Positions 1 to 64,000 of a stretch of DNA of 64,000 bases are shown in pieces; the first letter of the stretch is position 1, and each line of letters starts with the position of its first letter. The position numbers were made by a program, and so were the translations under genes. The stretch lies in IMG/VR virus record IMGVR_UViG_3300044625_001067, positions 186,001-250,000 of that record; one strand, given 5' to 3'. A model generated the notes under the pieces. That model was not told the origin of the DNA. It did not search any database and saw nothing but the letters and a program-made list of their open reading frames with translations.

Positions 1-2
1 TT

Positions 3-1307
3 GACGAGCACGTACAAAGTTCGTTCTCAAAGTTAGTTCAAGAGGTTGTATCGAGACCGTGGTACGTTGAGGAATACAGCTCAAAGCCTGGCGATACTGC
101 AGTAAGGGACTTCGTAGCAGAAATCCTCGAAGAACTACCCTTAGATGAGATATATAAGGGACTTGCTGAAGCTCTTATCGTGGGGTTTAGTGTTGGCGAA
201 ATAATGTGGAAGAAATCAAAACGCGGGGTAATACCCTTTGACATTAGAATTAGAGACCAGCGCCGATTTGTTTTCCAAGAAGCGGAAGACTCACAAACAG
301 GCTTCACAATGAGGTGCTTAACCTTCAATCGTATGTTTGAGGGGGTTGAGCTCCCTGCTCGAAAATTCGTCGTAAATCGCTACTGGACTCAGCACAACGG
401 GGACCCATACGGAACTTCGCTAGGGCGAGTTCTTTACCCCCTGGTGAAATTCCGGAGAAGAGCCCTTGAGTCCTACGTTCTCTATGGGGACCGGTATGCG
501 ACACCCACAGCTGTTGCGACCGCACCCCTAAGCGCGTCTTCTGCTGAAATTGACACGATCTATGATCATATCTCAAACTTATCTCAGGAAACTGCGCTTA
601 TTTTGCCGGAAGGGTACAAGCTTGAGTTTGTTAACCCGAGCGGAACTCCGGATGTGTTTAAGGGACTGATTGACTATATCGACAAGGAAATTAGCCTCAT
701 ACTTTGCGGGGAAAACGAGGCTGGGCAAGCTGAGTCTGGATCCAGAGCTTCTTCGCAGGTTGCAAACGTTGTTCGAGTTGTGAAGGCAGCGGAAATTTCC
801 GAAGCGATCTCTCACACTCTGACTCGCACTCTGGTACGATGGATTGTAGACCTTAACTTCGGTGTAGACGTTGCAGCGCCAACCCTCACAAGGGAGTTTC
901 GAATTGAGGAGTCTTCCCTCACTGCCACCGACCTGGGTTCCCTTATCGACAAGGGGTACAAACCGCGTAGGGAGTGGGTTGAGAGGCATTTTCGTATTGA
1001 GCTTGAAGACGAAGCTCCTGAGTTCATGACGAAAGAGGAAGAAGGGAATACCACCTATAGCCCTGACGAGGACGAGGACCTTTACGGATCTATTTTTGGT
1101 GCTGACGGGGAGTACCCCGAAGGAAGTCTGGAGGACGAGCCGGAGGGTGGCGACGAGCCAAAGCCGGAGGAAGAACCATCTGGTGAGCAAACCACGTACA
1201 ACCCTGAAGAAGACGGAAACCTTTACGACTCAGTGTTCGGGAATGACTTAGAACCCGCTGAAGAAGGCGAAAAGAAGGGTAAAAACGTGTATGAGTACAA
1301 CGAGTAG
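3..1307 (+). CDS. Portal protein, Mu gp29/DUF935-like (5'-truncated by window edge)
   Basis: Frame open from base 3 (DEHVQSSFSKLVQEVVSRPW...GFSVGEIMW...PYGTSLGR...LVRWIVDLNFG), motifs typical of DUF935 portals; first gene of head module; acidic C-terminal tail. Confidence 0.85.
   Translation, partial: DEHVQSSFSKLVQEVVSRPWYVEEYSSKPGDTAVRDFVAEILEELPLDEIYKGLAEALIVGFSVGEIMWKKSKRGVIPFDIRIRDQRRFVFQEAEDSQTGFTMRCLTFNRMFEGVELPARKFVVNRYWTQHNGDPYGTSLGRVLYPLVKFRRRALESYVLYGDRYATPTAVATAPLSASSAEIDTIYDHISNLSQETALILPEGYKLEFVNPSGTPDVFKGLIDYIDKEISLILCGENEAGQAESGSRASSQVANVVRVVKAAEISEAISHTLTRTLVRWIVDLNFGVDVAAPTLTREFRIEESSLTATDLGSLIDKGYKPRREWVERHFRIELEDEAPEFMTKEEEGNTTYSPDEDEDLYGSIFGADGEYPEGSLEDEPEGGDEPKPEEEPSGEQTTYNPEEDGNLYDSVFGNDLEPAEEGEKKGKNVYEYNE
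1277..1291 (+). promoter_or_regulatory. GGGTAAAR-N5-YA putative late promoter
   Basis: GGGTAAAAacgtgTA; the final A is the A of the ATG at 1291. Confidence 0.6.
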
Positions 1308-3870
1308 CAAAGTGTTTTCAAAACGTGTTCATGTTTTTACGGCGGGACCCCAGGTTTCTGCCCAGGGCGTAGAAAGGGACTTCACACCCCAAGACCTTCA
1401 GCAAGTTGTTGATTCCTACGACCCCCAAACACATGAGGCACCCCTTGTTATTGGTCATACTGGGGACAACGACAGTGTTCCTTCTTTTGGGTGGGTCAAA
1501 AAGTTGGTCAGAAGCGGAGAGAAGCTATACGCAGACGTTGACTTCACTGACACTGCTAAAGATTTAGTGAAAAAAGGGCATTACCGCAAAGTCTCCATAT
1601 CCTTCTACTCTCCAAACTCTCCAATTAACCCGCATGAGGGACAGTGGAGCGTTCGGCACTTGGCACTTTTGGGAGCGTCGCCCCCTGCGGTTAAGGGCCT
1701 GGAGCCTTTCTCGTTCTCTGAGGAAGGTGACGGAGTGTTCAACTTCGCTTCAGCCCTCTCTCCCGAAGACATCTTTGACGATGAGCTCGGCCCCACACTT
1801 CTTGTTGAGCGAGGCCCGTTGGAAATCCTAAAGGAAAAGCTTGAGGAAATTCGTGGAGACATGAGTTCTTCTCTTCAAGAGCTACAAGAAAACCAAGACG
1901 ATCAGACTGAAACAGACGTCGATTCGACACAAACTACAAATTCGGCGGATGAAAGTACCGCCCCCGAAAACCCTAACCAGCAATTTTCCGAAATGAAAAA
2001 GAAAATGGGGCGTGAAGGAGCTGAAGTCTCCGAATCCGCTCAAAGTCTAGCAAACATGGAAGACAAATTTCCAGAAGAGAAGTTCGACGAAGGAGTCTCT
2101 CGCAAAGTTGCGAAAGGGGCTCACGGCCACCACGTACAAGTTGTGGAAGAGGTTTTTGAAGAGGGCGATGAAGAACTCTCGGACGAACACCGTGAGATTC
2201 CCGCTGCTTTCAAGAAAAATATCGCTAAGGTGAAGGCTAAGAACAAAGCCACCGATGATGGTGACGAAGGCGACGAAGATGAACTTTCCGAGGAACACGG
2301 AGAAGTTCCTGCGGCATTCAAGAAAAATATCGCTAAGATGAAGGCCAAGAGCGCGAAAGTGGAAGAGTCTGACGAGGAAGACTCTGAGGGCGACTACGCT
2401 GAGGTAGGCTACAAAACATCTGCAAATCGGAAGGCATCGTTTGGAAAACGTGCTGAGAAGGATCCAGGGGATCCAGCTGGTCGTTCTAAAACAGCACGGT
2501 CATCCGACGATAGCTACGGGGACCGTCAGTCGGTTGGACAAGGGGGTGAGGAAGACCGCGAAGGTTTGACTTCAGACGTGGCGCAAGACACGGACCGTTT
2601 AAACACTGCTAAGGACGGTGACCAGGAGCAAGACCGAGAAGAGCTGGCGAAGGCACTCGACGGTGAAGGGGACGAAGATTCCCGTTGGGCTGACCAACCT
2701 GAGGGTCGCCGCCGTTCAATGGAAGACGACCAGTACAACGATGGTGAGTACGGACTTCCAGGAAGAAACAAACCGGGAACCTCCGATGGAAACGACCCCC
2801 ACGGTCGCGACGGCGGGCCAACAACCGTCTCTGAGGACTCTGAGGAAGAGCCCGACACCGAGGACATTGCTGTGCCACTTCAGAGCACCAAGGGCAACAA
2901 AGTTTCTCGCGTTCTTCACCAAACCTCCGGACAAAAGAGGGCGTCGGTCAAAGGTAAGGAAATTGCGGATCACAGCGAAGAGTCCGACGGTGTTACACGA
3001 ACTGCGAAAAGGGCAGGTGTTTCTGCGGGGAACGACCCCCACGGTCGCGAAGACGGACCCACAAACTTCCCAGACCGGTCCGAGGAAGAGCCGGACGACC
3101 TCGACATTGCTGTCGACCTGGAAAATGTAGTGGGTAATCGCAAAGTTCGTGTGCTGCGTCAGAGATCGGGTGAAAAGCCTTCGATTGACCACGCTGAAGA
3201 AGACGATCTTGACGTTGAGGAGTGTGAGTCCACTGGGAGAGTTTCTCGCAAGTTTGCAGAACGCGATCCAATGACTCGAACCGGGAAAGGCTCCACTTAT
3301 GGGCAGAAGCGTCCCGTTATGGAAGAGGATCCGGACGAGGATGGCGACCGTGACGACAACGAATTCGCTGAAACTGACGACTTCTGTGGAATGGGGTCAA
3401 TGGGCCAGGCTAAGCCTATGGGTTATCCCACCCAAATGTTCGAAGAGTTCCAACGCGAGCTGGAAAATCTTAAGAGCGAAAATTCTCGCCTGAAGAAAGA
3501 GTACCAGGAGCATCAGACCAGAACACGTAAGCAACGCATCGCCGACTTTGTTGACAGCCTGTACACTGAAGGAAAAATGACTGACGGGGTAATTCCTCAG
3601 AGAGAGCTTCAAAACTACTGCGAAGGTCTTGAGTTCGGTACACTTGACTTCGCAGAAGGAGAAACTCCAACGACCAAGTTGTTTGCGCTGCTTGAGCGTT
3701 TGCCCAACATGGTTCACTTCGGTGAAGTTGTCGCAGAGGGACGTTTCAGTGACCCTGAAGATGACGAAGATCTAGACCCCCATTCTCGTGCAATGAAGAT
3801 GGTTCAGGCTGGAGAGTGCGACTATGTCGAGGCAATTAAGCGTTCCATTCCTTGGGGAGGTCGGGGCTGA
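1291..3870 (+). CDS. Mu-like prohead protease/scaffold protein with long acidic linker
   Basis: N-terminal HEAPLVIGH...FGWV...YRKVSISFY...HLALLGASPPAVKGL protease signature; acidic middle with internal repeats; C-terminal coiled-coil scaffold. Confidence 0.85.
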   Translation: MSTTSSKVFSKRVHVFTAGPQVSAQGVERDFTPQDLQQVVDSYDPQTHEAPLVIGHTGDNDSVPSFGWVKKLVRSGEKLYADVDFTDTAKDLVKKGHYRKVSISFYSPNSPINPHEGQWSVRHLALLGASPPAVKGLEPFSFSEEGDGVFNFASALSPEDIFDDELGPTLLVERGPLEILKEKLEEIRGDMSSSLQELQENQDDQTETDVDSTQTTNSADESTAPENPNQQFSEMKKKMGREGAEVSESAQSLANMEDKFPEEKFDEGVSRKVAKGAHGHHVQVVEEVFEEGDEELSDEHREIPAAFKKNIAKVKAKNKATDDGDEGDEDELSEEHGEVPAAFKKNIAKMKAKSAKVEESDEEDSEGDYAEVGYKTSANRKASFGKRAEKDPGDPAGRSKTARSSDDSYGDRQSVGQGGEEDREGLTSDVAQDTDRLNTAKDGDQEQDREELAKALDGEGDEDSRWADQPEGRRRSMEDDQYNDGEYGLPGRNKPGTSDGNDPHGRDGGPTTVSEDSEEEPDTEDIAVPLQSTKGNKVSRVLHQTSGQKRASVKGKEIADHSEESDGVTRTAKRAGVSAGNDPHGREDGPTNFPDRSEEEPDDLDIAVDLENVVGNRKVRVLRQRSGEKPSIDHAEEDDLDVEECESTGRVSRKFAERDPMTRTGKGSTYGQKRPVMEEDPDEDGDRDDNEFAETDDFCGMGSMGQAKPMGYPTQMFEEFQRELENLKSENSRLKKEYQEHQTRTRKQRIADFVDSLYTEGKMTDGVIPQRELQNYCEGLEFGTLDFAEGETPTTKLFALLERLPNMVHFGEVVAEGRFSDPEDDEDLDPHSRAMKMVQAGECDYVEAIKRSIPWGGRG

Positions 3871-3901
3871 TAGCTCCGAGACTTCTGCTCAGAGTGGAAC
3901 T

Positions 3902-4609
3902 ATGGACCTTCTAACTTTGGTCGGGCAGGTAACAAAAAAGCGAGCGGACTACTTCTCTCAAGCCGAGGTCTTAGCTCGCAAAGCGAAAACACAAGAGAAG
4001 CTGGAAAGTCTCATGACAAACCAGTCGAAAGTTCTTGTGAAGGCTTTGCGAGACAAGGACATTCGCTGGGAGGAGTACTCTCGAACTTTGATTGATAAGA
4101 CACTGTCTGCAGCCCTCGCTGCCGTTCACCTAGGGGCAGGAAAAGCCTCGCCACAAGCAAAAGTCGAACGGGCATGGGGCACTGTAACCGGGCAAATGCT
4201 CCCACCTTTGTTGGAATTCTTGAGCCAAACCGAACTAGCACTAAACGACGGATCCCTAATGCTCGGCGACGACCGCATAAATTTCTCGGAAATTGATCTT
4301 GAAGATATGTACGAAGGGGGCGAAGAGGTACTTCCACCGAAGCCGAAAATGTCTTGGCTGAGCCTTGTTACCAGAGTCGTTCGCTACCTTGCAAACCCTT
4401 CCTACTCATTTTTCAACCTTGGTGACTCCTACGTGAAACAAGAGCAGGGTTACCGGGAGATGCGACGAGTGCCAGTGTTGGACACGAGAACTTGTCCTGA
4501 CTGCATAAAGTTTGGGGAGAAGGGGTGGCAGCCCTTTGGAACCCTGCCGATGCCGGGGCAAGAGTGCCGGTGCTACGATCGCTGCCGCTGCCGAATCGAC
4601 TACCGTTGA
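3902..4609 (+). CDS. MuF-like minor head (morphogenesis) protein
   Basis: C-terminal RRVPVLDTRTCPDC...PMPGQECRCYDRCRC resembles MuF/SPP1 gp7 C-terminus; head-module location; ATG 3902 preferred over overlapping upstream start. Confidence 0.65.
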   Translation: MDLLTLVGQVTKKRADYFSQAEVLARKAKTQEKLESLMTNQSKVLVKALRDKDIRWEEYSRTLIDKTLSAALAAVHLGAGKASPQAKVERAWGTVTGQMLPPLLEFLSQTELALNDGSLMLGDDRINFSEIDLEDMYEGGEEVLPPKPKMSWLSLVTRVVRYLANPSYSFFNLGDSYVKQEQGYREMRRVPVLDTRTCPDCIKFGEKGWQPFGTLPMPGQECRCYDRCRCRIDYR

Positions 4610-4640
4610 CGAACACACACTAACCCACTAACATACCATT

Positions 4641-5063
4641 ATGGCTATTCTAAAACCAGTTGTTGAATCCCAAGTAGAAATTTCACTGTCTCGAGACGAC
4701 GGGAGTATGCGTTATGACCGGTCTTTCACAGCAATATCCGAGCTAATTGCTCACAGATTTGGAGCAGAAGTTACTTACGACCCTATAACGATTGAGTCAG
4801 TCTTTGATCCTATTTTTCACAAAGATCTTCTTGCGTACTGCGTAGACGCTTTCAAAAACCCTGAAAAGCATGGGGAAACCTTCACGCTTGTTCTATCAAT
4901 GCGTCATTCCCACGGAAGTGAACAAGGGACGCGAGCTCAGTACGAAATTACCGGTTGTCAGCTGATTGGGTTTTCCTTCCCTAAGTTCGACCGAAATGTC
5001 GGAGATGCGGCTAAGTTCAAACTATGCTTTAGACCCTCTGGATTGTCAAAACTTCTTACCTGA
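4641..5063 (+). CDS. Tail tube-like protein (paralog of 9515-9958)
   Basis: MAILKPVVESQVEIS vs MAILRPITKSQYEVS; YEITGCQ..FDR vs YTCYGCQ..VDR. Confidence 0.55.
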   Translation: MAILKPVVESQVEISLSRDDGSMRYDRSFTAISELIAHRFGAEVTYDPITIESVFDPIFHKDLLAYCVDAFKNPEKHGETFTLVLSMRHSHGSEQGTRAQYEITGCQLIGFSFPKFDRNVGDAAKFKLCFRPSGLSKLLT

Positions 5064-5067
5064 AGCA

Positions 5068-5075
5068 GGGTAAAA
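5068..5075 (+). promoter_or_regulatory. GGGTAAAR putative late promoter
   Basis: GGGTAAAA in intergenic gap upstream of 5151. Confidence 0.55.
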
Positions 5076-5150
5076 CCTGAATAACTAAGCTAGGTGAAAA
5101 ACAAGTCCTAGAGGAAACAACAAAACCAATAACCCTTTGAAAATATCAAA

Positions 5151-5624
5151 ATGTCTTTGAACATCGCACCAGTTTACGGTAAGCAATTCATTCGTTACGC
5201 GGAGACTTTCACCGCTGCTACTGACAACCAAGGTGGAACGGCTGGAGTCGTTGAAATTCCTGAGTTTGCAGTTGTTGCTTACGCAACCTATGCCGGAGCA
5301 AACAAAGTTTGCGCCCCTGGCAACCTAACCGCGTTTGATGGGAAGATTGTAGGTGTGAACCAGGCCTACATTCCCACAGCCCTGTCTCAACCTCGCACCG
5401 CTCGTCAAGCTTCTGTGGCCACCAGTGGCTCCTTGCTTGTTGAAGTGAGTGCCAGCGCCGTGGCCCCCTTCGTACTCAACGCCCAGCTTTCAGTTGGTGC
5501 TGACGGCAAGGCGCTACCCACTGCGAATACCGGGACCAACGTCACTCTTGACGGTACTATCCCGCTCATTCGTGAAATCGTGCGAATCGGCGGTCGCACT
5601 GTCTTGCTGGTTTCATTCGCCTGA
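5151..5624 (+). CDS. Capsid decoration/cement protein (DUF2190-like)
   Basis: Small Ala/Gly/Val-rich protein directly upstream of major capsid; IVGV...ASVATSGSLLVE...SVGADGKA pattern. Confidence 0.6.
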   Translation: MSLNIAPVYGKQFIRYAETFTAATDNQGGTAGVVEIPEFAVVAYATYAGANKVCAPGNLTAFDGKIVGVNQAYIPTALSQPRTARQASVATSGSLLVEVSASAVAPFVLNAQLSVGADGKALPTANTGTNVTLDGTIPLIREIVRIGGRTVLLVSFA

Positions 5625-5659
5625 GAAAAGCTGACGCATTTCGGTGCGTTTTCACTAAG

Positions 5660-5690
5660 AGCCTTCAACTTTCGAGTTGGGGGCTTTTTT
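5660..5690 (+). terminator. Intrinsic terminator
   Basis: AGCCTTCAACT-TTCG-AGTTGGGGGCT followed by T-run. Confidence 0.8.
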
Positions 5691-5702
5691 CGTGAAAAAG
5701 AA

Positions 5703-5710
5703 GGGTATAA
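5703..5710 (+). promoter_or_regulatory. GGGTATAA variant promoter for major capsid gene
   Basis: Variant of the recurrent motif just after the terminator, 96 nt upstream of capsid ATG. Confidence 0.5.
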
Positions 5711-5798
5711 CTACAGTGACCCCAAAGTTTTAGGACTCGCGGGTCGGATTGCTTCGGCAATCTTTGAAGTCAACTTTACACACAAGGAAACATCTATT

Positions 5799-8700
5799 AT
5801 GATGAATCATAAAGGTTCCACTCAGAGGTGACTCTGATTGAAAATCGGGTGAATTGCTGGGACACCTTAGTTTTGCTTTTGCAAAACAGGCAATCAGCAG
5901 CCAAGGCCCCTAGGGATAGGGGCAAGGTTCAACGACTAGGATAAGTAATCTAGAACAGAAGAAAGTCCCAAGAGCGCCCGACTCTTTGCTCAGGCAAAGA
6001 TGATGATATAGTCTGAACTTTACAGAAATGTAGAGAAGTAAAGGATAAAGAGCCTTTACGATAACAAGTTGCTACAACAGACCTATGCAGGGGTCGATCC
6101 CATTTTTTAGAGTGGCTTTGTTTTAACAAAGAAAATCCGGTGAATTGCTGGGACACCTTAGTTTTGCTTTTGCAAAATAGGCAATCAGCAGCCAAGTTTA
6201 CTTAGGGTCTTTACTAGCTATAGTAGAGTTAGGTAAAAAGGTTCAACGACTAGAAGATGACTGACCCAAGAATAACTCTTCCACGAGCGCCGGGACTCAC
6301 TAGTTACAGACAACTAAACAGATACTTTTTCTTCTTAGAAAAATTCGGTTCCCTCGAAAAGTTTAAATGCTGTCACGAACACCACATCCACCCAACTAAA
6401 ATGGGAGGAAGTGATGCCAAAGTGAACTTAATTTACCTTACACCCAGGGCCCATTACATCGCCCATCAGCTCCTCTTTAGAGCATTTACGGGAAACCAAC
6501 AAGCCCAACGGGCTGCTTGGCTTATGTCCCACACGATTGACGAAGCTTTCGTCAATTCTAGGGTGTATGAGTTTCTAAAAAATAACTACATTTTTTCTGA
6601 AGAGACCCGTAATAAACTTTCTGAAGCAGGTAGGAATAGGAAACTTAGTTTCGAGTCCAGAGAAAAAATCTCTAACTCAAACAAAGAAACCTACAGAAAC
6701 ACCTCTAAAGAAGTTCTACTAGAGAGAATTGAAAGGATGAGGGAGACTAAGAGAGGTACCCCGTGGAATGAGAGTCATAGAAACTCTATCCCCCCTTCTC
6801 TTCCTAGGGGGAGAGATCACTGGAGACTAAAAGATAGTCCATTATGGGGTGTATCCGATGAAATACTCAAAGTATGGCTAGAGAATGGTAAACCATCTTA
6901 TGTTATGCTTTGTAGATTGTTAGGAATCCCCAAAACTAAATCTGTTATGTCTGTAATAAAGAGTATGATATAGTCTGAACTCTTTGGAAACAAGGAGAAG
7001 TAGAGGATAAAGAGCCTTTACGATAACAAATGTCTTACAACCCTTGCACAAGGTTTTATGCTTCCGTCAACAAATATTGCGAATTTTATCGCACCGGTTG
7101 TTGACACTCCTACCAGAGCTGGGAGAATTCTCAGATTTGGGAAGGAACAGTTTGCTATAAACGATTTCCGTCGTGCTTACGGAACTAACATCCCATACGT
7201 CCAAAGCCGCTACGACTCTGAGCCTTATGCTCTAGAGCAGGAAGTGGTCGCCTGGGAATTGCCTGAAGAGGTTGAATCAATAGCCTCCATCAGTTGAGAA
7301 ACTGAAAGAAAAACTGGGTGAATTGCTGGGAAGCCTACGGCTTCAAACGAGAGTTTGAAACTATGGTAATCAGCAGCGAAGCGTTTTCGGGAGAAAACGA
7401 ACGTTCAACGACTAACAGCATACCACTAGAACAGTGATGAAGCTGACAAGAGCGCCTAGCACCCTAACAAGGGTGAAGATATAGTCTGAACTTTCTGGAA
7501 ACAGAAAGAAGTAAAGGATAAAGAGCCTTTACGATAACAGTATTGAATTGAAAACGCTGGCGAGGGTTGTTTGGCTCTTGCTGTGGCAGCTTAACCACAA
7601 ATTAACTGGGTGAATTGCTGGGATCCCTGAATTTCCATTAAAGAAACAGGCAATCAGCAGCCAAGTTTACTACGTCGAGAAGTCACTATGATTTCTGTGG
7701 TGAAAAGGTTCAACGACTAGACGATGAGTTTCGACAACAATAACTCGTCCACGAGCGCCCAGAGCAACATAACGTGCCATTACCGTAACAAATACGAAAA
7801 GTGGTACTGGACTTTAATCAACAAGTTTGAAAATAGAGACTACCTTCCAAAAAAGTTCGAAAATCACCACCCGGTACCAAAAGAGATCTGGCCCAAAGAC
7901 TGGGATAGTCGTGAGATTATAACCACTGTTGGAGTTAGTGTGAGGGAGCACTTCATACTACACCTACTACTAACCAAAGTGGGATTCAGCCACTCTTCCC
8001 TTATCAGATTTCTAAAAGGTTTTCGAAGGGGCCAACAAAGGGGCTTACACGCTACCAACTTAAAAAAGTTGTGGGATCGCTACCAGTTTAAGGGAGACAA
8101 TCTTCCGGATAAACCTTGGGAGCACAGCTACAGGGAAGATTTAAGTTTTCTCGACCTTTGGGTAGACGCTGACTACTTTTATTGGGTGTGGTTGAACATA
8201 CTTCCTACCCCCCTGGGGAAAGGATCCGGCTACCCCGGAAACGGCTATCGAAATCTGTCGAAAGCGGTTGGAGTTAAACCCACAAAGTCGATCAGAAGGA
8301 TGGTAATCTATTTCAAGGCAGGATGGGATCCCTTAAAGGACCCAAGTTGGTTAGATTTCGTTGCTAAGATATAGTCTGAACTTTCTGGAAACAGAAAGAA
8401 GTAAAGGATAAAGAGCCTTTACGATAACAATTTGCCTGCACAAGTAGATCTTCGTGCGATTGAAACAAGGAATGCGATGTCGAGGCTAAACACATTGGCC
8501 CTATGAGCTTAAGCTCATTTAGAAAATTGGGTGAATTGCTGGGAAACCTGACGGTTTCAGGAATGACTTCTCTGAAACACAAGGCAATCAGCAGCCAAGT
8601 TTACTACGTCGAGAAATCGCTATGATTTCTGTGGTGAAAAGGTTCAACGACTAGACGATGAGTTTCGACAACAATAACTCGTCCACGAGCGCCCAACTCT

Positions 8701-9486
8701 TTGCTTAGGCAAAGATGATGATATAGTCTGAGCTTCATGGAAACATGAAGATGTGGGGGATAAAAAGCCTTCACGATAACACAATGAATGAACAGCTACG
8801 AGTACACCGTTGCTCAAGCTGTTTCCGTCACCGCGACTTACAACCCTTACGAGCCCTATAACGGAACCGCAGGTTCCCAGACCGGACTCGGTTTCACAAC
8901 CTGGACAAACTTCAAGACAGCTTACGGCTCCGTTGCTGGAGACGCCGCCTGGTCTGGTGCTACTTCTAACCCAATTGAAGACATCCTAACCCTCAAGCGT
9001 GCAGTCGCCAACCAAATCGGTATCCGTCCAAACTCCGCAGTCGTCGGTACTGCCGTGTTTGACCTCTTGCTGACCAACGAGAAGATCCTTGATCGTATCA
9101 AGTACACATCTGCAGACAGCGTCGACACTGACGTCATTGCTCGCTACTTCGGTCTTGAGCGTGGCCTACGTGTTGCCGAAGGTCGTTACTTAGCGCAAGA
9201 TGGAACCCTACAGCCGGTATTCCCAGCTAACGGTATCCTTCTGTTCTACAGCCCTAACGGTCCTTCTGATTCCATCATGCCTGCTGGTGGTGCGAATGCT
9301 GCGACTCCTGCCTTCTCTTACACATATCAGCTCACAGGCACCCCCGCCGTCCGTCCCGAATACTACATTCGTGAACGTCGCGTTGTGCGTGCTGAAATCA
9401 CAATTGAACGTGTGGTTAACCTGGTTGGCCTCGGCGCAACTGGTCTTATCGGTTCTGGCGCTATGATCACCAACATCCTATCCTGA
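5799..9486 (+). CDS. Major capsid protein, spliced: join(5799-5807,6072-6103,7033-7272,7546-7567,8435-8487,8787-9486), 351 aa
   Basis: Removing five group I introns gives one 1056-nt frame: MMNLQQTYAGVDPILTTLAQGFMLPSTNIANFIAPVVDTPTRAGRILRFGKEQF...LPEEVIENAGEGPAQVDLRAIETRNAMSRLMNSYEY...; VDP.LT.LA.G / FGKE.F pattern of Mu-like capsids; RBS AAGGA upstream. Confidence 0.9.
5808..6071 (+). ncRNA. Group I intron 1 of capsid gene (264 nt, ORF-less)
   Basis: P1 GAAU|...GUUC with U-G; P3 CGGGUG/CGCCCG; GCAATCAGCAG; TTCAACGACTA; GATATAGTC; terminal G 6071. Confidence 0.9.
6104..7032 (+). ncRNA. Group I intron 2 of capsid gene (929 nt, carries HNH ORF)
   Basis: P1 CCAU|...GUGG; P3 CCGGUG/CGCCGG; same core motifs; terminal G 7032. 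Confidence 0.9.
6257..6973 (+). CDS. Intron-encoded HNH homing endonuclease with NUMOD3-like repeats
   Basis: HEHHIHP..MGGSD..NLIYLTPRAHYIAHQLL HNH signature; SEETRNKLSEA / SREKISNS repeats; lies within intron 2. Confidence 0.85.
   Translation: MTDPRITLPRAPGLTSYRQLNRYFFFLEKFGSLEKFKCCHEHHIHPTKMGGSDAKVNLIYLTPRAHYIAHQLLFRAFTGNQQAQRAAWLMSHTIDEAFVNSRVYEFLKNNYIFSEETRNKLSEAGRNRKLSFESREKISNSNKETYRNTSKEVLLERIERMRETKRGTPWNESHRNSIPPSLPRGRDHWRLKDSPLWGVSDEILKVWLENGKPSYVMLCRLLGIPKTKSVMSVIKSMI
7273..7545 (+). ncRNA. Group I intron 3 of capsid gene (273 nt, ORF-less)
   Basis: P1 GAGGU|...GCCUC; P10 UCAAU/AUUGA; P3 CUGGGUG/CGCCUAG; core motifs; terminal G 7545. Confidence 0.9.
7568..8434 (+). ncRNA. Group I intron 4 of capsid gene (867 nt, carries HNH-like ORF)
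   Basis: P1 GAGGGU|...GCUCUU; P3 CUGGGUG/CGCCCAG; core motifs; terminal G 8434. Confidence 0.9.
7724..8374 (+). CDS. Intron-encoded HNH-like homing endonuclease
   Basis: KYEKWYWTLI...ENHHPVPK...VSVREHFILHLLL; C-terminal region resembles that of 6257-6973; within intron 4. Confidence 0.75.
   Translation: MSFDNNNSSTSAQSNITCHYRNKYEKWYWTLINKFENRDYLPKKFENHHPVPKEIWPKDWDSREIITTVGVSVREHFILHLLLTKVGFSHSSLIRFLKGFRRGQQRGLHATNLKKLWDRYQFKGDNLPDKPWEHSYREDLSFLDLWVDADYFYWVWLNILPTPLGKGSGYPGNGYRNLSKAVGVKPTKSIRRMVIYFKAGWDPLKDPSWLDFVAKI
8488..8786 (+). ncRNA. Group I intron 5 of capsid gene (299 nt, ORF-less)
   Basis: P1 GGCU|...GGCC; P10 CAUU/AAUG; P3 UUGGGUG/CGCCCAA; core motifs; terminal G 8786. Confidence 0.9.
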
Positions 9487-9514
9487 TAAGGGAAGGTACT
9501 AAGGAGGTGACCCA

Positions 9515-9958
9515 ATGGCAATTCTCAGACCGATTACAAAGTCTCAGTACGAAGTTAGCTTCGTAGCTCCTGACGGACCCACACTAATCGCCACGTTTAC
9601 AAAATTCAGCGGAATCAAAGATTCCTCAAGTAGCAGTGACTACGCCAATGGTACTGGTAACCGTATTTACAAAGTTGTAGGCCCCAAAAAGGTAGACAAC
9701 ATCTCCCTTTCTGCTCCGTACGATCCCACGATCTTCAAGCAGTTGGAAATTTACTGGTTGCAGTATAATTGCAGAGAAATCACAGTTACAGTCACTCCGA
9801 AGGACTGTGTTGGAAACGGATCAGCCCCCGCTGGCGGCCAATACACTTGCTACGGATGTCAGTTCATGTCTCTTAATACCGCCGATGTTGACCGTGAAAG
9901 CGGCAATGTTCAGGAAATTGAGATTCAACTAACCGTGAACTCTTGGGACCGAACCTGA
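9515..9958 (+). CDS. Tail tube protein
   Basis: 147 aa, FTKFSGI...ITVTV...Y.CYGCQ..LNTADVDRESGNVQEIEIQLTV pattern of contractile tail tubes; RBS AAGGAGG. Confidence 0.65.
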   Translation: MAILRPITKSQYEVSFVAPDGPTLIATFTKFSGIKDSSSSSDYANGTGNRIYKVVGPKKVDNISLSAPYDPTIFKQLEIYWLQYNCREITVTVTPKDCVGNGSAPAGGQYTCYGCQFMSLNTADVDRESGNVQEIEIQLTVNSWDRT

Positions 9959-9970
9959 TTCTCAACTCGA

Positions 9971-10016
9971 AAAGCCCCCTAACCGGGGCTTTTTTTTTTT
10001 TTTTTTTTTTTTTTTT
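9971..10016 (+). terminator. Intrinsic terminator with unusually long T-tract
   Basis: AGCCCC-CTAACC-GGGGCT hairpin then about 27 T. Confidence 0.8.
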
Positions 10017-10028
10017 GTGCCTACAAGA

Positions 10029-10036
10029 GGGTAAAA
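10029..10036 (+). promoter_or_regulatory. GGGTAAAR putative late promoter
   Basis: GGGTAAAA right after terminator, upstream of 10065. Confidence 0.6.
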
Positions 10037-10064
10037 CCTCTGTAAGAACGAACCTTAAGAAGAA

Positions 10065-10541
10065 ATGGCCAAAACTCTGTTTTCAAGTGGCGTTGTCGTA
10101 ACAAGCGAGTGGCTAAATGGTGCAAGGAACATTGTTTTCGACGGCCAAGACCTTGACTGGCACTACGACCCCTTGGGTCTCGACGACCTTGAAAAAACAG
10201 GGCCCACAGGCTTAGACAGCCGCTACGTCACACTAACCACTGAGCAACCCACGTTGTCTGGCACCGGCCTACTTCTGTCGGGTACTCCGGTTTCCGGTTC
10301 AAAAGTTGTCACAGGGTACTGGGGGTTCGGCTTTGACCCTGCTTCAAACCCCACTCTCACTCAGAACTACAACAAGGCCCCGCGAAGTTTTCTAACAAAC
10401 CTTAAGTATAGCAACGCCAACGGCATCAGCCCTTCCTCGGCTAGCCAGAAATTCGCAGCGTTAGCAGACGCAGACTTGGTAACGAAAAAAGTATTGTCCG
10501 ACCAGCTCAACGCTCTTGTGGTGGATAACGGTACATACTGA
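10065..10541 (+). CDS. Hypothetical virion (baseplate/tail) protein
   Basis: ORF heading baseplate operon; GVVVTSEWLN N-terminus resembles tail-associated proteins. Confidence 0.5.
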   Translation: MAKTLFSSGVVVTSEWLNGARNIVFDGQDLDWHYDPLGLDDLEKTGPTGLDSRYVTLTTEQPTLSGTGLLLSGTPVSGSKVVTGYWGFGFDPASNPTLTQNYNKAPRSFLTNLKYSNANGISPSSASQKFAALADADLVTKKVLSDQLNALVVDNGTY

Positions 10542-10554
10542 ACGGAGAATCTAA

Positions 10555-13380
10555 ATGCCACGTTATTCACCGCTACCGTCGGTTTCCATTGACCCGCGCA
10601 ATGAAGCTGACTTGGTCCAAGCAGCGGCTCAAACCGTTTACGAAGCGTCCAACAAAACCCTGAACGACTTCAGTGCGGGAAACCCCCTAGCAGTCCTCCT
10701 TGAGGGGCAAGCTTTTGCTCAGGGAGAATTCTTGTACTGGGCCAACCAGCTCCCTGACAAAATCCTCATCGAGTGGATCGGACCCTTCTTAGGTGCCATG
10801 AGAAGGCTTGGGACAACCTCAACAGCTGAGCTGGTAATTTCGGTCCCGCCAACAAAGAGCTCCACGGTTATTCCCGCAGGGTCCCTATTCTCTACGAACC
10901 CTCAGCTAACAGCAGGAGAAAGCTACGAGTTTGTTACAAGTTCCGACCTGGTGATTCCGCCTGGAGACCTCACCGGTAGAGTCCCAGTTTACTCAAAGTT
11001 TGTAGGATCCGCCTATAACGTTCCCGCAAACTCAATCACCGGAACTTCAAACACAGGAACACTCAACTTATCCGCAACAAACCCTCAACCGTCTGTCGGC
11101 GGAAGTGACGTCGAGACTTTTCAGGAAGTTCAGGAAAGGTTCTTCACTCTAATTCGCAGGAGAAACCCCGTCAGTGGGTCCGACTGGCAAGATTTTTTCA
11201 CTGACTTGTATGGCATAGGCACTTTGACATCTGTCCAGCCGAACCGCTCCAGCTTCTACGGATACAACTACACACAAGACTACCTTCGCCCCAATGGGCA
11301 GGTGTCTTTTTTCGTGCTTGGGCCAAACGGTCAAGAACTTACAACTCAGCAACTGTCGCTGGGCCAAAACGCAGTAAATTTCTCTGTCCCGATTGAGAAT
11401 CAAGGACACTTGTTCCCCATTACGCTCAGCCAAGTTCAATACAACTTAACCGTAGAAGTAGACTCCAACGGGACTTTCGGGTCAAACTTTAAGGAGTCTG
11501 CACTCAATTTTCGAGACCGTCTCTTCTCAGTCTTCACTCCTGGGCAAGTTTTTCCTGCGAACGTGACTCCGACTGTGAGCGACATCGACGCAGCGTTCTA
11601 CGCAACTTTCGACACGAACACAAGGTTCAAAGATCCATCTGTAAAAGTATCGACCGCTTACAACACTCCGAACTCTCTCAATAAGGACGCGTCGGTATAC
11701 ACAAACATCTACGATTTTTCCGCGTCTGACAACCTGCTGGAAGAGGGTAACCTTATACTCGTCAATAGCCCCGCACCAACCTTCTACCCGGTAGAGTCAA
11801 ATTTTACACCCTACTCTTCGAACAAGAAAGATCAGACGGTTTACGGTAACCTTACGCTTAAACAGATTAGACCGCTAACCTCCGGGTCCTACTCCGTTGG
11901 TGACATAGTATATCATGATGGATCCGGGGATCTAGCCCAGCAAGGGTTGCATATTGTCCTGGAAAACATAAGCATCGGATCTTCTTCCGCTGTTTCTTCG
12001 TACATTCTGAACGGGAAGATCTCCGCAGTGAAAACCTTTTCGCCGTGGGAAATTGGAAACTCTTTCACATATTCCTCTGGCGGTACACTAGACCCTGAAA
12101 TTGTGGAGTATGACTACTCCTCAGGAGAGTTCGTTCCTCAAAGTCCCTCTGCAGTACCCTTAAATAGCCGTGCAGGAGGATTTGCCTGGCTAGTTTCAAA
12201 AAACTTTACACTCAACCCGTCCACCAACGATATTACTGGTGCTCAGGCAGAGTTTTTAGTCGGGCTTCCCGTGGTTCCTGCTCAGCTCACTGAAGGGTTG
12301 TCCTATGCCCAAGGAACGTGGGTTTCCACTCCCCAAGTGGGGGGAGGGCCCAATCCCGTTGTTGACCCTTACTACAACTACGTTGACTTAACAAAAGGCG
12401 CAATTGTGAAGTATGCCCGTGTCAATGCAGGCTTCACCTTTAACCCAAACCAGCTACCCATTAAGGAGTACTTTAGTAATCTTGTTGACAAGGGAATCCT
12501 ATCTGAGACTCTCGTGTTCGACGGGAACGGTGGATTACCTTTGTACAAGTATAAAGCTCGGTTCAAGCCAGGGCAGTACCTGTTGTATAAGGAAACTTCA
12601 TCTTCTTCAGCCACTTACTACGTTGCGTCTTCGCACTTCACCCCCAGTAGCACCAACATACAAGATTTGCTTAGCGAGGGTGTGGTTTACAACCTTGCTC
12701 CTAACCCTGCGCTTCAAACTCAGCTAGCTTCAGAACTAACGAACAACCCGCTCCTGCGAAAATTTGACAGAATGTTCACCTTTTTTCAGGGTGATCGCAC
12801 GTTCTTTCGAGAAGGTTCCGATGTGCAATCCTACACCGCCACCTCCGCAGTCACCCCCCTATTTGACTTTAGCATATATCTGAATAACGGCGTGTTCGTA
12901 AAGTCCGAGGAATTCGGCCCATCCCTTCTCCCCGTAGACGACTACATTCCTTACTTCAACCCTGCTTACTTAAACGCCACGGAAGACACGATCTTGAGTG
13001 AAGACGGTCGGAACTATTACAGAGTCATGAAGTCATTCACACCCCAGAAAACAGTGACGAACTGGTCCGGCCTGCCCGCAGACAACACCGCGAGGTACGA
13101 AGAGTACGCGGGCAACTTACTACGGTACGTAGTTTCCTATCGCTGTGAAGAGCCGGTGCTGTCCCAGTACGGTGTGGAAACATCTTCAATTAAGCTTGGA
13201 TCCTGCCAAATAACTGTTGTTCCTCGGAACTCCGGAAGGAACTTTAGCTCGTCACCAAGTTTAGCATACGTGTGGGAAAACACCTCAACCTTGAGTCAAA
13301 TTCCTGACTTATCCTGGTACACGGGAACAACTTTTGCGCTTAGCCCGCCGAACTACGGGGAGGGGACGTTAGCACTATGA
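10555..13380 (+). CDS. Baseplate J-like wedge protein with long C-terminal extension
   Basis: NDFSAGNPLAVLLE...IPAGS...G.AYNVPANSIT...ATNPQPSVGGSDVET..EV.ER baseplate J signature. Confidence 0.8.
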   Translation: MPRYSPLPSVSIDPRNEADLVQAAAQTVYEASNKTLNDFSAGNPLAVLLEGQAFAQGEFLYWANQLPDKILIEWIGPFLGAMRRLGTTSTAELVISVPPTKSSTVIPAGSLFSTNPQLTAGESYEFVTSSDLVIPPGDLTGRVPVYSKFVGSAYNVPANSITGTSNTGTLNLSATNPQPSVGGSDVETFQEVQERFFTLIRRRNPVSGSDWQDFFTDLYGIGTLTSVQPNRSSFYGYNYTQDYLRPNGQVSFFVLGPNGQELTTQQLSLGQNAVNFSVPIENQGHLFPITLSQVQYNLTVEVDSNGTFGSNFKESALNFRDRLFSVFTPGQVFPANVTPTVSDIDAAFYATFDTNTRFKDPSVKVSTAYNTPNSLNKDASVYTNIYDFSASDNLLEEGNLILVNSPAPTFYPVESNFTPYSSNKKDQTVYGNLTLKQIRPLTSGSYSVGDIVYHDGSGDLAQQGLHIVLENISIGSSSAVSSYILNGKISAVKTFSPWEIGNSFTYSSGGTLDPEIVEYDYSSGEFVPQSPSAVPLNSRAGGFAWLVSKNFTLNPSTNDITGAQAEFLVGLPVVPAQLTEGLSYAQGTWVSTPQVGGGPNPVVDPYYNYVDLTKGAIVKYARVNAGFTFNPNQLPIKEYFSNLVDKGILSETLVFDGNGGLPLYKYKARFKPGQYLLYKETSSSSATYYVASSHFTPSSTNIQDLLSEGVVYNLAPNPALQTQLASELTNNPLLRKFDRMFTFFQGDRTFFREGSDVQSYTATSAVTPLFDFSIYLNNGVFVKSEEFGPSLLPVDDYIPYFNPAYLNATEDTILSEDGRNYYRVMKSFTPQKTVTNWSGLPADNTARYEEYAGNLLRYVVSYRCEEPVLSQYGVETSSIKLGSCQITVVPRNSGRNFSSSPSLAYVWENTSTLSQIPDLSWYTGTTFALSPPNYGEGTLAL

Positions 13381-14651
13381 GTCAGAATCTGGTCGCATTG
13401 AACGGGGGGACTGCGCAAATTGAAACATCTTCCACTTTCGAGCAGGGTGTGAACCTTTCCCCCCAGTACGTGAATGCGCTTAAACTCCACCCCCACCCCA
13501 CTGAGTGGGTTGAAAACGGGAGGCCAATCTACGCACGTTTACCGTCGGCTTCGCAGCTTTACAAACTGGACTTCGGACTCGAGGACGAGTTTGCCTACAC
13601 TTACCTTCCCGTGAGCGATGGCCGCACGGGAACAGGGTCGCTTCAGGTTCAGTCTTCCGGGGAGAACAAGTTCCTGACAGTTCAGTCCGGAGTTGTGGTT
13701 TGGAAGTATGGGAGCTTAACGGTTGACCCTGTTATCATAAGCTTGGAAGAAATGGAAATGGTAAGTACGAAGTATCTTCTGGCCTACCAACTTTATTACG
13801 ACGACTCACCCTTTGTCGCTGAGTACTCTGTCAATAAATTTTCCTTATCTGGATACGACATAAGAGTAGAAAGTAGCACAGATGCTGTGCCAGGGTGGAG
13901 GTACAGTCCCGCTTTTGCTTTCACAGATCTTGAGTCTCAAGCGTGGAGAAACTTTGACGGTGTATTTCCGTCTTACGCGGGGCAAGCCTACCTGTCGTGG
14001 CAAAGCCCGCACCCCGCCGCTTACACCGAAGTTGAACTACGGTGCCCCGATGGCTCCTCGGTAACAGGCTCAGCGTCGCTTTATGTGTCGTCCAGCCCCC
14101 CCGAAAACGACGACGACCCCTACTGCTCAGATCCGGTATGGATCTTACAAGGTGCTTCCAATGTTGCTTCCGACGCTAACGGGCAGTACTTCAAGTTTTC
14201 AATTCCTGAACCCTCGTACAACCATGGGTGGAAAGTAGTATGGACGGATACCAAAGTGGCGATCAATCGGGTGCTTGTGAGTGGTACCCTGTCCTTGCTT
14301 AGAAAGCCCGCAGCAGCAACCTCCGTCATCAACCTAGTTGCTTATCCTGAAAACAGCGTACCGAAAACCGTCAGGAACAGCACAGGAAAGGAAGTACCGG
14401 TTACTCTGTGCAAACTGGCCTACGTGAGTATTGACGGGGCTTACCGTGTTGAAAAGATCACAGACCTGAGAGAGGTGGTTCACACAGACCACCAGCCCCT
14501 GGCTGATTGGCTTACACGTGCCCTGGATACAAATCTTATCAACCTGTTCTCGCAGGTGAACGGGTACTCGTCTTTGTGGATGAGCCCGCAAAACTGCATG
14601 AGACACGAATACGCCACTTTGCAGAACAATCTTGTAGCAGTGAAGGAGTGA
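13377..14651 (+). CDS. Putative baseplate protein
   Basis: ATGA overlap with baseplate J; long ORF; context only. Confidence 0.5.
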   Translation: MSQNLVALNGGTAQIETSSTFEQGVNLSPQYVNALKLHPHPTEWVENGRPIYARLPSASQLYKLDFGLEDEFAYTYLPVSDGRTGTGSLQVQSSGENKFLTVQSGVVVWKYGSLTVDPVIISLEEMEMVSTKYLLAYQLYYDDSPFVAEYSVNKFSLSGYDIRVESSTDAVPGWRYSPAFAFTDLESQAWRNFDGVFPSYAGQAYLSWQSPHPAAYTEVELRCPDGSSVTGSASLYVSSSPPENDDDPYCSDPVWILQGASNVASDANGQYFKFSIPEPSYNHGWKVVWTDTKVAINRVLVSGTLSLLRKPAAATSVINLVAYPENSVPKTVRNSTGKEVPVTLCKLAYVSIDGAYRVEKITDLREVVHTDHQPLADWLTRALDTNLINLFSQVNGYSSLWMSPQNCMRHEYATLQNNLVAVKE

Positions 14652-14652
14652 G

Positions 14653-16725
14653 ATGACCGACTTAAACCCCTCGTTCAGTATTAGTGACTTTGAGGACTAC
14701 GGTACCACAAACCTTTACCTAACTGCCGAGCAACTTAACTCAGTGGCTCTAACCGAGAGCCGTGTAAACGACCAGCTTGACTGGCTCGCCCAGCTTTTGG
14801 GCTGGAGTGGTCCTGAATACTGGGCCAATCTTGCCTCAACAGTGACCCAAAAGCGAAACCTTTTGACGGGATCCTTCGGTGTGTACGACAGGTACATTCA
14901 CCCAGAAGTTGTCGAAGTTCGCAACTGTAACGGCACAGTAATTATAAAGGCAGACCCAAGGATACAAGTCGGTCAGACCTTTTACTTAGGGGACTTCTCG
15001 TACTTGCTGAAGGAAGTGTCTCAAGCTGGGGCCAACTATGCTCTAACTTTCGAAGGTTTGGGGGGACAGTTCTTCACTGACCTTTCAGAAAATAAGCAGC
15101 TCAAGGTGATGGCCCCTGGCGATTTGCCCAGCCCATTTTTTCGCCCCGAGCCTGGCTCGACCGCTGACGCTTCCTTCCTTTGCGAAGTCCAGGGGTCCGA
15201 CCTTGTCCTGTTCCCGAAGTACAACACAGCGAGGACAATACCTTACAAGTTTAACACATTTTTAGCGGGTGCACGGTACTTTTTCAGCCTCCCTGTAACT
15301 TTCACCACCTCTTCAGTATCAATTGACCCGACCTACGACTTTTCGAGGGAGAGTTGGTACCTTGATATTCCCTCAGATCTTTCCTCTAACGGGTTCGGTC
15401 TCGAAGGGGAGCTAACGTACGAAAGTTCCACCTTGCGAGTGAGGGTATCCCCTTGGTCAAACCCTTCTGACTGGGCCACTCGAGAAAAGATCGATAACTT
15501 TTACGGAGTATGGTCGAACAAAGGTGGAAGGTTGCCCTTTAACTTTGTTTTTGATGCCCTAGGTATCCACGGGTTTAACGAAAAGGTCTCTGTCCATACG
15601 AGCGATGTTGACAAGTACGTAAGTTTTTACGATGTCTTGGCTTACATAGAAAGTGAGAACGGTGGGCCAGTTCCTGACTTCGGGAGCTTTGGCGCAGCTG
15701 TAATTCACTGTGACGGAGAGAGGGTCTTTGAAGGAGTTTCTCACGTCTCAGACAACTTTCAGTTTCTGTACGATATTGACTCCCCGTCTCAAACTTTTCG
15801 CTTTGTTTACACACCCTTGACTTACACAGGATCTGTGGTAGGCCCCGTAATAAGCATATCTGACTCGCTAGCATCGAGCTTCAACTGCAAAATATCCGAC
15901 CTCGTACTCAGTGGCCGCACTCACTACATGTCTCCGAATGTGGAAGATAGCGGGACCCTCTTAAGGCCATGGAAAAGTGAAGCTTTGCAGGTAATTAACT
16001 CTCCGAGCGATCTTGAGCTTCTTCGGAGCCCTAACTCTCTTCGGGCCGACACAAACCACGGGCCTAGTGACTCGAACTGGGAGCGGTACTTTGTGCGCCT
16101 TCCACCTGAGTATGGAAGAAACGATAGTACATGGCAAAAGGTAAACCTTGTGTGCAAGAATTTCGGGTACTGGGGCTCGTCACTCAACCCTGAGAAGATG
16201 TCATGCCCCCCGGAACAGTCGGAGCCACTTGTGTACGAACAAGTGGTTTTGTACGGTGGTGAAAAAGGGTTGATACCGTTTTTGTACTCGGAACCTTACC
16301 TATTCTCAGACATTTTGTACGGCCAAGGGACGTCGGACGACTACGACAATTCGGATATTGCCCCTGGTTTTGACACTCCCTACGACGACTTTGATGAGGC
16401 CGAACTGGTGAGCTACGACCTTCTTCATAATCGCACAGTAAACACATCCTTGCCTGGGGAGACTTACGGTGACTGGGACGGGGAGTACTTACGCTCGTCT
16501 TCCTCTGAGAACTTACGTGGCTTTCTTGTCAACGACCTCAATGAAGAAACACTCGAAGTCGTTCCAGCACCATTGTGGGACGCGAGCATTTATAAGTATC
16601 CGCCAGTCTGCAAAGATGGGGGTGCCTCGTCAACTGTCGACGCGAACCACTACAAAGTGGGGTACTCACTATTTGCAGCCGATCTGTCTGCGTCAGAAGA
16701 AGGCGTTTTCGACTTTGAGACTTGA
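14653..16725 (+). CDS. Putative baseplate/structural protein
   Basis: 690 aa; QLDWLAQLLGW resembles P2 gpI-type wedge motif; operon context. Confidence 0.5.
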   Translation: MTDLNPSFSISDFEDYGTTNLYLTAEQLNSVALTESRVNDQLDWLAQLLGWSGPEYWANLASTVTQKRNLLTGSFGVYDRYIHPEVVEVRNCNGTVIIKADPRIQVGQTFYLGDFSYLLKEVSQAGANYALTFEGLGGQFFTDLSENKQLKVMAPGDLPSPFFRPEPGSTADASFLCEVQGSDLVLFPKYNTARTIPYKFNTFLAGARYFFSLPVTFTTSSVSIDPTYDFSRESWYLDIPSDLSSNGFGLEGELTYESSTLRVRVSPWSNPSDWATREKIDNFYGVWSNKGGRLPFNFVFDALGIHGFNEKVSVHTSDVDKYVSFYDVLAYIESENGGPVPDFGSFGAAVIHCDGERVFEGVSHVSDNFQFLYDIDSPSQTFRFVYTPLTYTGSVVGPVISISDSLASSFNCKISDLVLSGRTHYMSPNVEDSGTLLRPWKSEALQVINSPSDLELLRSPNSLRADTNHGPSDSNWERYFVRLPPEYGRNDSTWQKVNLVCKNFGYWGSSLNPEKMSCPPEQSEPLVYEQVVLYGGEKGLIPFLYSEPYLFSDILYGQGTSDDYDNSDIAPGFDTPYDDFDEAELVSYDLLHNRTVNTSLPGETYGDWDGEYLRSSSSENLRGFLVNDLNEETLEVVPAPLWDASIYKYPPVCKDGGASSTVDANHYKVGYSLFAADLSASEEGVFDFET

Positions 16726-16755
16726 CGGGTAAAAACTCTTAGCTACCTAACTGAA

Positions 16756-17019
16756 ATGACCACACGAAGAAAAAGTACTCCCGACACAGAAACAGTTCCC
16801 CCGGATAACACCGAGGAGACAACCACTGTGACAACTGCACCTGAACACCCTATCAAGGAACTAGGCGAGTCTCACCAGGAAATCCCCCAGGAGGACCACC
16901 CTGAGGCAAGCTCTGAGGTGCCCCCTGTGAAAGAAGCAGAGGCGGCACTACGACCACCCGCACTCGCTAAGCGACTACCGTCAAAAAACACTCCGAAGTT
17001 TTCCCTCAAGATACGGTAA
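16756..17019 (+). CDS. Hypothetical low-complexity protein
   Basis: ORF preceded by GGGTAAAA motif at 16727. Confidence 0.5.
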   Translation: MTTRRKSTPDTETVPPDNTEETTTVTTAPEHPIKELGESHQEIPQEDHPEASSEVPPVKEAEAALRPPALAKRLPSKNTPKFSLKIR

Positions 17020-17022
17020 ACT

Positions 17023-18219
17023 ATGGCCCAAAGCCTGAGAAACATTCCATGGATTCGACAACAGGCCGAGATGGCGAAAGCCATCGAAGCCAACGCGAGG
17101 TACTCCGGGTCACCCAGGGGAACTGTTCGTGGGACCATAATTAGTGTTGAAGACCCTGAAGACTTGGGAAGAGTCAAGGTTCTGTTCGACGCCATGAACC
17201 CTCAGGACATTCCGTCAGTCGAAGGTGCTGGGGAGTTTTCTCTACCGAGGCCAGGAGAGTCAAGCAACTTGTCACACTGGCTCGATGTTTCCCCGGCTTT
17301 CAAGGGAAAGCAGCCGAAGACACTCGAAGGAAAGAGAGTGAATATTTCTCTGAGCAACGGGGAGTACCACTATGCAGTTTTGCAAGACGTACTGTACGAC
17401 CCTCAGAATTTAACCGACGGCTCTCAGCAAGCTCTACAGATTCCGAGCAACAGCACAATGACTCGGCTGCCGATATACGAAGCTGGCGGTCTGCCCCCAG
17501 CATGCAAGGAGAACCACGGTTGCACTGTTGTTGAAGAAAACGGTCCAATGAACTCAGATTGGGTGTGTATTTGTCTGAAGAGAGACGGACAGTACATATG
17601 GGTAAGGCACGCAGATTTAGCGCACGGGCACGCAGGCGGAAACGATGTTACATCGCAGGTTGACTCTGCTGGAAATCGTCTCAGCCCTGGACAAATGGCT
17701 GCAACATACGACCACGTCTTTGTTACAAGTCATCAGGAAATGAAAAAAGAGGGGCGAACCGGGTACTCTACTGCTCCTGCGGGAAACCCTTGGGGATCTG
17801 CTGCAGCGTGGGCACCGCCCCCGATGAGCACGATACAAGCGTTCAAGTTTGTGGAAGGGCCTTTGTTCAGCCAAGACACTGCCCTTAGCTTTGCACGAAA
17901 TTCTGGGTTTATCGATAATATTACCGGGTCGTTCATAACCACCTACAACCCCGAAATTCTTGCTGCAGTTGAGAGTGTCCCAGGGTCGAATTTTACGAAG
18001 ACAGCGATTCAGCAAGCACAAAAAGTTCTAAACTTCTCAGAAGTTCTTAGAAAAGTCATAGCAGACCCCACCGACTTTGTGAAAAATGCGGCAGAAAAGT
18101 CGCTGCCGTCCTATGTTCCGGGTGCCACCAAGTTTGTCATTTCGACGCTTCAGAACCCTGCGGCAACAATAAAAACTGTTTTCTCTAAGCTACCATCCTT
18201 ACCAAACCCATTCAAATGA
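17023..18219 (+). CDS. Baseplate spike protein (gpV/VgrG-type OB fold)
   Basis: RGTIISVEDPEDLGRVKV...SHW OB-fold signature; HxH (HGH) downstream. Confidence 0.7.
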   Translation: MAQSLRNIPWIRQQAEMAKAIEANARYSGSPRGTVRGTIISVEDPEDLGRVKVLFDAMNPQDIPSVEGAGEFSLPRPGESSNLSHWLDVSPAFKGKQPKTLEGKRVNISLSNGEYHYAVLQDVLYDPQNLTDGSQQALQIPSNSTMTRLPIYEAGGLPPACKENHGCTVVEENGPMNSDWVCICLKRDGQYIWVRHADLAHGHAGGNDVTSQVDSAGNRLSPGQMAATYDHVFVTSHQEMKKEGRTGYSTAPAGNPWGSAAAWAPPPMSTIQAFKFVEGPLFSQDTALSFARNSGFIDNITGSFITTYNPEILAAVESVPGSNFTKTAIQQAQKVLNFSEVLRKVIADPTDFVKNAAEKSLPSYVPGATKFVISTLQNPAATIKTVFSKLPSLPNPFK

Positions 18220-18587
18220 CTTTCACCGATGATTACGACCCAGGCTTTGTCAACTCTCCAGGGTTCGGCCAGAGTGCTACAAACCCGTTGGCACCAGTGT
18301 TCTACAAATCTCTCGGAGTAGTTGAGAACCTCTGTGTATACGACTCAATTTACGCGGCCAACTCTGTAAGTGCCCACGTTTCTTTCTCCATCGGGAAAAG
18401 CTTCCTGAGTCAGGAAAGATTCTATGTTGCTGTGCCCACTACTTTTCTTGAGCCGGTGACTTGCGAACAGGACCTGAGAGTCGAAGCAATAACCAACACG
18501 GATCGGCTCATTGTGGACGGAAAAGAGTACCGGGACCGGGTTATTGTCGCTAGGAACGGAACTTTCCACGCACTGGTGAGAGTCTAA
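18216..18587 (+). CDS. Hypothetical protein
   Basis: ATGA overlap with spike gene. Confidence 0.55.
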   Translation: MTFTDDYDPGFVNSPGFGQSATNPLAPVFYKSLGVVENLCVYDSIYAANSVSAHVSFSIGKSFLSQERFYVAVPTTFLEPVTCEQDLRVEAITNTDRLIVDGKEYRDRVIVARNGTFHALVRV

Positions 18588-18997
18588 TGGCAGTACGTCG
18601 CCCATCGGTCTATCGTCAAGGGGAGTTTATCTTTCAGGACTTCTTGTACTTTCAGGACGGGGCAAGTGAGCTGCGGTATATCCTGGGAAAGTATGATGGG
18701 GAGCCCTACGAGTCCGTTGCTCAAACTTTCGATTACCCTCCACCAGGTTTAAGGGGAGGGAGCATAGTATCCCGAGTAGACTACACAGTGAGCGGTAAGT
18801 CGCTCACGATAGACAATTGGGAAGTCAACTGGAGAGACGAGTGGCCCCTTCGATTGGCCTTTCAATTCCTCGCAAATTGTCTATACTCCGCAGCTCAGGG
18901 GTACTCGGTGCGAGTTCACAAGGATGTTTACTCGTTCTGGGTGTCCGAGAATCTATTTCCCATGACAAACGGTCCGAACGACTTCCTGCTGCGTTGA
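18587..18997 (+). CDS. Hypothetical protein
   Basis: TAATG overlap with previous gene. Confidence 0.55.
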   Translation: MAVRRPSVYRQGEFIFQDFLYFQDGASELRYILGKYDGEPYESVAQTFDYPPPGLRGGSIVSRVDYTVSGKSLTIDNWEVNWRDEWPLRLAFQFLANCLYSAAQGYSVRVHKDVYSFWVSENLFPMTNGPNDFLLR

Positions 18998-19075
18998 CTA
19001 CCTAGACCTGGTCCGCAGAGGGTAAAATAAAAAGATGGGGTGAAAACACTCCCTGAAATTTTCACAACATCAGAC

Positions 19076-19333
19076 ATGAATAAACTCGACCACTGTTACC
19101 TCGAAGCCCTTTCTGAAGCACTGAAAGGTAACCTTGGAGAGGCTTTAGAACTCCGCAATGAAGCGGATGCGTTAGCATCCGAAGGCTTCTCCTTCTCCGA
19201 AAATTACGGGAATAAATACCCGTTCATTGAAGAGGCTGTAAATACCCTGATTAATTCGTACGAATTCACACGCTGCGTAAAACCGTCCGGTGAAGCGTAC
19301 GGAACAGCGGGGCAGTGTAGAAAAGGAACTGAA
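19076..19333 (+). repeat. Dispersed repeat copy 1 (copy 2 at 32658-32915)
   Basis: Near-identical DNA over ~200 nt (atgaataaactcgaccactg...tacgaattcac), protein similarity continuing to KGTE. Confidence 0.9.
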
Positions 19334-19687
19334 GAAGCTAAACTGGTAAAGGCGACTTCTCCCACCAGGCGAACCAAGGTAGAAAGAGACATGGCTGCCC
19401 AATCCACTCTCAAAAGACTCGCAGCCAAAGGTCCGGATACTTCCGTAAGAAAGCAGGGTAACAGGGTAGTGGTCAGTAAGGGGTCTGAGTTCAAGGCTGT
19501 TCTACACCCCGAGCACCAGACTGCCCTTGGAAAGTTAAAGGAGGGGGAAAGGTTCAAATTTGAGGACGAAAGTGGCACCCATTGGTCGGCGACACGGTCC
19601 GGAAATAGTATACGCTTAGAGGGGGGAGATACAAGGCATGGCAGCAAACCTTACAAAATGTCAATGGGTAGGGACAAACTGATGTGA
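19076..19687 (+). CDS. Hypothetical protein with duplicated N-terminal leader (candidate head-cargo protein)
   Basis: First ~86 aa nearly identical to 32658 ORF; basic C-terminus; motif GGGTAAAA at 19020. Confidence 0.65.
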   Translation: MNKLDHCYLEALSEALKGNLGEALELRNEADALASEGFSFSENYGNKYPFIEEAVNTLINSYEFTRCVKPSGEAYGTAGQCRKGTEEAKLVKATSPTRRTKVERDMAAQSTLKRLAAKGPDTSVRKQGNRVVVSKGSEFKAVLHPEHQTALGKLKEGERFKFEDESGTHWSATRSGNSIRLEGGDTRHGSKPYKMSMGRDKLM

Positions 19688-19725
19688 GGTAGCTTTCGTG
19701 GGGCTCCTGCTTTCCTTGGGCAGCA

Positions 19726-19740
19726 GGGTAAAACCTTGTA
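19726..19740 (+). promoter_or_regulatory. GGGTAAAR-N5-YA putative late promoter
   Basis: GGGTAAAAccttgTA upstream of 19756. Confidence 0.6.
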
Positions 19741-19755
19741 CAAGGAAATAGCCGA

Positions 19756-20835
19756 ATGCCAGTTCCGCAGATAAAGGAGGCCATACTCTCAGCACCAAGT
19801 ACGGTTGTCCTATACTTCGATAGCCCACTTGACACTCGGGTCAGTGTCCCCATAAGTTCTTTCACTGTGAACTACGGCCAGTACGGAGTAGAGACATTCG
19901 TGTACTCCTCGGACACAATGGTATCCCTTGGGCTAGACAGCTGCTTGTCTGCGTGGGACGAGGTATTTGTTTCCTATGAGCCCCCCGTCGCCTTAGCGTC
20001 CTGCATGAGGGGGCCAGTTCCCTCCACAGCCAGCGATGTAGTCAAGAAAAGAAACGCAGTAAGGGGATTTTACCGAGTTTCAGTCAGAAACACACTTACG
20101 CCAAGCGAACAGACAGAAAACTCTCGCAAGGGGTCCAACCTCGGGCAAACCATCGGCGGTTACGGTTACCCACACCAAGATCGCTCAGGTGTTTTAACGC
20201 CAAACAGGTCCGACCCACGAAGTGCGTCGCCCGACGACTTCATTATCGCGTACGGACTCAAAGAGGCCATACAACTTACGAACATTGACGACGCGAGTGC
20301 AAACTCGGTGAATGTTGCCAAGATGCGAATGGCAATCGAGGATGCAAACGCTCTCATAGACTCTTACATTGAGCAGTCAGGGAAAGCGGGAAAGGTCCTA
20401 ATTACGAGCAACCGCCGCCGAACAGCACTAATTATAGCCCGATACTACCTAGATAATGTCCGGCGAAGAGAAGATGTTTTCAAGGACTATGCTGAGGCAC
20501 TGAAGCAACTCGACGCTGAACGAGAAATGACTTCGGTTCGTGCGGGCCACGGTGACTCAGCTATTGATACCAAGGCAGGAATCATGCGCTCCTGGCGTGT
20601 CCCGCAGCGGTACAACGGGGTTTCGGGGAAAGGTTTCGGGGGGTGGAATACAGACATGGCGGGAGACCAGGCTCCGGACTTTCGTGCTGGTTTCGGGGCA
20701 ACGGGGCAAAACAACTCTGAAACTAATTGGATCTCAGCACGAAACTACGAAGACTTAGGTGGGACTCCACAAATTACAGAGCCGAACGACGCAGGCGGCT
20801 ATCGCGTTAACGGCTCTGATACGATCTACCCTTAA
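19756..20835 (+). CDS. Head-tail connector (Mu gp36/DUF1320-like) with N-terminal Ig/SwmB-like domain
   Basis: DFIIAYGLKEAIQLT...AIEDANALIDSY...IARYYL...YAEALKQL; N-terminal VVLYFDSPLD..SSFTVN..VSY beta domain. Confidence 0.7.
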   Translation: MPVPQIKEAILSAPSTVVLYFDSPLDTRVSVPISSFTVNYGQYGVETFVYSSDTMVSLGLDSCLSAWDEVFVSYEPPVALASCMRGPVPSTASDVVKKRNAVRGFYRVSVRNTLTPSEQTENSRKGSNLGQTIGGYGYPHQDRSGVLTPNRSDPRSASPDDFIIAYGLKEAIQLTNIDDASANSVNVAKMRMAIEDANALIDSYIEQSGKAGKVLITSNRRRTALIIARYYLDNVRRREDVFKDYAEALKQLDAEREMTSVRAGHGDSAIDTKAGIMRSWRVPQRYNGVSGKGFGGWNTDMAGDQAPDFRAGFGATGQNNSETNWISARNYEDLGGTPQITEPNDAGGYRVNGSDTIYP

Positions 20836-20847
20836 GTCCTAACCTAA

Positions 20848-22071
20848 ATGGAACTGAATACAATAACGAAAATAGAGCAATTCCTCTGCGACTCTCTTAT
20901 TGCCTCCCCCCTCATACCAATTGGGGTTAATGTATTGCGTTTGGCTGACGCGGTTGAGAATGAGGGCGTTGTAACTCAGACGAACAACATTGTTGTGCGC
21001 TACGAAAGCTCAACAAGCAATGTTAAGAACCGAGTGCCTTTCATATACGAAGACACTCTCAATTTTGAGCTTAACTTTTCGTGCCAAAACTACCTGACGA
21101 GTTCCGGACACGACTTTGCTACGCAACTCCTTATGGGTGCGAAAATCACACTGTCGGGGAGTGCCCCTTCAGGTGCTTACGTGCAAGTTTTGGAACCTTT
21201 TCGATGCTCTACGTCCCAGTTCACAGGCTTAAGCCCGGAGTCTCAGTACACCTACACTCAAAGCTGGTCCGTAACTATAGAGGAAACCCTGCCGTATATA
21301 GCACTCGACCCCTGTGTTCAACGTGGTGATTGCCGCCAAATTTTCCCCACTCGAAATGTCCTAACTTCTTTACCTTTGGCTGGTGTTCTTGATGAAGCAA
21401 CGGGGAGTGTGTATGTGCCATGGTACCCTGAGACGAATCCCCTAGAGGCCGCGTTCACAGACGCACTCGGAGTGCAGTGGAGCGAAGAACTTACGCAGTC
21501 AGGGGATTGGGTCTATGTATGCAGCCCGAGTGAGGTATTCCTCGAAGACCCTCTAAATCAGCCAATCTACTTATTAAGCAATAAGAATTTCACGGCGGAC
21601 GGTCGCTTGGTTGTAACAATTTGGAACGCCACAACAAAGCAGCCCATAAAGGAAGTTTTCTACGTTAACTCCGGGAAAAGGCTTGCTCGTTACGCTGTGG
21701 ATCTTTGGAGGAACACGGTTTCTGGCGCAGCCAAGGGAGGAATAGACCCGCTAAGTGTGAAGGATGCGTCGTGGTCGTCGAGACTCACCTACGGAGAGTT
21801 CGCAATTGTGAGAGGGGCGAACCGAACCCTGTACTCAGACCCCCTAGATCCGAACGGCAAGACGCAAACTTTGATGGGTGGAACACTCGTCGGTGTGAAA
21901 CCTGACACGTTTATTCAAACACCGCAGGGACGGTTCTACTTTGTAGCTCAGTCTCCGCAGGGTAAAGGTTGGTTGATACAAGATTCCTTCGAGCTTGCGT
22001 CGATTAATTCCTTGTGGAAGCTCGGCTGCATTCCTTGCGAAGGCGGGCCAAATCCTCCGAGTCTCTGTTAA
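20848..22071 (+). CDS. Putative tail completion/neck protein with C-terminal extension
   Basis: Follows gp36-like gene; N-terminal ITKIEQFL...IVVRYESS resembles Mu gp37-like proteins. Confidence 0.45.
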   Translation: MELNTITKIEQFLCDSLIASPLIPIGVNVLRLADAVENEGVVTQTNNIVVRYESSTSNVKNRVPFIYEDTLNFELNFSCQNYLTSSGHDFATQLLMGAKITLSGSAPSGAYVQVLEPFRCSTSQFTGLSPESQYTYTQSWSVTIEETLPYIALDPCVQRGDCRQIFPTRNVLTSLPLAGVLDEATGSVYVPWYPETNPLEAAFTDALGVQWSEELTQSGDWVYVCSPSEVFLEDPLNQPIYLLSNKNFTADGRLVVTIWNATTKQPIKEVFYVNSGKRLARYAVDLWRNTVSGAAKGGIDPLSVKDASWSSRLTYGEFAIVRGANRTLYSDPLDPNGKTQTLMGGTLVGVKPDTFIQTPQGRFYFVAQSPQGKGWLIQDSFELASINSLWKLGCIPCEGGPNPPSLC

Positions 22072-22073
22072 GT

Positions 22074-22226
22074 ATGGCAACTCCCGCACAGCTCTGGGCA
22101 CAGTACGACGTTGCTGTTAAGTCCAACAACTCGGCCTTGGCACAGGCCATCCTTAAACAATTGCAAAACTTCCGGAGTTACCCCACTTCAAATACGGGGT
22201 GCTCACGATGCAGAAAAACACTATGA
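22074..22226 (+). CDS. Small hypothetical protein (50 aa, CxxC)
   Basis: ATG 2 nt after upstream stop; ATGA overlap with next gene. Confidence 0.45.
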   Translation: MATPAQLWAQYDVAVKSNNSALAQAILKQLQNFRSYPTSNTGCSRCRKTL

Positions 22227-22498
22227 CAACAACTTCGAACGACAAAATCCTGAGGCAGAAAGAGACCCTTGCCGCAGCAGCATTGCAGGTTGCTGAAGAC
22301 GCTCTTGAGCTACTTCAAGACCACTTGGAGGAGTGCAGCACTCGAGATCTTGTGACTGTGTTCAACTCGGCTGTGAAAGCGCACCGCGAGATTGTGTCGG
22401 ATATTGTGAGTCTGACCGATTCAGAAAGCAAACAGGAGCAGATACTGGCGAAAGAATATAACGGGACACTTACGAAATTGCTGAAAAGTATTGAGTGA
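22223..22498 (+). CDS. Hypothetical helical protein, candidate terminase small subunit
   Basis: Directly upstream of large terminase; helical composition; position only. Confidence 0.4.
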   Translation: MTTTSNDKILRQKETLAAAALQVAEDALELLQDHLEECSTRDLVTVFNSAVKAHREIVSDIVSLTDSESKQEQILAKEYNGTLTKLLKSIE

Positions 22499-22527
22499 GA
22501 GACCCGTAAAACGTGTAACAGTGTAAT

Positions 22528-24291
22528 ATGAACTTTCGCACCCCGTCTATAACGCACGCTTCTCAGCTAGAGGAAAAATCCCGGTGGAGAAAATATACGA
22601 AAGGTATTCGAGAGCTTGAACTTCTTGAAGCACCTCGATCTGTAATTCAGGAGTTCAGGTTTAAGGCTGCCCGAGATTGTTTCCTGGCCTTTTGTGACAT
22701 TATGAAAAATGGGGACTTAAACGTTTCCCCCTTTCACGAGATCATCGCAAGTGCCTTTGAGGATCTTTACGAACGTCGATACAATCGTCTTATTATATCC
22801 TGCCCACCACGTTCAGGGAAGTCAATGCTTTCCACTATGTTTTTAGCGTGGTTGCTCGGAAAAGACGAAAGAACTCAGCACATCTTGGCTTCCTACGGGG
22901 CTTCTTTATCTCAAAAGTTTCACAGAGAAGCTGTCGTAATGATGAAGACCCCTTCATTTAGGAAGGTCTTTCCTGAATTTTCAGGGTTTAACCGTGACTC
23001 GAAATATGACTTAGTCGGGGGTGGTTATGTACTTGCGACGTCCGTTGGAGGTATTCTCACTGGTTTCACGTCTGGAACCATAGACATGGAATCCACGGGT
23101 ATTGGTGCGGCACTAATTGACGACCCCCTGAAATCGTCTGACTCTAAAGCAGCGCTGGACAACTTAGAAAGTTGGTGGGCAGAGCAAATGTCCACACGAA
23201 GGACAAATCACTACGCCCAAGTCATTATAGCAACCCGTTTTCATGAAAAAGACCTTCATGGGGTCTTAATGGACGGTGATGGTTTATATGACCCTGAAGA
23301 TAATCCTTTCGGATGGAGGTGGATAAACATAGCAGGGCTCTGTGAGGACCCTGACAATGATCCTCTAGGTAGAGAGATGGGAGAGAGCCACTGGCCCGAC
23401 AACCCAGCCTTCTCTGTTCCGATGCTTGAGTCCCAGAAAAAGATAATGGGTAGCTTTAAGTTCGCAGCTCTTTACCAAGGGGTTCCTGTATCGGCTGAGG
23501 GACAGATTGTAAAGAATAGCTGGGTGGAGGTGATTGGGGAAGAAGACTGCCCCCCCTTGGACGTTGTATGGTTTGGAGTTGACTGCGCTTTCTCCGAGCG
23601 AGAGAAAGCTGATGAGAGCGCAATATGCGTCGCTGGTATAAACACTCGTAACCCAGATACTGTTTACATTCGTGAGATTGTTAAGGGTAAGTGGGGCTTT
23701 CCTGACTTGATTGACTCGGTAAAGCAGCATTACGCTCTGTATAACGCAAAAGTTCTGTGCATTGAAAAAGCAGCATCGGGGCACTCTCTCATTCAAATGC
23801 TGAAGCGAGAGGCTAAGATACCTATCGAGGAAATGAGGCCGCTGAAGTCAAAGACGACTCGCCTTCAGGCAGTCTGCCCTTTACTCGAAAACCACCGAGT
23901 TATACTGGTGCGGGGCCTGTGGACTGACGCGTTCGTAAAGGAACTAACTTCTTTCCCGTATGTTCGCCACGACGATAGTACTGACGCCATGGTGTGGGCG
24001 CTGACTTACTACTCGCTCAAAATTGACTCCGTTGACCGGGGTATACAAGACTCGATAATTCAGAGTCGAAAATGGGCTGGTGACCTACGCAGACCAATGT
24101 TTCGGGATGGTCACTCTTACGGTGGGCTTTTCGAAGAGCGAAATGTGTCGGTCGGGGGCCGAAGAGCTCCCCGCAGTATGGGCTTCAACGACCCTGATCC
24201 TAAGTCTGCCGAGGTACCTGATAGGGGCATTTTCCGAGGTGGCCGCAGCCGAGGTCTTCGAAGTGTATCCGGCTACGACCTTTTTAATTAA
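22528..24291 (+). CDS. terL: Terminase large subunit
   Basis: Walker A ISCPPRSGKS, Walker B LIDDP, IATRFHEKDL, ALYQG, nuclease GVD..IEK..HDDSTDA. Confidence 0.93.
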   Translation: MNFRTPSITHASQLEEKSRWRKYTKGIRELELLEAPRSVIQEFRFKAARDCFLAFCDIMKNGDLNVSPFHEIIASAFEDLYERRYNRLIISCPPRSGKSMLSTMFLAWLLGKDERTQHILASYGASLSQKFHREAVVMMKTPSFRKVFPEFSGFNRDSKYDLVGGGYVLATSVGGILTGFTSGTIDMESTGIGAALIDDPLKSSDSKAALDNLESWWAEQMSTRRTNHYAQVIIATRFHEKDLHGVLMDGDGLYDPEDNPFGWRWINIAGLCEDPDNDPLGREMGESHWPDNPAFSVPMLESQKKIMGSFKFAALYQGVPVSAEGQIVKNSWVEVIGEEDCPPLDVVWFGVDCAFSEREKADESAICVAGINTRNPDTVYIREIVKGKWGFPDLIDSVKQHYALYNAKVLCIEKAASGHSLIQMLKREAKIPIEEMRPLKSKTTRLQAVCPLLENHRVILVRGLWTDAFVKELTSFPYVRHDDSTDAMVWALTYYSLKIDSVDRGIQDSIIQSRKWAGDLRRPMFRDGHSYGGLFEERNVSVGGRRAPRSMGFNDPDPKSAEVPDRGIFRGGRSRGLRSVSGYDLFN

Positions 24292-24324
24292 CTCGATCCA
24301 AGACAACACAAACACAATCACAGG

Positions 24325-25744
24325 ATGTCACTTAAACACCAAAAAATAACGCACGCTTCTCAACTAGCAGAGCACTCAAGCTGGAGGAGCTACCGACGAA
24401 AACTCCTTGAACTGAAACTTGAGGGGTTTCCTCAAGAGGCTTACGCTAAGGAAAGTGCAAAAAATAGCTTTCTTGCTTTCTGCGATCTTGTCTCCGATGC
24501 AGGAGGTTTCGCACTCGAAAACGCACCGCTCGATGCAAAAGCATACGAAGTGATAGGGTCCGCCTTTGAGGACATTTCCGAAGGAAGGTACCCAATTCTC
24601 CTCGCGTCGATGCCTCCCCGCACAGGGAAAACCACTCTAGGGGTTCACTTGCTGTCCTGGCTCCTTAGCAAAGACCCCATTGCTAACCACTTTGTAACCT
24701 CGTACACACAGAATCTGGCCGCGTCGGTAGTTCACAAGACTAAGCATTTGGTTCAGTCCCCTCCGTTCCGGACGTACTCCTCTGTGGTTCCCCCACTTGC
24801 ATCGTTTCATGTTTTACCAGTCTCCTTTGGGGGGTCTGTGTGCGGGGACTATTACGGTAGCTTATACGAAACGCCAGGCGTATGGCTAATCGACGACTGC
24901 CACGACGGTGTTTCGGACGGAAGTGTCAACGAGAAACAGATACGCGAGATAGGAGACCATTACGTAGGCAAAAATGCAATAGTCGTTCTCGGGTCTCGAA
25001 GAGGTGAGGGAGATATTTTCAGCTACTTTCTGGAAAAGTACGGTGTCTTTGACCCAGTCTCAAACCCGAACGGAGCCGTTCACATTAACTTATCCGCCAT
25101 CATTGAGAGCGAAGAAGAAGCCAAGGTTGATATTCTCGGTAGGAAAGTTGGGCAGGGTATCAATGACGCTAACTCCACATTTAGCCCGAAGAATCTTCAG
25201 GACTTGCGGAAAACAATAGGGGATGTAAAGTTCTCGTGGTTGTACAAAGGGGTGCTCTCCACTGGGTTCGGAGTCTGCTCCGAGGTACCCCCCTCTAGAT
25301 AAGGTCATTATCTCTATTGACCCCTCTTGCTCGCCAGGCAACGCGGATATGACTGGAATTTGTGTGGCTGGATCCACGAAGGAAAAGGACTGTGTGTACG
25401 TTCTCGACGCGTACCAGGCGAATTGGGACTTGGAGACTGTTGGCGTAATTGTTTTTCTAGCCGCTAAAGCCTACAGTGTTACAGAAGTTGTTATCGAGTC
25501 GTCCATGGCGAGTGAGCACTGGAGACAGTACCTAGAGAAGCTAGGTTTACCTGTTCGAGTGAGCAAGGAGAGAGTGGTGGCTAAGGCACTTGCGACCAAT
25601 CTAATGGTAAAGTCGGGGAAAGTAGCATCCAACCCAGATATACACAACGTGTTGTTTAAAAGTTGGGACTGCATTGGATCGTACTCAGATATAATGGATG
25701 CTATTTTGGTTAGCTTCATGGAACTGCTTCCACCTGCTGTTTAA
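24325..25744 (+). pseudogene. Second, divergent terminase large subunit paralog with apparent frameshift at C6 run 25288-25293
   Basis: ITHASQL.E.S.WR.Y shared with terL; MPPRTGKTT, WLIDD; other frame continues PLDKVIISIDPS...ICVAG, VIES, DIMDA; may be intact if the homopolymer is miscalled. Confidence 0.7.
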
Positions 25745-25806
25745 TTCCGGTGTAGATTGCGATTCGCAACCGCACAAAAAGTTTCTATTGTTTCTCAACA
25801 GTTAAA

Positions 25807-26010
25807 ATGGCTATTTCACCAACTGATAAAAACACTGCAATAATGCAGGAGCTACACGGGACTCGTTGTCTCATCACAAGTCCTTCCTCGGACAAGTACC
25901 TTCGTCAAGCGAAGACGCGAAAAGAGTACCCGATTCCCGAAGACTCCTACTCTCGGTGATGTGGCGGGGCCGACGGTTTTGATCTATTCGTAGAAAGAGT
26001 TCACGAGTGA
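25807..26010 (+). CDS. Small hypothetical protein with in-frame TGA at 25957
   Basis: MAISPTDKNT...DSYSR*CGGADGFDLFVERVHE; frame continues past the stop. Confidence 0.4.
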
Positions 26011-26185
26011 GTTGAACGCCACACTTCAGTCAAAAAAAAAGGGGGGGGCCAGCGGGTAAAGTCACTCGTAGGGTTTCCCTTTCACAATAAACTCTACCAT
26101 TCGTTTCGAAAGGGGGAAGGATTATGTAGTCCTGGTTATCAACGAAGAATACACGCTATCCACTGTTGTCAAATCCCCTTATACC

Positions 26186-26908
26186 ATGTTGAAAAGTCGA
26201 GACAAGCGCAAGTCACGTCGCGCTGAAACAGCTCAAACGGTTGAACGTTCCTATGGCCGGGGTATGGATGTCATGCCCTTCTACTCAAAGTCTGACCGCC
26301 AAGAAGATCTTTGGACTTCTTTGAATAAAAATACAGTTACCATAGCTATTGGACCGTCCGGAGTTGGGAAAACTCTTGTGGCCCTGTGGTGGGGTTTGAC
26401 TGAGATTTCAAAGGGTAATATACAGAAAGTTTACTACATTCGAAGTGATGTAGGATGCTCTCATCAAAGAAGTAGGGGTGCCTTGCCTGGAACGCTTGAG
26501 GAAAAGATGAAACCTCTTGTTGGACCAGTATACGACAATTTGGTTGTAATGACTAAGAGTAGGGGGGCTGCTGACTACTTGGTTGATAAGAAAATTGTAG
26601 AGCCCACTCTTCTAGAGGACTTACGGGGAAGATCGCTAAATGAGTGTCTGATTCTTTTTGATGAGGCTCAGAACTCTATGCCCGAAAACGTCAAAACCGT
26701 CATTAGTAGGGTTGGAAAAGATTCAAAAGTTATCATTACAGGGGACACTAGACAAATTGACCTCGATGTGTTTAAACCTGAAAACGGACTCTTAGACTGC
26801 TACCATCGACTTTCCTCCATTAGGGGTGTAGGGAGAGTTAAGTTTGAAAGAGAGGATATTGTAAGAAATGGAATTATAGCTGAAATCTTGGAGGCTTACG
26901 AGGCTTAG
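26186..26908 (+). CDS. phoH: PhoH-like ATPase
   Basis: GPSGVGKT, GALPG..EKM.P, LRGRSL, DEAQN, ITGD..QID, DIVRNG. Confidence 0.92.
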   Translation: MLKSRDKRKSRRAETAQTVERSYGRGMDVMPFYSKSDRQEDLWTSLNKNTVTIAIGPSGVGKTLVALWWGLTEISKGNIQKVYYIRSDVGCSHQRSRGALPGTLEEKMKPLVGPVYDNLVVMTKSRGAADYLVDKKIVEPTLLEDLRGRSLNECLILFDEAQNSMPENVKTVISRVGKDSKVIITGDTRQIDLDVFKPENGLLDCYHRLSSIRGVGRVKFEREDIVRNGIIAEILEAYEA

Positions 26909-26944
26909 TAATTCGTACCTTAGCTAGGTAACACGACTGAGACA

Positions 26945-26969
26945 AGGGGCCGAAAGGCCCCTCTTTTTT
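26945..26969 (+). terminator. Intrinsic terminator
   Basis: AGGGGCC-GAAA-GGCCCCT then CTTTTTT. Confidence 0.85.
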
Positions 26970-27059
26970 CGGGGCAGGGTGGGGTAAAATTCATCATAGC
27001 CAGTAAAACAATAGCACCGTGATTTGTGCCCCCCCAAAGCCCAGCCTTGAGGCAAAACC

Positions 27060-27395
27060 ATGAGGAGAGACACTCGCTTCCCTCGCCCCGACCGCTTGGC
27101 CTTAGAACAAAGCCTGCCACCTGGCTCCCTCAGCCACCCTCAATCCTACGGGGTATGGTCCGTTTTCTTGCAGTGTGACGACCCCTCAGATGTTGCACAC
27201 AAGTTTCGTTCCTACCGCGACAGCAACCTGTGCACAATCCCCCGCGAACAACTCCGAGCAATGCGAGACACCTTGATTCTTGGTATGAGAGAGTCAAACA
27301 AAGCATCAGCAAAGCCACTCAAGGAAAAGCAAAGGGGCCGGCATTACGCCGACTACGACAAAGAATGGGTAGAAAAGCCCCGCAATGGAGCCTAA
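27060..27395 (+). CDS. Hypothetical protein
   Basis: ORF downstream of motif at 26982. Confidence 0.55.
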   Translation: MRRDTRFPRPDRLALEQSLPPGSLSHPQSYGVWSVFLQCDDPSDVAHKFRSYRDSNLCTIPREQLRAMRDTLILGMRESNKASAKPLKEKQRGRHYADYDKEWVEKPRNGA

Positions 27396-27397
27396 CT

Positions 27398-27763
27398 GTG
27401 ATAAAGACCAAAGACAAAATTGAGAAGCTATACCGCGTACCTTGCGGTCCGATGGACATATCCGCCAACGCTATCTGTCGCCGCTCACTTCGAGACCACT
27501 TCGATAAGTTGCTTGATCGTTTAACTCTTGAGGTGAATCCGAATCCTGCTGCCCCGGCGAAGCTACAAAGCGACCTTGAAGTTACCGCAGATGGACGACT
27601 TATTGAAAAGTCTGAAGAGACCCAAGAAGAACGCAAGAGAAAGCTTGTCGAGGAAGGAAAGTTCCGCGCCGATGTCCAGTCCGAGATCAAAAAATACCGA
27701 GAGAACCTCCAAGGTAACGGAAAATTGCTGCAGGATGTTTCAGGCAAGTACGAATCGATCTGA
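27398..27763 (+). CDS. Hypothetical protein
   Basis: GTG start 2 nt after upstream stop within ORF 27230-27763. Confidence 0.5.
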   Translation: MIKTKDKIEKLYRVPCGPMDISANAICRRSLRDHFDKLLDRLTLEVNPNPAAPAKLQSDLEVTADGRLIEKSEETQEERKRKLVEEGKFRADVQSEIKKYRENLQGNGKLLQDVSGKYESI

Positions 27764-27804
27764 GGTAAGCGGAGGGTAAAGTTTAGCAGTCCACAAACCA
27801 TACA

Positions 27805-28410
27805 ATGTCCAACAAAATCAACGGTGACTTCGACACTGACTCGATTGAAGCGTTCAGAGCTGCCTACGCAGCACAAATCCTCGAACCGGAAGACCAAGAG
27901 ACCGACAAATACACGGGCCTTCCAACCAACTTAGTTCTGAACACATCGCCGTGGATTCAGCACACTGGTCTGTGGAAGGCGAACGACGGGTCAAACAAAG
28001 ACTTTCAGGCCAATCAAGTTCTTGTTCCAGGAATTGAAGAACCCGAGAAAGAGCTCTCCGACGAAGAGCTTGAGGAGCTTATTGATCAGCTTCTTGCAGA
28101 GGGCGGCGGCGATGAGCTTTCTGAGGATTCGCTCGAAGATGACGACTACGACGATGACGCTTACTTTGACACAGGGGAAGAGGAGGAGCCGGAGCTTACC
28201 GATGACGAAGTAGAACGGTTAATCGACGAGCTCTTGAGCGAAGAATCCGAGCTGGATGAGTTGGACGAACTGGAAGAACTGGAAGACGACTATGACGAAG
28301 AGCTATCTGACGAGGATATTGACCGCATAGTGGACGAGCTCTTGAGTGAAAGCGAAGACGAACTCTTCGAAGACGACCTTGACTCTGACCTTGACTCTGA
28401 CCTTGACTAA
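27805..28410 (+). CDS. Highly acidic repeat protein
   Basis: Three EL(S/T)D(E/D).(L/V/I)...(I/V)D(E/Q)LL repeats; GACCTTGACTCT tandem at 3' end; motif at 27774. Confidence 0.7.
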   Translation: MSNKINGDFDTDSIEAFRAAYAAQILEPEDQETDKYTGLPTNLVLNTSPWIQHTGLWKANDGSNKDFQANQVLVPGIEEPEKELSDEELEELIDQLLAEGGGDELSEDSLEDDDYDDDAYFDTGEEEEPELTDDEVERLIDELLSEESELDELDELEELEDDYDEELSDEDIDRIVDELLSESEDELFEDDLDSDLDSDLD

Positions 28411-28422
28411 GGGGAACAATCA

Positions 28423-29103
28423 GTGGGTAACCCTAGGAAAAAATGCACAGCAGGAAAGTCTTGCTCGGCAACTTGCATAAGCAAGGGGTTTAAATGCAAG
28501 AAAAAGTTGCCGTCACCAGTTAGCGACAGTCTCACACGTAACAGTGAGAAGTTGTTGCACCTTGGTGAGCATGTTGGGGCCAACGTGACGTCTTGGAAAG
28601 TTGGGAAAGTTGTTGGCCCCCTGGTATCAAAGTACCTGGAAACTCGCTACGGCATACCACCGGAAACCACAGAAAAGCTGTCGGAAACTATTGTTCAAGC
28701 GGTGGTTGCCACGGGACTTCACTCTCGACATTTAAGGTCGAGTGAGGACTTTGTAAGAGACCTACTCACAGAAGCTTCTGCCGCGTTCCTGGGGAAAAGT
28801 GCCCACACAGGTGTGGAAAGTTTCCTAACCCACCAGGAAAGTCGCGAGATTGTCCAACAAGCTTTGCCCCTACTTGCAGGAAAGTTCACCGGAATTGGTG
28901 CAGCTTTTGCAGGGTCAAAACTTCCCAAAGTGGCCCAAATTTCGGGCGCCATATCACGAAAGTACAACTCCGACCTTTTGAAGCTACAGAGGCTATTCAG
29001 AAGATCTGAAGCTTCATTTTCTGAGCAAACCAACCAGGTAACCTCAGCTAAGCTTCTCGGAGACCTTTCTCTTCTCTCGGTTTTACTGTCCTTGAACGGG
29101 TAA
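28423..29103 (+). CDS. Hypothetical protein with N-terminal CxxGKSCxxTCIxxxxxC motif
   Basis: KKCTAGKSCSATCISKGFKC shared with kinase at 33641. Confidence 0.6.
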   Translation: MGNPRKKCTAGKSCSATCISKGFKCKKKLPSPVSDSLTRNSEKLLHLGEHVGANVTSWKVGKVVGPLVSKYLETRYGIPPETTEKLSETIVQAVVATGLHSRHLRSSEDFVRDLLTEASAAFLGKSAHTGVESFLTHQESREIVQQALPLLAGKFTGIGAAFAGSKLPKVAQISGAISRKYNSDLLKLQRLFRRSEASFSEQTNQVTSAKLLGDLSLLSVLLSLNG

Positions 29104-29126
29104 AACTGTTTACTGGCGAAATAAGC

Positions 29127-29447
29127 ATGACTCAGTTCAACGAGAGAGCTCTTCTTATTCGAGCATTAGCGGGTATATTCCTGATTCAGTTTCTAATTGT
29201 AGGGTATCAAACGTGGTCCTGCCAATCCTATGCAGAACGTGACAAAGACTCCACAAAAGTAACCCTCATCTGTAACAATGCGACCAACACATTTAACGAG
29301 ACCGGGAAGCTAGCACTCACTACAATTTTAGCACTTTTGGTCCCTTCTTCAGGGCAAAATGTTTCAGAAATAATTTCAACTGTGCGAGGGGGCCGCAAGC
29401 GCAAGACTAAAGAAGATGATGGCCTGGACGGAGAAAGTAAGGTCTAA
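29127..29447 (+). CDS. Small membrane protein (two hydrophobic segments; holin-like candidate)
   Basis: LLIRALAGIFLIQFLIVGY and LALTTILALLV; basic C-terminal patch. Confidence 0.5.
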   Translation: MTQFNERALLIRALAGIFLIQFLIVGYQTWSCQSYAERDKDSTKVTLICNNATNTFNETGKLALTTILALLVPSSGQNVSEIISTVRGGRKRKTKEDDGLDGESKV

Positions 29448-29526
29448 CGTTCCCGTGGGGAAGTAAACCCTGGAGTCCGTTTCTGAGCGAAAAGAGGGTA
29501 AAGTTAAGTATCAACGTAAGACCCCT

Positions 29527-30321
29527 ATGTACGGTGCTAACTTAGACTTTTCGTCTGTAACCCTGCCGGGAGTTGGCGGTTCCATAAATGCGGCTACAGC
29601 TATTTCCACAGACAAACTTGAGGAAATGAACCGCACAGGAAAAAAGTGGCGAACTGACAAAGATGGTAATATGTCTTTTCACAACGAAGCCCTCTTAGAA
29701 GCCAATAAGGCTAGCCGCCAAAAGAAAGAGAATCTGGTTAATCGTGACCGAGACGCTCACGCGGATGGAAAAGCTGCTATGAAAGAGATTTTCGGTCGCA
29801 AGCGGGCGAGAATGGAGGCATTTCGAGAAATAAAGAGAAAAGAGTATAACTTTGCCGATGACACTGAGCTAATGTCTATGCCTCAGCCCTTCTCACAAGC
29901 GACTTGCAAGGGAGTGGGCAAATGCAAATGTGACTCTTGCAAAGCAGCAGCGAAAAGCGACGCAGACTTTCGAGAGTGGTCCGCGAGTAAAAGGCAGAAG
30001 TTGCAGTCCGGAGAGGAGCGGGGAGAGTTTGCTGGGCCCGGTATGTCCTTTCCCGTCGCAAGCGCTCAAGATGTGTCAGCAGCGTGGTCTTCCGTGGGCA
30101 GGGCAGCGAACCCTCGCAAAATTATGTCAGAGATTATTCGCATTGCTAAGAAATACGGTTGGGAGTCGGGTCTCCCCCAAACGGTGAAAGATCGAATGGG
30201 ACAAGGGGAGTCAGGCTTGCCTTCCCCGGACTTCCGCGAAGGGGCACCGAATGCAAGAAAGAGTTCGAGGAAAGCAGCTAGAGCAGCGGCCGAAGTTGGC
30301 AAGTCAAGGTTGCCGGAGTAA
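29527..30321 (+). CDS. Hypothetical protein, candidate head-associated
   Basis: Basic; FAGPGMSFPV...DVSAAWSSVGRA.NP...IIRIAKKYG domain; DFRE sites. Confidence 0.6.
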   Translation: MYGANLDFSSVTLPGVGGSINAATAISTDKLEEMNRTGKKWRTDKDGNMSFHNEALLEANKASRQKKENLVNRDRDAHADGKAAMKEIFGRKRARMEAFREIKRKEYNFADDTELMSMPQPFSQATCKGVGKCKCDSCKAAAKSDADFREWSASKRQKLQSGEERGEFAGPGMSFPVASAQDVSAAWSSVGRAANPRKIMSEIIRIAKKYGWESGLPQTVKDRMGQGESGLPSPDFREGAPNARKSSRKAARAAAEVGKSRLPE

Positions 30322-30323
30322 AC

Positions 30324-30695
30324 ATGGGACTTTTTGAAATACCACTCATAATCTGCGGCTGGATTTTCACAGCTGGTCTTGCGGGTGTCGGTGGCACCTT
30401 TATGATTCAAGGTAAGAACGAGAAAAGAGTTCAGTACCTGAGAAACAACGCAGACCAAAAGATAGAACGTCTTATTGAGGAAAACGACAAAAGAATTAAC
30501 GCTCTGATTGCAGCGAATACTGTCCAGAACGAGAATGTCCTTTCCCACATTAAGAATGTTGAGAAAGCTCTTAATGACATGAGAGCGGAACTTCCTGAGA
30601 AGTACACACTGAAGACAGACCACAACCGTCTTGTCGACAAGGTGGAAGAGCTTTCTATGCAGTTTTACAGGCATAGGGAGAACGCTAATAGCTAG
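30324..30695 (+). CDS. Membrane-anchored coiled-coil protein
   Basis: N-terminal hydrophobic helix followed by heptad pattern. Confidence 0.6.
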   Translation: MGLFEIPLIICGWIFTAGLAGVGGTFMIQGKNEKRVQYLRNNADQKIERLIEENDKRINALIAANTVQNENVLSHIKNVEKALNDMRAELPEKYTLKTDHNRLVDKVEELSMQFYRHRENANS

Positions 30696-30728
30696 GGGGT
30701 AAAGTTAGGTAGTTAACCACTTACAGAA

Positions 30729-31109
30729 ATGAGTCACTGGGGATCCTTTTCACCGGAAGCTTACAGAGCTTACAAGTACGGGGTTGAAAACCCCAGCAAC
30801 TTCATGGGAGTTGCTCCAGCATTTGAGAAAGAGCCAGGGAGGGACCCTGACACCTTCTTTATGGGTGAGGACGACGAGGATGACTACGACTCCGACTCTG
30901 AATACGAAGACGCTGCCGAAGACGACAGGGAAGTCGAACCGAACGGCAGCATGGCCATTTCTCAGTTGCGATCTATGAGGGACAATATTGAAACTATACT
31001 GGAACTGGTTGGGCCTTACACGAATCTGAGTCCGTGGATGGCGGCAAAGTTGGCTGAGGCTGAGAACAGCATGACCTCAGTTGCCGACGCGTTGCAATAC
31101 GAAGATTGA
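30729..31109 (+). CDS. Hypothetical acidic protein
   Basis: Motif at 30697; WGSFS N-terminal leader. Confidence 0.6.
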   Translation: MSHWGSFSPEAYRAYKYGVENPSNFMGVAPAFEKEPGRDPDTFFMGEDDEDDYDSDSEYEDAAEDDREVEPNGSMAISQLRSMRDNIETILELVGPYTNLSPWMAAKLAEAENSMTSVADALQYED

Positions 31110-31113
31110 GACA

Positions 31114-31455
31114 ATGTGGGGATCCTTTGACAATTCATCCTACGCTTCTTTTCGAGAGGCTGCACTGGAAAAGTATGCAGAACAGGTAGACAAAAGCTCT
31201 CTCGACTGTAACGACCCCCGCGCCACACCGAGTCACCCAACAAAATCTCACATTGTAAAGTCGTGCTACCCTGGCGCACCAAAAGGGGGCAAACTGATTC
31301 GATTCGGACAACAAGGCGTGAAAGGGTCGCCAAAGAAAGATGGTGAGTCAGAGTCTTATAAAGCCAGACGGCAGTCATTTAAAGCGAGGCATGCTGCTAA
31401 TATTGCGAAGGGGAAGTCTTCTGGTAGTTATTGGGCCAATTTGGAAAAATGGTAA
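31114..31455 (+). CDS. Hypothetical basic phage protein
   Basis: HPTKSHIV...LIRFGQQG...ARRQSFKARH...YWA; WGSFD leader. Confidence 0.65.
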   Translation: MWGSFDNSSYASFREAALEKYAEQVDKSSLDCNDPRATPSHPTKSHIVKSCYPGAPKGGKLIRFGQQGVKGSPKKDGESESYKARRQSFKARHAANIAKGKSSGSYWANLEKW

Positions 31456-31581
31456 GTTAAACTAAAGAATTCTCCCTGGACATATGGGGAATGTAACTTC
31501 TGTAGAGGTGAGACCTAATGCGACAAAATACCTCAAACCATGTGATGTGACGGGGTAAAACAACTTAGTTGAGCCACGGGA

Positions 31582-32082
31582 ATGATAGGAGACTTTAGCG
31601 TACCCAACGTAGATCACCTCACAGAGGGAGTGCATTACCATGTTGTAGACTGGGACTTTGCGGCATGTGAACCCGACGAGAAGATGGTATACGGTATATG
31701 TAGGAAAGTTGGGGGGACCGGGGAAAAAGATTTCGACACGTCAAAAAGAAGCAAGCAAGAAGAGCAGCTAGGCAACGAAGCCCAAAAGCAAGGTGCCGGG
31801 GCGTCAACAAAAGAGCAAGCGTCCGCAGCCAATAAAAAGGCTTTTACGGTTGAGGGGAAGAAGTTCGGGTGGGCCATCAAGGGAGGCAAGCCAGTAATCG
31901 TAGCCTGGGGATCTGTTGCAGGAGAGGCAAAGGTGGGCCCGAAGCAAAGAGTTTCACCCCAGCCGCAGTCCCCCGCAGTTCAAACGAACAGGATGGAAGG
32001 GCTTAAGAAAGCCTTAGCGAGTCAAACCACCGAGAGTGGGCGCCAGGCCATACAGAATCAAATTCGTCAGCTCGGCGGGTGA
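31582..32082 (+). CDS. Hypothetical protein
   Basis: Motif at 31553; IGDFS leader, WDFAAC then basic domain. Confidence 0.6.
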   Translation: MIGDFSVPNVDHLTEGVHYHVVDWDFAACEPDEKMVYGICRKVGGTGEKDFDTSKRSKQEEQLGNEAQKQGAGASTKEQASAANKKAFTVEGKKFGWAIKGGKPVIVAWGSVAGEAKVGPKQRVSPQPQSPAVQTNRMEGLKKALASQTTESGRQAIQNQIRQLGG

Positions 32083-32145
32083 GACAACAGTAGTGAAGGG
32101 TAAAGTTATGTACAACAAGAATCTCTTTTCTCAAGAAGGGAACCC

Positions 32146-32580
32146 ATGAATCCTAACTTCCCCGAGAACGAACTTCAGCTCGAAGGTTTCTCCCACATTC
32201 CAACGGATTACTACCGGGGAACTGTGATGGAACCCTCAGCCACCTCGACTCTCCGCCCCAGCTTCGGGGAGTACGGCGCTATGGGCGAGCGGCACGAAGC
32301 GATATCGAGAGCAATTGCTGACTTGGGCTTTGCCATGAAACTCTCTCGACAGCGTGGAGCGTTTCAAGAACTTCAAAGGCAGATGGCTGCGACAAAGAAA
32401 CTTGTGAAAGAGCGCGAGGAAATTGACGGCAAAATGGCAACGCTTGACCTGGCCCGAAAGAACACTGACGACCACAATATTGCTGCTGGTATGGAAACTT
32501 CCTACTCAGAGCGGATAGACTCTGTGAGCACCCGTATTAACCGTCTCCAAGAGCTGCTATCCAACTTTAGCGACTTTTAG
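32146..32580 (+). CDS. Hypothetical coiled-coil protein
   Basis: Motif at 32098. Confidence 0.6.
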   Translation: MNPNFPENELQLEGFSHIPTDYYRGTVMEPSATSTLRPSFGEYGAMGERHEAISRAIADLGFAMKLSRQRGAFQELQRQMAATKKLVKEREEIDGKMATLDLARKNTDDHNIAAGMETSYSERIDSVSTRINRLQELLSNFSDF

Positions 32581-32657
32581 TCCTTATACTCGCCCTACGG
32601 AAACCAACCGTTAAACGATAAGATGTACTCGCTTCCACAATTTTCTCACTGTCAACC

Positions 32658-33644
32658 ATGAACAAACTCGACCATTGTTACCTCGAAGCCCTTTCAGAAG
32701 CACTGAAAGGTAACTTAGGCGAAGCTTTAGAACTCCGCAACGAAGCGGATGCGTTAGCATCCGAAGGTTTCTCCTTCTCTGAGGACTACGGGAGTAAATA
32801 CCCATTCATTGAAGAAGCTGTAAACACTTTACTTGATTCGTACGAATTCACTCGATGCGTCCGAGCCGACGGCTCGGCCTATGGTACACGCGGGAAGTGT
32901 AAGAAGGGCACAGAGGCTGGAGCGGCTGACCAGAGGGGTGTAGGTAAGAAGGGTTCCATTAAGGAAAGAAAGGTAGCACGACTTTACGAAGCCCTTAAAG
33001 AAAAGAAACTTACGAGTAACGCGACCTAGCGATTAATGAGACAGATGCTTGACACTCCAGAAGTTAAGAGCCAGTTTTCAAGTCTAGAAAAGAAAGGCGA
33101 CGTGGAAGGGGCGAGAGCCCTTTACTCCAAGATTGAAGCTGAGGCTGGAAAAAGGGCGAGTGCAGGGGAAGGGAGACTGGCCAAGGGCGACAGTAGGACA
33201 CCTGCCAGTGCGGACAGGGCTCGTGCGTCAGAGAAAGCAGAAAGCAGAAAGAGTCCGATGAAGTTAGGGAAAGAACAGCCACAGGCCGGGAAAGACATAT
33301 CACCACGAAGAAGAAAAACTACAGCAGAGTATAAGGCAGTAGCGGTACAACTATTTGATCTTTATAAAATTGCTCAGCGAAAAGAGCGAGAAGCGGAAAA
33401 GGCACTAAAAAGCGTTGAGAAAGAAACCAAAGGCGACAATAGTCGTGAAGCGAGGCTAAAACGCTCTACTGCAGAGAAAGCTTTAATGAAGGCGTACTCA
33501 AGTGGAGAAAGAGCTATGAAGGCTGAACTCAAAGCAAACTCATCCTATATGAAATCACTCAAGAAGGACGTACGAGCTAAGATGAGTCCCCAACAAAAGG
33601 CCGCTGAAAAGGAGATTGATAAAATAATACAGGAACGAGGTTGA
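32658..33644 (+). CDS. Leader-bearing basic protein, interrupted by a single in-frame TAG at 33027 (ORFs 32658-33029 and 33036-33644)
   Basis: N-terminus duplicates 19076 ORF; NAT*RLMRQ continues in the same frame. Confidence 0.55.
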
Positions 33645-34912
33645 GTCTAGTGAAACGCTGCACCAAGGGAAAGAGCTGTGGAGGTACCTGCATTAGCCGC
33701 GAGGCTAAGTGCAGAGCCTCCTTGACCCCCAAACTATCCCACCAAGTAGAAAACTTACAGGGATCATTAGCAGGCAAAGTTGCTAAGAGTGGCGAGACAA
33801 ACCCGCTGGTCAAGGACCTTATTGAGGCGTTAGCGTCCAACTCAAAGGTCAGGGTGGGTAATGACTTCCCATCGTTAAAGCGGGAGGCAGAGCGCCAGCT
33901 TGCTGAGCTGCGCAGTAAAGAGTATATGACGGACGAGGAAATAAATAGGGCCACGAAAGTTGAAAAGGCACTCTTTGACACATGGGCCAAGCACACCAGG
34001 GCGGATCGCCCAGCTATTCAAGAACGTCAAAATGCACTCGAATTCGACTCCGAGTTTACACCAACCCTAAAGTTAGGGGGTAGCTACGACTGGAAACAGT
34101 CGTACGAATCAGGATCAAAGGGGTTAGGATCAGGTTTGTACGGAGCGGTAATTGCATCCAAACCACCCCCGTCCGTAGTCGTGAAAAGGGGGGAGGTGGG
34201 GGAAAATGAAGTGAGAATTCTTGAGAAATTAAGTGGAAAGGATATCACCCCCAGGCTAATCTCGGCTGAGATGAATAAATCTGCTGAGTTCAACAACGCT
34301 GGGTACTACCCTGGAAGAATAGCAATGTCCCGTGTAAGGGGTAAGCCGGCTGAAGACTTTGAATCCTACGAAAGCCCAGTCGGAAGCACAACTGTGGGAG
34401 ACTCTTACTACGCTCTACGAAAGAAGCTCCATGAGCAAGGTGTTGCCCATAATGACGCCCACGTAGGAAACGTAATTATCGATGACAAGGGGAAAGCACG
34501 TTTTGTTGACTTCGGTGTTTCACAGGATGACCCTCGTGCAGCTCTCTCAGAGGCCATTGGAGTTTTATCGGTGAGGTACTTACTACCCCCTGGTGCAATG
34601 CTCAGAAAGCCACTCAATGAAAACTCAGGGGATTTTCAGGCACGAGACAACAAGCAGTTTTACTTGCCACCATCCACTACAGTTACTCCTAAGGGAACTA
34701 CCCCCAAAACGAACCTTGGGAAGATTATACGAAACCGAATCAAAGTTTACTCCGAGATGGAAAAGCTTGGTCTTAACAAAGACGATATTGCTGAGGTGGT
34801 GACCCACAGTTTAGACCAACCACTTAGCTCTTACAACAAAGGTGCTTGGGGTAAGATCGGCAAAGACGACGCTGCAAGGCTTATTTCCATACTTTACGAA
34901 GGGGTTAGTTAA
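33641..34912 (+). CDS. Protein kinase-like protein with N-terminal Cys4 motif
   Basis: GLGSGLYGAV (Gly loop), VVVK, HNDAHVGNV (catalytic loop), VDFG. Confidence 0.85.
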   Translation: MSLVKRCTKGKSCGGTCISREAKCRASLTPKLSHQVENLQGSLAGKVAKSGETNPLVKDLIEALASNSKVRVGNDFPSLKREAERQLAELRSKEYMTDEEINRATKVEKALFDTWAKHTRADRPAIQERQNALEFDSEFTPTLKLGGSYDWKQSYESGSKGLGSGLYGAVIASKPPPSVVVKRGEVGENEVRILEKLSGKDITPRLISAEMNKSAEFNNAGYYPGRIAMSRVRGKPAEDFESYESPVGSTTVGDSYYALRKKLHEQGVAHNDAHVGNVIIDDKGKARFVDFGVSQDDPRAALSEAIGVLSVRYLLPPGAMLRKPLNENSGDFQARDNKQFYLPPSTTVTPKGTTPKTNLGKIIRNRIKVYSEMEKLGLNKDDIAEVVTHSLDQPLSSYNKGAWGKIGKDDAARLISILYEGVS

Positions 34913-35073
34913 TGGACAAAGACCAAAAGTACCTCGACCTCATGTCACTCTACAAAAGGGTAAGGAGAAACCCAAGCGAAAGAGATCGTGCTCGGGGAAT
35001 TCTTAACACGGCAATAGAGCTTGGGAAACGCGGAGTGAGCTCTGAGGCGAAAGAGGCAGTGAGGTACATCTAA
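34912..35073 (+). CDS. Small protein (53 aa) coupled to kinase; candidate inhibitor/immunity protein
   Basis: TAATG overlap; MDKDQKYLDLMSLYKRVRR...EAVRYI; absent from ORF track (under 60 aa). Confidence 0.5.
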   Translation: MDKDQKYLDLMSLYKRVRRNPSERDRARGILNTAIELGKRGVSSEAKEAVRYI

Positions 35074-35082
35074 GGGAGAGGG

Positions 35083-35090
35083 GGGTAAAA
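35083..35090 (+). promoter_or_regulatory. GGGTAAAR putative late promoter
   Basis: GGGTAAAA upstream of 35131. Confidence 0.55.
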
Positions 35091-35130
35091 GTAGGAGTGC
35101 CTCTGCACACAGTCTTAAGCTCTTTAGCAA

Positions 35131-38100
35131 ATGTCAGCAAAAGCCAAACGAATAGTTCTGAAGCGTTCTTCAATCGCCGGAAAGAGGCCGAGTCCGTCGC
35201 ACCTTCCGCCAGGTGAAATCGGCCTAAACACAAACAGCGAAGAACCAGGGCTTTTCTTCTCAGTCACTGACGGTCAAGTAATTAAAGTTGGGCCCCCCTC
35301 AGTGCTACCCCTTCCTCCTACGAACCTCCCTGAAAAGGGTGAGTTGTGGTTCGACACCGAGGACGGCACACTCAATGTGGGGGACGCAACGAGTCAGTGG
35401 CGCACGGTGTCCGCTCCTTTCCTCGGTGGTGGGGGGAGCATAGTGTTTGTTGCGCCTGAGTTTAAGTACTCAACGGATTCTCTTCGAAACGACGGGCAAG
35501 CCTTGCCCTTTCAGACTTTATCCCGAGCAATACTTGAGCTTTCAAAGATATACATAAGCCGCGTTTTAGCTGGTTTCTCCACTTCGAACGAAAGCAATCG
35601 CTATACGATCCTTCTCTCCTCCTCCATCATAACAGCCAACAATGGCCCCGGTGTTAGCCTCGATGACTTCACTGTAAATTTCTCTTCTTCAGGCGACAAA
35701 GTTACAACTGCGCAACTCCAGCAGTTCAACCCCCTAAGTGGAGGGATAATTGTCCCCTTCGGTATCTCGATTATAGGGCTCGATCTAAAAAAGTGCGTTG
35801 TTTCCCCGGCATTTGTTCCGTCATATTTCAACCCGGCATTTCCTGCAGCTTACCAAGGAATTGACCAACCCTTAAGCTCAATTTTCAAATGCGTAGGAAA
35901 TTCTGTAGCTGAGTCCTTCTCCGTAGTTGACAAATTGTCATCGAGAACTGTTATTTCAGTTACAGAAGAAAACGGACTAGCCGTTTTTATTTCCGAAAGA
36001 CCGCACGGACACTTATTCAATGATGTCGCGTCCGTAAGTTTCGAGCCGACTGTGGATCAGAGCACAGGGACATTCACCGCAGGGAACTACTATGTTGTCC
36101 CCATTGATACTGACCGCTTTTACTTATCTTTCGGGTCTCAAACAGAGACTCCCGCTGCGGAGTACGTACCTTTCTCCTCTTTACCGGCATTCAGTGATAA
36201 GACAACGCCGAAGTTTTTAGTGGAAAACACTCTAAAGTCTGCTCACAGGCTCAAGGTGTTCGAAAACGCAACTTTATTTGAGATTGGTGAGTACTTCACG
36301 AAAGTTCAGAAGGCATTTCCTGACTTCTTTGGCGGGAAAGTCACAAAGGGCATGTCCCTAGTAGATAGCGGGGACTATACAATCGTAGCCCCAGTTGGGG
36401 CCTACCCTAACAACGAGGAATCAAACACCACGAGAAACTCGCCGTTTTACGCAAAAGACGTTGTTCTCAGATCCGACTATGGCATGAACTGGGGGGATTT
36501 CGACGGGGCGTCTGTTTCCGGGTTTAAGTCGGTAGTTGCAGTCTCTTGCACAGCGGTTTCTTTACAGAACGACCCGTGCGTGTACGAAATTTACACAACC
36601 CTCGTAAACCCGGCCACGAAGCTACCAGAGCAAAAGTGGTGGAATTTGACTGAAGCGAAGTTTCTATCGACTCCAGTGGAGCTTCGCCCTTCTTCGCTGT
36701 CCGACGTTACAGTGAAGGATCAACTTTCCTTGTTAAACTCCACTCCCGTAAATAACATACGGTATTACTACAAGAGCCTCACGGAGCCAGGCGGCAAAAG
36801 CATAGGAATTGTAGACATTGAGAGGGACTTCCGGCATTTCGGGTTTCGAGTTAGGAACGGGGCCCACGGACAGTTTCAATCTGTGTACAGTATCGGCCCT
36901 GCAATTGGGGTCTGGGCGCTAAACGGCGGAACCTGCAGCCTAACAAATAGCACGACAAACTTCGGATCGGTTGCGTTTAAGTCTGAGGGTTTCCTCGGAA
37001 TCAACACAATCGGAGGTGCAAAACCGAACGGAAGGGGATTCGTTCTTGAGGGTGTTCAAAGGCCACTGGCCCTGCTTAAGTCTCAGGTAGAGAACCCAGA
37101 CAATAAGAGAATACTTTCCCTTGGGGGAAAGATTAAGGCGATTTACATTGACCCCGAGGACCCGAACACGCAAATACTAGAGCTGAGCTCAGACTTTTCC
37201 CCGTGTCACTTACTTCCTTACTCCTTAGGGCCGGGGACAGCACTCTGGGTTGAAACTGAGTCCTGCACCTACCGTGGATTTTTTGCCGCAGACGGGGGGC
37301 CAACGGTTATTACTGGCCTTGGGGACCCCGTAAACTTCGCTAAACTCCGCTTAAGGTCCTCAGACAGTACGATACCGAATGATGAGAGTCTACTACCCAT
37401 TCTTGGTGTCCCTTATATTCGAAGGTTTACGGACCCAAGACAAGACTTTGAAAGATCGTATAGTCTGTTCATAAGAAACACCCTTCCGAACGCTATCGCC
37501 CCCCAAGTTGGATCGGTACTAAGGTTAAACCAAACCAGCCAACAACAGGGTTCAATTTCGCTAAGACCGAATGTTCAATTTGACCCAGGAATTCTAGGGG
37601 GTTGGGGAAGACTATTCACAGTTGATGCTACGGAGACAGGTGGACAAGGGTCTTCTCCACAGTTTAACTACGTCATTGGGGATAGTAACCAAGATCTAAC
37701 TTACTATGTAGCAATCACTGCAACAGACTACAGTCGCCCATGGGGACAGGGGGCCGATTTCAATCTTCCTTCGGGTTCGTACACGACATACAGAAACAGA
37801 AACTGGTACACAGCCGAGAATAACCTGTGGACCTGCGTGTATTACGGCGAGGCTTTAAGCTTTACGGACAGCTTCGGGCCTTTCTCTGTGGCCCCGATCG
37901 AGACCTGCTCGCCGTTCGTTGACACAAGTGTTCTGGAAAAACAAGAAAAAGTCTCAGAAACTTTTCAAGGTTCTTACGCAGTCGACTCTTACCTGAGCAT
38001 AGAAGGGTATGCAGATCAGACCTACTTTAGAGGGGCTACAGAACCCTACCCTACCTACTCTTCTCAGGATGTTTACGACGGAGACGACAGCACAGAGAGT

Positions 38101-39903
38101 ATGGGACTGTGCCTAAAGAACTTAGCGGATGGCGCAGTTACCTACACGGTCTCTACGTTGACCGAGGTGCAGCTGAAACAAGACGCCACCTTGACTCCTC
38201 TACCAAAGAGGTACCGACCCTCAATAGCGGAGTTTTCCGTATTATCCTCAGTTGAAATCGAGAACCCGCGTCAAACTGCGTCAGTAATTCAACTGAGCTC
38301 TTCTTCAGGAGTTGAATACATTCGAGTAATAAGCTTGAACGGAACAGTTGTTCGAGGACTACGCCTAACTTACGAGAATAGCTATTACCCCACGACACTT
38401 CCGGGAAACAACTGGCCGCAGCAAACCACAGTAACAGTGTGTAGCGCAAATCCCCTGCCTCAACCCGAGCTATACGACCCGGACTGGATCAGCACCAAGA
38501 GAGCAATTTACCGTTTTTTCGAAGTCATGGGGTACTCAAAAGGCGTTCTAAAACCACTTTTAACCCCGAAGTACTGGGGCGAACGGCTGATGTCAATTTC
38601 ATCCCTTTCAGGGAATCTACCGACAAACGGCTACTCTCTTACTGTGGACAAGTGGCCTCTAGAGTTTAATCAACCTTCAGTAATAACTGCAAACACTCAC
38701 ACGTGGGCTTACGCAGGCTACTACAACTACTCTCGTGGACTTCCTGAGTTTCAGAGCAATGACTTCACTCGAAAGCTGGCTACCGACTACCAAGCCACAA
38801 CCACCTGGAGCGGAAGACTCACTGTGATGGGTGTGAACGATAAGGGGGAAATTGTTCAGTTTGGTCCACAGCGTCAGGCACTAACAGCGAACTTCTACGA
38901 GTCTTCTACTCCGACAAATAACCCCAGCAACCAACAAATCTACGAAGAGCAACCATATGTTGAGTTTCCTTCACAAGTTGTTGTATACTCTGCCGACGAT
39001 ATTTCACCTGAGTTCAACGGGTCACGTTCAACCTTCGACTTAACTCGTAGTGGCTTAGCGATACCCCCGGATCAGCTGTCCGCAGAGTCTTTATTCGTAA
39101 CCCTTGGGGCTTCCGTTCAAAAACCGGGTGTAAACTACTCGCTGGTTGGAAATAGGATTCAGTTCGCAACGTCCCCTGCCGCAGGTTTGTCCTGCAATAT
39201 TCGAGTTGTAACTAGTGTTGACTCAAGCCGCACTTTGACTATCGCGTCTTTGAGCTTTACTGAACCCTGTGACGGCGCAAGAACAAACTTCACGGCCACA
39301 ATACCAGGCGACCCGAACTCATTGTCCTCCCTGGAAATAACTGCCAATAATACATTTGTCTTTTTGGGGGGAGTACTTCAAGTTCCTCTATCTGCTGTAA
39401 ACCCTTCTTCACCTTTCTCATACTCCGTGGAAAGGATGTCTCCGACAACTGTCCAGTTTTCCTTCACAGGGGTTCCCCCTGAGGGGAGCACCATTGATGT
39501 AAGGTCTGTCTGCTCTGGCCCATATTGGTCCCTCCGGTCCACTTTCCCGGTCGAAGTTTACTCTTTGGATGATATCAGTAGTGAGTTTAACGGGGCTAAG
39601 ACTTCTTTCACGCTTAGGTACGGCGGGAAGAGAGTGGACGCGTTGACAGTGAATGACGGAAACCTTCTACTGAGCTTGGGTGGCGCGGTTCAGCTACCTC
39701 GTGTGTCATACACAATAGAAAACTCGGTCCTAACCTTCTTAGATCCTGCTGACGCACCACAACCCGGAACCATCGTAAACCTACGAGTCATAGCTAACGC
39801 TGAGTTTATCTTCTGTCCTAGCCAAGGCAAGTACGGGAGTAGTTTCTTAAGATGGGGTCCGGGAATCGTGCTATCCGTAGCAAACGAGATCGGGGCGTTA
39901 TGA
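35131..39903 (+). CDS. Large tail fibre/tail-spike-like structural protein (1590 aa)
   Basis: N-terminal LKRSSIAGKRP..L..GEIGLN adaptor; central beta-helix-like region paralogous to 39941 ORF; C-terminal DDIS.EFNG....F.L repeats. Confidence 0.7.
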   Translation: MSAKAKRIVLKRSSIAGKRPSPSHLPPGEIGLNTNSEEPGLFFSVTDGQVIKVGPPSVLPLPPTNLPEKGELWFDTEDGTLNVGDATSQWRTVSAPFLGGGGSIVFVAPEFKYSTDSLRNDGQALPFQTLSRAILELSKIYISRVLAGFSTSNESNRYTILLSSSIITANNGPGVSLDDFTVNFSSSGDKVTTAQLQQFNPLSGGIIVPFGISIIGLDLKKCVVSPAFVPSYFNPAFPAAYQGIDQPLSSIFKCVGNSVAESFSVVDKLSSRTVISVTEENGLAVFISERPHGHLFNDVASVSFEPTVDQSTGTFTAGNYYVVPIDTDRFYLSFGSQTETPAAEYVPFSSLPAFSDKTTPKFLVENTLKSAHRLKVFENATLFEIGEYFTKVQKAFPDFFGGKVTKGMSLVDSGDYTIVAPVGAYPNNEESNTTRNSPFYAKDVVLRSDYGMNWGDFDGASVSGFKSVVAVSCTAVSLQNDPCVYEIYTTLVNPATKLPEQKWWNLTEAKFLSTPVELRPSSLSDVTVKDQLSLLNSTPVNNIRYYYKSLTEPGGKSIGIVDIERDFRHFGFRVRNGAHGQFQSVYSIGPAIGVWALNGGTCSLTNSTTNFGSVAFKSEGFLGINTIGGAKPNGRGFVLEGVQRPLALLKSQVENPDNKRILSLGGKIKAIYIDPEDPNTQILELSSDFSPCHLLPYSLGPGTALWVETESCTYRGFFAADGGPTVITGLGDPVNFAKLRLRSSDSTIPNDESLLPILGVPYIRRFTDPRQDFERSYSLFIRNTLPNAIAPQVGSVLRLNQTSQQQGSISLRPNVQFDPGILGGWGRLFTVDATETGGQGSSPQFNYVIGDSNQDLTYYVAITATDYSRPWGQGADFNLPSGSYTTYRNRNWYTAENNLWTCVYYGEALSFTDSFGPFSVAPIETCSPFVDTSVLEKQEKVSETFQGSYAVDSYLSIEGYADQTYFRGATEPYPTYSSQDVYDGDDSTESMGLCLKNLADGAVTYTVSTLTEVQLKQDATLTPLPKRYRPSIAEFSVLSSVEIENPRQTASVIQLSSSSGVEYIRVISLNGTVVRGLRLTYENSYYPTTLPGNNWPQQTTVTVCSANPLPQPELYDPDWISTKRAIYRFFEVMGYSKGVLKPLLTPKYWGERLMSISSLSGNLPTNGYSLTVDKWPLEFNQPSVITANTHTWAYAGYYNYSRGLPEFQSNDFTRKLATDYQATTTWSGRLTVMGVNDKGEIVQFGPQRQALTANFYESSTPTNNPSNQQIYEEQPYVEFPSQVVVYSADDISPEFNGSRSTFDLTRSGLAIPPDQLSAESLFVTLGASVQKPGVNYSLVGNRIQFATSPAAGLSCNIRVVTSVDSSRTLTIASLSFTEPCDGARTNFTATIPGDPNSLSSLEITANNTFVFLGGVLQVPLSAVNPSSPFSYSVERMSPTTVQFSFTGVPPEGSTIDVRSVCSGPYWSLRSTFPVEVYSLDDISSEFNGAKTSFTLRYGGKRVDALTVNDGNLLLSLGGAVQLPRVSYTIENSVLTFLDPADAPQPGTIVNLRVIANAEFIFCPSQGKYGSSFLRWGPGIVLSVANEIGAL

Positions 39904-39906
39904 CTA

Positions 39907-39921
39907 GGGTAAAACTGCTTA
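39907..39921 (+). promoter_or_regulatory. GGGTAAAR-N5-YA putative late promoter
   Basis: GGGTAAAActgctTA upstream of 39941. Confidence 0.6.
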
Positions 39922-39940
39922 TATGTGTTAGTTCTGAACA

Positions 39941-42900
39941 GTGGCATTAACCCGAGCACAACTACTCATGGGGGACAGTGGAAAAGGCGCTGTTTTACCT
40001 GGACAACCTCAAGGGGTGAAGGAAGGCTCCGGCGTTACAATCGGGCTGGACGGAACTATCTCGTTCAATGCTGCGAGTGCAACAGGGGTCGTTAAGACCA
40101 ACAACCCGAGCGCCTTTAACTCTTATGTTTGGCCAGCAGCCCCCGTAACCGGTGGTCAGCTTACAATTGGCGTCAACGGGGTATTATCGTGGGTTGTGAG
40201 GAATCCAGGATTTGGGCTAGACCTAGAGGGAACGGCCATAAAAGTTTCTCTTCCGTTTGGAACAGTTGGGAATGCTCCGGACATCGGTACAAACGAAGAC
40301 GAAGCAACGACTGGAAGTTTGTACTGGAATAGTGAGAGTGAGCAGCTGTTTATTTGTACAGGGACATCGTGGGTCCCTGCTTCATACGGTCCCGCAGACC
40401 TTAATAATGAATTTCTCACAGGTACCTTCACGTTATACGTAAACCCTCAAATAGGTAGCGATGTTTATGTTGCGGGCGTATACGACGGGACTGTTGTGCC
40501 CGTTATCACCAACCAAATGACAGTTGCGGGGTACACACCCCAGAAGCCTTTCAAAACCCTGCAGAGAGCCGCTCTCGAAGTTGCCCGTTTCCAGGCGGGC
40601 CTGCAACCGGACTCGTTAGCATTTGATCGCTTTGTTATCAAGTGCTCAGCGGGTGAGAACACAGTTGACGGGACACCGGGAAGCGCCACAGTTAGCCCGT
40701 GGGTTAGTGGTACGACTCCAACGGAGTCTCAGTTAAGGGCAATGAATAGCGACTCTTACGCTGGCGTTATACTCCCCAGAGGTGTGTCCGTCATTGGCGA
40801 GGACCTAAGAAAGACTATAATTCGGCCAGGCTATGTTCCAGTTAAGTCCGGAAATATTGATACGGACAGAGGATCAATTCTTCGCATCACAGGTGGAGGA
40901 TTCTTCTTCAATTTCACTTTCAAGGATAAGCTCGGTTTAGCAGCTAGCCACCACTTGCTCGACTGTTTCTCGTTCGCGTCAGACGCAGACCTAACTGCTT
41001 ACTACGCCAAAGTACGGACGATCTTCGGTCAAACCAACCCGAACCTGCCTGTAAACCCCGGTGAGTCTGAGATTGTTGCGCCGAAGCCCCCTGGACTTCC
41101 TGAGGAAAACACAGATGGGGTTATAGGGTCGTCCCCCTATATATTTAACTGTTCGGTAAGGTCCCGGTACGGCCTCTGCGGAGTTTACGCGGATGGAAAC
41201 GAAGTGACCGGGTTTAAGTCCGTAGTGACTTCCCAGTTCACCGGCGTTAGCTTGCAGAGGGACTTGTACTGCTGGCAAAGATACAACTCCTCTACTAAAG
41301 TTTGGGGTAATACAATATCCAATTACGACAGCTTTATTGCGCTAAATCCCAACAATACTCGAATGGATCCCTCAAGGGTGTCCTTCCACATTAAGGCGGT
41401 TAATGGTGCGTTCATTCAGGAGGTTTCTGTTTTTGCGATTGGACAAGGGATTCACCACTGGGTGAAGAACGGGGCTGAAATCTCGGTCACAAACTCAAAC
41501 AGCTCTTTCGGGGGTTGTGCAGCTTTGGCAGAGGGCTACAAGTCTGAGGCATTCCCGCAGGACACCAACTGGAACGTGGCCACGATAAACGTGGCTACAA
41601 ATATGACAGACCAAACAACGGTGGTTAACAATATTTCCCTAGGGGTGATAGCTACGGGGGTGGCTGACGACGCCACCGTGTTGATTTTGACTCAACCCCT
41701 TATTGAGTCAGAGATTCACCTAGGGGTTCCTCAAGTCTTGGCGTCCAAGAACTACACTTTAAAGAGTGGTAGTTACCTGTGGATTGAGAATCCTAACGGA
41801 CCAGACTGGAGAGCACCTTTAGCCTCTTCACCGTGGGTATCAACAACTCCTGGAAACCTTCAAGTGTCAGCTCGAATGCAAAACCAGGACGGCGACTACC
41901 CTGGGGTTGATGGAGCTAGTTTGGTTGGGAATAAAGTTTATATACGTAGACTCGTGGATAATCGTTCCTTGAGTCAAAGACGCTACAGCCTCAACGTTAC
42001 AAACACAGATAGCAATACACGAACTCCACCTCGAGACTACGTAGTTCAAACTACGGTGAGTTCCGGCGGGGGGACCGTTGATCTGCTCCCAGACTCGGGA
42101 ATGGTTATCGTTAACAAATCTGGCCCCATTCCAATTGGAGCGGACCCCGTTGTAAGAAAAGCTCAGATTGTACTTCAAAGGGCAAACCCCTCAAACGTCT
42201 GGACATCTGGAGGGTACTACCGACCTGGTGAAACTGTAAAGCACCAAAATAAGCACTTCACATGTGTTGTGAAAAACTCAGACACTTCGTTCAATGCAGA
42301 TAAGTGGAGTGAGTCTTATGTCCACATGCCGTCGGACTTTAACGCCTACGACTTTTTCACTAATGTTGCGCCGGTAGTTTACTTTGACAATGACACAGAC
42401 GGGGTTCAACCTTCCGCAAATTGTGGTTATAACTTAGCAACTTGCTGGTCAACTGATAGTGCGATTTCGGCACAGTACAGAACTTCTACGGACTACAGAG
42501 GAGTCTACGAGTTTTTACGTGGAATTGGTTTTACAGAGCCACAAGCCACATCTATACTACTACCAGTGGTCAACTCTGATAGAGAGTTGAACCCAGGGTT
42601 GAGTTCCGACATGAAGGGGTTCACTCCTAATGGCGCCGCAAACTCTCTCTCAAACTGGCCCATTGATTTTAGACGTCCATCTGTTCTACGAGTGTTTGGC
42701 CATGCTTGGGAGTGGACTGGCTTCTTAAACTATACGAAAGCATTACCCGAGTACCAAGGGGATCTCTCTCCTCAAAATCAATTCACATACTACTTCACCA
42801 ACCAGCTCGGCGGAAGAGTGTATGCTACTGGTTTTAATCAGGAGGGTTATTTTGTAACTGCAGCAGGGTTAACTGATCTAAGCACAGGGGCAATTACCAG

Positions 42901-43564
42901 TATAACAGATATCGGTAACCCATTCGCCGGAATAGACATTCCCACCTACTACCCTCAGCTTACGGTTGATAATCTTAACGTAACAACTACTCTTGAGTTC
43001 ACTTCAGGGAGCTCTGTTTCGGGTGCTCCAATTTTTTCCCCAGAATGGTACACGAACTTTAGAGCAGCGACAGAAACTTTACCAGGGTTAGTGAACCTGT
43101 CAGCCATTACGAGTGTAGGTTTTCCCGCCGGGACCCGTATAGCCTTCAATAACGCCTCACCACCTGCTGGGTGGGTGACTGTGACAAACTCCACTCATAA
43201 CAACGCAACGATTCGAATTCTAAACTCGTCCGGGGGCGGGACAGGGGGGTCTACAGCATTCACTGATGTGTTCACAGGGACGCGTAGTTCAAGTATTAGC
43301 CTAAGCTCCAGCGGCTTTGTGAACAGTCACACCCTGTCAATAGCGGAACTAGCCTCCCACACCCACGGCTACACGGCTGCACTTTTGTCCGATACGTCTC
43401 TGGACGGGCCAACCGACAGAGAGTTTATCAGCCAAAGTTCTACAACCGACGCTACAGGATCTAACGCTGGACACGGTCACGGTTTTACAAATGCCTCCTA
43501 CTCAATGGGGGATATGAACTTTAACGTCAAGTACGTCGATTTTATCGTGGCTCAAAAAAGTTAA
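39941..43564 (+). CDS. Large tail fibre protein (1207 aa)
   Basis: PFKTLQRA, GVSVIGEDLRKTIIRP, GFKSVV..FTGVSLQ; C-terminal collar (FPAGTRIAF..PPAGW) and HTLSIAELASHTH tip motifs. Confidence 0.75.
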   Translation: MALTRAQLLMGDSGKGAVLPGQPQGVKEGSGVTIGLDGTISFNAASATGVVKTNNPSAFNSYVWPAAPVTGGQLTIGVNGVLSWVVRNPGFGLDLEGTAIKVSLPFGTVGNAPDIGTNEDEATTGSLYWNSESEQLFICTGTSWVPASYGPADLNNEFLTGTFTLYVNPQIGSDVYVAGVYDGTVVPVITNQMTVAGYTPQKPFKTLQRAALEVARFQAGLQPDSLAFDRFVIKCSAGENTVDGTPGSATVSPWVSGTTPTESQLRAMNSDSYAGVILPRGVSVIGEDLRKTIIRPGYVPVKSGNIDTDRGSILRITGGGFFFNFTFKDKLGLAASHHLLDCFSFASDADLTAYYAKVRTIFGQTNPNLPVNPGESEIVAPKPPGLPEENTDGVIGSSPYIFNCSVRSRYGLCGVYADGNEVTGFKSVVTSQFTGVSLQRDLYCWQRYNSSTKVWGNTISNYDSFIALNPNNTRMDPSRVSFHIKAVNGAFIQEVSVFAIGQGIHHWVKNGAEISVTNSNSSFGGCAALAEGYKSEAFPQDTNWNVATINVATNMTDQTTVVNNISLGVIATGVADDATVLILTQPLIESEIHLGVPQVLASKNYTLKSGSYLWIENPNGPDWRAPLASSPWVSTTPGNLQVSARMQNQDGDYPGVDGASLVGNKVYIRRLVDNRSLSQRRYSLNVTNTDSNTRTPPRDYVVQTTVSSGGGTVDLLPDSGMVIVNKSGPIPIGADPVVRKAQIVLQRANPSNVWTSGGYYRPGETVKHQNKHFTCVVKNSDTSFNADKWSESYVHMPSDFNAYDFFTNVAPVVYFDNDTDGVQPSANCGYNLATCWSTDSAISAQYRTSTDYRGVYEFLRGIGFTEPQATSILLPVVNSDRELNPGLSSDMKGFTPNGAANSLSNWPIDFRRPSVLRVFGHAWEWTGFLNYTKALPEYQGDLSPQNQFTYYFTNQLGGRVYATGFNQEGYFVTAAGLTDLSTGAITSITDIGNPFAGIDIPTYYPQLTVDNLNVTTTLEFTSGSSVSGAPIFSPEWYTNFRAATETLPGLVNLSAITSVGFPAGTRIAFNNASPPAGWVTVTNSTHNNATIRILNSSGGGTGGSTAFTDVFTGTRSSSISLSSSGFVNSHTLSIAELASHTHGYTAALLSDTSLDGPTDREFISQSSTTDATGSNAGHGHGFTNASYSMGDMNFNVKYVDFIVAQKS

Positions 43565-43581
43565 TCAAATCACTTGAAATC

Positions 43582-43902
43582 ATGAAAAAAGGAAACCACT
43601 GCCCACTTATTCGAAAAGACTGCATTGAAAATAAATGTGCTTGGTACTGCCAAGCGAGAGGTGTGAACCCGAACACTGGTCTTGAGGTATCTGAGTGGCA
43701 ATGTGCTGTGAACCTCCTCCCGGTTCTTTTAATCGAAAATTCGTATCAGCAGAGGCAAACCTCCGCGTCTGTCCAAAGTTTCCGAAATGAATCAGTGGAA
43801 AGATCGGACTTACTGAATACGATTCTACTGCAAGCTTCTCAGGGGCACTCACGCAGAGACTCAATCCAGCCTGTGGACCTGAAAGAGCTTTCACCAGGGT
43901 AA
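43582..43902 (+). CDS. Cys-rich hypothetical protein associated with tail fibre
   Basis: CPLIRKDC...CAW...W.CA; follows fibre gene. Confidence 0.6.
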   Translation: MKKGNHCPLIRKDCIENKCAWYCQARGVNPNTGLEVSEWQCAVNLLPVLLIENSYQQRQTSASVQSFRNESVERSDLLNTILLQASQGHSRRDSIQPVDLKELSPG

Positions 43903-43924
43903 AGTCCCTTAGCACCTTAACGAA

Positions 43925-44620
43925 ATGTCTAAGATTACAATCGTCCCAATTGATAGAGTAGTAGTTCTCAACGGTATCGTAGCCTCGGGAGTTGACATGA
44001 CTTCCGTTGACCCTGCTATACACGCTATACAGTTTGACACTGAAAGCTCGGAGGGGACCGTAGAGTACAAAGGGGACCCGACCAAAGGGGTCACACCCTA
44101 CGTAGAAGTCATAGCGAGTATTGAGCCGTGGGAGATTCTAATCGCAGAAGCTGAAGAGATGAACTTCTGCAAGCGAAACCCTAAAACCTTTTACAACACC
44201 GTCCCCCCCGTGGGAAAGAAAATTGTAGTTTCTGAGAGGGGTTGGCCTCAACCGAGAAACTCAACTGAAAAACCGCCCACGGATCAGCCCTACTTAAACA
44301 CATCCCTTTATTGGGATGGCTCTGACTATGTTTGGTCTGTTTTTCCACTTGACTTGTCTCTACTTGACGCACAAAACTTTGTAGCAGACGGGATAAGCGA
44401 GAAAACTTATTCCTTGTTACAACCATCCGATTGGATGGTGGTTCGTCAGACTGAAACTGGAAAGGATACTCCTGAAGATTGGGGCACGTGGAGAGAAGCT
44501 GTAAGAGAAGAGTCAAAGGTTAAGCGAAGGTTAACCTTCGAAAAAGAGGACTTGGCATCGTTAAGCGACTATTGCAATAGCACGGAATTTCACTCTTGGC
44601 CCATTTCCCCGTCCGCCTAG
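43925..44620 (+). CDS. Tail fibre assembly chaperone-like protein
   Basis: LLQPSDWMVVR..E......W..WR.A.R...WP C-terminal pattern. Confidence 0.6.
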   Translation: MSKITIVPIDRVVVLNGIVASGVDMTSVDPAIHAIQFDTESSEGTVEYKGDPTKGVTPYVEVIASIEPWEILIAEAEEMNFCKRNPKTFYNTVPPVGKKIVVSERGWPQPRNSTEKPPTDQPYLNTSLYWDGSDYVWSVFPLDLSLLDAQNFVADGISEKTYSLLQPSDWMVVRQTETGKDTPEDWGTWREAVREESKVKRRLTFEKEDLASLSDYCNSTEFHSWPISPSA

Positions 44621-44623
44621 GCC

Positions 44624-45700
44624 ATGATCACAAAAATACAAATTTTAAGGAGTCTAGAAGAACAGAAACGCCCTAACCCTGCGGCTCTCTCCCAGGGCCA
44701 ATTGGCTGTGAACATCGACCCTGCAGAGCCAGGCTTATACTTCGCAGACACTGACGGCAATCTTCGAAAGATAGGCCCGTGCCATGTTGGGCCGGAGCCT
44801 CCAAACTTTGGTGTGCCACCTTCGTATTTCAGTGGAAACTGTGTCGGAGAAATGTGGTACGACACCGCCGAGGGGTCACTCAATATATGGGACGGGTACG
44901 TATGGCTCGCCATACAGGGCGGGGGGACATCCCCAGGAACAATTGGGGCGACGGGGCCTGCGGGGGCCACTGGTGCCGCTGGTCCTACAGGTGTGGGGAC
45001 TTCTGGCGCAAGTGGTGCGACGGGTGCGACGGGTCCTATCGGGGCAACGGGTGCGGGAGTTACCGGGGCGACTGGAGTGGGAACTTCTGGCGCGACGGGT
45101 GCGACGGGTCCTATCGGGGCAACGGGTGCGGGAGTTACCGGGGCGACTGGAGTGGGAACTTCTGGCGCGACGGGTGCAACTGGGGCTGTGGGTGCAACCG
45201 GTGCAGGTGTAACTGGGGCAACTGGGGCTAAAGGTGCCACCGGTGCATCTGGGGTTGGGGTGCCGGGGGCCACAGGAGCCACAGGAGCTGTCGGGGCGAC
45301 AGGCCCCGTAGGATCCCTACGAGTAAATACCACTTACACAACCAGTTTGCTATCTCAGGGTGACATTGAAGACTTTACACTTGGGCTGGGTAAACTTTCA
45401 GACTTAGTTTCCATTCAAGTGTCAGAACCCGCTTGGGTTCGAATGTACCGGTCAAGTGTACAACGGGAGGCAGACCCTCGACCTGCGCCGGGGGGTCCTT
45501 TTCAGTCTATGATAGATCTTGGAGACAACAAACCCTATTCAGAAAACGTTACAACCCTGACCCCTGAAACCATTATTCAAAACCCTGTTCCGCTTCTTCA
45601 AGGCGATTCAAACGGTCTTGTTTACGTTAGACTAGTCAAACGTGGCGTAGGATCCAGCGCGATAACCTTAACCACAACAACTCATCCTCAGGAGAACTAA
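44624..45700 (+). CDS. Collagen-like tail fibre protein
   Basis: GATGxxG repeats; N-terminal adaptor shared with 47024 ORF. Confidence 0.75.
45017..45177 (+). repeat. Exact 75-nt tandem duplication in collagen region
   Basis: 45017-45091 = 45092-45166, plus partial third copy. Confidence 0.9.
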
Positions 45701-45705
45701 CAATT

Positions 45706-46689
45706 ATGGCCGTTACGAAACAAGCTTACGTCGCCAATGCACCCTGGACAATCACTCAGGTCACTGATACAGTGCGAGATGCCTTTATCGGCGCGGGGTT
45801 AATGACAGCCTGGCATGATTCTTTTACATCGGGAGGTAGAGAGCACCGAGTTTTGGAGATTATATACAATGGTTCCAAAACCTATGGAAAAACTTATTAC
45901 TGGTTCACATTCGATGGAACCGGAATTTGGGTTAGAACCAGTACGGGGTGGAACACCACATCTAAGATTCCTAGTGGACCGGGGGTTCCAGGTACACAAT
46001 ATGTTGACTGGTTTGATACTACTACAGCGGGACTTGGAGCTGCGTCTCAATTATTAGCAATATCCACATCAATCAGCTTCTCTATTACTCGTTACACATC
46101 AAGTGGTAGAAGCTTTTTTGTTCTTCGGACTGGCACATCATACTTCACGTTTACAATCGACCCTCCAGGTACATCTTTTAGAGCGTTTTACGATCTAAAT
46201 CTTGGTTATCATAGTGGCATCTACCAAGTCACCACACAAGGTAGAAAGGTTGTCATCAACTCCGTACATCGCAATAGAAGGGAGCTTCTTCTTGGGTCTA
46301 GTCTAAACAACTCAACTTCCGGGAGCGGAGTTCCATCTCGAGTACCCTGCTCAGAGTATTGCATTCCAACTAATTATGGAAATAACAACCAGGCAAGTTT
46401 ACCGGAAGAGGGGTTTTTATTGCCCGGTTGGACAACCGCAGCCAACCCGAGTGCGGGATCAGATTTTAATCCGGTTTTTAACGGCATTCGGCTCACTAGT
46501 ATTCATTCAGCAGACTTACCCGCAGAGTTCGGCGTATCCTCCATTAAAAATAGCGACATCTTGGCAATACAAGACAATGCCACAGTGAGTGCTGGAGTTG
46601 AAGAGTACGAGATACTAGCATTTTTTAACACTGGAACTACAAATTCACTAACCAGCAACCCGGTATTCCTAGCCCGTACAGTGGGATGA
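45706..46689 (+). CDS. Putative virion/receptor-binding protein
   Basis: Ser/Thr/Gly-rich beta-type protein in fibre cluster. Confidence 0.5.
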   Translation: MAVTKQAYVANAPWTITQVTDTVRDAFIGAGLMTAWHDSFTSGGREHRVLEIIYNGSKTYGKTYYWFTFDGTGIWVRTSTGWNTTSKIPSGPGVPGTQYVDWFDTTTAGLGAASQLLAISTSISFSITRYTSSGRSFFVLRTGTSYFTFTIDPPGTSFRAFYDLNLGYHSGIYQVTTQGRKVVINSVHRNRRELLLGSSLNNSTSGSGVPSRVPCSEYCIPTNYGNNNQASLPEEGFLLPGWTTAANPSAGSDFNPVFNGIRLTSIHSADLPAEFGVSSIKNSDILAIQDNATVSAGVEEYEILAFFNTGTTNSLTSNPVFLARTVG

Positions 46690-46961
46690 GCATAACTACG
46701 GCACAAAGTTTATCTGGAGCATTAGATGGTAGCGGTTCTATTGCGGGGTCAATTGTTACCCTAAGAGAACTTGGACCACAATCAAAAGTAGCTCCCGCTG
46801 GATTTACTATACAAATTAGCAGTGTAAACCCGGCATCTCCAATTATTGGTAATGCCGGTGGTATAAACTTTGTATCACCGGGATTTGATCCGGTTGTTGT
46901 TTCTGCACTTCAAGTTGTACTCCGCTCAACTGGACAAATATGGCCGGTAGGGTTTAGCTAG
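46686..46961 (+). CDS. Hypothetical protein
   Basis: ATGA overlap with previous gene. Confidence 0.5.
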   Translation: MSITTAQSLSGALDGSGSIAGSIVTLRELGPQSKVAPAGFTIQISSVNPASPIIGNAGGINFVSPGFDPVVVSALQVVLRSTGQIWPVGFS

Positions 46962-47023
46962 CTTCGCCCCCGGCTCTTAAAGGGTATAACCTACAATAAG
47001 AGTCGAAAATCCCCAAGGGCCGT

Positions 47024-47713
47024 ATGTCTCAAACCACCCTGGTTTTACGAAGTACAGACGAAAAGAAAAGACCGAACCCTACTACTTTGCAGGAGGGGCA
47101 GCTAGCTGCAAATATAGGTGAATCGGAGCCAGGTTTGTACTTCGCAGACGCTAATGGAGGTCTTCGAAAAATTGGACCATGTCACGTTGGTTTTGAACCC
47201 CCAAACCTTGGTGTTCAAGCACCGTACTTCCCAGGCTTATGCTTGGGAGAGCTTTGGTACGACACTGTCGGAGAAATTTTAAAGGTTTGGAGTGGATCAA
47301 GCTGGCTCTCGTCCGACCAAAGACTAAGCCTAGCTTCGCAAGCAGACGAGATATTCAGCCTTAGCGACGAAACCTCCAGCTTAACCGTCGGGGCACGGTT
47401 AAAAATTCCATACTGGCCCAGGGCCACGGTGCTTACAAGTCTTCCAGTGTGGGCGGTCGGGACACCCCCCACGGGTGCTTCTTTGCAATTCGATATCCAG
47501 GTTAACGGCTCATCAATATATGCAGCCTTACCAACGATTACAATTGGATCCACGAACTCTACAGCTACGCCTGGGGCATTCTCAACAGCGTTTTCTAATG
47601 GGGGCTTCACTCTAGCGGCAGGATCCCTAGTGACCTTCTCAGTAACTCGTGTAGGGAGTACGGTTGCAGGGGCTTGTTTGAAAGTCGTGCTGTACACTCG
47701 AAAGATAGGGTAG
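47024..47713 (+). CDS. Short fibre-like protein with shared N-terminal adaptor
   Basis: [41 protein letters not shown] nearly identical to 44624 N-terminus. Confidence 0.65.
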   Translation: MSQTTLVLRSTDEKKRPNPTTLQEGQLAANIGESEPGLYFADANGGLRKIGPCHVGFEPPNLGVQAPYFPGLCLGELWYDTVGEILKVWSGSSWLSSDQRLSLASQADEIFSLSDETSSLTVGARLKIPYWPRATVLTSLPVWAVGTPPTGASLQFDIQVNGSSIYAALPTITIGSTNSTATPGAFSTAFSNGGFTLAAGSLVTFSVTRVGSTVAGACLKVVLYTRKIG

Positions 47714-47765
47714 TCTTTGTTGCTCTTCTACGTGGGACTCCAGGGTGCCAAGTGCGCTGTCACCG

Positions 47766-48524
47766 TTAAAAGTCAAGTGAAAGATCCTCTGTGTCACACT
47801 TGGAGAAAGACCCAAGAATATCCTCAGAAGTCTCATAGCCCTCGCACCCCTTTGACCGATTAGCTGAGGAGCATACCAGAGAGAAATTAGCCTTTGCAAG
47901 GTGATATCTCTTCCATTCTTCCCACAGGGCTTTATCCTTGAACTCCTTTGCCGTAGGTGGGCCCACCAGAAAAATGTCTACGTAAGTTAACGAGTTTAGT
48001 TTAACGAACGAATCGGCAATTTCAGCAAAAGACAGACCTACATGGTCTACGTCAGTCCTCATTCCCCGTCTTAGGTTCTTTCCCGTCAGATAGCAAGTTG
48101 CCGGAAGACACACAGAGTCCCGAAAGTCCTTCAGCTGTTGAGAAACCCCGCTCCTCATGGCCGCCTTCACAGAATTAAAGTGTTTCTCCTCTGAGCTTGC
48201 GCTTGTCGCGATTTTCTTCGGAGGGTACAAAAAGTCTATAAGTTTCTTCTTGGGCACGGGTTGTTGAGAGCCACCTCTTTCGAGGCTTAGCATTTTCACT
48301 CTCATGCCGCCAGCGATATCAACATTCCTAAGGTAGAGCTTAACTTCAGGGTCTGTAGACAACTTTCCCCAAGTAGGTGTGACTCGGCACGACCTTAAAA
48401 CAAACTCCTTCGGTTCACCAATAAGCTGGGAGTTTACTCGGTGGTTCTCTATAATTCTACTTAGTTTGTCTGTGTAGTCTTTTTTGGTTAGTCCGAATGT
48501 TTGTTTGCCGAGAGTGTTGCTCAT
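47766..48524 (-). CDS. Putative HNH-like nuclease (possible DUF3223-like N-terminus)
   Basis: CYLTG....DVDH...VCSSANRSK beta-beta-alpha-like pattern; own GGGTAAAG motif on minus strand; ends LSLDF. Confidence 0.55.
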   Translation of the reverse strand: MSNTLGKQTFGLTKKDYTDKLSRIIENHRVNSQLIGEPKEFVLRSCRVTPTWGKLSTDPEVKLYLRNVDIAGGMRVKMLSLERGGSQQPVPKKKLIDFLYPPKKIATSASSEEKHFNSVKAAMRSGVSQQLKDFRDSVCLPATCYLTGKNLRRGMRTDVDHVGLSFAEIADSFVKLNSLTYVDIFLVGPPTAKEFKDKALWEEWKRYHLAKANFSLVCSSANRSKGCEGYETSEDILGSFSKCDTEDLSLDF

Positions 48525-48538
48525 TGAGTAGGTTCGTA

Positions 48539-48553
48539 TGAGAAACTTTACCC
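48539..48553 (-). promoter_or_regulatory. GGGTAAAR-N5-YA putative promoter (minus strand)
   Basis: Reverse complement GGGTAAAGtttctCA, ending 14 nt before ATG at 48524. Confidence 0.65.
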
Positions 48554-48598
48554 TTGCTTAAACGGCGCTAAACTCCAGGTAGAAACAACTAGCTAAAT

Positions 48599-48973
48599 GT
48601 GACCGAGGATACCTCAGTAATACGACAGCGAGGCGATCTAAAGTACCTAGTAGGAACTGAGGTTGAGTGCTCAGGTAGAGTGAAAGAGTTTCGACCCCAT
48701 GTGAAGAGAAAAGATCTTGATTCTCTGTGCCTTGTCAACGTTTTTGTAACCCCTTTGCCCCTGGGGGAGTCTGTATACCTTGATCACTTATGGGTATTGA
48801 AAAAGCAGTTTAAAGTAGTGGGAAGTGTACCACAGAAAAACGAGCGTATACACTTCATCGGCAAAGTTTACTCCTACAAGAGGGTAGGAGGGAAGTCAAT
48901 TGACAGGGGCTTATTTGGACTCGAAGATTTTGGAATCCTACCATTAACTCTCTCTGAAGATTATGAAAATTGA
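48599..48973 (+). CDS. Hypothetical protein (OB-fold-like)
   Basis: First gene of divergent operon. Confidence 0.5.
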   Translation: MTEDTSVIRQRGDLKYLVGTEVECSGRVKEFRPHVKRKDLDSLCLVNVFVTPLPLGESVYLDHLWVLKKQFKVVGSVPQKNERIHFIGKVYSYKRVGGKSIDRGLFGLEDFGILPLTLSEDYEN

Positions 48974-49217
48974 AGTCGAAAGCCACGACCACGACGGACG
49001 GACTTACTTTGAGTTTGTTCTGCAAGACGGGCCGGGAAACCGAGAACGGGTTCGGGGCTACGCAACAGACCTAATCGTTGCTTTCACGAAGGTGATAGAA
49101 TGGCACGAAAGGATTGAAAGAGAGTACCGTGACGCCCATGGTTTACTACCCTTGGAGGCAACCTACAATAAAGCTGAAGCGGACGACCCCGCCTTAGAAA
49201 ACTTACCTAAACAGTGA
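48963..49217 (+). CDS. Hypothetical protein
   Basis: Overlapping operon gene. Confidence 0.5.
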   Translation: MKIEVESHDHDGRTYFEFVLQDGPGNRERVRGYATDLIVAFTKVIEWHERIEREYRDAHGLLPLEATYNKAEADDPALENLPKQ

Positions 49218-49834
49218 AACCAACAGAGTTAGAGTTTAAAGAGCTCAAGCGAAAATCGTCAGAGTGGGCGAAAGAGCGCCTTGCTGATACAAAAACGGTA
49301 GTCATCGACTGCGAAACCACAGGGATACTAAGAAACGACCCTACGACGGAAATTGTTCAGCTTACTGTAACAAACACCGCTATGCGACCGTTGTTTTCCA
49401 TGCTGATAAAACCCGCTCAGCCAATGAGCGACCAGCTTGTTGGAATACACGGCATATCCAACGACATGGTTAGTGAGAGCCCTGTCTTCCCTCAAGTTGC
49501 AAAGCTAATATCTTTCATCCTAGATGGTAAGCACGTTGTTGCGTACAACGCGGATTTTGACATCGCCCTCTTAGTACATTTGTACAAGAAATACAACATG
49601 GCGGTTCCCAAATTTTCGGGGGTGAGTTGCTGCATGGACAGATACTCAGAGTGGAAGGGTGAGTGGAACGAAAGCAAGGGCAGTGTACGCTGGCAGAAAC
49701 TTCCGAACCTGTCGGGAATGCCCGCACACGATGCCCTTGCAGATTGCATATCTACCGTCCGTATCATGGACCTCATGGCGAAGGGTTTGGACCTTGCCGC
49801 TTTAAGCTCCGACGAAATTTCTCTCGACTTTTGA
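49214..49834 (+). CDS. DEDDh 3'-5' exonuclease (DnaQ-like)
   Basis: VIDCETTG, IHGI, AYNADFD, HDALAD. Confidence 0.9.
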   Translation: MKPTELEFKELKRKSSEWAKERLADTKTVVIDCETTGILRNDPTTEIVQLTVTNTAMRPLFSMLIKPAQPMSDQLVGIHGISNDMVSESPVFPQVAKLISFILDGKHVVAYNADFDIALLVHLYKKYNMAVPKFSGVSCCMDRYSEWKGEWNESKGSVRWQKLPNLSGMPAHDALADCISTVRIMDLMAKGLDLAALSSDEISLDF

Positions 49835-49839
49835 ACACC

Positions 49840-50214
49840 ATGTTGTTTGGTACAATTACCTTTCTCTACGAGCCTTCCACCGAGGGGTTCCCAGCTTTCA
49901 TTGACGCCGAAGATCCATCCGACCCACGAGTATCTATACAGTTTTCGTCTGAGGCGGACCTTAGCGAAATGATTGAGAATTTTGAGCGGTTCTTGAGAGC
50001 AATAGGCTACCCGTTAGACTACGACGAGTTTCTTGCATTGTCCTCGGGTGAAGAGTCACAAAGGGGGAATGAGCCCGTGGAACACCCTGTTTTCAGTGTT
50101 CAAGACCCTGTTATTAAGATCAATGACTCCACTGCCGTAGCCACTATGGCTGAGATTGTCGCGGGGATTGCTGATAGACTCGAAGCCCGTCTAACCTCAC
50201 AGGGAGCTTCTTGA
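49840..50214 (+). CDS. Hypothetical protein
   Basis: ATG 49840 within ORF 49663-50214; FERFLRAIGY. Confidence 0.55.
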   Translation: MLFGTITFLYEPSTEGFPAFIDAEDPSDPRVSIQFSSEADLSEMIENFERFLRAIGYPLDYDEFLALSSGEESQRGNEPVEHPVFSVQDPVIKINDSTAVATMAEIVAGIADRLEARLTSQGAS

Positions 50215-50215
50215 C

Positions 50216-51019
50216 ATGGAGAATAACAATCCGTGGTTCATCGAAGGCTCTAGCAAATCTCGCCTTGTAAGCACCACTCCCCAAGGGGAAGAGCTGATAG
50301 CCTACATCGCACGAGTAACAAGCAAAGACCAGAGCAACCCTAAAATTGAGAATCTGCTCAAGTACTGTGCGAAAGAGGGTCACTGGAGCGTGTTTGACCA
50401 GGCCGACCTCACTGTGGAAGTTGTAACACCGCTTGCAATTTCTGTCCAGGTACTTAGACATAGTTCGTTCAAGTTTCAGCAGTTTTCGGGGCGGTACGAA
50501 AACCAAGAAATGATGCGTAAGCACACGGAAGACTTACCGACATTCAAGGATCTCTTCTACATGCCTGAACAGGCGCGGTTGCAAGACACCAAGAACCGGC
50601 AAAACAGCTTTGTAGCCGAGGACCCCAGCCTCACAGACTTTATGTTGGCTGAGTTTGAGTTTGCGTATAAAGCAGCGCTCCAGTCCTACACAAACCTTCT
50701 GGACAAGGGCATCGCAAAAGAGATGGCCCGATTTGTGCTACCTGAAGGAGTATACACTCGCATGTACCTTAAGGGAAGCGTTCGCTCCTTCATTCACTAC
50801 ATCGGAGTGAGAGACGATGAGGGTGTGGCGCAGTGGGAGCACGTTGAGTTAGCAAGGGCGGTTCGAACAATCTTTTCAACACAGTTTCCTACCATCTATC
50901 GCTCCCTGTTCGATGAGAAGACACAAAAGCCCTTATACGCTGAAGACGAGAAAGCTCGTGAGATCCTAAAGCTGAAGGCCACAATCGAGCTCTTAAGAGA
51001 ACAATTACCCACGACATGA
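50216..51019 (+). CDS. thyX: Flavin-dependent thymidylate synthase
   Basis: AYIARV, GHWSVF, QVLRHSSFKFQQFSGRY, AKEMARFVLP, AQWEH. Confidence 0.92.
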   Translation: MENNNPWFIEGSSKSRLVSTTPQGEELIAYIARVTSKDQSNPKIENLLKYCAKEGHWSVFDQADLTVEVVTPLAISVQVLRHSSFKFQQFSGRYENQEMMRKHTEDLPTFKDLFYMPEQARLQDTKNRQNSFVAEDPSLTDFMLAEFEFAYKAALQSYTNLLDKGIAKEMARFVLPEGVYTRMYLKGSVRSFIHYIGVRDDEGVAQWEHVELARAVRTIFSTQFPTIYRSLFDEKTQKPLYAEDEKAREILKLKATIELLREQLPTT

Positions 51020-51249
51020 ACAATCAACTCGCAAAAGGATTCTGGAAGATTGCGGAGGATTCCCCCCCGGTCGACAAAGAATACTGGGTCGCATTCTCTG
51101 ATAGGAGTGGGGACTTTCAAGTGTCAAATTGTGACGTGTGGCTCTTCAAATCAGGTGAATGGCACAGTTTATCTGACTCGCGATTTTCCGAGGAAGAAGT
51201 TGGCCTTCCGGCATACTATATAGACTTACCTATGCCGAAAACAATATAG
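51016..51249 (+). CDS. Hypothetical protein
   Basis: ATGA overlap with thyX. Confidence 0.5.
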   Translation: MNNQLAKGFWKIAEDSPPVDKEYWVAFSDRSGDFQVSNCDVWLFKSGEWHSLSDSRFSEEEVGLPAYYIDLPMPKTI

Positions 51250-51276
51250 TTTACGAATAGCGGTAGACCCTAGAAT
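51249..51276 (+). promoter_or_regulatory. Second promoter class GTTTAC-N16-TAGAAT
   Basis: Same spacing also at 59655 and 60761. Confidence 0.45.
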
Positions 51277-51298
51277 AAGGGTGCTACCGCTGAACTAT

Positions 51299-52282
51299 AT
51301 GAGTGAAAATGAAACGCCAAGACCAAAATTAGAGTCCTACTTTAAGCTCGATAGTAACCCTGCCCCACTCGTAGTTGTTGATTTCCACGTTTATTTACAC
51401 GACGTGAAACGGTGGTTCGAAGATAAAGTCGAGGGATCTGTAAATAAGGATGTAGAGGACAAACTGATAAAAGGGTGTTGGGCCCTAAAAATTAACCGGG
51501 GGCCAGATATGCTCCCGAGGCACCCCTACCGTATAGTCGTGGTTGCGGATAGTCGGTTCAAAGACACAGGGAACTACTGGCGCGACCGGGTCATGATAGA
51601 GTCCACAGAAGTTCAGACCGCCTGGGTAGAATATGCCGAGAAGAAAGGAAAAGACATATCAGAGATTCCAACTAATTACAAAGGTACTCGGGGGGACAAG
51701 ACAGATACGTTTTGGCGCATCTTTGACATAGGGTGGGAATACGTCAACAAGTACTATCCGGTGTTCTCTCAGGAAGGTTTTGAGGCCGATGATATTGCCG
51801 GGGCCGTTTATCGGCTTTCTCGAGATAGCGAACCAGGGTCTGTTGTAAGAGACCGGCAAATTTTGCTATCCACCCTAGACAGAGATTGGTCTCAACTTGT
51901 AGATGAAGACATTGGAGTGTATTTCGCAAACACTCGTGTCCCCTTCCCAAAAGAGAAAATTCAAGCAAGACTTGTAGATAATGCAGGTGTAATTGAGCAT
52001 ACTAAATGGAGGATGGGTTTTGACTTAGACCACCCCAAAAATCTTGCCGACTGGAAAGTTAAATTTGGTGACATGGGAGATAATTTGCCACCAGGCAGCC
52101 CAAAATCCTTATTCGATTTGACAGAACCCAACCTTGACTACAACATAGAAAAGGACGCCCCATGGTATGAAAACCTTGTAGAATGCTTAAATGAACCCGG
52201 AGTTAACCTTCGGAGTGACCACTTTGATCAAACCCTAGTTCAGTTTGCTAAGGTGGGTTTAGATTCACCAACGAGACTTTAG
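51299..52282 (+). CDS. 5'-3' exonuclease / flap endonuclease (Pol I N-terminal, T4 RNase H-like)
   Basis: VVVD, YWR, YKGTR, FEADDIAG, STLDRDWSQL, GDMGDNLP. Confidence 0.88.
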   Translation: MSENETPRPKLESYFKLDSNPAPLVVVDFHVYLHDVKRWFEDKVEGSVNKDVEDKLIKGCWALKINRGPDMLPRHPYRIVVVADSRFKDTGNYWRDRVMIESTEVQTAWVEYAEKKGKDISEIPTNYKGTRGDKTDTFWRIFDIGWEYVNKYYPVFSQEGFEADDIAGAVYRLSRDSEPGSVVRDRQILLSTLDRDWSQLVDEDIGVYFANTRVPFPKEKIQARLVDNAGVIEHTKWRMGFDLDHPKNLADWKVKFGDMGDNLPPGSPKSLFDLTEPNLDYNIEKDAPWYENLVECLNEPGVNLRSDHFDQTLVQFAKVGLDSPTRL

Positions 52283-52324
52283 GGTGGTAAAACGGGTAAA
52301 ACTAGGGAGAATGATTGTGCCGGG

Positions 52325-52996
52325 ATGCAGTCCGACTTATCCTACTTTGCCCATTGTAACTCAATGGCGCACCTTCTTCTCGAAGCGTGCGAAGGAAATG
52401 CTGCGAGCATTCCCCAGGGTTACCTAGACAACTTTGCCCACGACTTCGCTGATGGGGATGTTTCACTAGTCTCTGCACTCTCTAAGGTTGAGGGGGTGGA
52501 AGACCTGAGTACTGAAGAAGTTGATGAGACCTTAGAGTTGCTACAAAAGGTAAACCCCGATCACTGGCCGTCTGCAGAGTCCATAGAGAGTATATTCCCC
52601 GAAAAGCTCTGGAATAGCGCAAGCGACCCTCAAAGTATTTCCGACGACTTCGTTGAGGATAACCTGGGAACTGCGGAAAAAGTTGAGAGGGTACTTACAA
52701 GCGTTATTGAGAGTGTTTTCGGGGACTCGGTAAACAGCATTCGTGATGCTAAGGGCAAGTACCCATCAAGTTCGAACGACTTTTTGCAAGTAGACGACGG
52801 AACGTTCGCAGGAACTTTTCAGTACGACAGTCATCGTTTCAACTTTGAGATTGCACCAACTGAGCGAGGGTGGATTTGCACATACCGCCTAGATGAGTCA
52901 TCGCTCGACGCAATTCCACAAATTGTGAAAGATGTGAAGAGGGACGATAAGAAGAACACTAGCGTGAAGAAAACCCGTAGCCAGGGATGGAAATAA
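52325..52996 (+). CDS. Hypothetical protein
   Basis: Motif GGGTAAAA at 52294; TAATG coupling to next gene. Confidence 0.6.
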   Translation: MQSDLSYFAHCNSMAHLLLEACEGNAASIPQGYLDNFAHDFADGDVSLVSALSKVEGVEDLSTEEVDETLELLQKVNPDHWPSAESIESIFPEKLWNSASDPQSISDDFVEDNLGTAEKVERVLTSVIESVFGDSVNSIRDAKGKYPSSSNDFLQVDDGTFAGTFQYDSHRFNFEIAPTERGWICTYRLDESSLDAIPQIVKDVKRDDKKNTSVKKTRSQGWK

Positions 52997-54516
52997 TGGC
53001 CTTTTCCGGAGTCATTCCTACAATCTCAGTAAGCTCAAACTCCCTTGTGAACAGTGTTGCAGGGGGTCTAATAAATAATGTCGCATCCTCAGCAGTCAAG
53101 GTAGCATTAAGCCCCAAACTGTCAAACCAATGGGCAAGCTCCTCAGGATTAAGCCCGCAGTCAATTACTTCGCTGTTGAGTTCGGCAGTAACACCTGGGC
53201 TAATTTCAACCGGTAGTCAAGCCATATCCCAGTCCTTGACGGCTTCAATTGTAAACTCTAAAGCCCTTGGCCCCCTGGGTCCGTTGGTTCAAGACTTTGC
53301 GGGAAACGCTGTCAGTAACTTGTCGAGAGACCTGCTGGGTACATTATTCCCGGCAACAGTAAGTAGCCCAACCAAGTTCTTTCCAGGGGCAGGAAACGAG
53401 CCAGACGCGGATTACCAAGGGTACGCTTACAACCCTGGATCAAACGGTGCTGACGTGGTGTTTTCAATTAAGCCCGCAGTATCCGGAGCTCAAGCAGAAG
53501 TTACGGATCAGGTGTCAGGCAAGGGTGGAAGTGGCGTTCAAACATCCATCCCGGCAGGGCAAAGTGTGCCGTCTTCCGGGGGCTTAGCTCCAACACCAAA
53601 AGCAGACTACTCAGCGGCATTCCAGAGCGCATCTGGAGCTGTCCTAGGAGACTTGACAAAACAAGCCAGTTTAGCAGGATCCTTTCGTGGTGTTCCGTTT
53701 GGGAGCCCTGACGCATTTAAGGCAATATCAACAGTCCCGCAGATTCTCACAAGCTCCACAGTAGGACAACCCTTCTCTCAAGACTCACAACAGTCCTCAG
53801 TGTGGAACTTTATCTGCGCACCTGAAGAAATTTCCTGGTCAACCGCCGTTCAGGTGGATAGAGTTCCAATTTTCGGCACAAACCTGCCACCCGTGATATC
53901 GGGCAGCCGGGGAATGAGGGAACTAAGCATGTCAAACGCTCTTGTGGAGGGTTTCACAAGGGGGAAGACCATTGAAGGGAAGGTTTCTGACTTGGAAAAA
54001 CTCCTGAGTTTCACACTGGACACGCAAAACGGCTACGTTAAGGTGCCCGTGTATTGGGTCTATGCAAATAATAAGAGATACGGTGATGTTGACGGTGGGT
54101 GCTTTCTCATTAAAGAAGTGAAAGTGAAGGAGGAAATGAGGGACTTGACTGGCCTTGCAACACGTGCCAAGGTTGACATTTCCTTTTCACAAGTTCCCTC
54201 GTACCAAGTTGATGATGGGAGAGACATAGCAAGCAAAACAGTTTCCGGGACCACATCAAATTTGGGTGCCGTAGCGAGTGTTCTGTCGACTCGTCCAGTA
54301 GTTGTAAATCAGCAGCAGACCAACTCGTCTCGTGGGGGTGGCGTGGCTGGACAAACAAGTCAAAATGTTTCGCCGACAACAAAAATTCCCGGTGTACCCT
54401 CCGGAGCAACAAATGTGAGAGTCAATGTGAATAAAAAGGGAGAGAGTACCGTGAGTTATACTAACAATGGGGTTGAGGTTAGAAAGACATTGCCTCGGGG
54501 TCAAGGGCAGTTTTAG
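52996..54516 (+). CDS. Putative tail tube initiator/baseplate protein
   Basis: FICAPEEISWS...LIKEVKVKE....G.ATRAKVDISF pattern; upstream of tape measure. Confidence 0.55.
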   Translation: MAFSGVIPTISVSSNSLVNSVAGGLINNVASSAVKVALSPKLSNQWASSSGLSPQSITSLLSSAVTPGLISTGSQAISQSLTASIVNSKALGPLGPLVQDFAGNAVSNLSRDLLGTLFPATVSSPTKFFPGAGNEPDADYQGYAYNPGSNGADVVFSIKPAVSGAQAEVTDQVSGKGGSGVQTSIPAGQSVPSSGGLAPTPKADYSAAFQSASGAVLGDLTKQASLAGSFRGVPFGSPDAFKAISTVPQILTSSTVGQPFSQDSQQSSVWNFICAPEEISWSTAVQVDRVPIFGTNLPPVISGSRGMRELSMSNALVEGFTRGKTIEGKVSDLEKLLSFTLDTQNGYVKVPVYWVYANNKRYGDVDGGCFLIKEVKVKEEMRDLTGLATRAKVDISFSQVPSYQVDDGRDIASKTVSGTTSNLGAVASVLSTRPVVVNQQQTNSSRGGGVAGQTSQNVSPTTKIPGVPSGATNVRVNVNKKGESTVSYTNNGVEVRKTLPRGQGQF

Positions 54517-54523
54517 TGCTACG

Positions 54524-54538
54524 GGGTAAAGTCTATTA
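54524..54538 (+). promoter_or_regulatory. GGGTAAAR-N5-YA putative late promoter
   Basis: GGGTAAAGtctatTA upstream of tape measure gene. Confidence 0.6.
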
Positions 54539-54569
54539 ACACCCGGCTATTACCGCACGAGACACGAGA

Positions 54570-57500
54570 ATGGCGGAGAATAAGACCTTTACACTGATTG
54601 GTAAGTTTGACGACCAAATTACCAAGAAGCTAAAGGATCTAAATAAAGAGTTTCAGAAGCTGAGCAAACCCCTCAGCAAGGATAATGCTGCGGCATCTTT
54701 GCGAGACGGATTTAAGGCGGCTAACTCAGAGCTGAAGACTCTTCAGAATGAAATGAAGACTCTGAACAAGCTTCAGTTTAAGTTCGACAAATCCGGTATT
54801 CAAGCAGCTCGCGAAGAAGTACAGATGCTTGGCAAAGACCTTGAATCGGTGTCGAAGAAAGGGCTTCCCATCGATAAGTCTGGGTTAAAGGCGGCGCAGG
54901 AAGATGCAAAGATTCTGGGAAAAATTCTCGAGGCAAACGCACTTATAAAAGTAGGAGAAGGGTTTGCGAATGCTTTAACAGCGGGGGCCTCTTCCGCAGT
55001 AAACATCCTTCAGCAGGGTATAGGGTTCATAGGAAAGAGATACTCTGAGGCAGTTCAAGACCAACTCGGGGATGTCATGGCTCGTGGTTCCCTGTTTGGG
55101 TCCCTAAATAAAGAGGGAATGTTCAAACAGGGGCTGGCCGGCAAAGAGGGTCAGGCATTGAAGGACGCTTCGAACGACATGTACCTGCAGACGAAAAACA
55201 TTAGTCGCTCCATGGATAGCGCGATTAACGAGATTATTCGTACAAGTACAGTAAGCTCCCAAACCATTCAAGTACTATCGAGACAGCTCGGCGACAACTT
55301 ACTTCCCGTAATGTTGAAGGAGAAGGGCATCACAGACCTTTCGATTGTAAGTAGGGAGAAACTAAATGAAGTGATGGGGGGAGAAAACGGCGTCGGCAAG
55401 AAACTCGCTATCTTGTACTCCCAAATCGGCTCTGTAGTCACTAGTCCGGCGTACGCACCCCAGGCTGCTATGGGAGTCACACAGTTCCTTGGATCGGGGA
55501 CAATCAACAGACAATTATCCGTCTTTGAAAATAACCCGATCCTCGTCTCATCCCTCAAAGAGGGTCTTAAAAAGTTCGGTAACACCGTCGAAGGAAGAAT
55601 TAAGGCGGCCAGTTACGGTTTCTCGATCGCAATGCCTGAGGCTGCTCTTGAAGAAGCTAAGAATACGATTGCAGGTGGTATGCAGTCCGTAAACGACACC
55701 TTTCTCGGTCCGTCCGGTATTCTCACATTAACAGCAGACATTAACAAACAGGGGGAGAAGACCCTAGCAATGATGGCCTCAAGTGGGGCGAGAGATAAAC
55801 AAATAGCGAAATATGATAGGCGAAACAAGGAAGTTTTAGACGCTCTTGCGAAACAAGGCAAGAAAGAGTCTGAGATACAGAAGATTGAGGAACAACAGAA
55901 GAACAACAGAGTCCGATTCATAAAAAACCTCGATGACTTCTACAAGTCGGCAGACTCTCCGATCGAAGTAATAGCGACTCAATTCGGGCCCCTGTTGCAA
56001 AGTTTTGCTAACATGATGAACTCGGCGGGGAACCTTTTGATAGGACCCGTTAACTCAATTATTGGCGCACTTGCGAGACCTTTAACGGAACTGCAAGACA
56101 ACTTTGAGAACTTAGGGTCTGAAATTTCTGCAGGAAAAAAGAGCCTAGCTGAAGCACTCGGACGGGGCTTAGCCGAGACTTTTAAGGCACTTGCGAGTTA
56201 TTTCAACCCAGAACAGGCAGGGAAAGATGTTGGAACGGGTATACAAAAGTTCCTGTCGGACTTCATGAAGGGCTTTAAGGGTGGGGAAGTGAACGGTGAG
56301 CGGTACATGAAAATTGTACTCGACACCTTTAAGGACATTGTTCTCAAGATGTTGTTCAACGATGGCAACGCACTCCAAGGTGTTACACCGCTCGGCAACG
56401 CCCTAGGAAAGGTTTTTCTGTTGTTGGCTGCCCCAGCTTTCATCAGTGCTGTAATAGCGGGGGTGGTTCCCCTCGCAATTATGGGATTCGGCAACATGCT
56501 CATGGGTGTTTTTGCTGGCTTGGCAGGAGGTGCTCTGGCGGGTGTGGCAGGATTTGCTCTACCCATTGTGGCGATCGTAGCGGGTTTTGTAATTTTCGAA
56601 GGTCCGTTGCGAATGCTAGCGGATTGGCTGAAGGACACGGGGGCCAAACTATCCGAGAGCACAAACTGGGTCGCTTCGGCAGCCGGACTGTTCTTGGGGG
56701 GCCTGGGTGACATACTTCAGGGACTTACGAATTTCTTCACAGGAATTTGGGATTTACTCGTGGGCATATTCACGGGAAATCAGCAATTGATAGTTCAGGG
56801 CGTTAAAAAAATCTTTAGCGGAATAATTGAAACTCTCATCGGAGCTGCGGAAAGCGTCGTGGGCTTGGGGGGCATAATCATCGGGGCAGTCGGAAATCTT
56901 TTTACGGCCATTGGACGTAAGATTAATGATATTGCAATTAGTGTTGGGGGTTGGATCAGTGACCGTGTGCCTGGGAGTAGCAAAGCGTCTCCGAGACCTG
57001 CTGCCGGTGCGTCTTCTGCAAGAGCTCCGAAGGCAAAGGCATCCGCGTTTGGGAGCGCAAACCCTTTCTCCGGGAGCTTGAGCCAAGCCATAGACTTTGA
57101 AATGGCAAACAAACCACCGAGTTCCAGTCTTGTAATAGCGAACAGCAGTGAAACGGTTATACCTGCTGCGGGTGGTCTTGGAGTGGGCTCTTTCATGGAA
57201 ACTCTCAAAGAGGGATTCGGTCAGCTCACAACCACAATGAACGAGAACAACCAAGTGTACACCGAAAACGGTAAGAGATTCACAGAGGGATTGTTCAAAG
57301 TTTCCGGCCAAGTTATTGAGTCCCAAACTCAAATAAACAGTCTTGGATCGGCCCTATCTAAAGCGCAGGAGCACAATAATAACATGTTCTCTAAGGTCCA
57401 AGAACAACTGAATAGCAACCAAAACCAAACAGCATCAATGTTCTCAGCAATAGGAAAGCAAATCTCTCAAATTGCATCCTCCGCTGGGGGAATGTTTGGG

Positions 57501-58049
57501 GGAGCACTCGGAATGATGTCCGGGAGTTTGGGGGCGGCAAGTTCGCTGGCACAAAATCTAGGACTCACGATAACCTCAACAACGGGAGGGAAACACGCCC
57601 CTGGGTCGTATCATTACGCCGGACGAGCTATTGACGTAGCGGGCTCACCTGGCGCGATGCTCGCCTATGCTCAGCGACTGGCCTCTACTTCGGGGGGCAG
57701 AATGGCAGAGCTTTACTACACGCCCCTGGGATTCAGCATAAAAAACGGTGTGAAGGTTCCATGGACAATTCCAAACCACATGGATCATGTTCACGTAGCG
57801 TACGCTCTCGGGAAGGGGACCCCTGCGTTCTTCTCCAACCAAAAGGAAGCCGAGTCTTGGGAGAGAAAAATGATGCCACCGTCGGCGAAAGTCACTTCGA
57901 TCACCTCAAACACGTCTGAAGGATTCGGTAGCTCAACGATTCACGCCCCAATAACAATTTATCAACAGCCGAATCAAGACCCAGAGGAACTCGCTTCCTT
58001 AGTCGCTATGCGAATTGGAATGGTTGTGGACGAACTTAGGAACCACTAG
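54570..58049 (+). CDS. Tape measure protein with C-terminal peptidase M15-like domain
   Basis: FTL...DQITKKL start, helical body, hydrophobic segments, HAPGSYHYAGRAIDV...HMDHVHVA, ITIYQQPNQDPEELA tail. Confidence 0.75.
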   Translation: MAENKTFTLIGKFDDQITKKLKDLNKEFQKLSKPLSKDNAAASLRDGFKAANSELKTLQNEMKTLNKLQFKFDKSGIQAAREEVQMLGKDLESVSKKGLPIDKSGLKAAQEDAKILGKILEANALIKVGEGFANALTAGASSAVNILQQGIGFIGKRYSEAVQDQLGDVMARGSLFGSLNKEGMFKQGLAGKEGQALKDASNDMYLQTKNISRSMDSAINEIIRTSTVSSQTIQVLSRQLGDNLLPVMLKEKGITDLSIVSREKLNEVMGGENGVGKKLAILYSQIGSVVTSPAYAPQAAMGVTQFLGSGTINRQLSVFENNPILVSSLKEGLKKFGNTVEGRIKAASYGFSIAMPEAALEEAKNTIAGGMQSVNDTFLGPSGILTLTADINKQGEKTLAMMASSGARDKQIAKYDRRNKEVLDALAKQGKKESEIQKIEEQQKNNRVRFIKNLDDFYKSADSPIEVIATQFGPLLQSFANMMNSAGNLLIGPVNSIIGALARPLTELQDNFENLGSEISAGKKSLAEALGRGLAETFKALASYFNPEQAGKDVGTGIQKFLSDFMKGFKGGEVNGERYMKIVLDTFKDIVLKMLFNDGNALQGVTPLGNALGKVFLLLAAPAFISAVIAGVVPLAIMGFGNMLMGVFAGLAGGALAGVAGFALPIVAIVAGFVIFEGPLRMLADWLKDTGAKLSESTNWVASAAGLFLGGLGDILQGLTNFFTGIWDLLVGIFTGNQQLIVQGVKKIFSGIIETLIGAAESVVGLGGIIIGAVGNLFTAIGRKINDIAISVGGWISDRVPGSSKASPRPAAGASSARAPKAKASAFGSANPFSGSLSQAIDFEMANKPPSSSLVIANSSETVIPAAGGLGVGSFMETLKEGFGQLTTTMNENNQVYTENGKRFTEGLFKVSGQVIESQTQINSLGSALSKAQEHNNNMFSKVQEQLNSNQNQTASMFSAIGKQISQIASSAGGMFGGALGMMSGSLGAASSLAQNLGLTITSTTGGKHAPGSYHYAGRAIDVAGSPGAMLAYAQRLASTSGGRMAELYYTPLGFSIKNGVKVPWTIPNHMDHVHVAYALGKGTPAFFSNQKEAESWERKMMPPSAKVTSITSNTSEGFGSSTIHAPITIYQQPNQDPEELASLVAMRIGMVVDELRNH

Positions 58050-58050
58050 T

Positions 58051-59640
58051 ATGGCAAACAGTTTGATAATCCCCCGCTGCGAGGTTGTTTGGGGGGACGT
58101 GAACCTGATGAACCACAACTTCGACGGTAGCACAACGGGGCTGACGAATCAGCCACTGGTGTACAATGTGAGGGTGTCTTTACAAGACTCAGGGCAGACC
58201 CCGACTGGCTCAATGAGATGGAATCCGACTGGCGCCGCGTTCAGCGTCTACGAAAAACTGCTGGAAACTGCGCTCAACCGCACAATTACAGTCCGGTACT
58301 ACTACTTGAATGGACGTTCCATCACCTTTTCGTTCGTTTGGTCTGGACAGACAGAGGTATACGGGAAGGAAATGTCGCTGGAAGTGAAACTCGCGTCTGA
58401 ACTCGACGGGCTCGTGAATGCGAATATAAAGAGTACGGCGCAAGCTAGCGACCAGGGAACGTCGCCTCTAGCAAATTTATCGCAGCTTGACTACACGTTC
58501 GGGGTCGAAAAGTATGATCTTGTGAAAGTCACGAAGCAGATGCAAGAAAGTCTGAAAACAACGAAAGTTCTGTCAAACTATTCCGAGGGGTCCAACTACC
58601 TTGACAGCGTGAAAAACCTAGTTGAGCAAACTGGTGGGCTCGTTATGGCGACGAACATTGTTTCTCCGGGAACTTCTCAAAAACTTTCTGCAAGTTGCGT
58701 GGTGCTGGGGCCGTACTTGTCAGATAAGACCACAGTGGAGGAGCTCGCACCACAGAGTCAGTTCCCCGACCCCACTATTCGGTACGGGTACTTCCTTGGG
58801 CCAGGGATTATAAACACAATCACAAAAACGTCTGAATGGCAGCCCCCTCAAAAGACTCAGACGAGCTTGGAGAGCACGCAAGAAAAGGTTCAGCCTGCGC
58901 AACCGGGAACACAGGGGCAACCTGCGACGTCAACTCCACAGAGCCAGCAAGCAGTGGCGGCTCAACAGTCCCAGAGCAAGAGCGGAGCTGGAAACACGGC
59001 CAACTCTCGTGCTAGGCCCGGAGTGCGCCTAAAGGAAAATCAAGACGGAGAGAAGCGAAAACTTGAGATACAGCAAGAGCGCAGTTCCAAGCTAAGCGCC
59101 TCAGTTTTTATGTGTCCTGCCCTTACCGGTGTGAAGCCGAACGATGTCTTATTTATACCAAACTTCAGTGGAACTTTCATAGAAGACTGGATTGTTAATG
59201 GTATTGAGTACACTCAGACGGATGGTGGAGTGGAAGTTTCCATTCAAGCTAGCCGTCAGTACGGCCTCGGGAATCTCATGAATAAGGCACTCGGCGAGAC
59301 TTGGCTCGGAAAAGCCAAAGAGAAAAACTTGGTCGGAAGCACAGGAACTCTGGAGAGTTGGCACAACTACGCCTGGGGTTCACTAGGGTTTAACACTCCT
59401 GCGCAAACCTACCCCGAGCCATCGAGTGGACAAGTTGCACAAAAAGAGTCGGAGGCTGCAGACTCCTTCCATCTTTTAGCAAAACTTTTTGGAACTTCTC
59501 AGACTTTGGTGACCGACCGGGGCTTGTACGATTATTTGACAAAGGAGCTGGGCATCAAGTTTGTGAACGGAAGCGGTGTTGTTGATCTACCGTTCGAGAA
59601 GGTCAGGCAGTTGAATCTTCGTCGCATTGGCAAAACGTAG
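58051..59640 (+). CDS. Putative baseplate hub protein
   Basis: Follows tape measure; P.L...KPND......W.V..IEY pattern. Confidence 0.5.
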   Translation: MANSLIIPRCEVVWGDVNLMNHNFDGSTTGLTNQPLVYNVRVSLQDSGQTPTGSMRWNPTGAAFSVYEKLLETALNRTITVRYYYLNGRSITFSFVWSGQTEVYGKEMSLEVKLASELDGLVNANIKSTAQASDQGTSPLANLSQLDYTFGVEKYDLVKVTKQMQESLKTTKVLSNYSEGSNYLDSVKNLVEQTGGLVMATNIVSPGTSQKLSASCVVLGPYLSDKTTVEELAPQSQFPDPTIRYGYFLGPGIINTITKTSEWQPPQKTQTSLESTQEKVQPAQPGTQGQPATSTPQSQQAVAAQQSQSKSGAGNTANSRARPGVRLKENQDGEKRKLEIQQERSSKLSASVFMCPALTGVKPNDVLFIPNFSGTFIEDWIVNGIEYTQTDGGVEVSIQASRQYGLGNLMNKALGETWLGKAKEKNLVGSTGTLESWHNYAWGSLGFNTPAQTYPEPSSGQVAQKESEAADSFHLLAKLFGTSQTLVTDRGLYDYLTKELGIKFVNGSGVVDLPFEKVRQLNLRRIGKT

Positions 59641-59654
59641 GGGGCAACACGGGA

Positions 59655-59682
59655 GTTTACTAGTCCGGGGCAAGCCTATACT
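59655..59682 (+). promoter_or_regulatory. Second promoter class GTTTAC-N16-TATACT
   Basis: Upstream of 59741. Confidence 0.5.
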
Positions 59683-59740
59683 TGTGTTGAACGTGCTGGG
59701 CAATAGGGCTCAGTTTATCGCGTTCTTCACAAGTAACACA

Positions 59741-60712
59741 ATGGCTGTAACTACATTCAAAATTCTGCCCCAACTCGACGACAAAAACCGCGCAAGGTTG
59801 GAGTCAAAGAGCTACTCACGGGCATACACCGACATTCCAAACAAGGCTCTACCCGAGTCTTACCGCAATGGGTTGTCAACCATCTTTCGTGCGCTAACTG
59901 GCGAGGATTTCGATCTTGAGGCGTCTACCTTCACTGTGAAGGCTGACCCGAATGGGACCTTTCAACGTCTTTACTCTCCCACAATCTTCTCTACTGAAGT
60001 AGGTGGCCTTGTAATTCGTTGGGGTGATAGGGATATTCCCCTTCTGTTGGCTCCTGGCAAGGTCGGAGTGGCTAACGCCCCGAAAGGACTAAAGTTCGCC
60101 TTTAAGGATGAGCAGATCGGTAAATACACCGAGCCCGTTCTTTCTGTGTCCGTACAAGGAGACGGCACTCTTTACACTCTTCCTATCACAATTCGGAAGA
60201 AGGAAATTAAGGAGGAACTTCCCGCAGATCTTCTCGAACTCTTGCTCGATGAAAATCCCGAAGCGATTGCTGAAAAGGTTTATGCCGCACCGGATCTTTC
60301 CAAGCGTGGTGAAAACACAGGGGGAGAGCGTCTTGTGGGTCCTTTCGTCAAAGTCGCGAGTCTACCCTTAGGCGAATACACAATCACTTCTTATAGGGTT
60401 AAGGAAGGTGGTGCTTTCGGTACTGACTACTTTCTGCAAGCGAAAGTGACTGAGCCATTTGTGGCACCAGTTCGCGTTCAAGTCGAGGGAGAGTGGATAG
60501 ACCAAGAAACCGAAGTCTCCGACTGGGTGATTGTCAAGCCGAACTCCGCAATGAAGAAGATTCTTGCTGCTGAGCCCTTGATTACTCCTGACGCTCCCGC
60601 AACTCTAAAGGTTCTTGAGCACTTCGAGTATAACGGCAACGCTGCAGCAAAAGTGACACTGAAGTGTCCGAACTTTGTTCAGAACCCTGAGAGCTTTGCT
60701 CTGGATTTTTGA
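59741..60712 (+). CDS. Hypothetical protein, possible ssDNA-binding/replication protein
   Basis: Beta-rich, own promoter and terminator, upstream of helicase, ends FALDF. Confidence 0.5.
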   Translation: MAVTTFKILPQLDDKNRARLESKSYSRAYTDIPNKALPESYRNGLSTIFRALTGEDFDLEASTFTVKADPNGTFQRLYSPTIFSTEVGGLVIRWGDRDIPLLLAPGKVGVANAPKGLKFAFKDEQIGKYTEPVLSVSVQGDGTLYTLPITIRKKEIKEELPADLLELLLDENPEAIAEKVYAAPDLSKRGENTGGERLVGPFVKVASLPLGEYTITSYRVKEGGAFGTDYFLQAKVTEPFVAPVRVQVEGEWIDQETEVSDWVIVKPNSAMKKILAAEPLITPDAPATLKVLEHFEYNGNAAAKVTLKCPNFVQNPESFALDF

Positions 60713-60751
60713 TCAACAATTTAAGTCTCTGAGTTAAACTCTTGGGACAAC

Positions 60752-60780
60752 AAGACCCTGGCTTACCGCTGGGGTCTTTT
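60752..60780 (+). terminator. Intrinsic terminator overlapping next promoter
   Basis: AAGACCCTGGC-TTACC-GCTGGGGTCTT-TT. Confidence 0.65.
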
Positions 60781-60819
60781 GCTATACTACACCGTCAAAC
60801 CTAAACAACAAGAGGATAC

Positions 60820-63773
60820 ATGGCAGATCCCTTTTCCGGGGGACTCGGAAGTACGAAACAAGAGATTGGAATACTAACCGAAGCGAAAGAGAGAAACAAG
60901 GCAGCGTCCTTCCGGTCGAAGAAAGACGGAGAGGAAAAACAAGAGAAGAAAAAGAGAGCACCCACAAAAGTGTCCGAGCTTTACAACTCAGGCGTCACTC
61001 TGCTGAAGGCGAAGGGGTTCGTTATTGAGATCGACGAGTCCGGTGACCACTGTAAGCACCGTATTCTGAAGCCCACGCCACCGGTAATGGTAAGGGGAAT
61101 TCAGTACCCGGCAGACTTCAACCCCTTGCAGGATATCTCAGTTTACGACGACTTTGAAAAAGTCGAGTCATGCTTCCATCCTGACTTGTGTCCAGACGAC
61201 GTAAGAACTTTCTGGGAACCTTTATTCAAACCGAAAGCCGGTGACTCAGATCTCGTCTCTTTCACAGAGCGGCTGCTGAAGATGAAGAGAATAAACATGA
61301 GCAAGAGCATTCATGAAACGCTAAGTTACGGCCATACATTTGACCCTGCGGCTCGGTGGGGTGGAGTTCCTGTCTCTAATCCAAGGTCGTGGGTACCAGA
61401 CAGAGACTGGTTCAACCCTGTTCTGCAACTGGTTACCCTAGCTGACGTTTTCTCTATCTTTCCTGAGGCAGAGCGGGAAATGCTCAGGTTGATTATTGGG
61501 CGAATCGGGGTAGGCAGGTCAAATCACTTGCCACCGGGAAAGGACCAGCCTGTAGATCACACTGCTCGTATGGCGGGGGTGATTGTGGGTAAGGATGCTG
61601 GATTAGGAAAGTCGACTCTCTTCAATGGAATGACCGCAGCTTTTTCCAAGTGCGGTTTTGTAACCCACACGTTTAAATCGACTGAGGATCGCTTCGGCCT
61701 TAAAGCTGCTGCTCTTAGTGACATAGCATACAAGGATGATACCTCCTTGGCTTCTCTCAAGAAGTTCCTTGCTTCTGAGGAGACCAAGATTTTGATCACG
61801 AATGGGCTTTTCCAAGTAGAAGAAAAGTTCGAGAAGGCCGAGCAAATTTGGCCAAAGACAGTCATATTGGTTAACTCCAATGACTGGAACAGTAAGTTTG
61901 CCTACGACTTAGATCCGGGGATTGACGCACTAGTCCCCCTGCCCGGTAACGGACAGTAAAAAACGCATTCTAAACGGGGGAACCCCTTGGCGGGTAAAAT
62001 CTGTAAAACAAGGGCAATCCCGTGCTAAGTGGAATTTATCGAATCTTTTGTACGTCAAATGGTAAGTCATACACTGGATCCTCAATAAACATTGACTCTC
62101 GGTGGGGTAAGCACATATACTTACTTCGCAAAGACTGTCATTCTAATGTTCACCTTCAAAACTGCTTCAACAAGTACGGTAGAGAATCTCTAGAGTTCAG
62201 CTTGCTTGAAGACCTTAGCGGTCTACCCCTGGACGAGATCCGGGAGGTTGAGCAGAAATACTTGGACTCCCTGGACTGGAGTGAAGCACTAAACATATGC
62301 AAAGACTCCAGGGGTGGGCAGATAACAGAGGAAGCTAATGAGAGACGAAGGGAGTCTCTAAGGGACTATTACAAAACTAACCCCGATGCTTTGCGGGGGG
62401 GAGAATAATCCCTTCTATGGCAAAAAACACAGTCAAAGTACAAAAGACAGCATATCCAGAGCTAATAGCGGCAAGATGAGGTCAGACGAGTTTAAGAGAC
62501 AGAAATCTGAGTTTATGTCTAACCGCAAGGGCGTACACCATAGCGAAGAACACAAAAGTAAACTAAAGGACAAGTTTACCGGCGGCGGTAATCCTAATGC
62601 CATAGAGACCGTCATCAACGGTGTAGTGTACCCTACAAAACGTGAAGCCCTGAGAGCTTTGGGCCTGAGATATGACTATCAACTTGATAAACACCTAAAA
62701 GCCGAACGACTATCCCGAGAGGGAGTAGAGTCAAGTGACTCGAAACGAATGCCCCCTGTGTAAGCAGGGAGAAGATATAGTCTGCTCTGAATGGTAACAT
62801 TCAGCTGGGTTAGTCCCGGAAAAAGTCTAACGATCTTTTTTGAACATTTGGTATTGATCGCATTAAGCTCATTAGTACATATAGGGAGTATGAGGTAACA
62901 AAAAACATCGAGAACACGAAAGGGACAGTGTCAGAGGGGTCTCCCGACCTTCGCCCACGAGCACACATTCCTTACCTCTCTAATAAGCTAGGTGTGAGTG
63001 CTGATGCGTTGTATCTTTGGTGTCTCCGCCTCGCTACCGATAGGTTCTGGGAAATCATTAACGATGTAGCTGATCCCCGCATCAATCGCCTTCAGGTTGA
63101 AGTGCGCTATTGGACCACACGACAAAGGATCCGATTCAAAGCCGATGTCACACAGGCACTCGTTAATGCCATGGCGTTCGCTCACTCGGTTCGAACGGGG
63201 TCAGACCTTAGCTTCATGCCCGAGCTGACGCCGGATGTTCTCTACGAGTATCTCAGTTCTCTTTACTTTGTGGGAGTGGACCCGTCGTGCCAACACTTAA
63301 CTGCGAGCATGAAAAAAGAGTGGGAGAACGCAGGGCGTCCGTCGACACATTACTACCAAGGTTTCCGAGAGCTAAGGTGGGAATCTGTGAGAAAGGCAAT
63401 TTCCCTCGCACGAGAGTTTCTGTTCGACGAAACGACGGGTCAGCGGCAAGAGACCAAGGACAAAACAGCTCTGACGCTAATTCGAGAGATAATGGAAAAG
63501 CTGGTGATGAGGGATGGTTTTAAGATTGGTGGCGAGGCGAACTACGTCATTGAAAACTGGAACAATTGTCGTCACGCTCAAGAGGAACTTGTTTTGGAAG
63601 GGGAAAAGCTAGTTGAATCCATGGAAGACATGGACAAACAAAGACTACTCAACCCTAAGACAAATTGCTGTGACGATTGGCTTCTTGACAAGAACTACTC
63701 ACCCGATGTTGCTGAAAGGTTCCGAGAATCCGCACGTAAAAAACTCTACGAGGTTAAAGGGGTAAAAGTATGA
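60820..63773 (+). CDS. SF3/D5-like helicase, spliced: join(60820-61922,62852-63773), 674 aa
   Basis: Walker A GKDAGLGKST, Walker B IAYKDD, motif C ILVNSN; splicing restores LDPGIIDRIKLIS (Arg finger region) in frame with ORF 62928-63773. Confidence 0.8.
61992..61999 (+). promoter_or_regulatory. GGGTAAAR motif inside intron upstream of GIY-YIG gene
   Basis: GGGTAAAA in the P5 region, 30 nt before GTG at 62022. Confidence 0.5.
62022..62763 (+). pseudogene. Intron-encoded GIY-YIG homing endonuclease with NUMOD3 repeats, frameshifted at G7 run 62395-62401
   Basis: SGIYRI...YTGSS..I..RW..H; second ORF GENNPFYGKKHS; removing one G fuses both (LRGENNPFYG). Confidence 0.8.
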
Positions 63774-64000
63774 ACATACAAAACTCTGAACAAACCCTTG
63801 TGGATTCTTTTACATACGAATGCCAAAAGCAACTTAGGCTCAAGGATCAATTGGAATCCGAGGGTTTTGTCTTAGCAGATGATCCCGCAGGGTTGTACGA
63901 CAAGATTGGAACGGTTCAGGAACTGAGTTGTCTCTGTGAGTTGTACACTCCTCGCCTCCTTGTGAAGACCTTTATAGAGGGGACAGAGCATCTTGCTTAC
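63770..64000 (+). CDS. Hypothetical protein (3'-truncated by window edge)
   Basis: ATGA overlap with helicase; frame open to the end. Confidence 0.5.
   Translation, partial: MNIQNSEQTLVDSFTYECQKQLRLKDQLESEGFVLADDPAGLYDKIGTVQELSCLCELYTPRLLVKTFIEGTEHLAY

What the first reader, a model, noticed from the sequence alone, without database searches (positions are those of the whole stretch)
1277..61999. Recurrent GGGTAAAR(-N5-YA) promoter-like motif before more than 20 genes
Seen at 1277, 5068, 10029, 16727, 19020, 19726, 26054, 26982, 27774, 29098, 29496, 30697, 31553, 32098, 35083, 39907, 43897, 52294, 54524, 61992, on the minus strand at 48546-48553 before the only minus-strand gene, and as GGGTATAA at 5703 and 46982. 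Sites lie at gene boundaries, often just after terminators. About half have YA exactly 5 nt downstream, like a start site. About 4 GGGTAAAR hits are expected by chance over both strands at equal base frequencies. Established: it resembles the -10/-12 elements of group 3 sigma factors (B. subtilis SigB GGGTAT; cyanobacterial SigF GGGT-type). Inference: a late regulon read by a phage-encoded or co-opted SigF-like sigma, with no -35 element that I could see.
Basis: partly seen in the sequence, partly recalled or inferred. Interest (0 to 1): 0.7.

Follow-up and report, generated by a model that had tools for sequence, protein, structure and literature searches.

The report
Late-gene promoter motif of a cyanophage
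An eight-base signal, GGGTAAAR, sits about 30 bases in front of most virion genes of this 277-kb lake cyanophage and its relatives. It is most likely the promoter read by a sigma factor that the phage itself encodes, which makes it a clean but fairly ordinary case of phage late-gene control.

Summary
GGGTAAAR occurs 24 times in the window (5.95 expected), 22 of them on the gene strand. In the phage's structural region, 30 of 37 copies lie 10-90 nt before a start codon (p about 1e-23), most often 28-32 nt before it. Half the window sites carry YA exactly 5 nt downstream. No -35 element is detectable, even with 125 pooled sites.

The motif keeps its position before orthologous genes in Synechococcus phage S-CBWM1 and in about 24 metagenomic relatives, while the flanking sequence diverges. 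It is not enriched in two other sigma-bearing cyanophages.

The genome (a psbA-carrying cyanophage with no RNA polymerase genes found) encodes two sigma factors just 3' of the window. Sigma-2 is closest to the SigB/SigF/FliA group, whose promoters carry GGGTAT or GGGTAAG at -10/-12. It has sigma2 and sigma3 domains but no recognisable region 4.2 helix-turn-helix, which fits promoters without a -35. Sigma-1 (RpoS-like sigma2 plus sigma4) fits a second, sigma70-like promoter class of about 70 copies that covers the other half of the genome.

Transcript starts are not mapped. Ends of metatranscriptome contigs give only weak support. I rate it a new member of a known kind (phage sigma plus late promoter).

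The parts
1277..1284 (+). GGGTAAAA, 14 nt before ATG 1291 (Mu gpI-like prohead protease, 859 aa), inside the 3' end of the portal gene. The predicted start A would be the A of the ATG (possibly leaderless).
   Evidence: S-CBWM1 ortholog also has the motif
5068..5075 (+). GGGTAAAA, 83 nt before ATG 5151 (157-aa ORF)
   Evidence: motif also upstream of the S-CBWM1 ortholog
5703..5710 (+). Variant GGGTATAA after a terminator hairpin, about 90 nt before the ATG (~5797) of the intron-split major capsid gene
10029..10036 (+). GGGTAAAA, 36 nt before ATG 10065. It follows terminator 9969-9994 and a 27-T run.
   Evidence: conserved in S-CBWM1
16727..16734 (+). GGGTAAAA, 29 nt before ATG 16756, directly after the stop of ORF 14653-16725
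19020..19027 (+). GGGTAAAA, 20 nt before GTG 19040 (56 nt before ATG 19076). Found only in close relatives.
19726..19733 (+). GGGTAAAA, 30 nt before ATG 19756 (Mu gp36-like domain protein). Found only in close relatives.
21960..21967 (+). GGGTAAAG inside ORF 20848-22071, 111 nt from its stop and upstream of the small ORFs that precede the large terminase gene. Possible internal promoter; status uncertain.
   Evidence: present at the same place in 6 relatives, but coding constraint could explain that
26054..26061 (+). GGGTAAAG, 132 nt before ATG 26186, in a non-coding gap
26982..26989 (+). GGGTAAAA, 78 nt before ATG 27060, 20 nt after strong terminator 26945-26962
   Evidence: A strain variant in RNA run X19 keeps the 8-mer while the flanks differ (table 7). 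Two RNA contigs start 26-27 nt downstream.
27774..27781 (+). GGGTAAAG, 31 nt before ATG 27805
   Evidence: present 32-39 nt before the ortholog in 8 of 10 relatives, down to 45% protein identity
29098..29105 (+). GGGTAAAA, 29 nt before ATG 29127. Its TAA is the stop codon of ORF 28423-29103.
29496..29503 (+). GGGTAAAG, 31 nt before ATG 29527. This is the best-conserved site.
   Evidence: motif 31-35 nt before the ortholog in all 9 relatives that have the gene; RNA contigs from 4 runs begin at 29508-29525
30697..30704 (+). GGGTAAAG, 32 nt before ATG 30729
   Evidence: one RNA contig starts at 30728
31553..31560 (+). GGGTAAAA, 29 nt before ATG 31582
32098..32105 (+). GGGTAAAG, 48 nt before ATG 32146
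35083..35090 (+). GGGTAAAA, 48 nt before ATG 35131 (1590-aa tail fibre protein)
39907..39914 (+). GGGTAAAA just after the stop of the first tail-fibre gene, 34 nt before GTG 39941 (1207-aa tail fibre)
   Evidence: S-CBWM1 ortholog has it at a similar distance
43897..43904 (+). GGGTAAAG, 28 nt before ATG 43925. Its TAA is the stop of ORF 43582-43902.
46982..46989 (+). Variant GGGTATAA, 42 nt before ATG 47024
   Evidence: orthologs in S-CBWM1 and L025 carry GGGTAAAA
48546..48553 (-). GGGTAAAG on the minus strand, 29 nt before the ATG (48524) of the only minus-strand gene (47766-48524)
   Evidence: A gene that cannot be co-transcribed with its neighbours has its own copy at the canonical distance.
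52294..52301 (+). GGGTAAAA, 31 nt before ATG 52325
54524..54531 (+). GGGTAAAG, 46 nt before ATG 54570 (tape-measure-like, 1159 aa)
61992..61999 (+). GGGTAAAA, 30 nt before GTG 62022, just after the primase-like gene 60820-61959
63760..63767 (+). GGGTAAAA, 10 nt before ATG 63770, inside the last codons of ORF 62928-63773. Doubtful as a promoter because the leader would be too short.
432..439 (-). GGGTAAAG antisense inside the portal gene. Probably a chance copy.

Best explanation
GGGTAAAR is the core (-10-like) element of the promoters that drive the virion and other late genes of this cyanophage lineage.

By analogy with SigB, GGG would lie at about -15 to -13 and TAAA from -12. Transcription would start at the conserved purine (the A of YA) 7-8 nt after the 8-mer. 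That gives leaders of only about 15-18 nt on most genes.

The phage has no RNA polymerase of its own, so the host core enzyme must be redirected. The most likely reader is phage sigma-2 (genome 258714-259442, 9 kb 3' of the window), a divergent SigB/SigF/FliA-like factor. It has sigma2 and sigma3 domains and a short acidic C-terminal stub without a recognisable 4.2 helix-turn-helix, which would explain why these promoters need no -35.

Early genes use about 70 copies of a different, sigma70-like promoter (TTGTTT-N17-TATAGT with a conserved upstream GGCGGTTTCCCGCC). This class would be read by host SigA, possibly reinforced by phage sigma-1, which is RpoS-like with sigma2 plus sigma4.

Shown here: the motif statistics, its placement, its strand bias, its conservation, the absence of a -35, and the sigma genes with their domain make-up. 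Inferred: start sites, timing, and which sigma reads which class.
For: Enrichment and placement:
- 24 hits against 5.95 expected.
- 30 of 37 hits lie in the 10% of sequence just upstream of start codons, p 1.6e-23.
- An unbiased 7-mer scan of all upstream regions ranks GGGTAAA second; the first is the early-promoter word CGGTATA.
- The lone minus-strand gene has its own correctly oriented copy at 29 nt.

Conservation:
- S-CBWM1 has 43 plus-strand against 6 minus-strand copies.
- All 24 IMG/VR relatives are strongly strand-biased.
- Whole related records show 38/6, 32/4, 25/6 and 18/2.
- The motif keeps its position before orthologs at 35-70% protein identity while the flanks diverge.
- It is not enriched in S-CBS2 or MaAM05.

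Promoter architecture:
- No -35 signal.
- YA at N5 in 14 of 27 sites, p 2e-7.
- Sigma70-type promoter hits in the window are at chance.

- Two Sigma70_r2 genes in the genome.
- No match to either of two core domains tested, one each of the RNAP beta and beta' subunits.
- Sigma-2's best family hits are SigF, SigBFG and FliA. Its best solved relative is S. aureus SigB, 8x6g_H, E 9e-10.
- The SigB residues that contact -15G and -14G (R110, R100) align with R117 and R107, which are invariant across 22 phage orthologs.
- The C-terminus has no Pfam region-4 match even at E 10. It ends where other sigmas continue into the 4.2 HTH. The AF2 model shows only three helices there.
- Sigma-1 matches RpoS in sigma2 and sigma4 and has an early-class promoter.

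Literature: the Synechocystis SigF -12 core is GGGTAAG (PMC2532724).

RNA: true left ends of metatranscriptome contigs fall within +5 to +35 of a motif 8 times in 52 (1.9 expected). They fall once in the mirror window upstream.
Against: - No transcription start site is mapped. The only RNA data are low-depth Logan contigs from related strains. Half of the supporting contig ends are at one site, and deeper contigs (X19, X22) run straight through several motifs.
- Sigma-2 scores about 45 bits against curated cut-offs of 190-261 bits, so it is no bona fide SigF, SigB or FliA.
- The G-contacting residues are also present in the FliA-like sigma of Microcystis phage MaAM05, whose genome lacks the motif. 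They do not prove specificity.
- The tight 28-32 nt spacing to the start codon is unusual for promoters and would also suit an RNA-level signal.
- Seven of 37 plus-strand copies in the late region lie outside the 10-90 nt zone before a start codon, four of them deep inside genes.
- Expression timing is inferred from gene content only.
Confidence: 0.6

Rival explanations
1. The motif is a promoter, but it is read by the host's own group-3 sigma (SigF) holoenzyme, which the phage co-opts. The phage sigmas would do something else.
For: The 8-mer is almost identical to the -12 core of the Synechocystis SigF-dependent pilA1 promoter, GGGTAAG (PMC2532724). Sigma-2's specificity residues are not unique to this lineage.
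Against: SigF promoters as characterised need a -32 TAGGC and an upstream AG-rich stretch. Neither is present here. Motif enrichment tracks the phage lineage that carries sigma-2 orthologs and is absent from other cyanophages. The host is unknown, so whether it has a SigF was not tested.
Confidence: 0.12
2. The motif is a promoter read by phage sigma-1 (204 aa, sigma2 plus sigma4) rather than sigma-2.
For: Sigma-1 is made from an early-class promoter (genome 252189), as expected for a factor that switches on the next class. Its family hits also include SigB/F/G and sporulation sigmas over region 2.
Against: Sigma-1 has an RpoS-like region 4 (the ARRFGLLG-type segment), so a -35 element would be expected. 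None exists at these sites. It lacks a sigma3 domain, which in SigB co-reads the GGG. Its best solved relatives are RpoS and SigA, not SigB.
Confidence: 0.12
3. The motif acts in RNA, not DNA: a processing site or translation-initiation aid within long polycistronic late transcripts.
For: Narrow spacing to the start codon (mode 28-32 nt). The genes lack obvious Shine-Dalgarno sequences (read directly from the sequences). Deep RNA contigs read through several sites.
Against: Early genes of the same phage are translated by the same ribosomes and lack the motif. The distance to the start codon still ranges from 10 to 132 nt. The motif matches a known sigma -10 element, and a matching sigma is encoded. 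The minus-strand gene, which needs its own promoter, has one copy and no other promoter-like signal. Contig starts lie downstream of the motif, not at it.
Confidence: 0.08
4. A compositional or chance artefact, for example a frequent Gly-stop codon pair at gene ends.
For: The TAA of the motif is the upstream gene's stop codon at 4 sites in this genome and at many sites in S-CBWM1.
Against: 25 of 37 sites are fully intergenic. No shuffle reaches 24 hits. The reversed-pattern control gives 15 plus-strand and 7 minus-strand hits against 42 and 16 for the motif. The position is conserved across diverged relatives.
Confidence: 0.01

Closest known systems
SigB-type promoters of Firmicutes (GTTTAA-N12-15-GGGTAT) and the S. 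aureus SigB open complex (PDB 8x6g; PMC11156646)
   Same: The GGGTA core. In SigB, sigma2 and sigma3 together read GGG at -15 to -13 as double-stranded DNA and flip out -11A. Phage sigma-2's best solved relative is this SigB, and the two arginines that touch -15G and -14G are conserved.
   Different: No -35 GTTT element here. The motif continues as AAAR rather than T. R97 is His and F79 is Lys in the phage protein. The phage sigma lacks a recognisable region 4.2.
Cyanobacterial group-3 SigF promoters (Synechocystis PpilA1-54: TAGGC at -32, GGGTAAG/GGTAA at -12; PMC2532724)
   Same: A nearly identical -12 word in a cyanobacterial setting. The NCBIfam model NF005644 (annotated 'RNA polymerase sigma factor SigF') is sigma-2's top hit.
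   Different: The SigF promoter needs the -32 element and the -39 to -37 region; the phage sites have neither. Sigma-2 scores 45.7 bits against a cut-off of 261.
T4-type late promoters (TATAAATA at -10, no -35, read by gp55 with gp33 and the sliding clamp) - from my own knowledge and the review PMC2988020 listed
   Same: A phage late promoter made of a single 8-bp -10-region element with no -35, read by a phage sigma that lacks a -35-binding domain.
   Different: Different word and a different, non-orthologous sigma. No gp55, gp33 or clamp dependence was shown or tested here. This phage is not T4-like (Mu-like protease, gp36 and baseplate J).
Sigma cascades of Bacillus phage SPO1 (gp28, then gp33/34) - from my own knowledge
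   Same: Two phage-encoded sigma70-family proteins and distinct promoter classes for successive gene sets.
   Different: SPO1 promoters have both -35 and -10 elements. The order of action of the two cyanophage sigmas is not known.

Membership tests
Group-3 sigma (SigB/SigF/SigG/FliA) dependent promoter | -10/-12 element of the GGGTAT or GGGTAA type | tested here: met
   GGGTAAAR is invariant at the sites; the literature cores are GGGTAAG and GGGTAT at -15 to -10
Group-3 sigma (SigB/SigF/SigG/FliA) dependent promoter | A matching -35/-32 element (GTTTAA or TAGGC) at fixed spacing | tested here: not met
   Information content is 0.21 bit or less at every position from -45 to -4. No 4- to 6-mer in -42 to -10 survives multiple-test correction in 125 pooled sites.
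Group-3 sigma (SigB/SigF/SigG/FliA) dependent promoter | Primary transcript start about 7-9 nt downstream of the element | tested here: inconclusive
   Only Logan contigs of lake metatranscriptomes were available. 8 of 52 contig left ends lie within +5 to +35 (1.9 expected), and half of them are at one site.
SigF / SigB-F-G / FliA-WhiG protein families (NCBIfam NF005644, TIGR02980, TIGR02479) | Score above the curated family cut-off | tested here: not met
   Sigma-2 scores 45.7, 44.8 and 43.3 bits against cut-offs of 261, 234 and 190
SigF / SigB-F-G / FliA-WhiG protein families (NCBIfam NF005644, TIGR02980, TIGR02479) | Three-domain architecture: sigma2, sigma3, and sigma4 with a 4.2 helix-turn-helix | tested here: not met
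   Sigma2 and sigma3 are present. The C-terminal 58 aa have no Sigma70_r4 hit at E 10 or below, a net charge of about -6, three predicted helices, and end before the HTH of aligned sigmas.
SigF / SigB-F-G / FliA-WhiG protein families (NCBIfam NF005644, TIGR02980, TIGR02479) | Residues that read the G-rich upstream part of the -10 (S. aureus SigB R110, R100, R97) | tested here: met
   They align with R117, R107 and H104, all invariant in 22 orthologs. They are not specific, because MaAM05 FliA also has them.
T4-type late transcription (gp55/gp33/gp45) | TATAAATA element and a gp55-family sigma | tested here: not met
   The word is different. The phage's sigma genes are Sigma70_r2 proteins closest to SigB and RpoS. 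gp55, gp33 and clamp homologs were not searched for specifically.
Single-subunit (T7-like) or multisubunit phage RNA polymerase promoters | A phage-encoded RNA polymerase | tested here: not met
   No match to a core domain of the RNAP beta subunit (PF00562) or of beta' (PF00623) in the 98%-complete genome, with positive controls in 14 of 14 genomes. The T7-type search also found nothing, but its control was uninformative.

The most novel reading that the evidence does not exclude
A widespread clade of freshwater and estuarine cyanophages (S-CBWM1-like, 139-280 kb) runs a three-tier programme with two home-made sigmas. One of them is a SigB/SigF-derived factor that has lost the region 4.2 DNA-reading helix. 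It fires -35-less GGGTAAAR promoters through sigma2 and sigma3 alone. This would be a solution convergent with T4 gp55, reached from an ordinary group-3 sigma, and it might need a still unknown co-factor at the beta flap.
Probability: 0.35. Interest if true: 0.6.

Novelty: new member of a known kind. Interest (0 to 1): 0.5.

Why it matters
The motif gives a ready-made transcription map for an abundant but unstudied cyanophage lineage. Sigma-2 homologs form more than 600 protein clusters in metagenomes.

The map predicts about 40 late promoters per genome and a separate set of about 70 early promoters. The sigma/promoter pair can be tested directly in the culturable relative S-CBWM1.

A compact 8-bp promoter without a -35, paired with a small dedicated sigma, could also serve as an orthogonal expression switch in cyanobacteria.

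Conceptually it is one more example of a known strategy: a phage sigma redirecting the host polymerase to late genes.

Tried and rejected
- Nucleotide search of the window against 50,697 phage records: no match.
- RNA evidence: both run searches returned only Logan contigs, with no raw reads. Laying 8 metatranscriptomes gave no 'many molecules begin here' signal and only a weak contig-end enrichment. It is therefore not decisive.
- Third promoter class for sigma-1 or middle genes: the word CYTAAAC looked enriched upstream of genes lacking the other two motifs. Genome-wide it occurs 104 times against about 69 expected, with only 17 copies near starts. I dropped it.
- -35 search: neither a position matrix nor a gapped k-mer test found one.
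- Other sigma-bearing cyanophages (S-CBS2, MaAM05): no motif enrichment, so the motif is not a general property of cyanophage sigmas.
- Specificity residues: they are conserved, but also present in MaAM05 FliA, so I downgraded this to 'compatible'.
- Literature: searches for the 8-mer with phage promoters, for cyanophage late promoters and sigma factors, for S-CBWM1 and for Aokuangvirus found no description of this motif. The original S-CBWM1 genome paper is not in the library, so prior mention there cannot be excluded.
- Complex prediction was not used. It gives no verdict for protein-DNA pairs.

Full report
WHAT THE WINDOW IS

The window is bases 186001-250000 of a 277,244-bp virus record (49.8% G+C, CheckV 98% complete) assembled from a lake-water metagenome. 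It encodes the following:
- a portal;
- a Mu gpI-like protease;
- a major capsid protein;
- a tail-tube-like protein;
- baseplate J;
- a Mu gp36-like protein;
- the large terminase;
- two giant tail-fibre proteins;
- a tape-measure-like protein.

The genome carries psbA. Next to the sigma genes lie ORFs that I read from their translations as MazG-like and SpeD-like; these were not profile-tested.

The nearest isolate is Synechococcus phage S-CBWM1 (Aokuangvirus, 139 kb), with 60% identity in TerL and 52% in the second sigma factor. The window therefore comes from a jumbo cyanophage, and all but one of its genes lie on the plus strand.

CHECKING THE OBSERVATION

GGGTAAAR occurs 24 times, against 5.95 +/- 2.44 in dinucleotide shuffles (shuffle maximum 12), and 22 of the 24 are on the plus strand.

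I called genes crudely over the whole genome. In the structural region (157-270 kb), 30 of 37 plus-strand copies lie 10-90 nt upstream of a start codon. That zone holds 10.4% of the sequence (p 1.6e-23). The commonest distance is 28-32 nt. Twenty-five copies are fully intergenic although 92% of the region is coding, and in four copies the motif's TAA is the stop codon of the upstream gene.

An unbiased scan of 7-mers in the 60 nt before every gene ranks GGGTAAA second in the whole genome. The single minus-strand gene (47766-48524) has its own copy in the right orientation, 29 nt from its ATG.

YA lies exactly 5 nt after the 8-mer in 14 of 27 sites, against an 11% background (p 2e-7). The claim of frequent preceding terminators is overstated. 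Only 5703, 10029 and 26982 follow convincing terminators, and terminator-like hits as a whole are at chance.

ANATOMY OF THE MOTIF

A position matrix of the 37 late-region sites shows:
- no information (0.21 bit or less) anywhere from -45 to -4 relative to the first G;
- a purine at -3;
- A at -1 (T nearly absent);
- the invariant GGGTAAA;
- R at position 8 (A 27, G 10);
- pyrimidines at the next two positions;
- T-A at positions +13/+14, counting the first G as 0.

I pooled 125 non-identical sites from this genome, S-CBWM1 and seven metagenomic relatives. No 4- to 6-mer in the -42 to -10 interval survives multiple-test correction. The best is GTTTT, 12 against 3.5 expected (raw p 2e-4 over 1024 tests). 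So there is no detectable -35 element.

Canonical sigma70-type promoter matches in the window are at chance level (12 against 12.9, and 12 against 14.1).

CONSERVATION

- S-CBWM1 has 43 GGGTAAA on its gene strand and 6 on the other, again just upstream of genes and often sharing the TAA with the upstream stop codon.
- Twenty-four IMG/VR loci found with the terminase (66-98% identity) carry 2-13 copies each on the gene strand and 0-1 on the other.
- Five whole related records give 38/6, 32/4, 14/4, 25/6 and 18/2, well above a reversed-word control in four of the five; in the third the control (11) is close to the motif count (14).

The position is also conserved. The gene at 29527 has the motif 31-35 nt upstream in all nine relatives that carry it. 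The gene at 27805 has it in eight of ten. Orthologs of the protease, tail-fibre, tape-measure and other genes in S-CBWM1 (31-55% protein identity) have it too, while the surrounding non-coding sequence is unalignable. Some sites are lineage-specific, so there is turnover.

Two other cyanophages with group-3-like sigma genes show no enrichment: S-CBS2 (3/1 against a control of 2/0) and Microcystis phage MaAM05 (22/21 against 19/22).

WHO READS IT

The genome matched neither of the two core domains tested, PF00562 of the RNA polymerase beta subunit and PF00623 of beta' (both controls were positive). It has no T7-type polymerase hit either, although that control was uninformative. It has two Sigma70_r2 genes just beyond the window, at positions syntenic with the two annotated sigma genes of S-CBWM1.

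Sigma-2 (242 aa, directly after the intein-containing ribonucleotide reductase gene):
- Its best family hits are SigF (NF005644), SigB/F/G and FliA/WhiG, covering regions 2 and 3. All are far below the curated cut-offs.
- A profile of 22 orthologs finds S. aureus SigB (8x6g_H) as the best solved relative (E 9e-10).
- In that structure SigB reads GGG at -15 to -13 as duplex DNA with R110, R100 and R97, and flips -11A into a pocket formed by F79 and F86 (PMC11156646). In the phage family these positions are R117, R107 and H104 (all invariant), F/Y93 and a variable Lys.
- This is compatible with SigB-like reading of GGGTA. However, the same three residues occur in MaAM05's FliA-like sigma, so they do not prove specificity.
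- The AlphaFold model (pLDDT 71) shows sigma2 (31-109), sigma3 (117-157), a disordered linker and a confident three-helix C-terminal stub (190-235).
- That stub has no Sigma70_r4 match even at E 10 and is net acidic. In a multiple alignment it stops where sigma-1 and MaAM05 FliA continue into the 4.2 helix-turn-helix.
- A sigma without a -35-reading helix matches promoters without a -35.

Sigma-1 (204 aa) instead resembles RpoS/SigA in sigma2 and in region 4. It is preceded by an early-class promoter.

THE OTHER PROMOTER CLASS

The top upstream word, CGGTATA, belongs to a 45-nt element that reads GGGCGGTTTCCCGSCTTGTTTCTGC-N4-GCAGAAACGGTATAGT. This is TTGTTT-N17-TATAGT with a small palindrome upstream and a hairpin in the spacer.

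About 70 copies follow the local gene strand from 4 to 170 kb, plus copies at 252 kb (before sigma-1) and 268 kb. None lies in the window.

The two classes divide the genome between them. That is the main support for calling the GGGTAAAR set 'late', together with the virion functions of the genes it serves. Timing itself was not measured.

RNA DATA

Only assembled contigs of lake metatranscriptomes, from 90-97% identical strains, were available. The region is represented in RNA libraries, and the deepest contigs run through several motif sites.

Among 52 true contig left ends, 8 lie 5-35 nt downstream of a motif (1.9 expected, p about 7e-4), and 1 lies in the mirror window upstream. Four of the 8 are at site 29496, where contigs from four runs begin at 29508-29525.

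A strain variant keeps the 8-mer at 26982 while both flanks differ (table 7). This evidence is suggestive only.

MECHANISM I THINK MOST LIKELY

1. Host core polymerase with host SigA fires the early class. Sigma-1 may also contribute.
2. Sigma-2 accumulates.
3. Sigma-2 holoenzyme binds GGGTAAAR through sigma2 and sigma3.
4. It opens the DNA at the first A after the T.
5. It starts 7-8 nt after the 8-mer, at the conserved A or the following purine, without any -35 contact.
6. The resulting mRNAs have leaders of about 15-18 nt.

In S-CBWM1 a GGGTAAAG copy lies 68 nt before the RNR-sigma-2 operon. That would allow positive autoregulation, as described for Synechocystis SigF.

I put about 0.8 on 'promoter element' and about 0.6 on the full statement including sigma-2. 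The rivals are host SigF, sigma-1, an RNA-level signal, and chance.

COMPARISON WITH KNOWN SYSTEMS, AND NOVELTY

It works like a group-3 sigma promoter reduced to its -10 part. Functionally it resembles T4 late promoters: one 8-bp element, no -35, and a sigma lacking a -35-binding domain.

It is not a member of the SigF, SigB or FliA families by curated score, and it fails the -35 and region-4.2 criteria. I found no description of this motif in the searchable literature, but the original S-CBWM1 paper was not available.

I rate it a new member of a known kind, with interest about 0.5.

Noticed in passing
window 5700-9486: The major capsid gene appears to be split by five group I introns (Rfam hits 5794-6035, 6094-6303, 7263-7508, 7540-8398, 8478-8750). 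Two of them carry homing-endonuclease ORFs (6257-6973, 7724-8374). Exons inferred by homology to the S-CBWM1 capsid protein: ATG ~5797, ~6063-6107, 7031-7273, a 21-nt micro-exon 7547-7567, 8435-8494 and 8794-9486. Five introns in one phage structural gene is unusual.
   Followed up: partly
genome 4-170 kb, 252189 and 268373 (outside the window; G000 coordinates): About 70 copies of a 45-nt sigma70-like promoter, GGGCGGTTTCCCGSCTTGTTTCTGC-N4-GCAGAAACGGTATAGT, each oriented with the downstream gene. It has a terminator-like palindrome upstream of the -35 and a hairpin inside the spacer. This is probably the early or middle promoter class. The GGGTAAACCGCCC hits on the opposite strand are its reverse complement, not copies of the late motif.
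   Followed up: partly
L001:1423-2037 and L002:1318-2046 (genome 252206-252820 and 258714-259442): Two phage sigma factor genes lie 2-9 kb beyond the window's 3' end, syntenic with the two in S-CBWM1. Sigma-2 homologs form more than 600 clusters in metagenomes, on contigs up to 280 kb.
   Followed up: yes
L002:42-1367 (genome ~257.4-258.8 kb): The ORF upstream of sigma-2 has a conserved ribonucleotide reductase alpha-subunit C-terminal part preceded by an intein-like end (VHNC). This matches the intein annotated in the S-CBWM1 ortholog.
   Followed up: no
window 9969-10028: A strong terminator hairpin is followed by an uninterrupted run of 27 T, just before the motif at 10029. The run may be an assembly-prone homopolymer or an unusually long U-tract.
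   Followed up: no
window 1277-1293: The motif lies only 14 nt before the protease ATG, so the predicted start A coincides with the A of the ATG. This is a candidate leaderless mRNA.
   Followed up: no
genome 265669-265711 and 266624-266665: Two near-identical upstream cassettes precede two paralogous genes. Each has GGGTAAACCGCCC followed about 35 nt later by GGGTAAAAT. This looks like a tandem duplication that includes its promoter region.
   Followed up: no
S-CBWM1 (L004-L006), e.g. record positions 26630, 65855, 126606, 132300, 135680: S-CBWM1 has its own repeated upstream element (TGTGAAAGATT-N6-8-CTGTCCCA), often directly before a GGGTAAAA copy. It differs from the early-class promoter of the window's genome. 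It may be that phage's early or middle promoter, or a regulator site.
   Followed up: no
genome 272210-273082: A photosystem II D1 (psbA) gene, uninterrupted here, whereas the S-CBWM1 psbA carries two group I introns.
   Followed up: no

What the first reader, a model, noticed from the sequence alone, without database searches (positions are those of the whole stretch)
5799..9486. Major capsid gene split by five self-splicing group I introns, with micro-exons of 9, 32 and 22 nt
Seen in sequence: five copies of a group I core (GGTGAATTGCTGGGA / GYAATCAGCAG / TTCAACGACTA / GATATAGTCTGA). Each has its own P1 ending in a U-G pair matched to its own 5' exon, a terminal G, and compensatory changes in P3 (CGGGUG/CGCCCG, CCGGUG/CGCCGG, CUGGGUG/CGCCUAG, CUGGGUG/CGCCCAG, UUGGGUG/CGCCCAA). 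Joining exons 5799-5807, 6072-6103, 7033-7272, 7546-7567, 8435-8487 and 8787-9486 gives an uninterrupted 351-aa capsid protein. Exon 1 is only Met-Met-Asn, and 2632 of 3688 nt are intron. Established: phage group I introns mostly sit in DNA-metabolism genes, and multi-intron phage genes are known (e.g. Staphylococcus phage Twort). Inference: five introns in the most abundant virion protein is exceptional and makes capsid output depend on five splicing events. ORF callers would report only fragments.
Basis: partly seen in the sequence, partly recalled or inferred. Interest (0 to 1): 0.95.

Follow-up and report, generated by a model that had tools for sequence, protein, structure and literature searches.

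The report
Capsid gene split by five introns
The major capsid gene of this large cyanophage-like virus is cut into six pieces, some only 9 to 32 bases long, by five self-splicing group I introns; relatives carry up to 13, which is extreme for a phage gene but is a known kind of mobile element.

Summary
Rfam finds exactly five group I introns in the window, all on the + strand inside 5799-9486. That protein is residue-for-residue identical to an uninterrupted database protein (P0002). P0002 folds as an HK97 capsid protein.

Each intron has:
- a U·G wobble at its 5' splice site, paired to its own exon;
- a terminal G;
- an in-frame stop 2-8 codons into the intron.

Introns 2 and 4 carry HNH homing-endonuclease genes in P8.

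The wider picture is larger than the finding. Related contigs hold 0 to 13 introns of this family in the same gene, at 15 sites, with exons as short as 5 nt. Transcript-like contigs lack all 11 introns of one relative while matching its exons and flanks at 100% nucleotide identity. No such contig was found for the window's own allele.

Compared with a nearly identical allele that has a different intron set, 38 of the 41 differences fall in the first third of the gene, beside intron sites, and the two proteins are identical. This looks like homing with co-conversion.

Multi-intron phage capsid genes are already published (crAss-like phages). I call this an extreme new member of a known kind. 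Interest 0.64.

The parts
5799..5807 (+). Exon 1: start codon(s) plus Asn (ATGATGAAT). An AAGGA ribosome-binding site lies about 10 nt upstream.
   Evidence: Some homologues start at the second ATG (P0016).
5808..6071 (+). Intron 1 (CDS site 9), 264 nt, no ORF. P1 is GAAU|C / GGUUC. It ends in G. An in-frame stop follows 7 codons after the 5' splice site.
   Evidence: Rfam 91.0 bits. The same site holds an 890-899 nt form in L004, L015 and L036; L004's carries a called 170-aa ORF.
6072..6103 (+). Exon 2, 32 nt.
6104..7032 (+). Intron 2 (site 41), 929 nt, with a homing-endonuclease gene in P8. P1 is CCAU|UU / GAGUGG. It ends in G. An in-frame stop follows after 2 codons.
   Evidence: Rfam 50.7 bits for the 5' part; nhmmer finds the 5' core and the 3' tail. 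The ORF-less 263-nt form in L019 places the ORF-bearing insert between about 6295 and 6963, i.e. between P3' and P7'.
6257..6973 (+). Intron-2 ORF, 238 aa: an HNH homing endonuclease with NUMOD3 motifs. Its ATG lies just after P7, and its first codons are ribozyme core (P3').
   Evidence: phrog_655 homing endonuclease, 6.6e-28. Pfam NUMOD3. The HNH-like stretch is visible in the translation. About 30% identical to HNH homing endonucleases of large enterobacterial phages, one annotated 'Mob-like'.
7033..7272 (+). Exon 3, 240 nt.
   Evidence: phrog_1005 major head protein, profile positions 16-93, 6.3e-11.
7273..7545 (+). Intron 3 (site 281), 273 nt, no ORF. P1 is GAGGU|UG / UAGCCUC. It ends in G. 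An in-frame stop follows after 8 codons.
   Evidence: Rfam 107.2 bits. In L023 and L024 the exon change GAGGU to GAAGU is matched by the guide-sequence change GCCUC to GCUUC.
7546..7567 (+). Exon 4, 22 nt.
7568..8434 (+). Intron 4 (site 303), 867 nt, with a homing-endonuclease gene in P8. P1 has up to 10 exon-side pairs. It ends in G. An in-frame stop follows after 8 codons.
   Evidence: Rfam 69.3 bits. L017 has the same intron at 99-100% identity, with 20 nt in place of window 7763-8365. In L019 the exon and the guide sequence have both changed and still pair.
7724..8374 (+). Intron-4 ORF, 216 aa: a divergent HNH-type homing endonuclease.
   Evidence: phrog_655, 5e-13, plus three weaker homing-endonuclease PHROGs; translation. 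No Pfam hit and no PDB sequence match.
8435..8487 (+). Exon 5, 53 nt.
8488..8786 (+). Intron 5 (site 356), 299 nt, no ORF. P1 is GGCU|AA / UUGGCC. It ends in G. An in-frame stop follows after 6 codons. Its P6 and the stretch after P7 are near-identical to the site-303 intron.
   Evidence: Rfam 95.5 bits. This intron is absent in L017 and L142.
8787..9486 (+). Exon 6, 700 nt including the stop codon.
   Evidence: Pfam Phage_cap_E, 1.2e-10; phrog_1005 positions 143-305, 4.6e-30.
9515..9958 (+). Downstream gene, 147 aa, tail-tube-like. It appears to be co-transcribed with the capsid gene.
   Evidence: phrog_35249 tail tube. It is present on all transcript-like contigs that reach it.
9969..9994 (+). 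Intrinsic terminator: a 10-bp stem followed by a run of T. It marks the 3' end of the capsid transcription unit.
   Evidence: Contigs L001-L007 and L020 all stop at or before it.

Best explanation
The capsid gene is transcribed as one precursor, from shortly upstream of 5799 to the terminator at 9969-9994. Five related group I ribozymes then remove themselves. Each pairs its internal guide sequence with the last 4-10 bases of its own upstream exon, leaving a U·G wobble at the cut. Each would use free guanosine for the first step (family mechanism, not tested here) and its own terminal G for exon ligation. Five ligations rebuild a 1056-nt reading frame for a 351-aa HK97-fold capsid protein. A stop codon 2-8 codons into each intron releases ribosomes before they reach the catalytic core. 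The introns are mobile selfish elements. The HNH endonucleases in introns 2 and 4 cut or nick intron-less capsid alleles of co-infecting relatives. Repair then copies in the intron together with neighbouring exon sequence and nearby ORF-less introns. Shown here: intron identity, boundaries, conserved structure with covariation, the restored protein, and population signatures of transfer. Inferred: self-splicing of this allele, endonuclease activity, and the route of spread.
For: Identity and boundaries:
- Five Rfam hits above the gathering score.
- The joined exons equal the uninterrupted database protein P0002, 351 of 351 residues.
- P0002 models with pLDDT 88 and pTM 0.85. Its best structural matches are 3bjq and then HK97-fold capsids and encapsulins.

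Conserved structure:
- The consensus fold of 20 ORF-less family members has 43 pairs, 29 of them with compensatory double changes.
- Exon and guide sequence co-vary at the same site between strains, at sites 281 and 303.
- Every one of the 27 distinct introns tabulated has the U·G wobble and an early in-frame stop, and all but one type end in G.

Independent assemblies:
- The same five-intron layout is in L018, from another sample, at 99.8% identity.

Splicing in relatives:
- L020 equals the 11-intron genome L019 with every intron absent. It is 100% identical over 2671 nt upstream and in the nine exons BLAST could align; reading the two sequences side by side shows all eleven upstream exons identical.
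- L214 keeps only the aberrant site-93 intron and lacks the eight downstream ones.
- These contigs stop at the terminator, and L001-L007 start at window-equivalent positions 5730 or later.

Mobility:
- Versus L001 the window has 41 coding differences, 39 at third codon positions, and the proteins are identical. 38 lie in the first 357 nt (P = 4e-15).
- L017 is 99.9% identical across introns 1-4 but about 95.5% identical in the flanks.
- Six sites have both a short (about 260-285 nt) and a long (about 800-950 nt) form. The extra sequence is an endonuclease ORF where examined, at sites 9, 41 and 303.
Against: No spliced or intron-less contig with the window's own synonymous codons was found in the viral or metagenome collections. 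Nothing experimental exists. That the transcript-like contigs come from RNA rests on their boundaries, their isoforms and my unverified recollection that IMG samples 33000127xx are metatranscriptomes; a paper search for the accessions found nothing. The exon-side P1 is only 4 bp for introns 1, 2 and 5. Intron 2 only just passes Rfam's threshold. The intron-4 ORF has no Pfam hit and may be degenerate.
Confidence: 0.9

Rival explanations
1. The introns are not only parasites. Stacked introns and their endonucleases act as weapons and immunity in competition between co-infecting related phages. A phage carrying an intron is protected at that site, and its endonuclease damages the capsid gene of intron-less rivals. 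Selection then favours accumulating many introns. This adds to the best explanation rather than replacing it.
For: An intron endonuclease of phage PhiPA3 has been shown to interfere with a co-infecting phage (PMC11620839, listed). Here many intron combinations coexist in near-identical capsid alleles. Intron blocks move between genomes that differ by 4-5%. Introns sit in the blocks of the protein that do not vary.
Against: Most introns in the richest genes have no endonuclease gene; all 11 in L019 are 259-280 nt. So they cannot attack anything themselves. Nothing here measures fitness. Selfish spread with endonuclease loss explains the same pattern.
Confidence: 0.3
2. The RNAs are group I introns but do not splice on their own in the cell. 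They need a phage or host protein, or the ribosome, to fold, so capsid output is gated by that factor.
For: From general knowledge, many group I introns need protein helpers in vivo, and efficient T4 td splicing in vivo depends on translation. Exons of 5-32 nt must serve the intron on each side, which should make folding harder.
Against: All core helices are present and conserved with covariation. No maturase-like ORF was seen; the intron ORFs are HNH endonucleases.
Confidence: 0.15
3. Assembly artefact: the five near-repeats misled the assembler, so the number or order of introns in the window is wrong.
For: The introns share long near-identical modules. Contigs L008-L010 show a hybrid of the site-9 and site-93 introns with CDS nt 10-93 missing, which could be repeat collapse.
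Against: Each intron's guide sequence matches its own flanking exon. The exons are in order and give a perfect frame. L018 from another sample has the same layout, and L017 and L142 differ only by whole introns.
Confidence: 0.04
4. A dead gene in a defective phage: the introns no longer splice and the capsid gene is decaying.
For: There is no transcript evidence for this exact allele.
Against: There is not one amino-acid change in 351 residues relative to an uninterrupted allele. All differences are silent. The ribozyme cores are intact. The surrounding structural module has long open frames.
Confidence: 0.03

Closest known systems
crAss-like phages of the Delta and Zeta groups: capsid gene split by group I introns (Yutin et al. 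2021, PMC7886860)
   Same: [quoted passage not shown] Gene callers fail on it in the same way.
   Different: Those were recognised from protein domains in the insertions. No RNA models, exact junctions or restored protein were shown in the passage read. Here there are five introns with nucleotide-exact junctions, exons down to 9 nt (5 nt in relatives), up to 13 introns, and a different phage lineage and habitat.
Staphylococcus phage Twort orf142: three group I introns in one gene (Landthaler and Shub 1999, cited in PMC6669764)
   Same: Several related self-splicing group I introns in one phage gene. The window's intron cores match DNA in Staphylococcus, Streptococcus, Bacillus and Clostridium phage records at about 80-85% identity.
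   Different: Three introns against five here and up to 13 in relatives. The Twort introns were shown to splice, with exon skipping observed; neither has been tested here.
Single capsid-gene introns: mycobacteriophage LittleE and lactococcal phage Tuc2009 (PMC3706429)
   Same: An intron in the most abundant virion protein, spliced efficiently late in infection, some with a homing endonuclease.
   Different: One intron each, and no very short exons.
Fungal mitochondrial cox1, for example Agaricus bisporus, titled 'the largest reservoir of mitochondrial group I introns' (PMC2987802)
   Same: One conserved essential gene acts as a sink for many group I introns at many sites. From general knowledge, such introns occur with and without endonuclease genes and vary between strains (for the reference).
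   Different: An organelle, not a virus. Those introns are diverse, whereas here nearly all belong to one closely related, recombining family.
Jumbo gut ('Jug') phages, 18.5 group I introns per genome on average (PMC12880540)
   Same: Large phage genomes in which essential genes are fragmented by group I introns, with splicing supported by metatranscriptome reads.
   Different: There the introns are spread over many genes, and the terminase gene is split into two or three fragments. Here they are concentrated in one gene; Rfam finds none elsewhere in these 64 kb.
Homing with co-conversion: Bacillus phages SPO1 and SP82 with nicking HNH enzymes (Landthaler et al. 2004, cited in PMC3706429)
   Same: HNH endonuclease genes inside group I introns, and flanking exon sequence that travels with the intron. 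Here that shows as silent-site tracts and the L017 mosaic.
   Different: Endonuclease activity and cut sites are unknown here. The intron-2 enzyme is closest (about 30%) to HNH endonucleases of large enterobacterial phages.

Membership tests
Group I self-splicing intron (Rfam RF00028) | Conserved catalytic core (P3-P9) recognised by a covariance model | tested here: met
   Five hits at 50.7-107.2 bits against a gathering score of 50, each spanning model positions 1-253.
Group I self-splicing intron (Rfam RF00028) | Helices maintained by compensatory base changes | tested here: met
   RNAalifold on 20 family members gives 43 pairs, 29 with double compensatory changes, including P3, P6, P9 and P9.1. 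P7 was not predicted because it is part of a pseudoknot.
Group I self-splicing intron (Rfam RF00028) | P1 helix between the 5' exon end and an internal guide sequence, with a U·G wobble at the splice site | tested here: met
   All five window introns and all 27 distinct relatives tabulated have it, with 4-10 exon-side pairs. Exon and guide sequence co-vary at sites 281 and 303.
Group I self-splicing intron (Rfam RF00028) | [quoted passage not shown] | tested here: met
   All five window introns end in G. One intron type in relatives (site 93 in L019, L103, L156 and L167) appears to end in A.
Group I self-splicing intron (Rfam RF00028) | Exon ligation restores a functional product | tested here: met
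   The joined exons are identical to the uninterrupted protein P0002. P0002 models as an HK97 fold.
Group I self-splicing intron (Rfam RF00028) | Guanosine-dependent self-splicing of the RNA | not testable with these tools
   This needs an in vitro transcript or RNA reads. Indirect support comes from contigs L020 and L214 of a sister genome, which lack 11 and 8 introns precisely.
HNH homing endonuclease encoded in an intron | HNH catalytic motif and DNA-binding modules | tested here: inconclusive
   Intron-2 ORF: phrog_655 at 6.6e-28, Pfam NUMOD3, and a visible HNH-like stretch. Intron-4 ORF: phrog_655 at 5e-13 only, with no Pfam hit. Neither matches a PDB sequence.
HNH homing endonuclease encoded in an intron | Cleaves the intron-less allele and promotes homing | not testable with these tools
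   Population signatures agree with homing: silent-site tracts beside intron sites, the L017 mosaic, and long and short forms at the same sites.
HK97-fold major capsid protein (Pfam PF03864, Phage_cap_E) | Sequence match to the family | tested here: met
   Exon 6 alone scores 1.2e-10, and P0002 scores 2.9e-10. phrog_1005 major head protein matches both exon 3 and exon 6, collinearly.
HK97-fold major capsid protein (Pfam PF03864, Phage_cap_E) | HK97 fold | tested here: met
   The AlphaFold2 model has pLDDT 88. Foldseek finds 3bjq (E = 2e-23, TM 0.70/0.80), then the capsids of P23-45, YSD1, Chi and lambda, and encapsulins.
HK97-fold major capsid protein (Pfam PF03864, Phage_cap_E) | Position in a head-and-tail structural module | tested here: met
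   Portal, maturation protease, capsid, tail-tube-like protein, baseplate and terminase lie on one strand. The gene order matches Synechococcus phage S-CBWM1, whose capsid gene is uninterrupted.

The most novel reading that the evidence does not exclude
This capsid gene is the site of an ongoing intron 'bloom' in a lineage of large phages whose closest isolate is a Synechococcus phage. One family of group I introns has multiplied inside a single essential gene to 15 sites, with up to 13 per gene and exons down to 5 nt. It spread partly by jumping to new sites that share the few bases read by the guide sequence: sites 9 and 93 both end in GAAU and carry near-identical introns. It also spread by recombination between copies. 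The number per genome would be driven by conflict between co-infecting phages, each intron giving immunity to one endonuclease. If so, this would be the most intron-dense gene I know of in any phage or bacterium, and a natural system for studying how many ribozymes fold and splice side by side on one bacterial mRNA.
Probability: 0.35. Interest if true: 0.85.

Novelty: new member of a known kind. Interest (0 to 1): 0.64.

Why it matters
1. Annotation. Gene callers see only 79-aa and 232-aa fragments of the capsid protein. Public protein sets hold many 232-236 aa 'hypothetical proteins' that are its last exon, some on contigs of 256-282 kb. Capsid-based phage classification and marker surveys will miss or mis-size this lineage.

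2. RNA biology. Five ribozymes in the window, and up to 13 in relatives, must each fold correctly on one mRNA. They are separated by exons of 5-53 nt that serve one intron as 3' exon and the next as 5' exon, in a cell where ribosomes follow the polymerase.

3. Evolution. The population offers dozens of natural combinations of presence and absence at 15 sites, with visible conversion tracts. It is a rare chance to read the full cycle of intron invasion, endonuclease loss and spread to new sites in one gene.

4. Ecology. If the endonucleases act between co-infecting phages, the locus records competition among aquatic phages.

Tried and rejected
- My first spliced-alignment script had free intron positions and no indels. 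It produced dozens of spurious 'introns' in relatives at about 70% nucleotide identity and shifted two window junctions by 1-3 nt. I replaced it with one that allows introns only where nhmmer finds intron cores or tails and requires a T before and a G at the end.
- Exact searches for the window allele's spliced junctions found nothing: a 44-nt pattern spanning junctions 281 and 303, and a 32-nt pattern spanning 281 alone.
- Paper searches for the SRA and IMG accessions of the transcript-like contigs found nothing useful. Their RNA origin is therefore not documented.
- PDB sequence searches with the two endonuclease ORFs gave no match.
- The GTDB genome scan, meant to suggest a host, returned five phage contigs binned into unrelated MAGs.
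- I did not build my own covariance model. The introns are about 270 nt, beyond the stated calibration time limit. I used nhmmer profiles and Rfam instead.
- I considered inteins, frameshifting and a split gene assembled from separate fragments. I rejected them because the intervening sequences are RNA-model hits with stops in all relevant frames, and the exons are too short to be separate proteins.
- The number of site pairs sharing the same bases before the cut is only about 3-4, against roughly 1.2 expected (my own rough estimate, not a tool result). I do not claim it as significant.

Full report

Yes, in every particular. Rfam's group I intron model (RF00028) gives five hits above its gathering score in the 64-kb window. 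All are on the + strand and all lie inside 5799-9486 (107.2, 95.5, 91.0, 69.3 and 50.7 bits). The weakest hit is intron 2, whose internal ORF splits the model. Separate nhmmer profiles find both its 5' core and its 3' tail.

The six stated exons (9, 32, 240, 22, 53 and 700 nt) sum to 1056 nt and translate to 351 residues without a stop. The introns are 264, 929, 273, 867 and 299 nt long, 2632 of 3688 nt. A spliced alignment of my own returns the same junctions, at CDS nt 9, 41, 281, 303 and 356. It was run against an intron-less coding sequence and allowed introns only where intron cores were detected.

**2. Is the joined product a real protein?**

- Exon 3 alone matches PHROG 1005 (major head protein) at profile positions 16-93.
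- Exon 6 alone matches the same profile at 143-305, and Pfam Phage_cap_E.
- A database search with exon 6 returned P0002, an uninterrupted 351-aa protein.

So do 35 distinct intron-less relatives, homologues at about 30-40% identity that align from residue 1-14 onward, and the solved structure 3bjq, which aligns to residues 11-139.

P0002, modelled with a 98-sequence alignment, gives pLDDT 88 and pTM 0.85. Its structural neighbours are 3bjq and then the capsid proteins of P23-45, YSD1, Chi and lambda, and encapsulins. This is the HK97 fold. The five junctions fall after residue 3, in codons 14 and 94, after residue 101 and in codon 119. By my reading of the model these are the N-terminal arm, the region just after the long hairpin, and the long helix.

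**3. Anatomy of the introns**

- P1 and guide sequence. Every intron follows a U that pairs with a G in a guide sequence 6-15 nt inside the intron. The P1 helices are GAAU|C/GGUUC, CCAU|UU/GAGUGG, GAGGU|UG/UAGCCUC, up to 10 exon-side pairs for intron 4, and GGCU|AA/UUGGCC. Every intron ends in G.
- Early stops. An in-frame stop lies 7, 2, 8, 8 and 6 codons after the five 5' splice sites, always before P3. From general knowledge of T4 td, such stops keep ribosomes out of the core.
- Covariation.
- Exon and guide co-variation. At site 303 the window pairs exon CGAGGGU with guide GCUCUUG, while L019 pairs GGAAGGU with GCCUUCC. At site 281, GAGGU/GCCUC becomes GAAGU/GCUUC in L023 and L024. Silent exon changes answered by guide-sequence changes are hard to explain unless P1 is in use.
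- Endonuclease ORFs. Introns 2 and 4 carry ORFs of 238 and 216 aa that match homing-endonuclease PHROG 655. The first also has NUMOD3 motifs and a clear HNH-like stretch, and is about 30% identical to HNH endonucleases of large enterobacterial phages. Comparison with ORF-less versions of the same introns places the ORF-bearing inserts between P3' and P7', i.e. in P8 (window about 6295-6963 and 7763-8365). Each ORF starts at an ATG just after P7 and reads through P3'.
- Composition. Introns are 42% G+C and exons 51%.

**4. Context**

The window is the one-strand structural module of a large tailed phage. It encodes portal, maturation protease, capsid, a tail-tube-like protein, baseplate, terminase and giant fibre proteins. 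The closest isolate is Synechococcus phage S-CBWM1. It has the same local gene order and an uninterrupted 1026-nt capsid gene.

Window 2788-15483 is 100% identical to part of the 277-kb contig IMGVR_UViG_3300044625_001067, so that contig (L011) is not independent evidence. L018, from another sample, has the same five-intron layout at 99.8% identity. A strong terminator at 9969-9994 follows the next gene.

**5. The wider picture: one gene, many introns**

Of the 80 closest IMG/VR loci, 25 show intron signatures in this gene. Scanning IMG/VR for the intron core motif found clusters of 2-7 exact copies in 18 loci. All of them fall in or next to homologues of this capsid gene. Junction mapping gave these layouts:

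| Locus | Introns | CDS sites |
|---|---|---|
| L017 | 4 | 9, 41, 281, 303 |
| Window, L018 | 5 | 9, 41, 281, 303, 356 |
| L142 (protein identical to the window's) | 5 | 9, 41, 281, 303, 895 |
| L015 | 5 | 9, 36, 75, 93, 318 |
| L114 | 6 | 9, 36, 75, 93, 318, 895 |
| L156 | 9 | 36, 41, 93, 150, 281, 318, 356, 895, 927 |
| L019 | 11, all 259-280 nt and all above Rfam's threshold | 9, 41, 93, 150, 160, 192, 273, 281, 303, 318, 356 |
| L167 (locus ends before the last 216 nt of the CDS) | 11 | as L103 up to 356 |
| L103 + L136 (279-kb contig 3300044846_005229) | 13, 12 of them above Rfam's threshold | 9, 36, 41, 93, 150, 160, 192, 273, 281, 318, 356, 895, 927 |

That makes 15 distinct sites. Exons are as short as 8, 10 and even 5 nt. 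The 5-nt exon CCCAT lies between the site-36 and site-41 introns in L103 and L156, and L167 and L034 give the same junctions.

The sites sit in the parts of the protein that do not vary. Residues 1-119 have mean conservation 0.993, against 0.942 for the rest. The two C-terminal sites lie in another almost invariant block, about residues 281-320.

The introns form one family at 53-90% pairwise identity, except the 215-nt site-75 intron at 54-60%. They are mosaics. For example, the window's intron 1 shares a 100% identical P6 with introns at sites 36 and 318. Its intron 5 shares P6 and the stretch after P7 with the site-303 intron.

**6. Evidence for splicing in nature**

L020 matches L019 at 100% over 2671 nt upstream and in the nine exons BLAST could align, and at 99.9% downstream. 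Reading the two sequences side by side shows all eleven exons upstream of the last identical. All 11 introns are precisely missing.

L214 starts 13 nt before the site-93 intron, keeps that intron, and lacks the eight downstream ones. L001-L003 are fully intron-less, and L004-L007 keep only some of the introns at sites 9, 36 and 75. L001-L007 begin at window-equivalent positions 5730 or later, and all eight contigs stop at or before the terminator. Genomic contigs run on in both directions.

Such boundaries and such mixtures of retained and removed introns are what transcripts look like. I recall that the IMG 33000127xx series are lake metatranscriptomes. I could not verify this.

For the window's own allele no spliced contig was found. 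All five of its sites are among the 11 that are clean in L020.

**7. Evidence for mobility**

P0002's DNA (L001) differs from the window's joined exons at 41 of 1056 positions. 39 of these are third codon positions and the two proteins are identical. 38 lie in the first 357 nt (P = 4e-15). The density is 0.53 and 0.78 changes per codon beside the intron sites of either allele, against 0.01-0.02 elsewhere. This fits exon sequence imported with the introns from distant donors, in a region where the protein cannot change.

L017 is 99.9% identical to the window across introns 1-4 but only about 95.5% identical on both sides. That indicates recent transfer of the block.

Six sites have both a short and a long form. 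The extra sequence carries an endonuclease ORF where I examined it, at sites 9, 41 and 303. This is the expected cycle of invasion and endonuclease loss.

The introns at sites 9 and 93 are 89% identical, with almost the same P1-P2. Both follow GAAU. This suggests a jump within the gene to a site that fits the guide sequence. It is an inference.

**8. Comparison with what is known**

- Single introns in phage capsid genes are published (Tuc2009, LittleE; PMC3706429).
- A crAss-like capsid gene in five fragments is published (PMC7886860).
- Three introns in Twort orf142 are published (cited in PMC6669764).
- Intron-rich jumbo gut phages, with splicing supported by RNA reads, are published (PMC12880540).
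- The nearest analogue in behaviour is fungal mitochondrial cox1 (PMC2987802).

The kind is therefore known. New here are the degree (five in the window, 13 in a relative), the very short exons, the concentration of one recombining intron family in one gene, and the lineage.

**9. Verdict**

The finding is real and correctly interpreted (confidence 0.9). It is a new and extreme member of a known kind. Interest is 0.64. It would rise if the intron-bloom and phage-conflict reading of the whole gene family is confirmed.

Noticed in passing
L103 + L136 (IMGVR_UViG_3300044846_005229); L019:2601-5999; L167; L156: Relatives of this capsid gene carry 9 to 13 group I introns in one gene, at 15 sites in all. 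Two of these sites are near the 3' end (CDS nt 895 and 927). The window's five is mid-range.
   Followed up: yes
L156 (reverse strand, about 2250-2256 of the reverse complement); also L103; same junctions in L167 and L034: A 5-nt exon (CCCAT) lies between the site-36 and site-41 introns. Four of its five bases form P1 of the next intron.
   Followed up: partly
L019:3292-3568 (also L103, L156, L167, L214): This version of the site-93 intron has a different 3' tail and appears to end in A, not G, judging from the intron-less contig L020. It is also the one intron retained in the transcript-like contig L214, so it may splice slowly. No explanation yet.
   Followed up: partly
L008, L009, L010 (e.g. 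L010:790-1736): [quoted passage not shown] This is either recombination between paralogous introns or repeat collapse in assembly.
   Followed up: no
L004:1305-1519, L015:1642-1856, L016:1149-1363, L023:3758-3972: The site-75 intron (215 nt) belongs to a different subfamily. It is 54-60% identical to the others, has TTCAGAGACTA in place of TTCAACGACTA, and lacks the common 3' tail. It is retained in 4 of 7 transcript-like contigs.
   Followed up: no
window 5061-7762 compared with L017: A 2.7-kb block holding introns 1-4 is 99.9% identical between two genomes whose flanks differ by 4-5%. This indicates recent lateral transfer of the intron block.
   Followed up: partly
window 1291-3870: An 859-aa ORF has a head-maturation-protease N-terminal part (phrog_976, Mu-like_Pro) followed by about 500 further residues with no match. 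It may be a protease-scaffold fusion.
   Followed up: no
window 5655-5695 and 9969-9994: Hairpins followed by T runs bracket the capsid and tail-tube-like gene pair. The downstream one is a strong terminator (10-bp stem). The upstream one was seen by eye only.
   Followed up: partly
window 35131-43564: Two adjacent giant ORFs (1590 and 1207 aa) match tail-fibre families.
   Followed up: no
L209-L213 (GTDB MAG contigs): Homologous capsid genes sit on short contigs binned into Gammaproteobacteria, Gemmatimonadaceae, Microbacteriaceae, Opitutales and Micrococcales MAGs. These are probably phage contigs binned by mistake, and they give no host information.
   Followed up: no

Follow-up and report, generated by a model that had tools for sequence, protein, structure and literature searches.

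We found that the major capsid gene of a 277-kb freshwater phage is split by five inserts which score as group I introns of one family, and that these introns keep site-specific guide regions but appear to have swapped ribozyme hairpins and endonuclease genes with one another. Each ribozyme module has a different nearest pair among the five introns and no single tree fits all of them (PHI: P < 0.001). Related phages carry between 0 and 11 such introns in the same gene. The analysed stretch, hereafter the window, comprises 64,000 nucleotides (positions 186,001 to 250,000) of IMG/VR record IMGVR_UViG_3300044625_001067.

Structure of the interrupted capsid gene

All five inserts reached the Rfam gathering score (50 bits) for the group I intron family RF00028 (Table 1). 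Folding of each exon end plus intron start with RNAfold gave P1 and P2 for all five introns, with the U before the 5′ splice site paired as U.G in P1, and all five introns end in G; this rule holds at nearly all sites in relatives. Removal of the introns in silico restores a 351-aa ORF which is collinear with the intronless capsid proteins of S-CBWM1 and of the relative L013. Another weak RF00028 hit near 62.7 kb belongs to a different intron family and is not part of this system.

RNA contigs carry the predicted joints 5807>6072, 7272>E4>8434 and 8487>8787. It should be noted that the contig joining exons 3 to 6 differs from the window in exons 3 and 4 and could come from an intronless strain; only the intron 1 joint, in a contig which is identical to the window and runs on into intron 2, is hard to explain without splicing. 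In the RNA run X17 exon word depth was 380-650 against 18-50 over introns, whereas depth was flat in the DNA run X1.

Two of the introns contain ORFs. For the intron 2 ORF, NUMOD3 scored 24.9 bits against a cut-off of 20.4, and an HHIxP...GG...N...LTxREHxxxH motif was seen by alignment in this ORF and most relatives. Pfam HNH, HNH_4 and HNH_5 matched several members weakly and the profile hit solved HNH domains (pyocin AP41, E = 0.0017). The intron 4 ORF is homologous to this family (45% identity over 86 aa to the site-281 ORF) but lacks the GG...N part of the motif. Pfam gave nothing for this ORF or for the 157-aa ORF upstream of the capsid gene.

Table 1. Features of the capsid gene and blocks shared between its introns (window coordinates).
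Feature	Coordinates	Strand	Length	Description	Evidence
Exon 1	5799..5807	+		ATG ATG AAT; MMN	Intronless relative L013 reads ATGATGAAT directly followed by CTACAACAG; RNA contig joint 5807>6072
Intron 1 (site 9)	5808..6071	+	264 nt	No ORF; P1/P2 at 5808-5847	RF00028 91.0 bits; U at -1 and terminal G; joint 5807>6072 in an RNA contig continuing at 100% identity into intron 2
Exon 2	6072..6103	+	32 nt		Spliced alignment and tblastn against the S-CBWM1 capsid protein
Intron 2 (site 41)	6104..7032	+	929 nt	238-aa HNH/NUMOD3 endonuclease ORF at 6257-6973, looped out of P8	RF00028 50.7 bits; NUMOD3 E=2e-5; HNH motif in alignment
Exon 3	7033..7272	+	240 nt		79% aa identity to S-CBWM1 capsid residues 15-94
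Intron 3 (site 281)	7273..7545	+	273 nt	No ORF	RF00028 107.2 bits
Exon 4	7546..7567	+	22 nt	Micro-exon	IENAGEG aligns to S-CBWM1 residues 95-101; an E4-like 21 nt lies between the E3 and E5 joints in an RNA contig
Intron 4 (site 303)	7568..8434	+	867 nt	216-aa ORF at 7724-8374 (divergent HNH-family member), starting in P7.1/7.2, reading through P3′ and stopping in J8/7	RF00028 69.3 bits; ORF 65% identical to the same-site ORF of the relative L027; ORF-less allele in L010 and L002
Exon 5	8435..8487	+	53 nt		tblastn; joint 8487>8787 in an RNA contig gives ...SRL/MNSYEY, the same length as S-CBWM1
Intron 5 (site 356)	8488..8786	+	299 nt	No ORF; keeps the first 13 codons of the intron 4 ORF	RF00028 95.5 bits
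Exon 6	8787..9486	+	700 nt	Includes the stop codon	62% aa identity to S-CBWM1 capsid residues 122-342; Pfam Phage_cap_E E=1.2e-10
Block shared by introns 1 and 2	5848-5905 / 6139-6196		58 nt	P3-P5	1 mismatch (5887)
Block shared by introns 4 and 5	7648-7761 / 8582-8695		114 nt	P4′-P6-P7-P7.1/7.2-P3′	2 mismatches (7682, 7685)
Block shared by introns 3 and 4	7476-7539 / 8366-8429		64 nt	3′ part	0 mismatches
Block shared by introns 1 and 5	5981-6016 / 8696-8731		36 nt	P8 and J8/7-P7′	1 mismatch (5991)

Conflicting relationships among the five introns

The preliminary description had claimed that the five introns are mosaics which share four near-identical blocks in conflicting pairs, and this was confirmed exactly. 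None of the blocks extends a single base further on either side, and a repeat search found the same families independently. Its outer limits, 5808 and 8786, are the true first base of intron 1 and the terminal G of intron 5. Two small corrections were needed: each intron runs 2-6 nt past the shared ATAACA to its terminal G, and intron 5 starts at 8488.

The nearest pair was introns 1 and 2 for the P5 loop, introns 4 and 5 for P6 and P7.1/7.2, introns 1 and 5 for P8 and introns 3 and 4 for P9 to the 3′ end, whereas P1/P2 was unique to every intron. Identity in P1/P2 was 52-64% for every pair, while each shared module was 92-100% identical in one pair only. Max-chi-square tracts were significant by permutation for introns 1 and 2, 3 and 4, and 4 and 5 (P ≤ 0.003) and for introns 1 and 5 (P = 0.02). 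The PHI test gave P < 0.0001 on all 34 informative sites and P = 0.0003-0.002 without P1/P2. Of 561 informative site pairs, 225 were incompatible, and the incompatible splits clustered by module. Functional constraint or convergence is a very unlikely cause of these identities. The core strands are conserved in all copies and every module is a constrained hairpin, but the shared tracts include loops and peripheral stems for which 20-40 other working variants exist in the family, and constraint would act on all five introns and not on one pair per module. Identity of 98-100% over 64-114 nt also stands against 50-67% for the other pairs.

We also considered whether the mosaic reflects chimeric or collapsed assembly of repeated introns from a mixed phage population. 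Many related contigs (L002-L009) begin or end within the gene, k = 31 contigs break at every shared block, and several strains with different intron sets co-exist. However, all six exons are present once, in order and in frame, and L011, a contig from another metagenome, is collinear with the window over 5000-10500 at 99.56% identity. The k = 31 contigs of runs X1 and X4 bridge the unique-to-shared junctions with zero mismatches. The shared blocks, with diagnostic SNPs 3 to 40 nt apart, are shorter than reads and than the final assembly k values, and hybrid joints in other strains share only 7-10 nt, too few for a de Bruijn artefact. A repeat mis-join would delete exons but would not swap an internal hairpin. 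An artefact is therefore unlikely, although no long reads were available to exclude it, long-range order rests on short-read assemblies plus the required exon order, and the IMG/VR loci and the runs may come largely from one lake series, so that their independence is partial.

Intron polymorphism in related phages

In IMG/VR relatives one intron family occupies 12-13 sites, all in the first 357 nt of the gene. We recovered 50 unique introns from 80 loci which share the same core anchors, and 11 of 11 introns in the relative L012 and 10 of 11 in L027 also passed the RF00028 gathering score. Each intron is built from self-contained hairpins (P1/P2, P4-P5, P6, P7.1/7.2, P8 with or without an HNH endonuclease ORF, and P9/P9.1) joined by core strands that are nearly identical in every copy: GGTGAATTGCTGGG, AATCAGCAGCCAAG, GTTCAACGACTA, GAGCGCC and GATATAGTCTGA. 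A 32-35 nt insert lies between GTTCAACGACTA and GAGCGCC in all copies. Module variants folded as the expected autonomous hairpin in 38/38 cases for P4-P5, 30/30 for P6, 22/22 for P8 and 40/41 for P9+P9.1.

Modules occurred in shuffled combinations, with 16 strict four-gamete violations between module types. On segment trees of 48 unique introns, P1/P2 followed the insertion site (16 label changes vs 35 when shuffled) and not the phage lineage (P = 0.12), whereas P3-P5 followed lineage (17 vs 27) more than site (29 vs 35.5). The ORFs form site-specific HNH subfamilies which are tied to sites across lineages. Near-identical modules (≥ 95% identity) shared between different sites were strongly enriched within one lineage: P5 loop types were shared in 26/234 within-lineage pairs against 2/797 between-lineage pairs (P = 1e−15), and in only 4/84 same-site pairs across lineages. 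It should be noted that these pair counts are not independent, and that in a comparison of three genomes (the window, L012 and L027) mean module identity hardly differed between same-genome and same-site pairs; the lineage signal comes from the near-identical class and the trees. Paralogues within a genome were not more alike than orthologues for P1/P2 or the ORFs.

Strains with near-identical capsid exons (exon 6 98-100% identical in protein) carry ORF+ and ORF- alleles at sites 9, 93 and 303. These alleles differ by whole cassettes (P6-P8, or P8 alone) bounded by conserved core strands, and the ORF-less version matches paralogous introns. At site 9, the ORF+ introns of L005 and L008 and the ORF- intron of the window are identical in P1-P5 and in P7′-to-end, but their P6-P8 blocks differ completely, and the ORF-less block matches the site-36 and site-93 paralogues. 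At site 303 only P8 and the ORF differ. Serial duplication to new sites followed only by divergence cannot produce such interior replacements and is very unlikely as the sole explanation. All copies do share one core, and sites 9 and 93 share P1/P2 and a ...GAAT target while other sites also repeat their exon ends, which suggests colonisation of look-alike sites. Recent spread of an intron to new sites would also make paralogues alike, and it probably contributes.

The inference of the preliminary description, that modules are swapped by recombination or gene conversion while guide sequences stay site-specific and that this may also be how endonuclease ORFs are gained and lost, is thus supported, with qualifications. 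Exchange had been placed between neighbouring introns, but adjacent introns share near-identical modules in 15/150 comparisons and non-adjacent ones in 32/510 (P = 0.15). Intron 5 had been described as intron 4 with its ORF replaced by the intron 1 P8 hairpin, but it resembles intron 4 only from P6 to P3′; its P1/P2, P5 loop and P9 tail differ, and the true ORF-less allele of intron 4 exists in L010 and L002 with its own P8.

Proposed mechanism and comparison with known systems

We consider it likely that the mosaics arose by homologous recombination, most likely non-crossover gene conversion, between paralogous introns. This would occur during phage replication and during repair of endonuclease-made breaks, would start and end in the shared core strands, and would replace one or several hairpins of one intron with those of a paralogue, in the same genome or in a co-infecting relative. 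The same cassette exchange would remove or install the endonuclease ORF. Selection would then filter the products: the capsid protein is essential, so only products that still splice and keep the exons in order survive. This would explain why P1/P2, which must pair with the local exon, stays site-specific, and the same applies to the endonuclease subfamily, which must cut the local target. Everything else behaves as a shared pool. The recombination pathway, its triggers and its direction are inferred.

Exchange within one genome cannot be told apart from exchange between co-infecting strains. It is possible, as a refinement which does not exclude the above, that exchange happens mainly between co-infecting strains as part of endonuclease-driven homing with out-of-register repair. 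Intron presence and absence differ among strains with near-identical exon 6 proteins, hybrid introns appear in other samples, and intron-encoded HNH enzymes are present. The P6 of window intron 5 is identical to the site-303 allele of L002 and not to the window's own intron 4, and L010 is 99.9% identical to the window upstream of intron 4 but 97.5% downstream of intron 5. However, L012 carries 11 ORF-less introns with strong within-contig sharing of P5 and P6 types and no endonuclease to start homing, and within-lineage enrichment fits either route.

More tentatively, the 5′ third of this capsid gene may act as a natural nursery for one group I intron family, in which introns colonise new sites wherever the old guide sequence can still pair. 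Repeated exon ends (...GAAT at sites 9 and 93, ...GTGGAT at sites 36 and 318, ...CGGT at sites 149 and 191) and the restriction of all sites to 357 nt are hints of this. After arrival, introns would acquire a site-matched HNH enzyme and keep their ribozyme parts homogenised by continual module exchange, yielding up to 11 introns and 5-nt exons in one essential phage gene, and the array may serve strain-against-strain competition. If true, this would be the densest known array of self-splicing introns in a viral or bacterial protein gene, and a tractable natural system for studying how group I introns reach new sites.

How group I introns reach new sites, and how ribozyme and endonuclease gene co-evolve, have mostly been studied with single introns. 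This system offers many natural alleles of one family in one essential gene, including parts tied to the site, parts which circulate freely and ORFs present or absent as cassettes, and so makes the modular exchangeability of ribozyme domains, the endonuclease gain-and-loss cycle and the role of recombination in intron spread testable. It is also worthy of note that gene callers will miss such capsid genes and that short-read assemblies break inside them, so intron-rich marker genes can distort surveys of phage diversity.

The likely precedent is the spontaneous domain shuffling of the phage T4 td, nrdB and sunY introns (Bryk & Belfort, Nature 1990), where recombination through conserved core elements appears to yield chimeric introns and endonuclease ORFs are probably looped out of the ribozyme. 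The T4 introns seem to lie in three different genes, with exchange seen as rare laboratory events that rearrange the genome, whereas here 5 to 11 copies lie in one essential gene, 5 to 240 nt apart, and natural alleles show module replacement that keeps the gene intact. Staphylococcus phage Twort (three introns in orf142; I-TwoI) and the SPO1 and Bastille DNA-polymerase introns (I-HmuI, I-BasI) (PMC3984707) are also phage group I introns in essential genes, several per gene, which encode HNH-family endonucleases, and the intron core gave blastn hits to Bacillus, Staphylococcus, Streptococcus and Clostridium phage introns. They number two or three per gene, against 5 here and 11 in relatives, and as far as we found in literature searches, which also returned no description of the present system, no module mosaicism or site-by-site population polymorphism has been described for them. 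In the intron-rich huge gut phages (Jug phages, mean 18.5 group I introns per genome; PMC12880540) and crAss-like phages, many group I introns and stand-alone or intronic HNH genes also fragment essential genes, with splicing supported by metatranscriptomes, but there the introns are spread over many genes with 2-3 pieces per gene, whereas here one family is packed into 357 nt of one gene and recombinant modules are documented. Multi-intron rRNA and organelle genes, including cyanobacterial rRNA (PMC1995217) and fungal rDNA with proposed reverse-splicing spread (PMC1299323), likewise have many group I introns in one conserved gene, presence/absence polymorphism and spread to new sites that can pair with the guide sequence. 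Those introns usually belong to different subgroups with independent origins, whereas here all copies are one family and their internal parts evolve in concert.

Structure of the interrupted capsid gene

The 277,244-bp IMG/VR virus record is rated 98% complete and the runs that hold it are lake-water and freshwater metagenomes. Rfam's group I intron model (RF00028) matched five times on the + strand between 5794 and 8750, at 50.7 to 107.2 bits against a gathering score of 50. The host gene is the major capsid gene: its last exon carries Pfam Phage_cap_E (E=1.2e-10) and the exons align in order to the uninterrupted 342-aa major capsid protein of Synechococcus phage S-CBWM1. The joined exons give a 351-aa open frame. 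A sixth group I intron, belonging to a different family and supported by a weak RF00028 hit, interrupts a P-loop gene elsewhere in the window which looks primase/helicase-like.

Coordinates of introns, exons and ORFs in the window and in related IMG/VR contigs
Sequence	Feature	Coordinates	Note
Window	E1	5799-5807	
Window	I1	5808-6071	
Window	E2	6072-6103	
Window	I2	6104-7032	ORF 6257-6973
Window	E3	7033-7272	
Window	I3	7273-7545	
Window	E4	7546-7567	
Window	I4	7568-8434	ORF 7724-8374
Window	E5	8435-8487	
Window	I5	8488-8786	
Window	E6	8787-9486	
Window	Sixth group I intron, different family	61960-62840	Weak RF00028 hit at 62642-62804, 30.9 bits; GIY-YIG/NUMOD-type endonuclease ORF split into two frames (62022-62408 and 62386-62763)
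Window	ORF of the P-loop gene	60820-61959	Continuing near 62928
L012	Capsid gene with 11 introns	6671-9999	
L027	Capsid gene with 11 introns	578-6833	
L008	Site-74 intron	1641-1855	
L009	Site-74 intron	1148-1362	
L016	Site-74 intron	7757-7971	
L005	Intron ORF, truncated or shortened in appearance	316-906	
L009	Intron ORF, truncated or shortened in appearance	1684-2262	
L022	Intron ORF, truncated or shortened in appearance	1541-1861	
L029	Intron ORF, truncated or shortened in appearance	4721-5107	

The boundaries were fixed by three kinds of evidence: intronless relatives, for example the related IMG/VR locus L013, which reads ATGATGAAT followed directly by CTACAACAG; the U-before and G-at-end rule, together with P1 and P2 folds for all five introns; and joints in metatranscriptome contigs at 5807>6072, 7272>E4-like 21 nt>8434, and 8487>8787. 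It should be noted that the contig which joins E3-E4-E5-E6 differs from the window in E3 and E4 and may therefore come from an intronless strain. The intron-1 joint, however, lies in a contig that continues, 100% identical to the window, through exon 2 into intron 2, and this contig looks like a partly spliced precursor. In the RNA run X17 exon depth was 380-650 and intron depth 18-50, whereas in the DNA run X1 depth was flat at about 62-70.

Mosaic relationships among the five introns

The four blocks which the preliminary description reported as shared between pairs of introns were found exactly as described: 58 nt with 1 mismatch, 114 nt with 2, 64 nt with 0 and 36 nt with 1. None of these blocks extends further on either side. 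We cut each intron at five core strands that are invariant or nearly so (GGTGAATTGCTGGG, AATCAGCAGCCAAG, GTTCAACGACTA, GAGCGCC and GATATAGTCTGA) and found that the nearest pair of introns changed between modules: I1-I2 for the P5 loop (97% identity), I4-I5 for P6 (95%) and P7.1/7.2 (100%), I1-I5 for P8 (92%) and I3-I4 for P9 to the 3' end (96%). P1/P2 had no nearest pair, with an identity of 52-64% in every pair. The 34 ungapped informative sites supported splits that change along the intron: {1,2}, then {4,5} with {1,3}, then {3,4}. Of 561 site pairs, 225 were incompatible. The PHI statistic lay below all 10,000 permutations, and P was 0.0003-0.002 when P1/P2 was left out. Max-chi-square tracts gave P ≤ 0.003 for I1-I2, I3-I4 and I4-I5, and 0.02 for I1-I5. 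No single duplication tree fits.

We also considered whether this pattern could be an assembly artefact. This is unlikely, although no long read across the whole 3 kb was available and the samples may belong to one lake series. All exons occur once, in order and in frame, and L011, a contig from another metagenome, is collinear with window 5000-10500 at 99.56% identity. The k=31 contigs of runs X1 and X4 cover the unique-to-shared transitions with no mismatch and, as expected, break inside the repeats. Many related contigs, including L002-L009, L014 and L015, also begin or end inside the intron-rich part of the capsid gene; short-read assemblies evidently break at these repeats, and gene callers would miss the split capsid gene. 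Other samples contain further hybrid introns: one has an intron-3-like 5' part joined at 7367>7652 to the intron-4/5 P6 module behind a different P1/P2, and another joins 7449>5972. The two sides of these joints share only 10 and 7 nt, which is too little for a de Bruijn artefact.

Intron distribution and module sharing in related phages

Exon 6 has 285 relatives in IMG/VR, of which we fetched 80 loci, and the window's spliced coding sequence was aligned to each with a splice-aware aligner. Among 67 complete genes, 52 have no intron, 7 have one, 2 have three, 1 has four, 3 have five and 2 have eleven (L012 and L027). The introns occupy 12-13 sites: after coding positions 9, 36, 41, 74, 93, 149, 160, 191, 273, 281, 303, 318/322 and 356. 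All lie in the first 357 of 1056 nt, with none in the remaining 700 nt, and exons can be as short as 5-11 nt (5, 8 and 11 nt in the two genes with eleven introns). Rfam confirmed 11 of 11 introns in L012, all of which lack an ORF, and 10 of 11 in L027, where four introns carry one. Forty-eight of the 50 unique introns carry all five core strands. The two site-74 alleles are more divergent but still score 66 bits with RF00028; this intron is shorter (215 nt) and has altered core strands (GGTGAACTGCGGGA, GTTCAGAGACTA).

Strains whose exon 6 is 98-100% identical to the window in protein differ greatly in their introns. L010 has sites 9, 41, 281 and 303 (without ORF) and lacks 356; L002/3/4/9 have 281 and 303 (without ORF), and L009 also shows 36, 74 and 93 upstream; L005 has 9 (with ORF), 36 and 74 only; and L008 has 9, 36, 74, 93 and 318. 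L010 is 99.9% identical to the window upstream of intron 4 but only 97.5% identical downstream of intron 5 (window 5061-7762 and 8788-10500), and it lacks the intron-4 ORF and the whole of intron 5. This looks like a genetic-exchange boundary sitting at the introns.

Module barcodes showed that P1/P2 types follow the insertion site. ORF length and subfamily also follow the site, with lengths of 635 nt at site 9, 675 at 41, 679 at 93, 608 at 303, 537/590 at 281, 560 at 318 and 738 at 357. Same-site ORFs from different lineages are 55-86% identical in protein, against 26-53% between sites. All ORFs are one HNH family, several with NUMOD3 repeats. Several intron ORFs in relatives look truncated at the N-terminus or shortened (107-197 aa, some starting inside the HNH motif), suggesting endonuclease decay alongside the intact copies.

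In contrast, the P5-loop, P6, P7.1/7.2, P8 and P9 types occur in many combinations, with 16 strict four-gamete violations, 10 of them between P6 and P7.1/7.2. On segment trees, P1/P2 needed 16 site changes against 35 when labels were shuffled and showed no lineage signal (P = 0.12), whereas P3-P5 needed 17 lineage changes against 27 shuffled, but 29 site changes against 35.5. Near-identical modules (≥ 95%) shared by introns at different sites were concentrated within a lineage, both for the P5 loop (26/234 against 2/797, P = 1e−15) and for P6 (28/234 against 14/797, P = 6e−10). However, these pair counts are not independent, so we read the P values as descriptive. Same-site introns of different lineages rarely shared such modules (3-5 of 84), and six of the eleven introns of L012 carry one P5-loop type. 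Adjacency of introns did not matter significantly (15/150 against 32/510, P = 0.15).

Exchange tracts, ORF turnover and the proposed mechanism

We then compared alleles at the same site with and without an ORF. At site 9, the ORF-bearing alleles (L005, L008) and the window's ORF-less intron 1 are identical in P1-P5 (with one difference from L008) and from J8/7 to the 3' end, while everything from P6 through P8 is different. The ORF-less block matches the P6 of the site-36 introns and the P7.1-P8 of the ORF-less site-93 intron. Site 93 shows the same kind of replacement between L009 (ORF) and L008 (no ORF). At site 303, the window's intron 4 and the L010/L002 alleles differ only between GAGCGCCCAG and AAGATATAG, where a 608-nt ORF segment stands against a 25-nt P8 hairpin.

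The endonuclease ORFs overlap the ribozyme core at both ends (window 7724-7762, 8656-8705 and the ORF ends at 6962-6973 and 8363-8374). They start inside P7.1/7.2 and read through P3', giving the shared N-terminus MSFDNNNSSTSAQ, and stop inside J8/7-P7' (...DDIV*, ...KI*, ...MI*); translation and ribozyme folding should therefore compete. Intron 5 keeps intron 4's start codon and first 13 codons before its P8 hairpin, and retains a 16-codon remnant of this ORF start. Its P6-P3' block therefore derives from an ORF-bearing intron, in agreement with the preliminary description, in which intron 5 was seen as intron 4 with its ORF replaced by the P8 hairpin of intron 1. However, its P1/P2, P5 loop and P9 tail come from elsewhere. 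Its P5 loop matches the site-281 allele of L002, and its P6 is identical to the site-303 allele of L002 rather than to the window's own intron 4.

The exchange of modules appears to be tolerated because they are structurally autonomous. Folded alone, the variants gave the expected hairpin in 38 of 38 cases for P4-P5, 30 of 30 for P6, 22 of 22 for P8 and 40 of 41 for P9 plus P9.1, and all L9 loops are GAAA-type. The modules are bracketed by 7-14 nt of invariant core, often extended by neighbouring identical bases. These are the places where crossovers must lie, because all tract ends fall there.

The inference in the preliminary description, that recombination or gene conversion swaps ribozyme modules between neighbouring introns while guide sequences stay site-specific, is supported with qualifications. 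We infer that the most likely process is homologous recombination between paralogous introns, mainly non-crossover gene conversion, which would occur during phage replication and during repair of breaks made by the intron-encoded HNH enzymes, within a genome or between co-infecting strains. Reciprocal crossovers between different sites would delete or duplicate capsid exons and be lost, as would patches that replace the guide region, because the intron could no longer pair with its exon. This leaves site-specific P1/P2 and endonucleases on a shared pool of ribozyme hairpins. Spread to new sites probably also contributes, as sites 9 and 93 share P1/P2 and the exon end ...GAAT, sites 36 and 318 share ...GTGGAT and sites 149 and 191 share ...CGGT, as if new sites are taken where an existing guide sequence can pair.

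The introns are ordinary members of group I, and it is their modular concerted evolution and their density which vary on known biology. We found no report of one intron family packed at up to 11 copies into one phage gene, with natural module exchange and site-tied endonucleases, although the literature searched was incomplete. Recombination between T4 introns through core elements appears to have been demonstrated in the laboratory (Bryk and Belfort 1990). Group I introns with HNH enzymes in essential phage genes are classical, as in Twort, SPO1 and Bastille (PMC3984707), and multi-intron rRNA genes and spread by guide-sequence pairing are also known (PMC1995217, PMC1299323). Intron-rich huge phages have likewise been described, for example the Jug phages, which have a mean of 18.5 introns per genome and 2-3 pieces per gene (PMC12880540).
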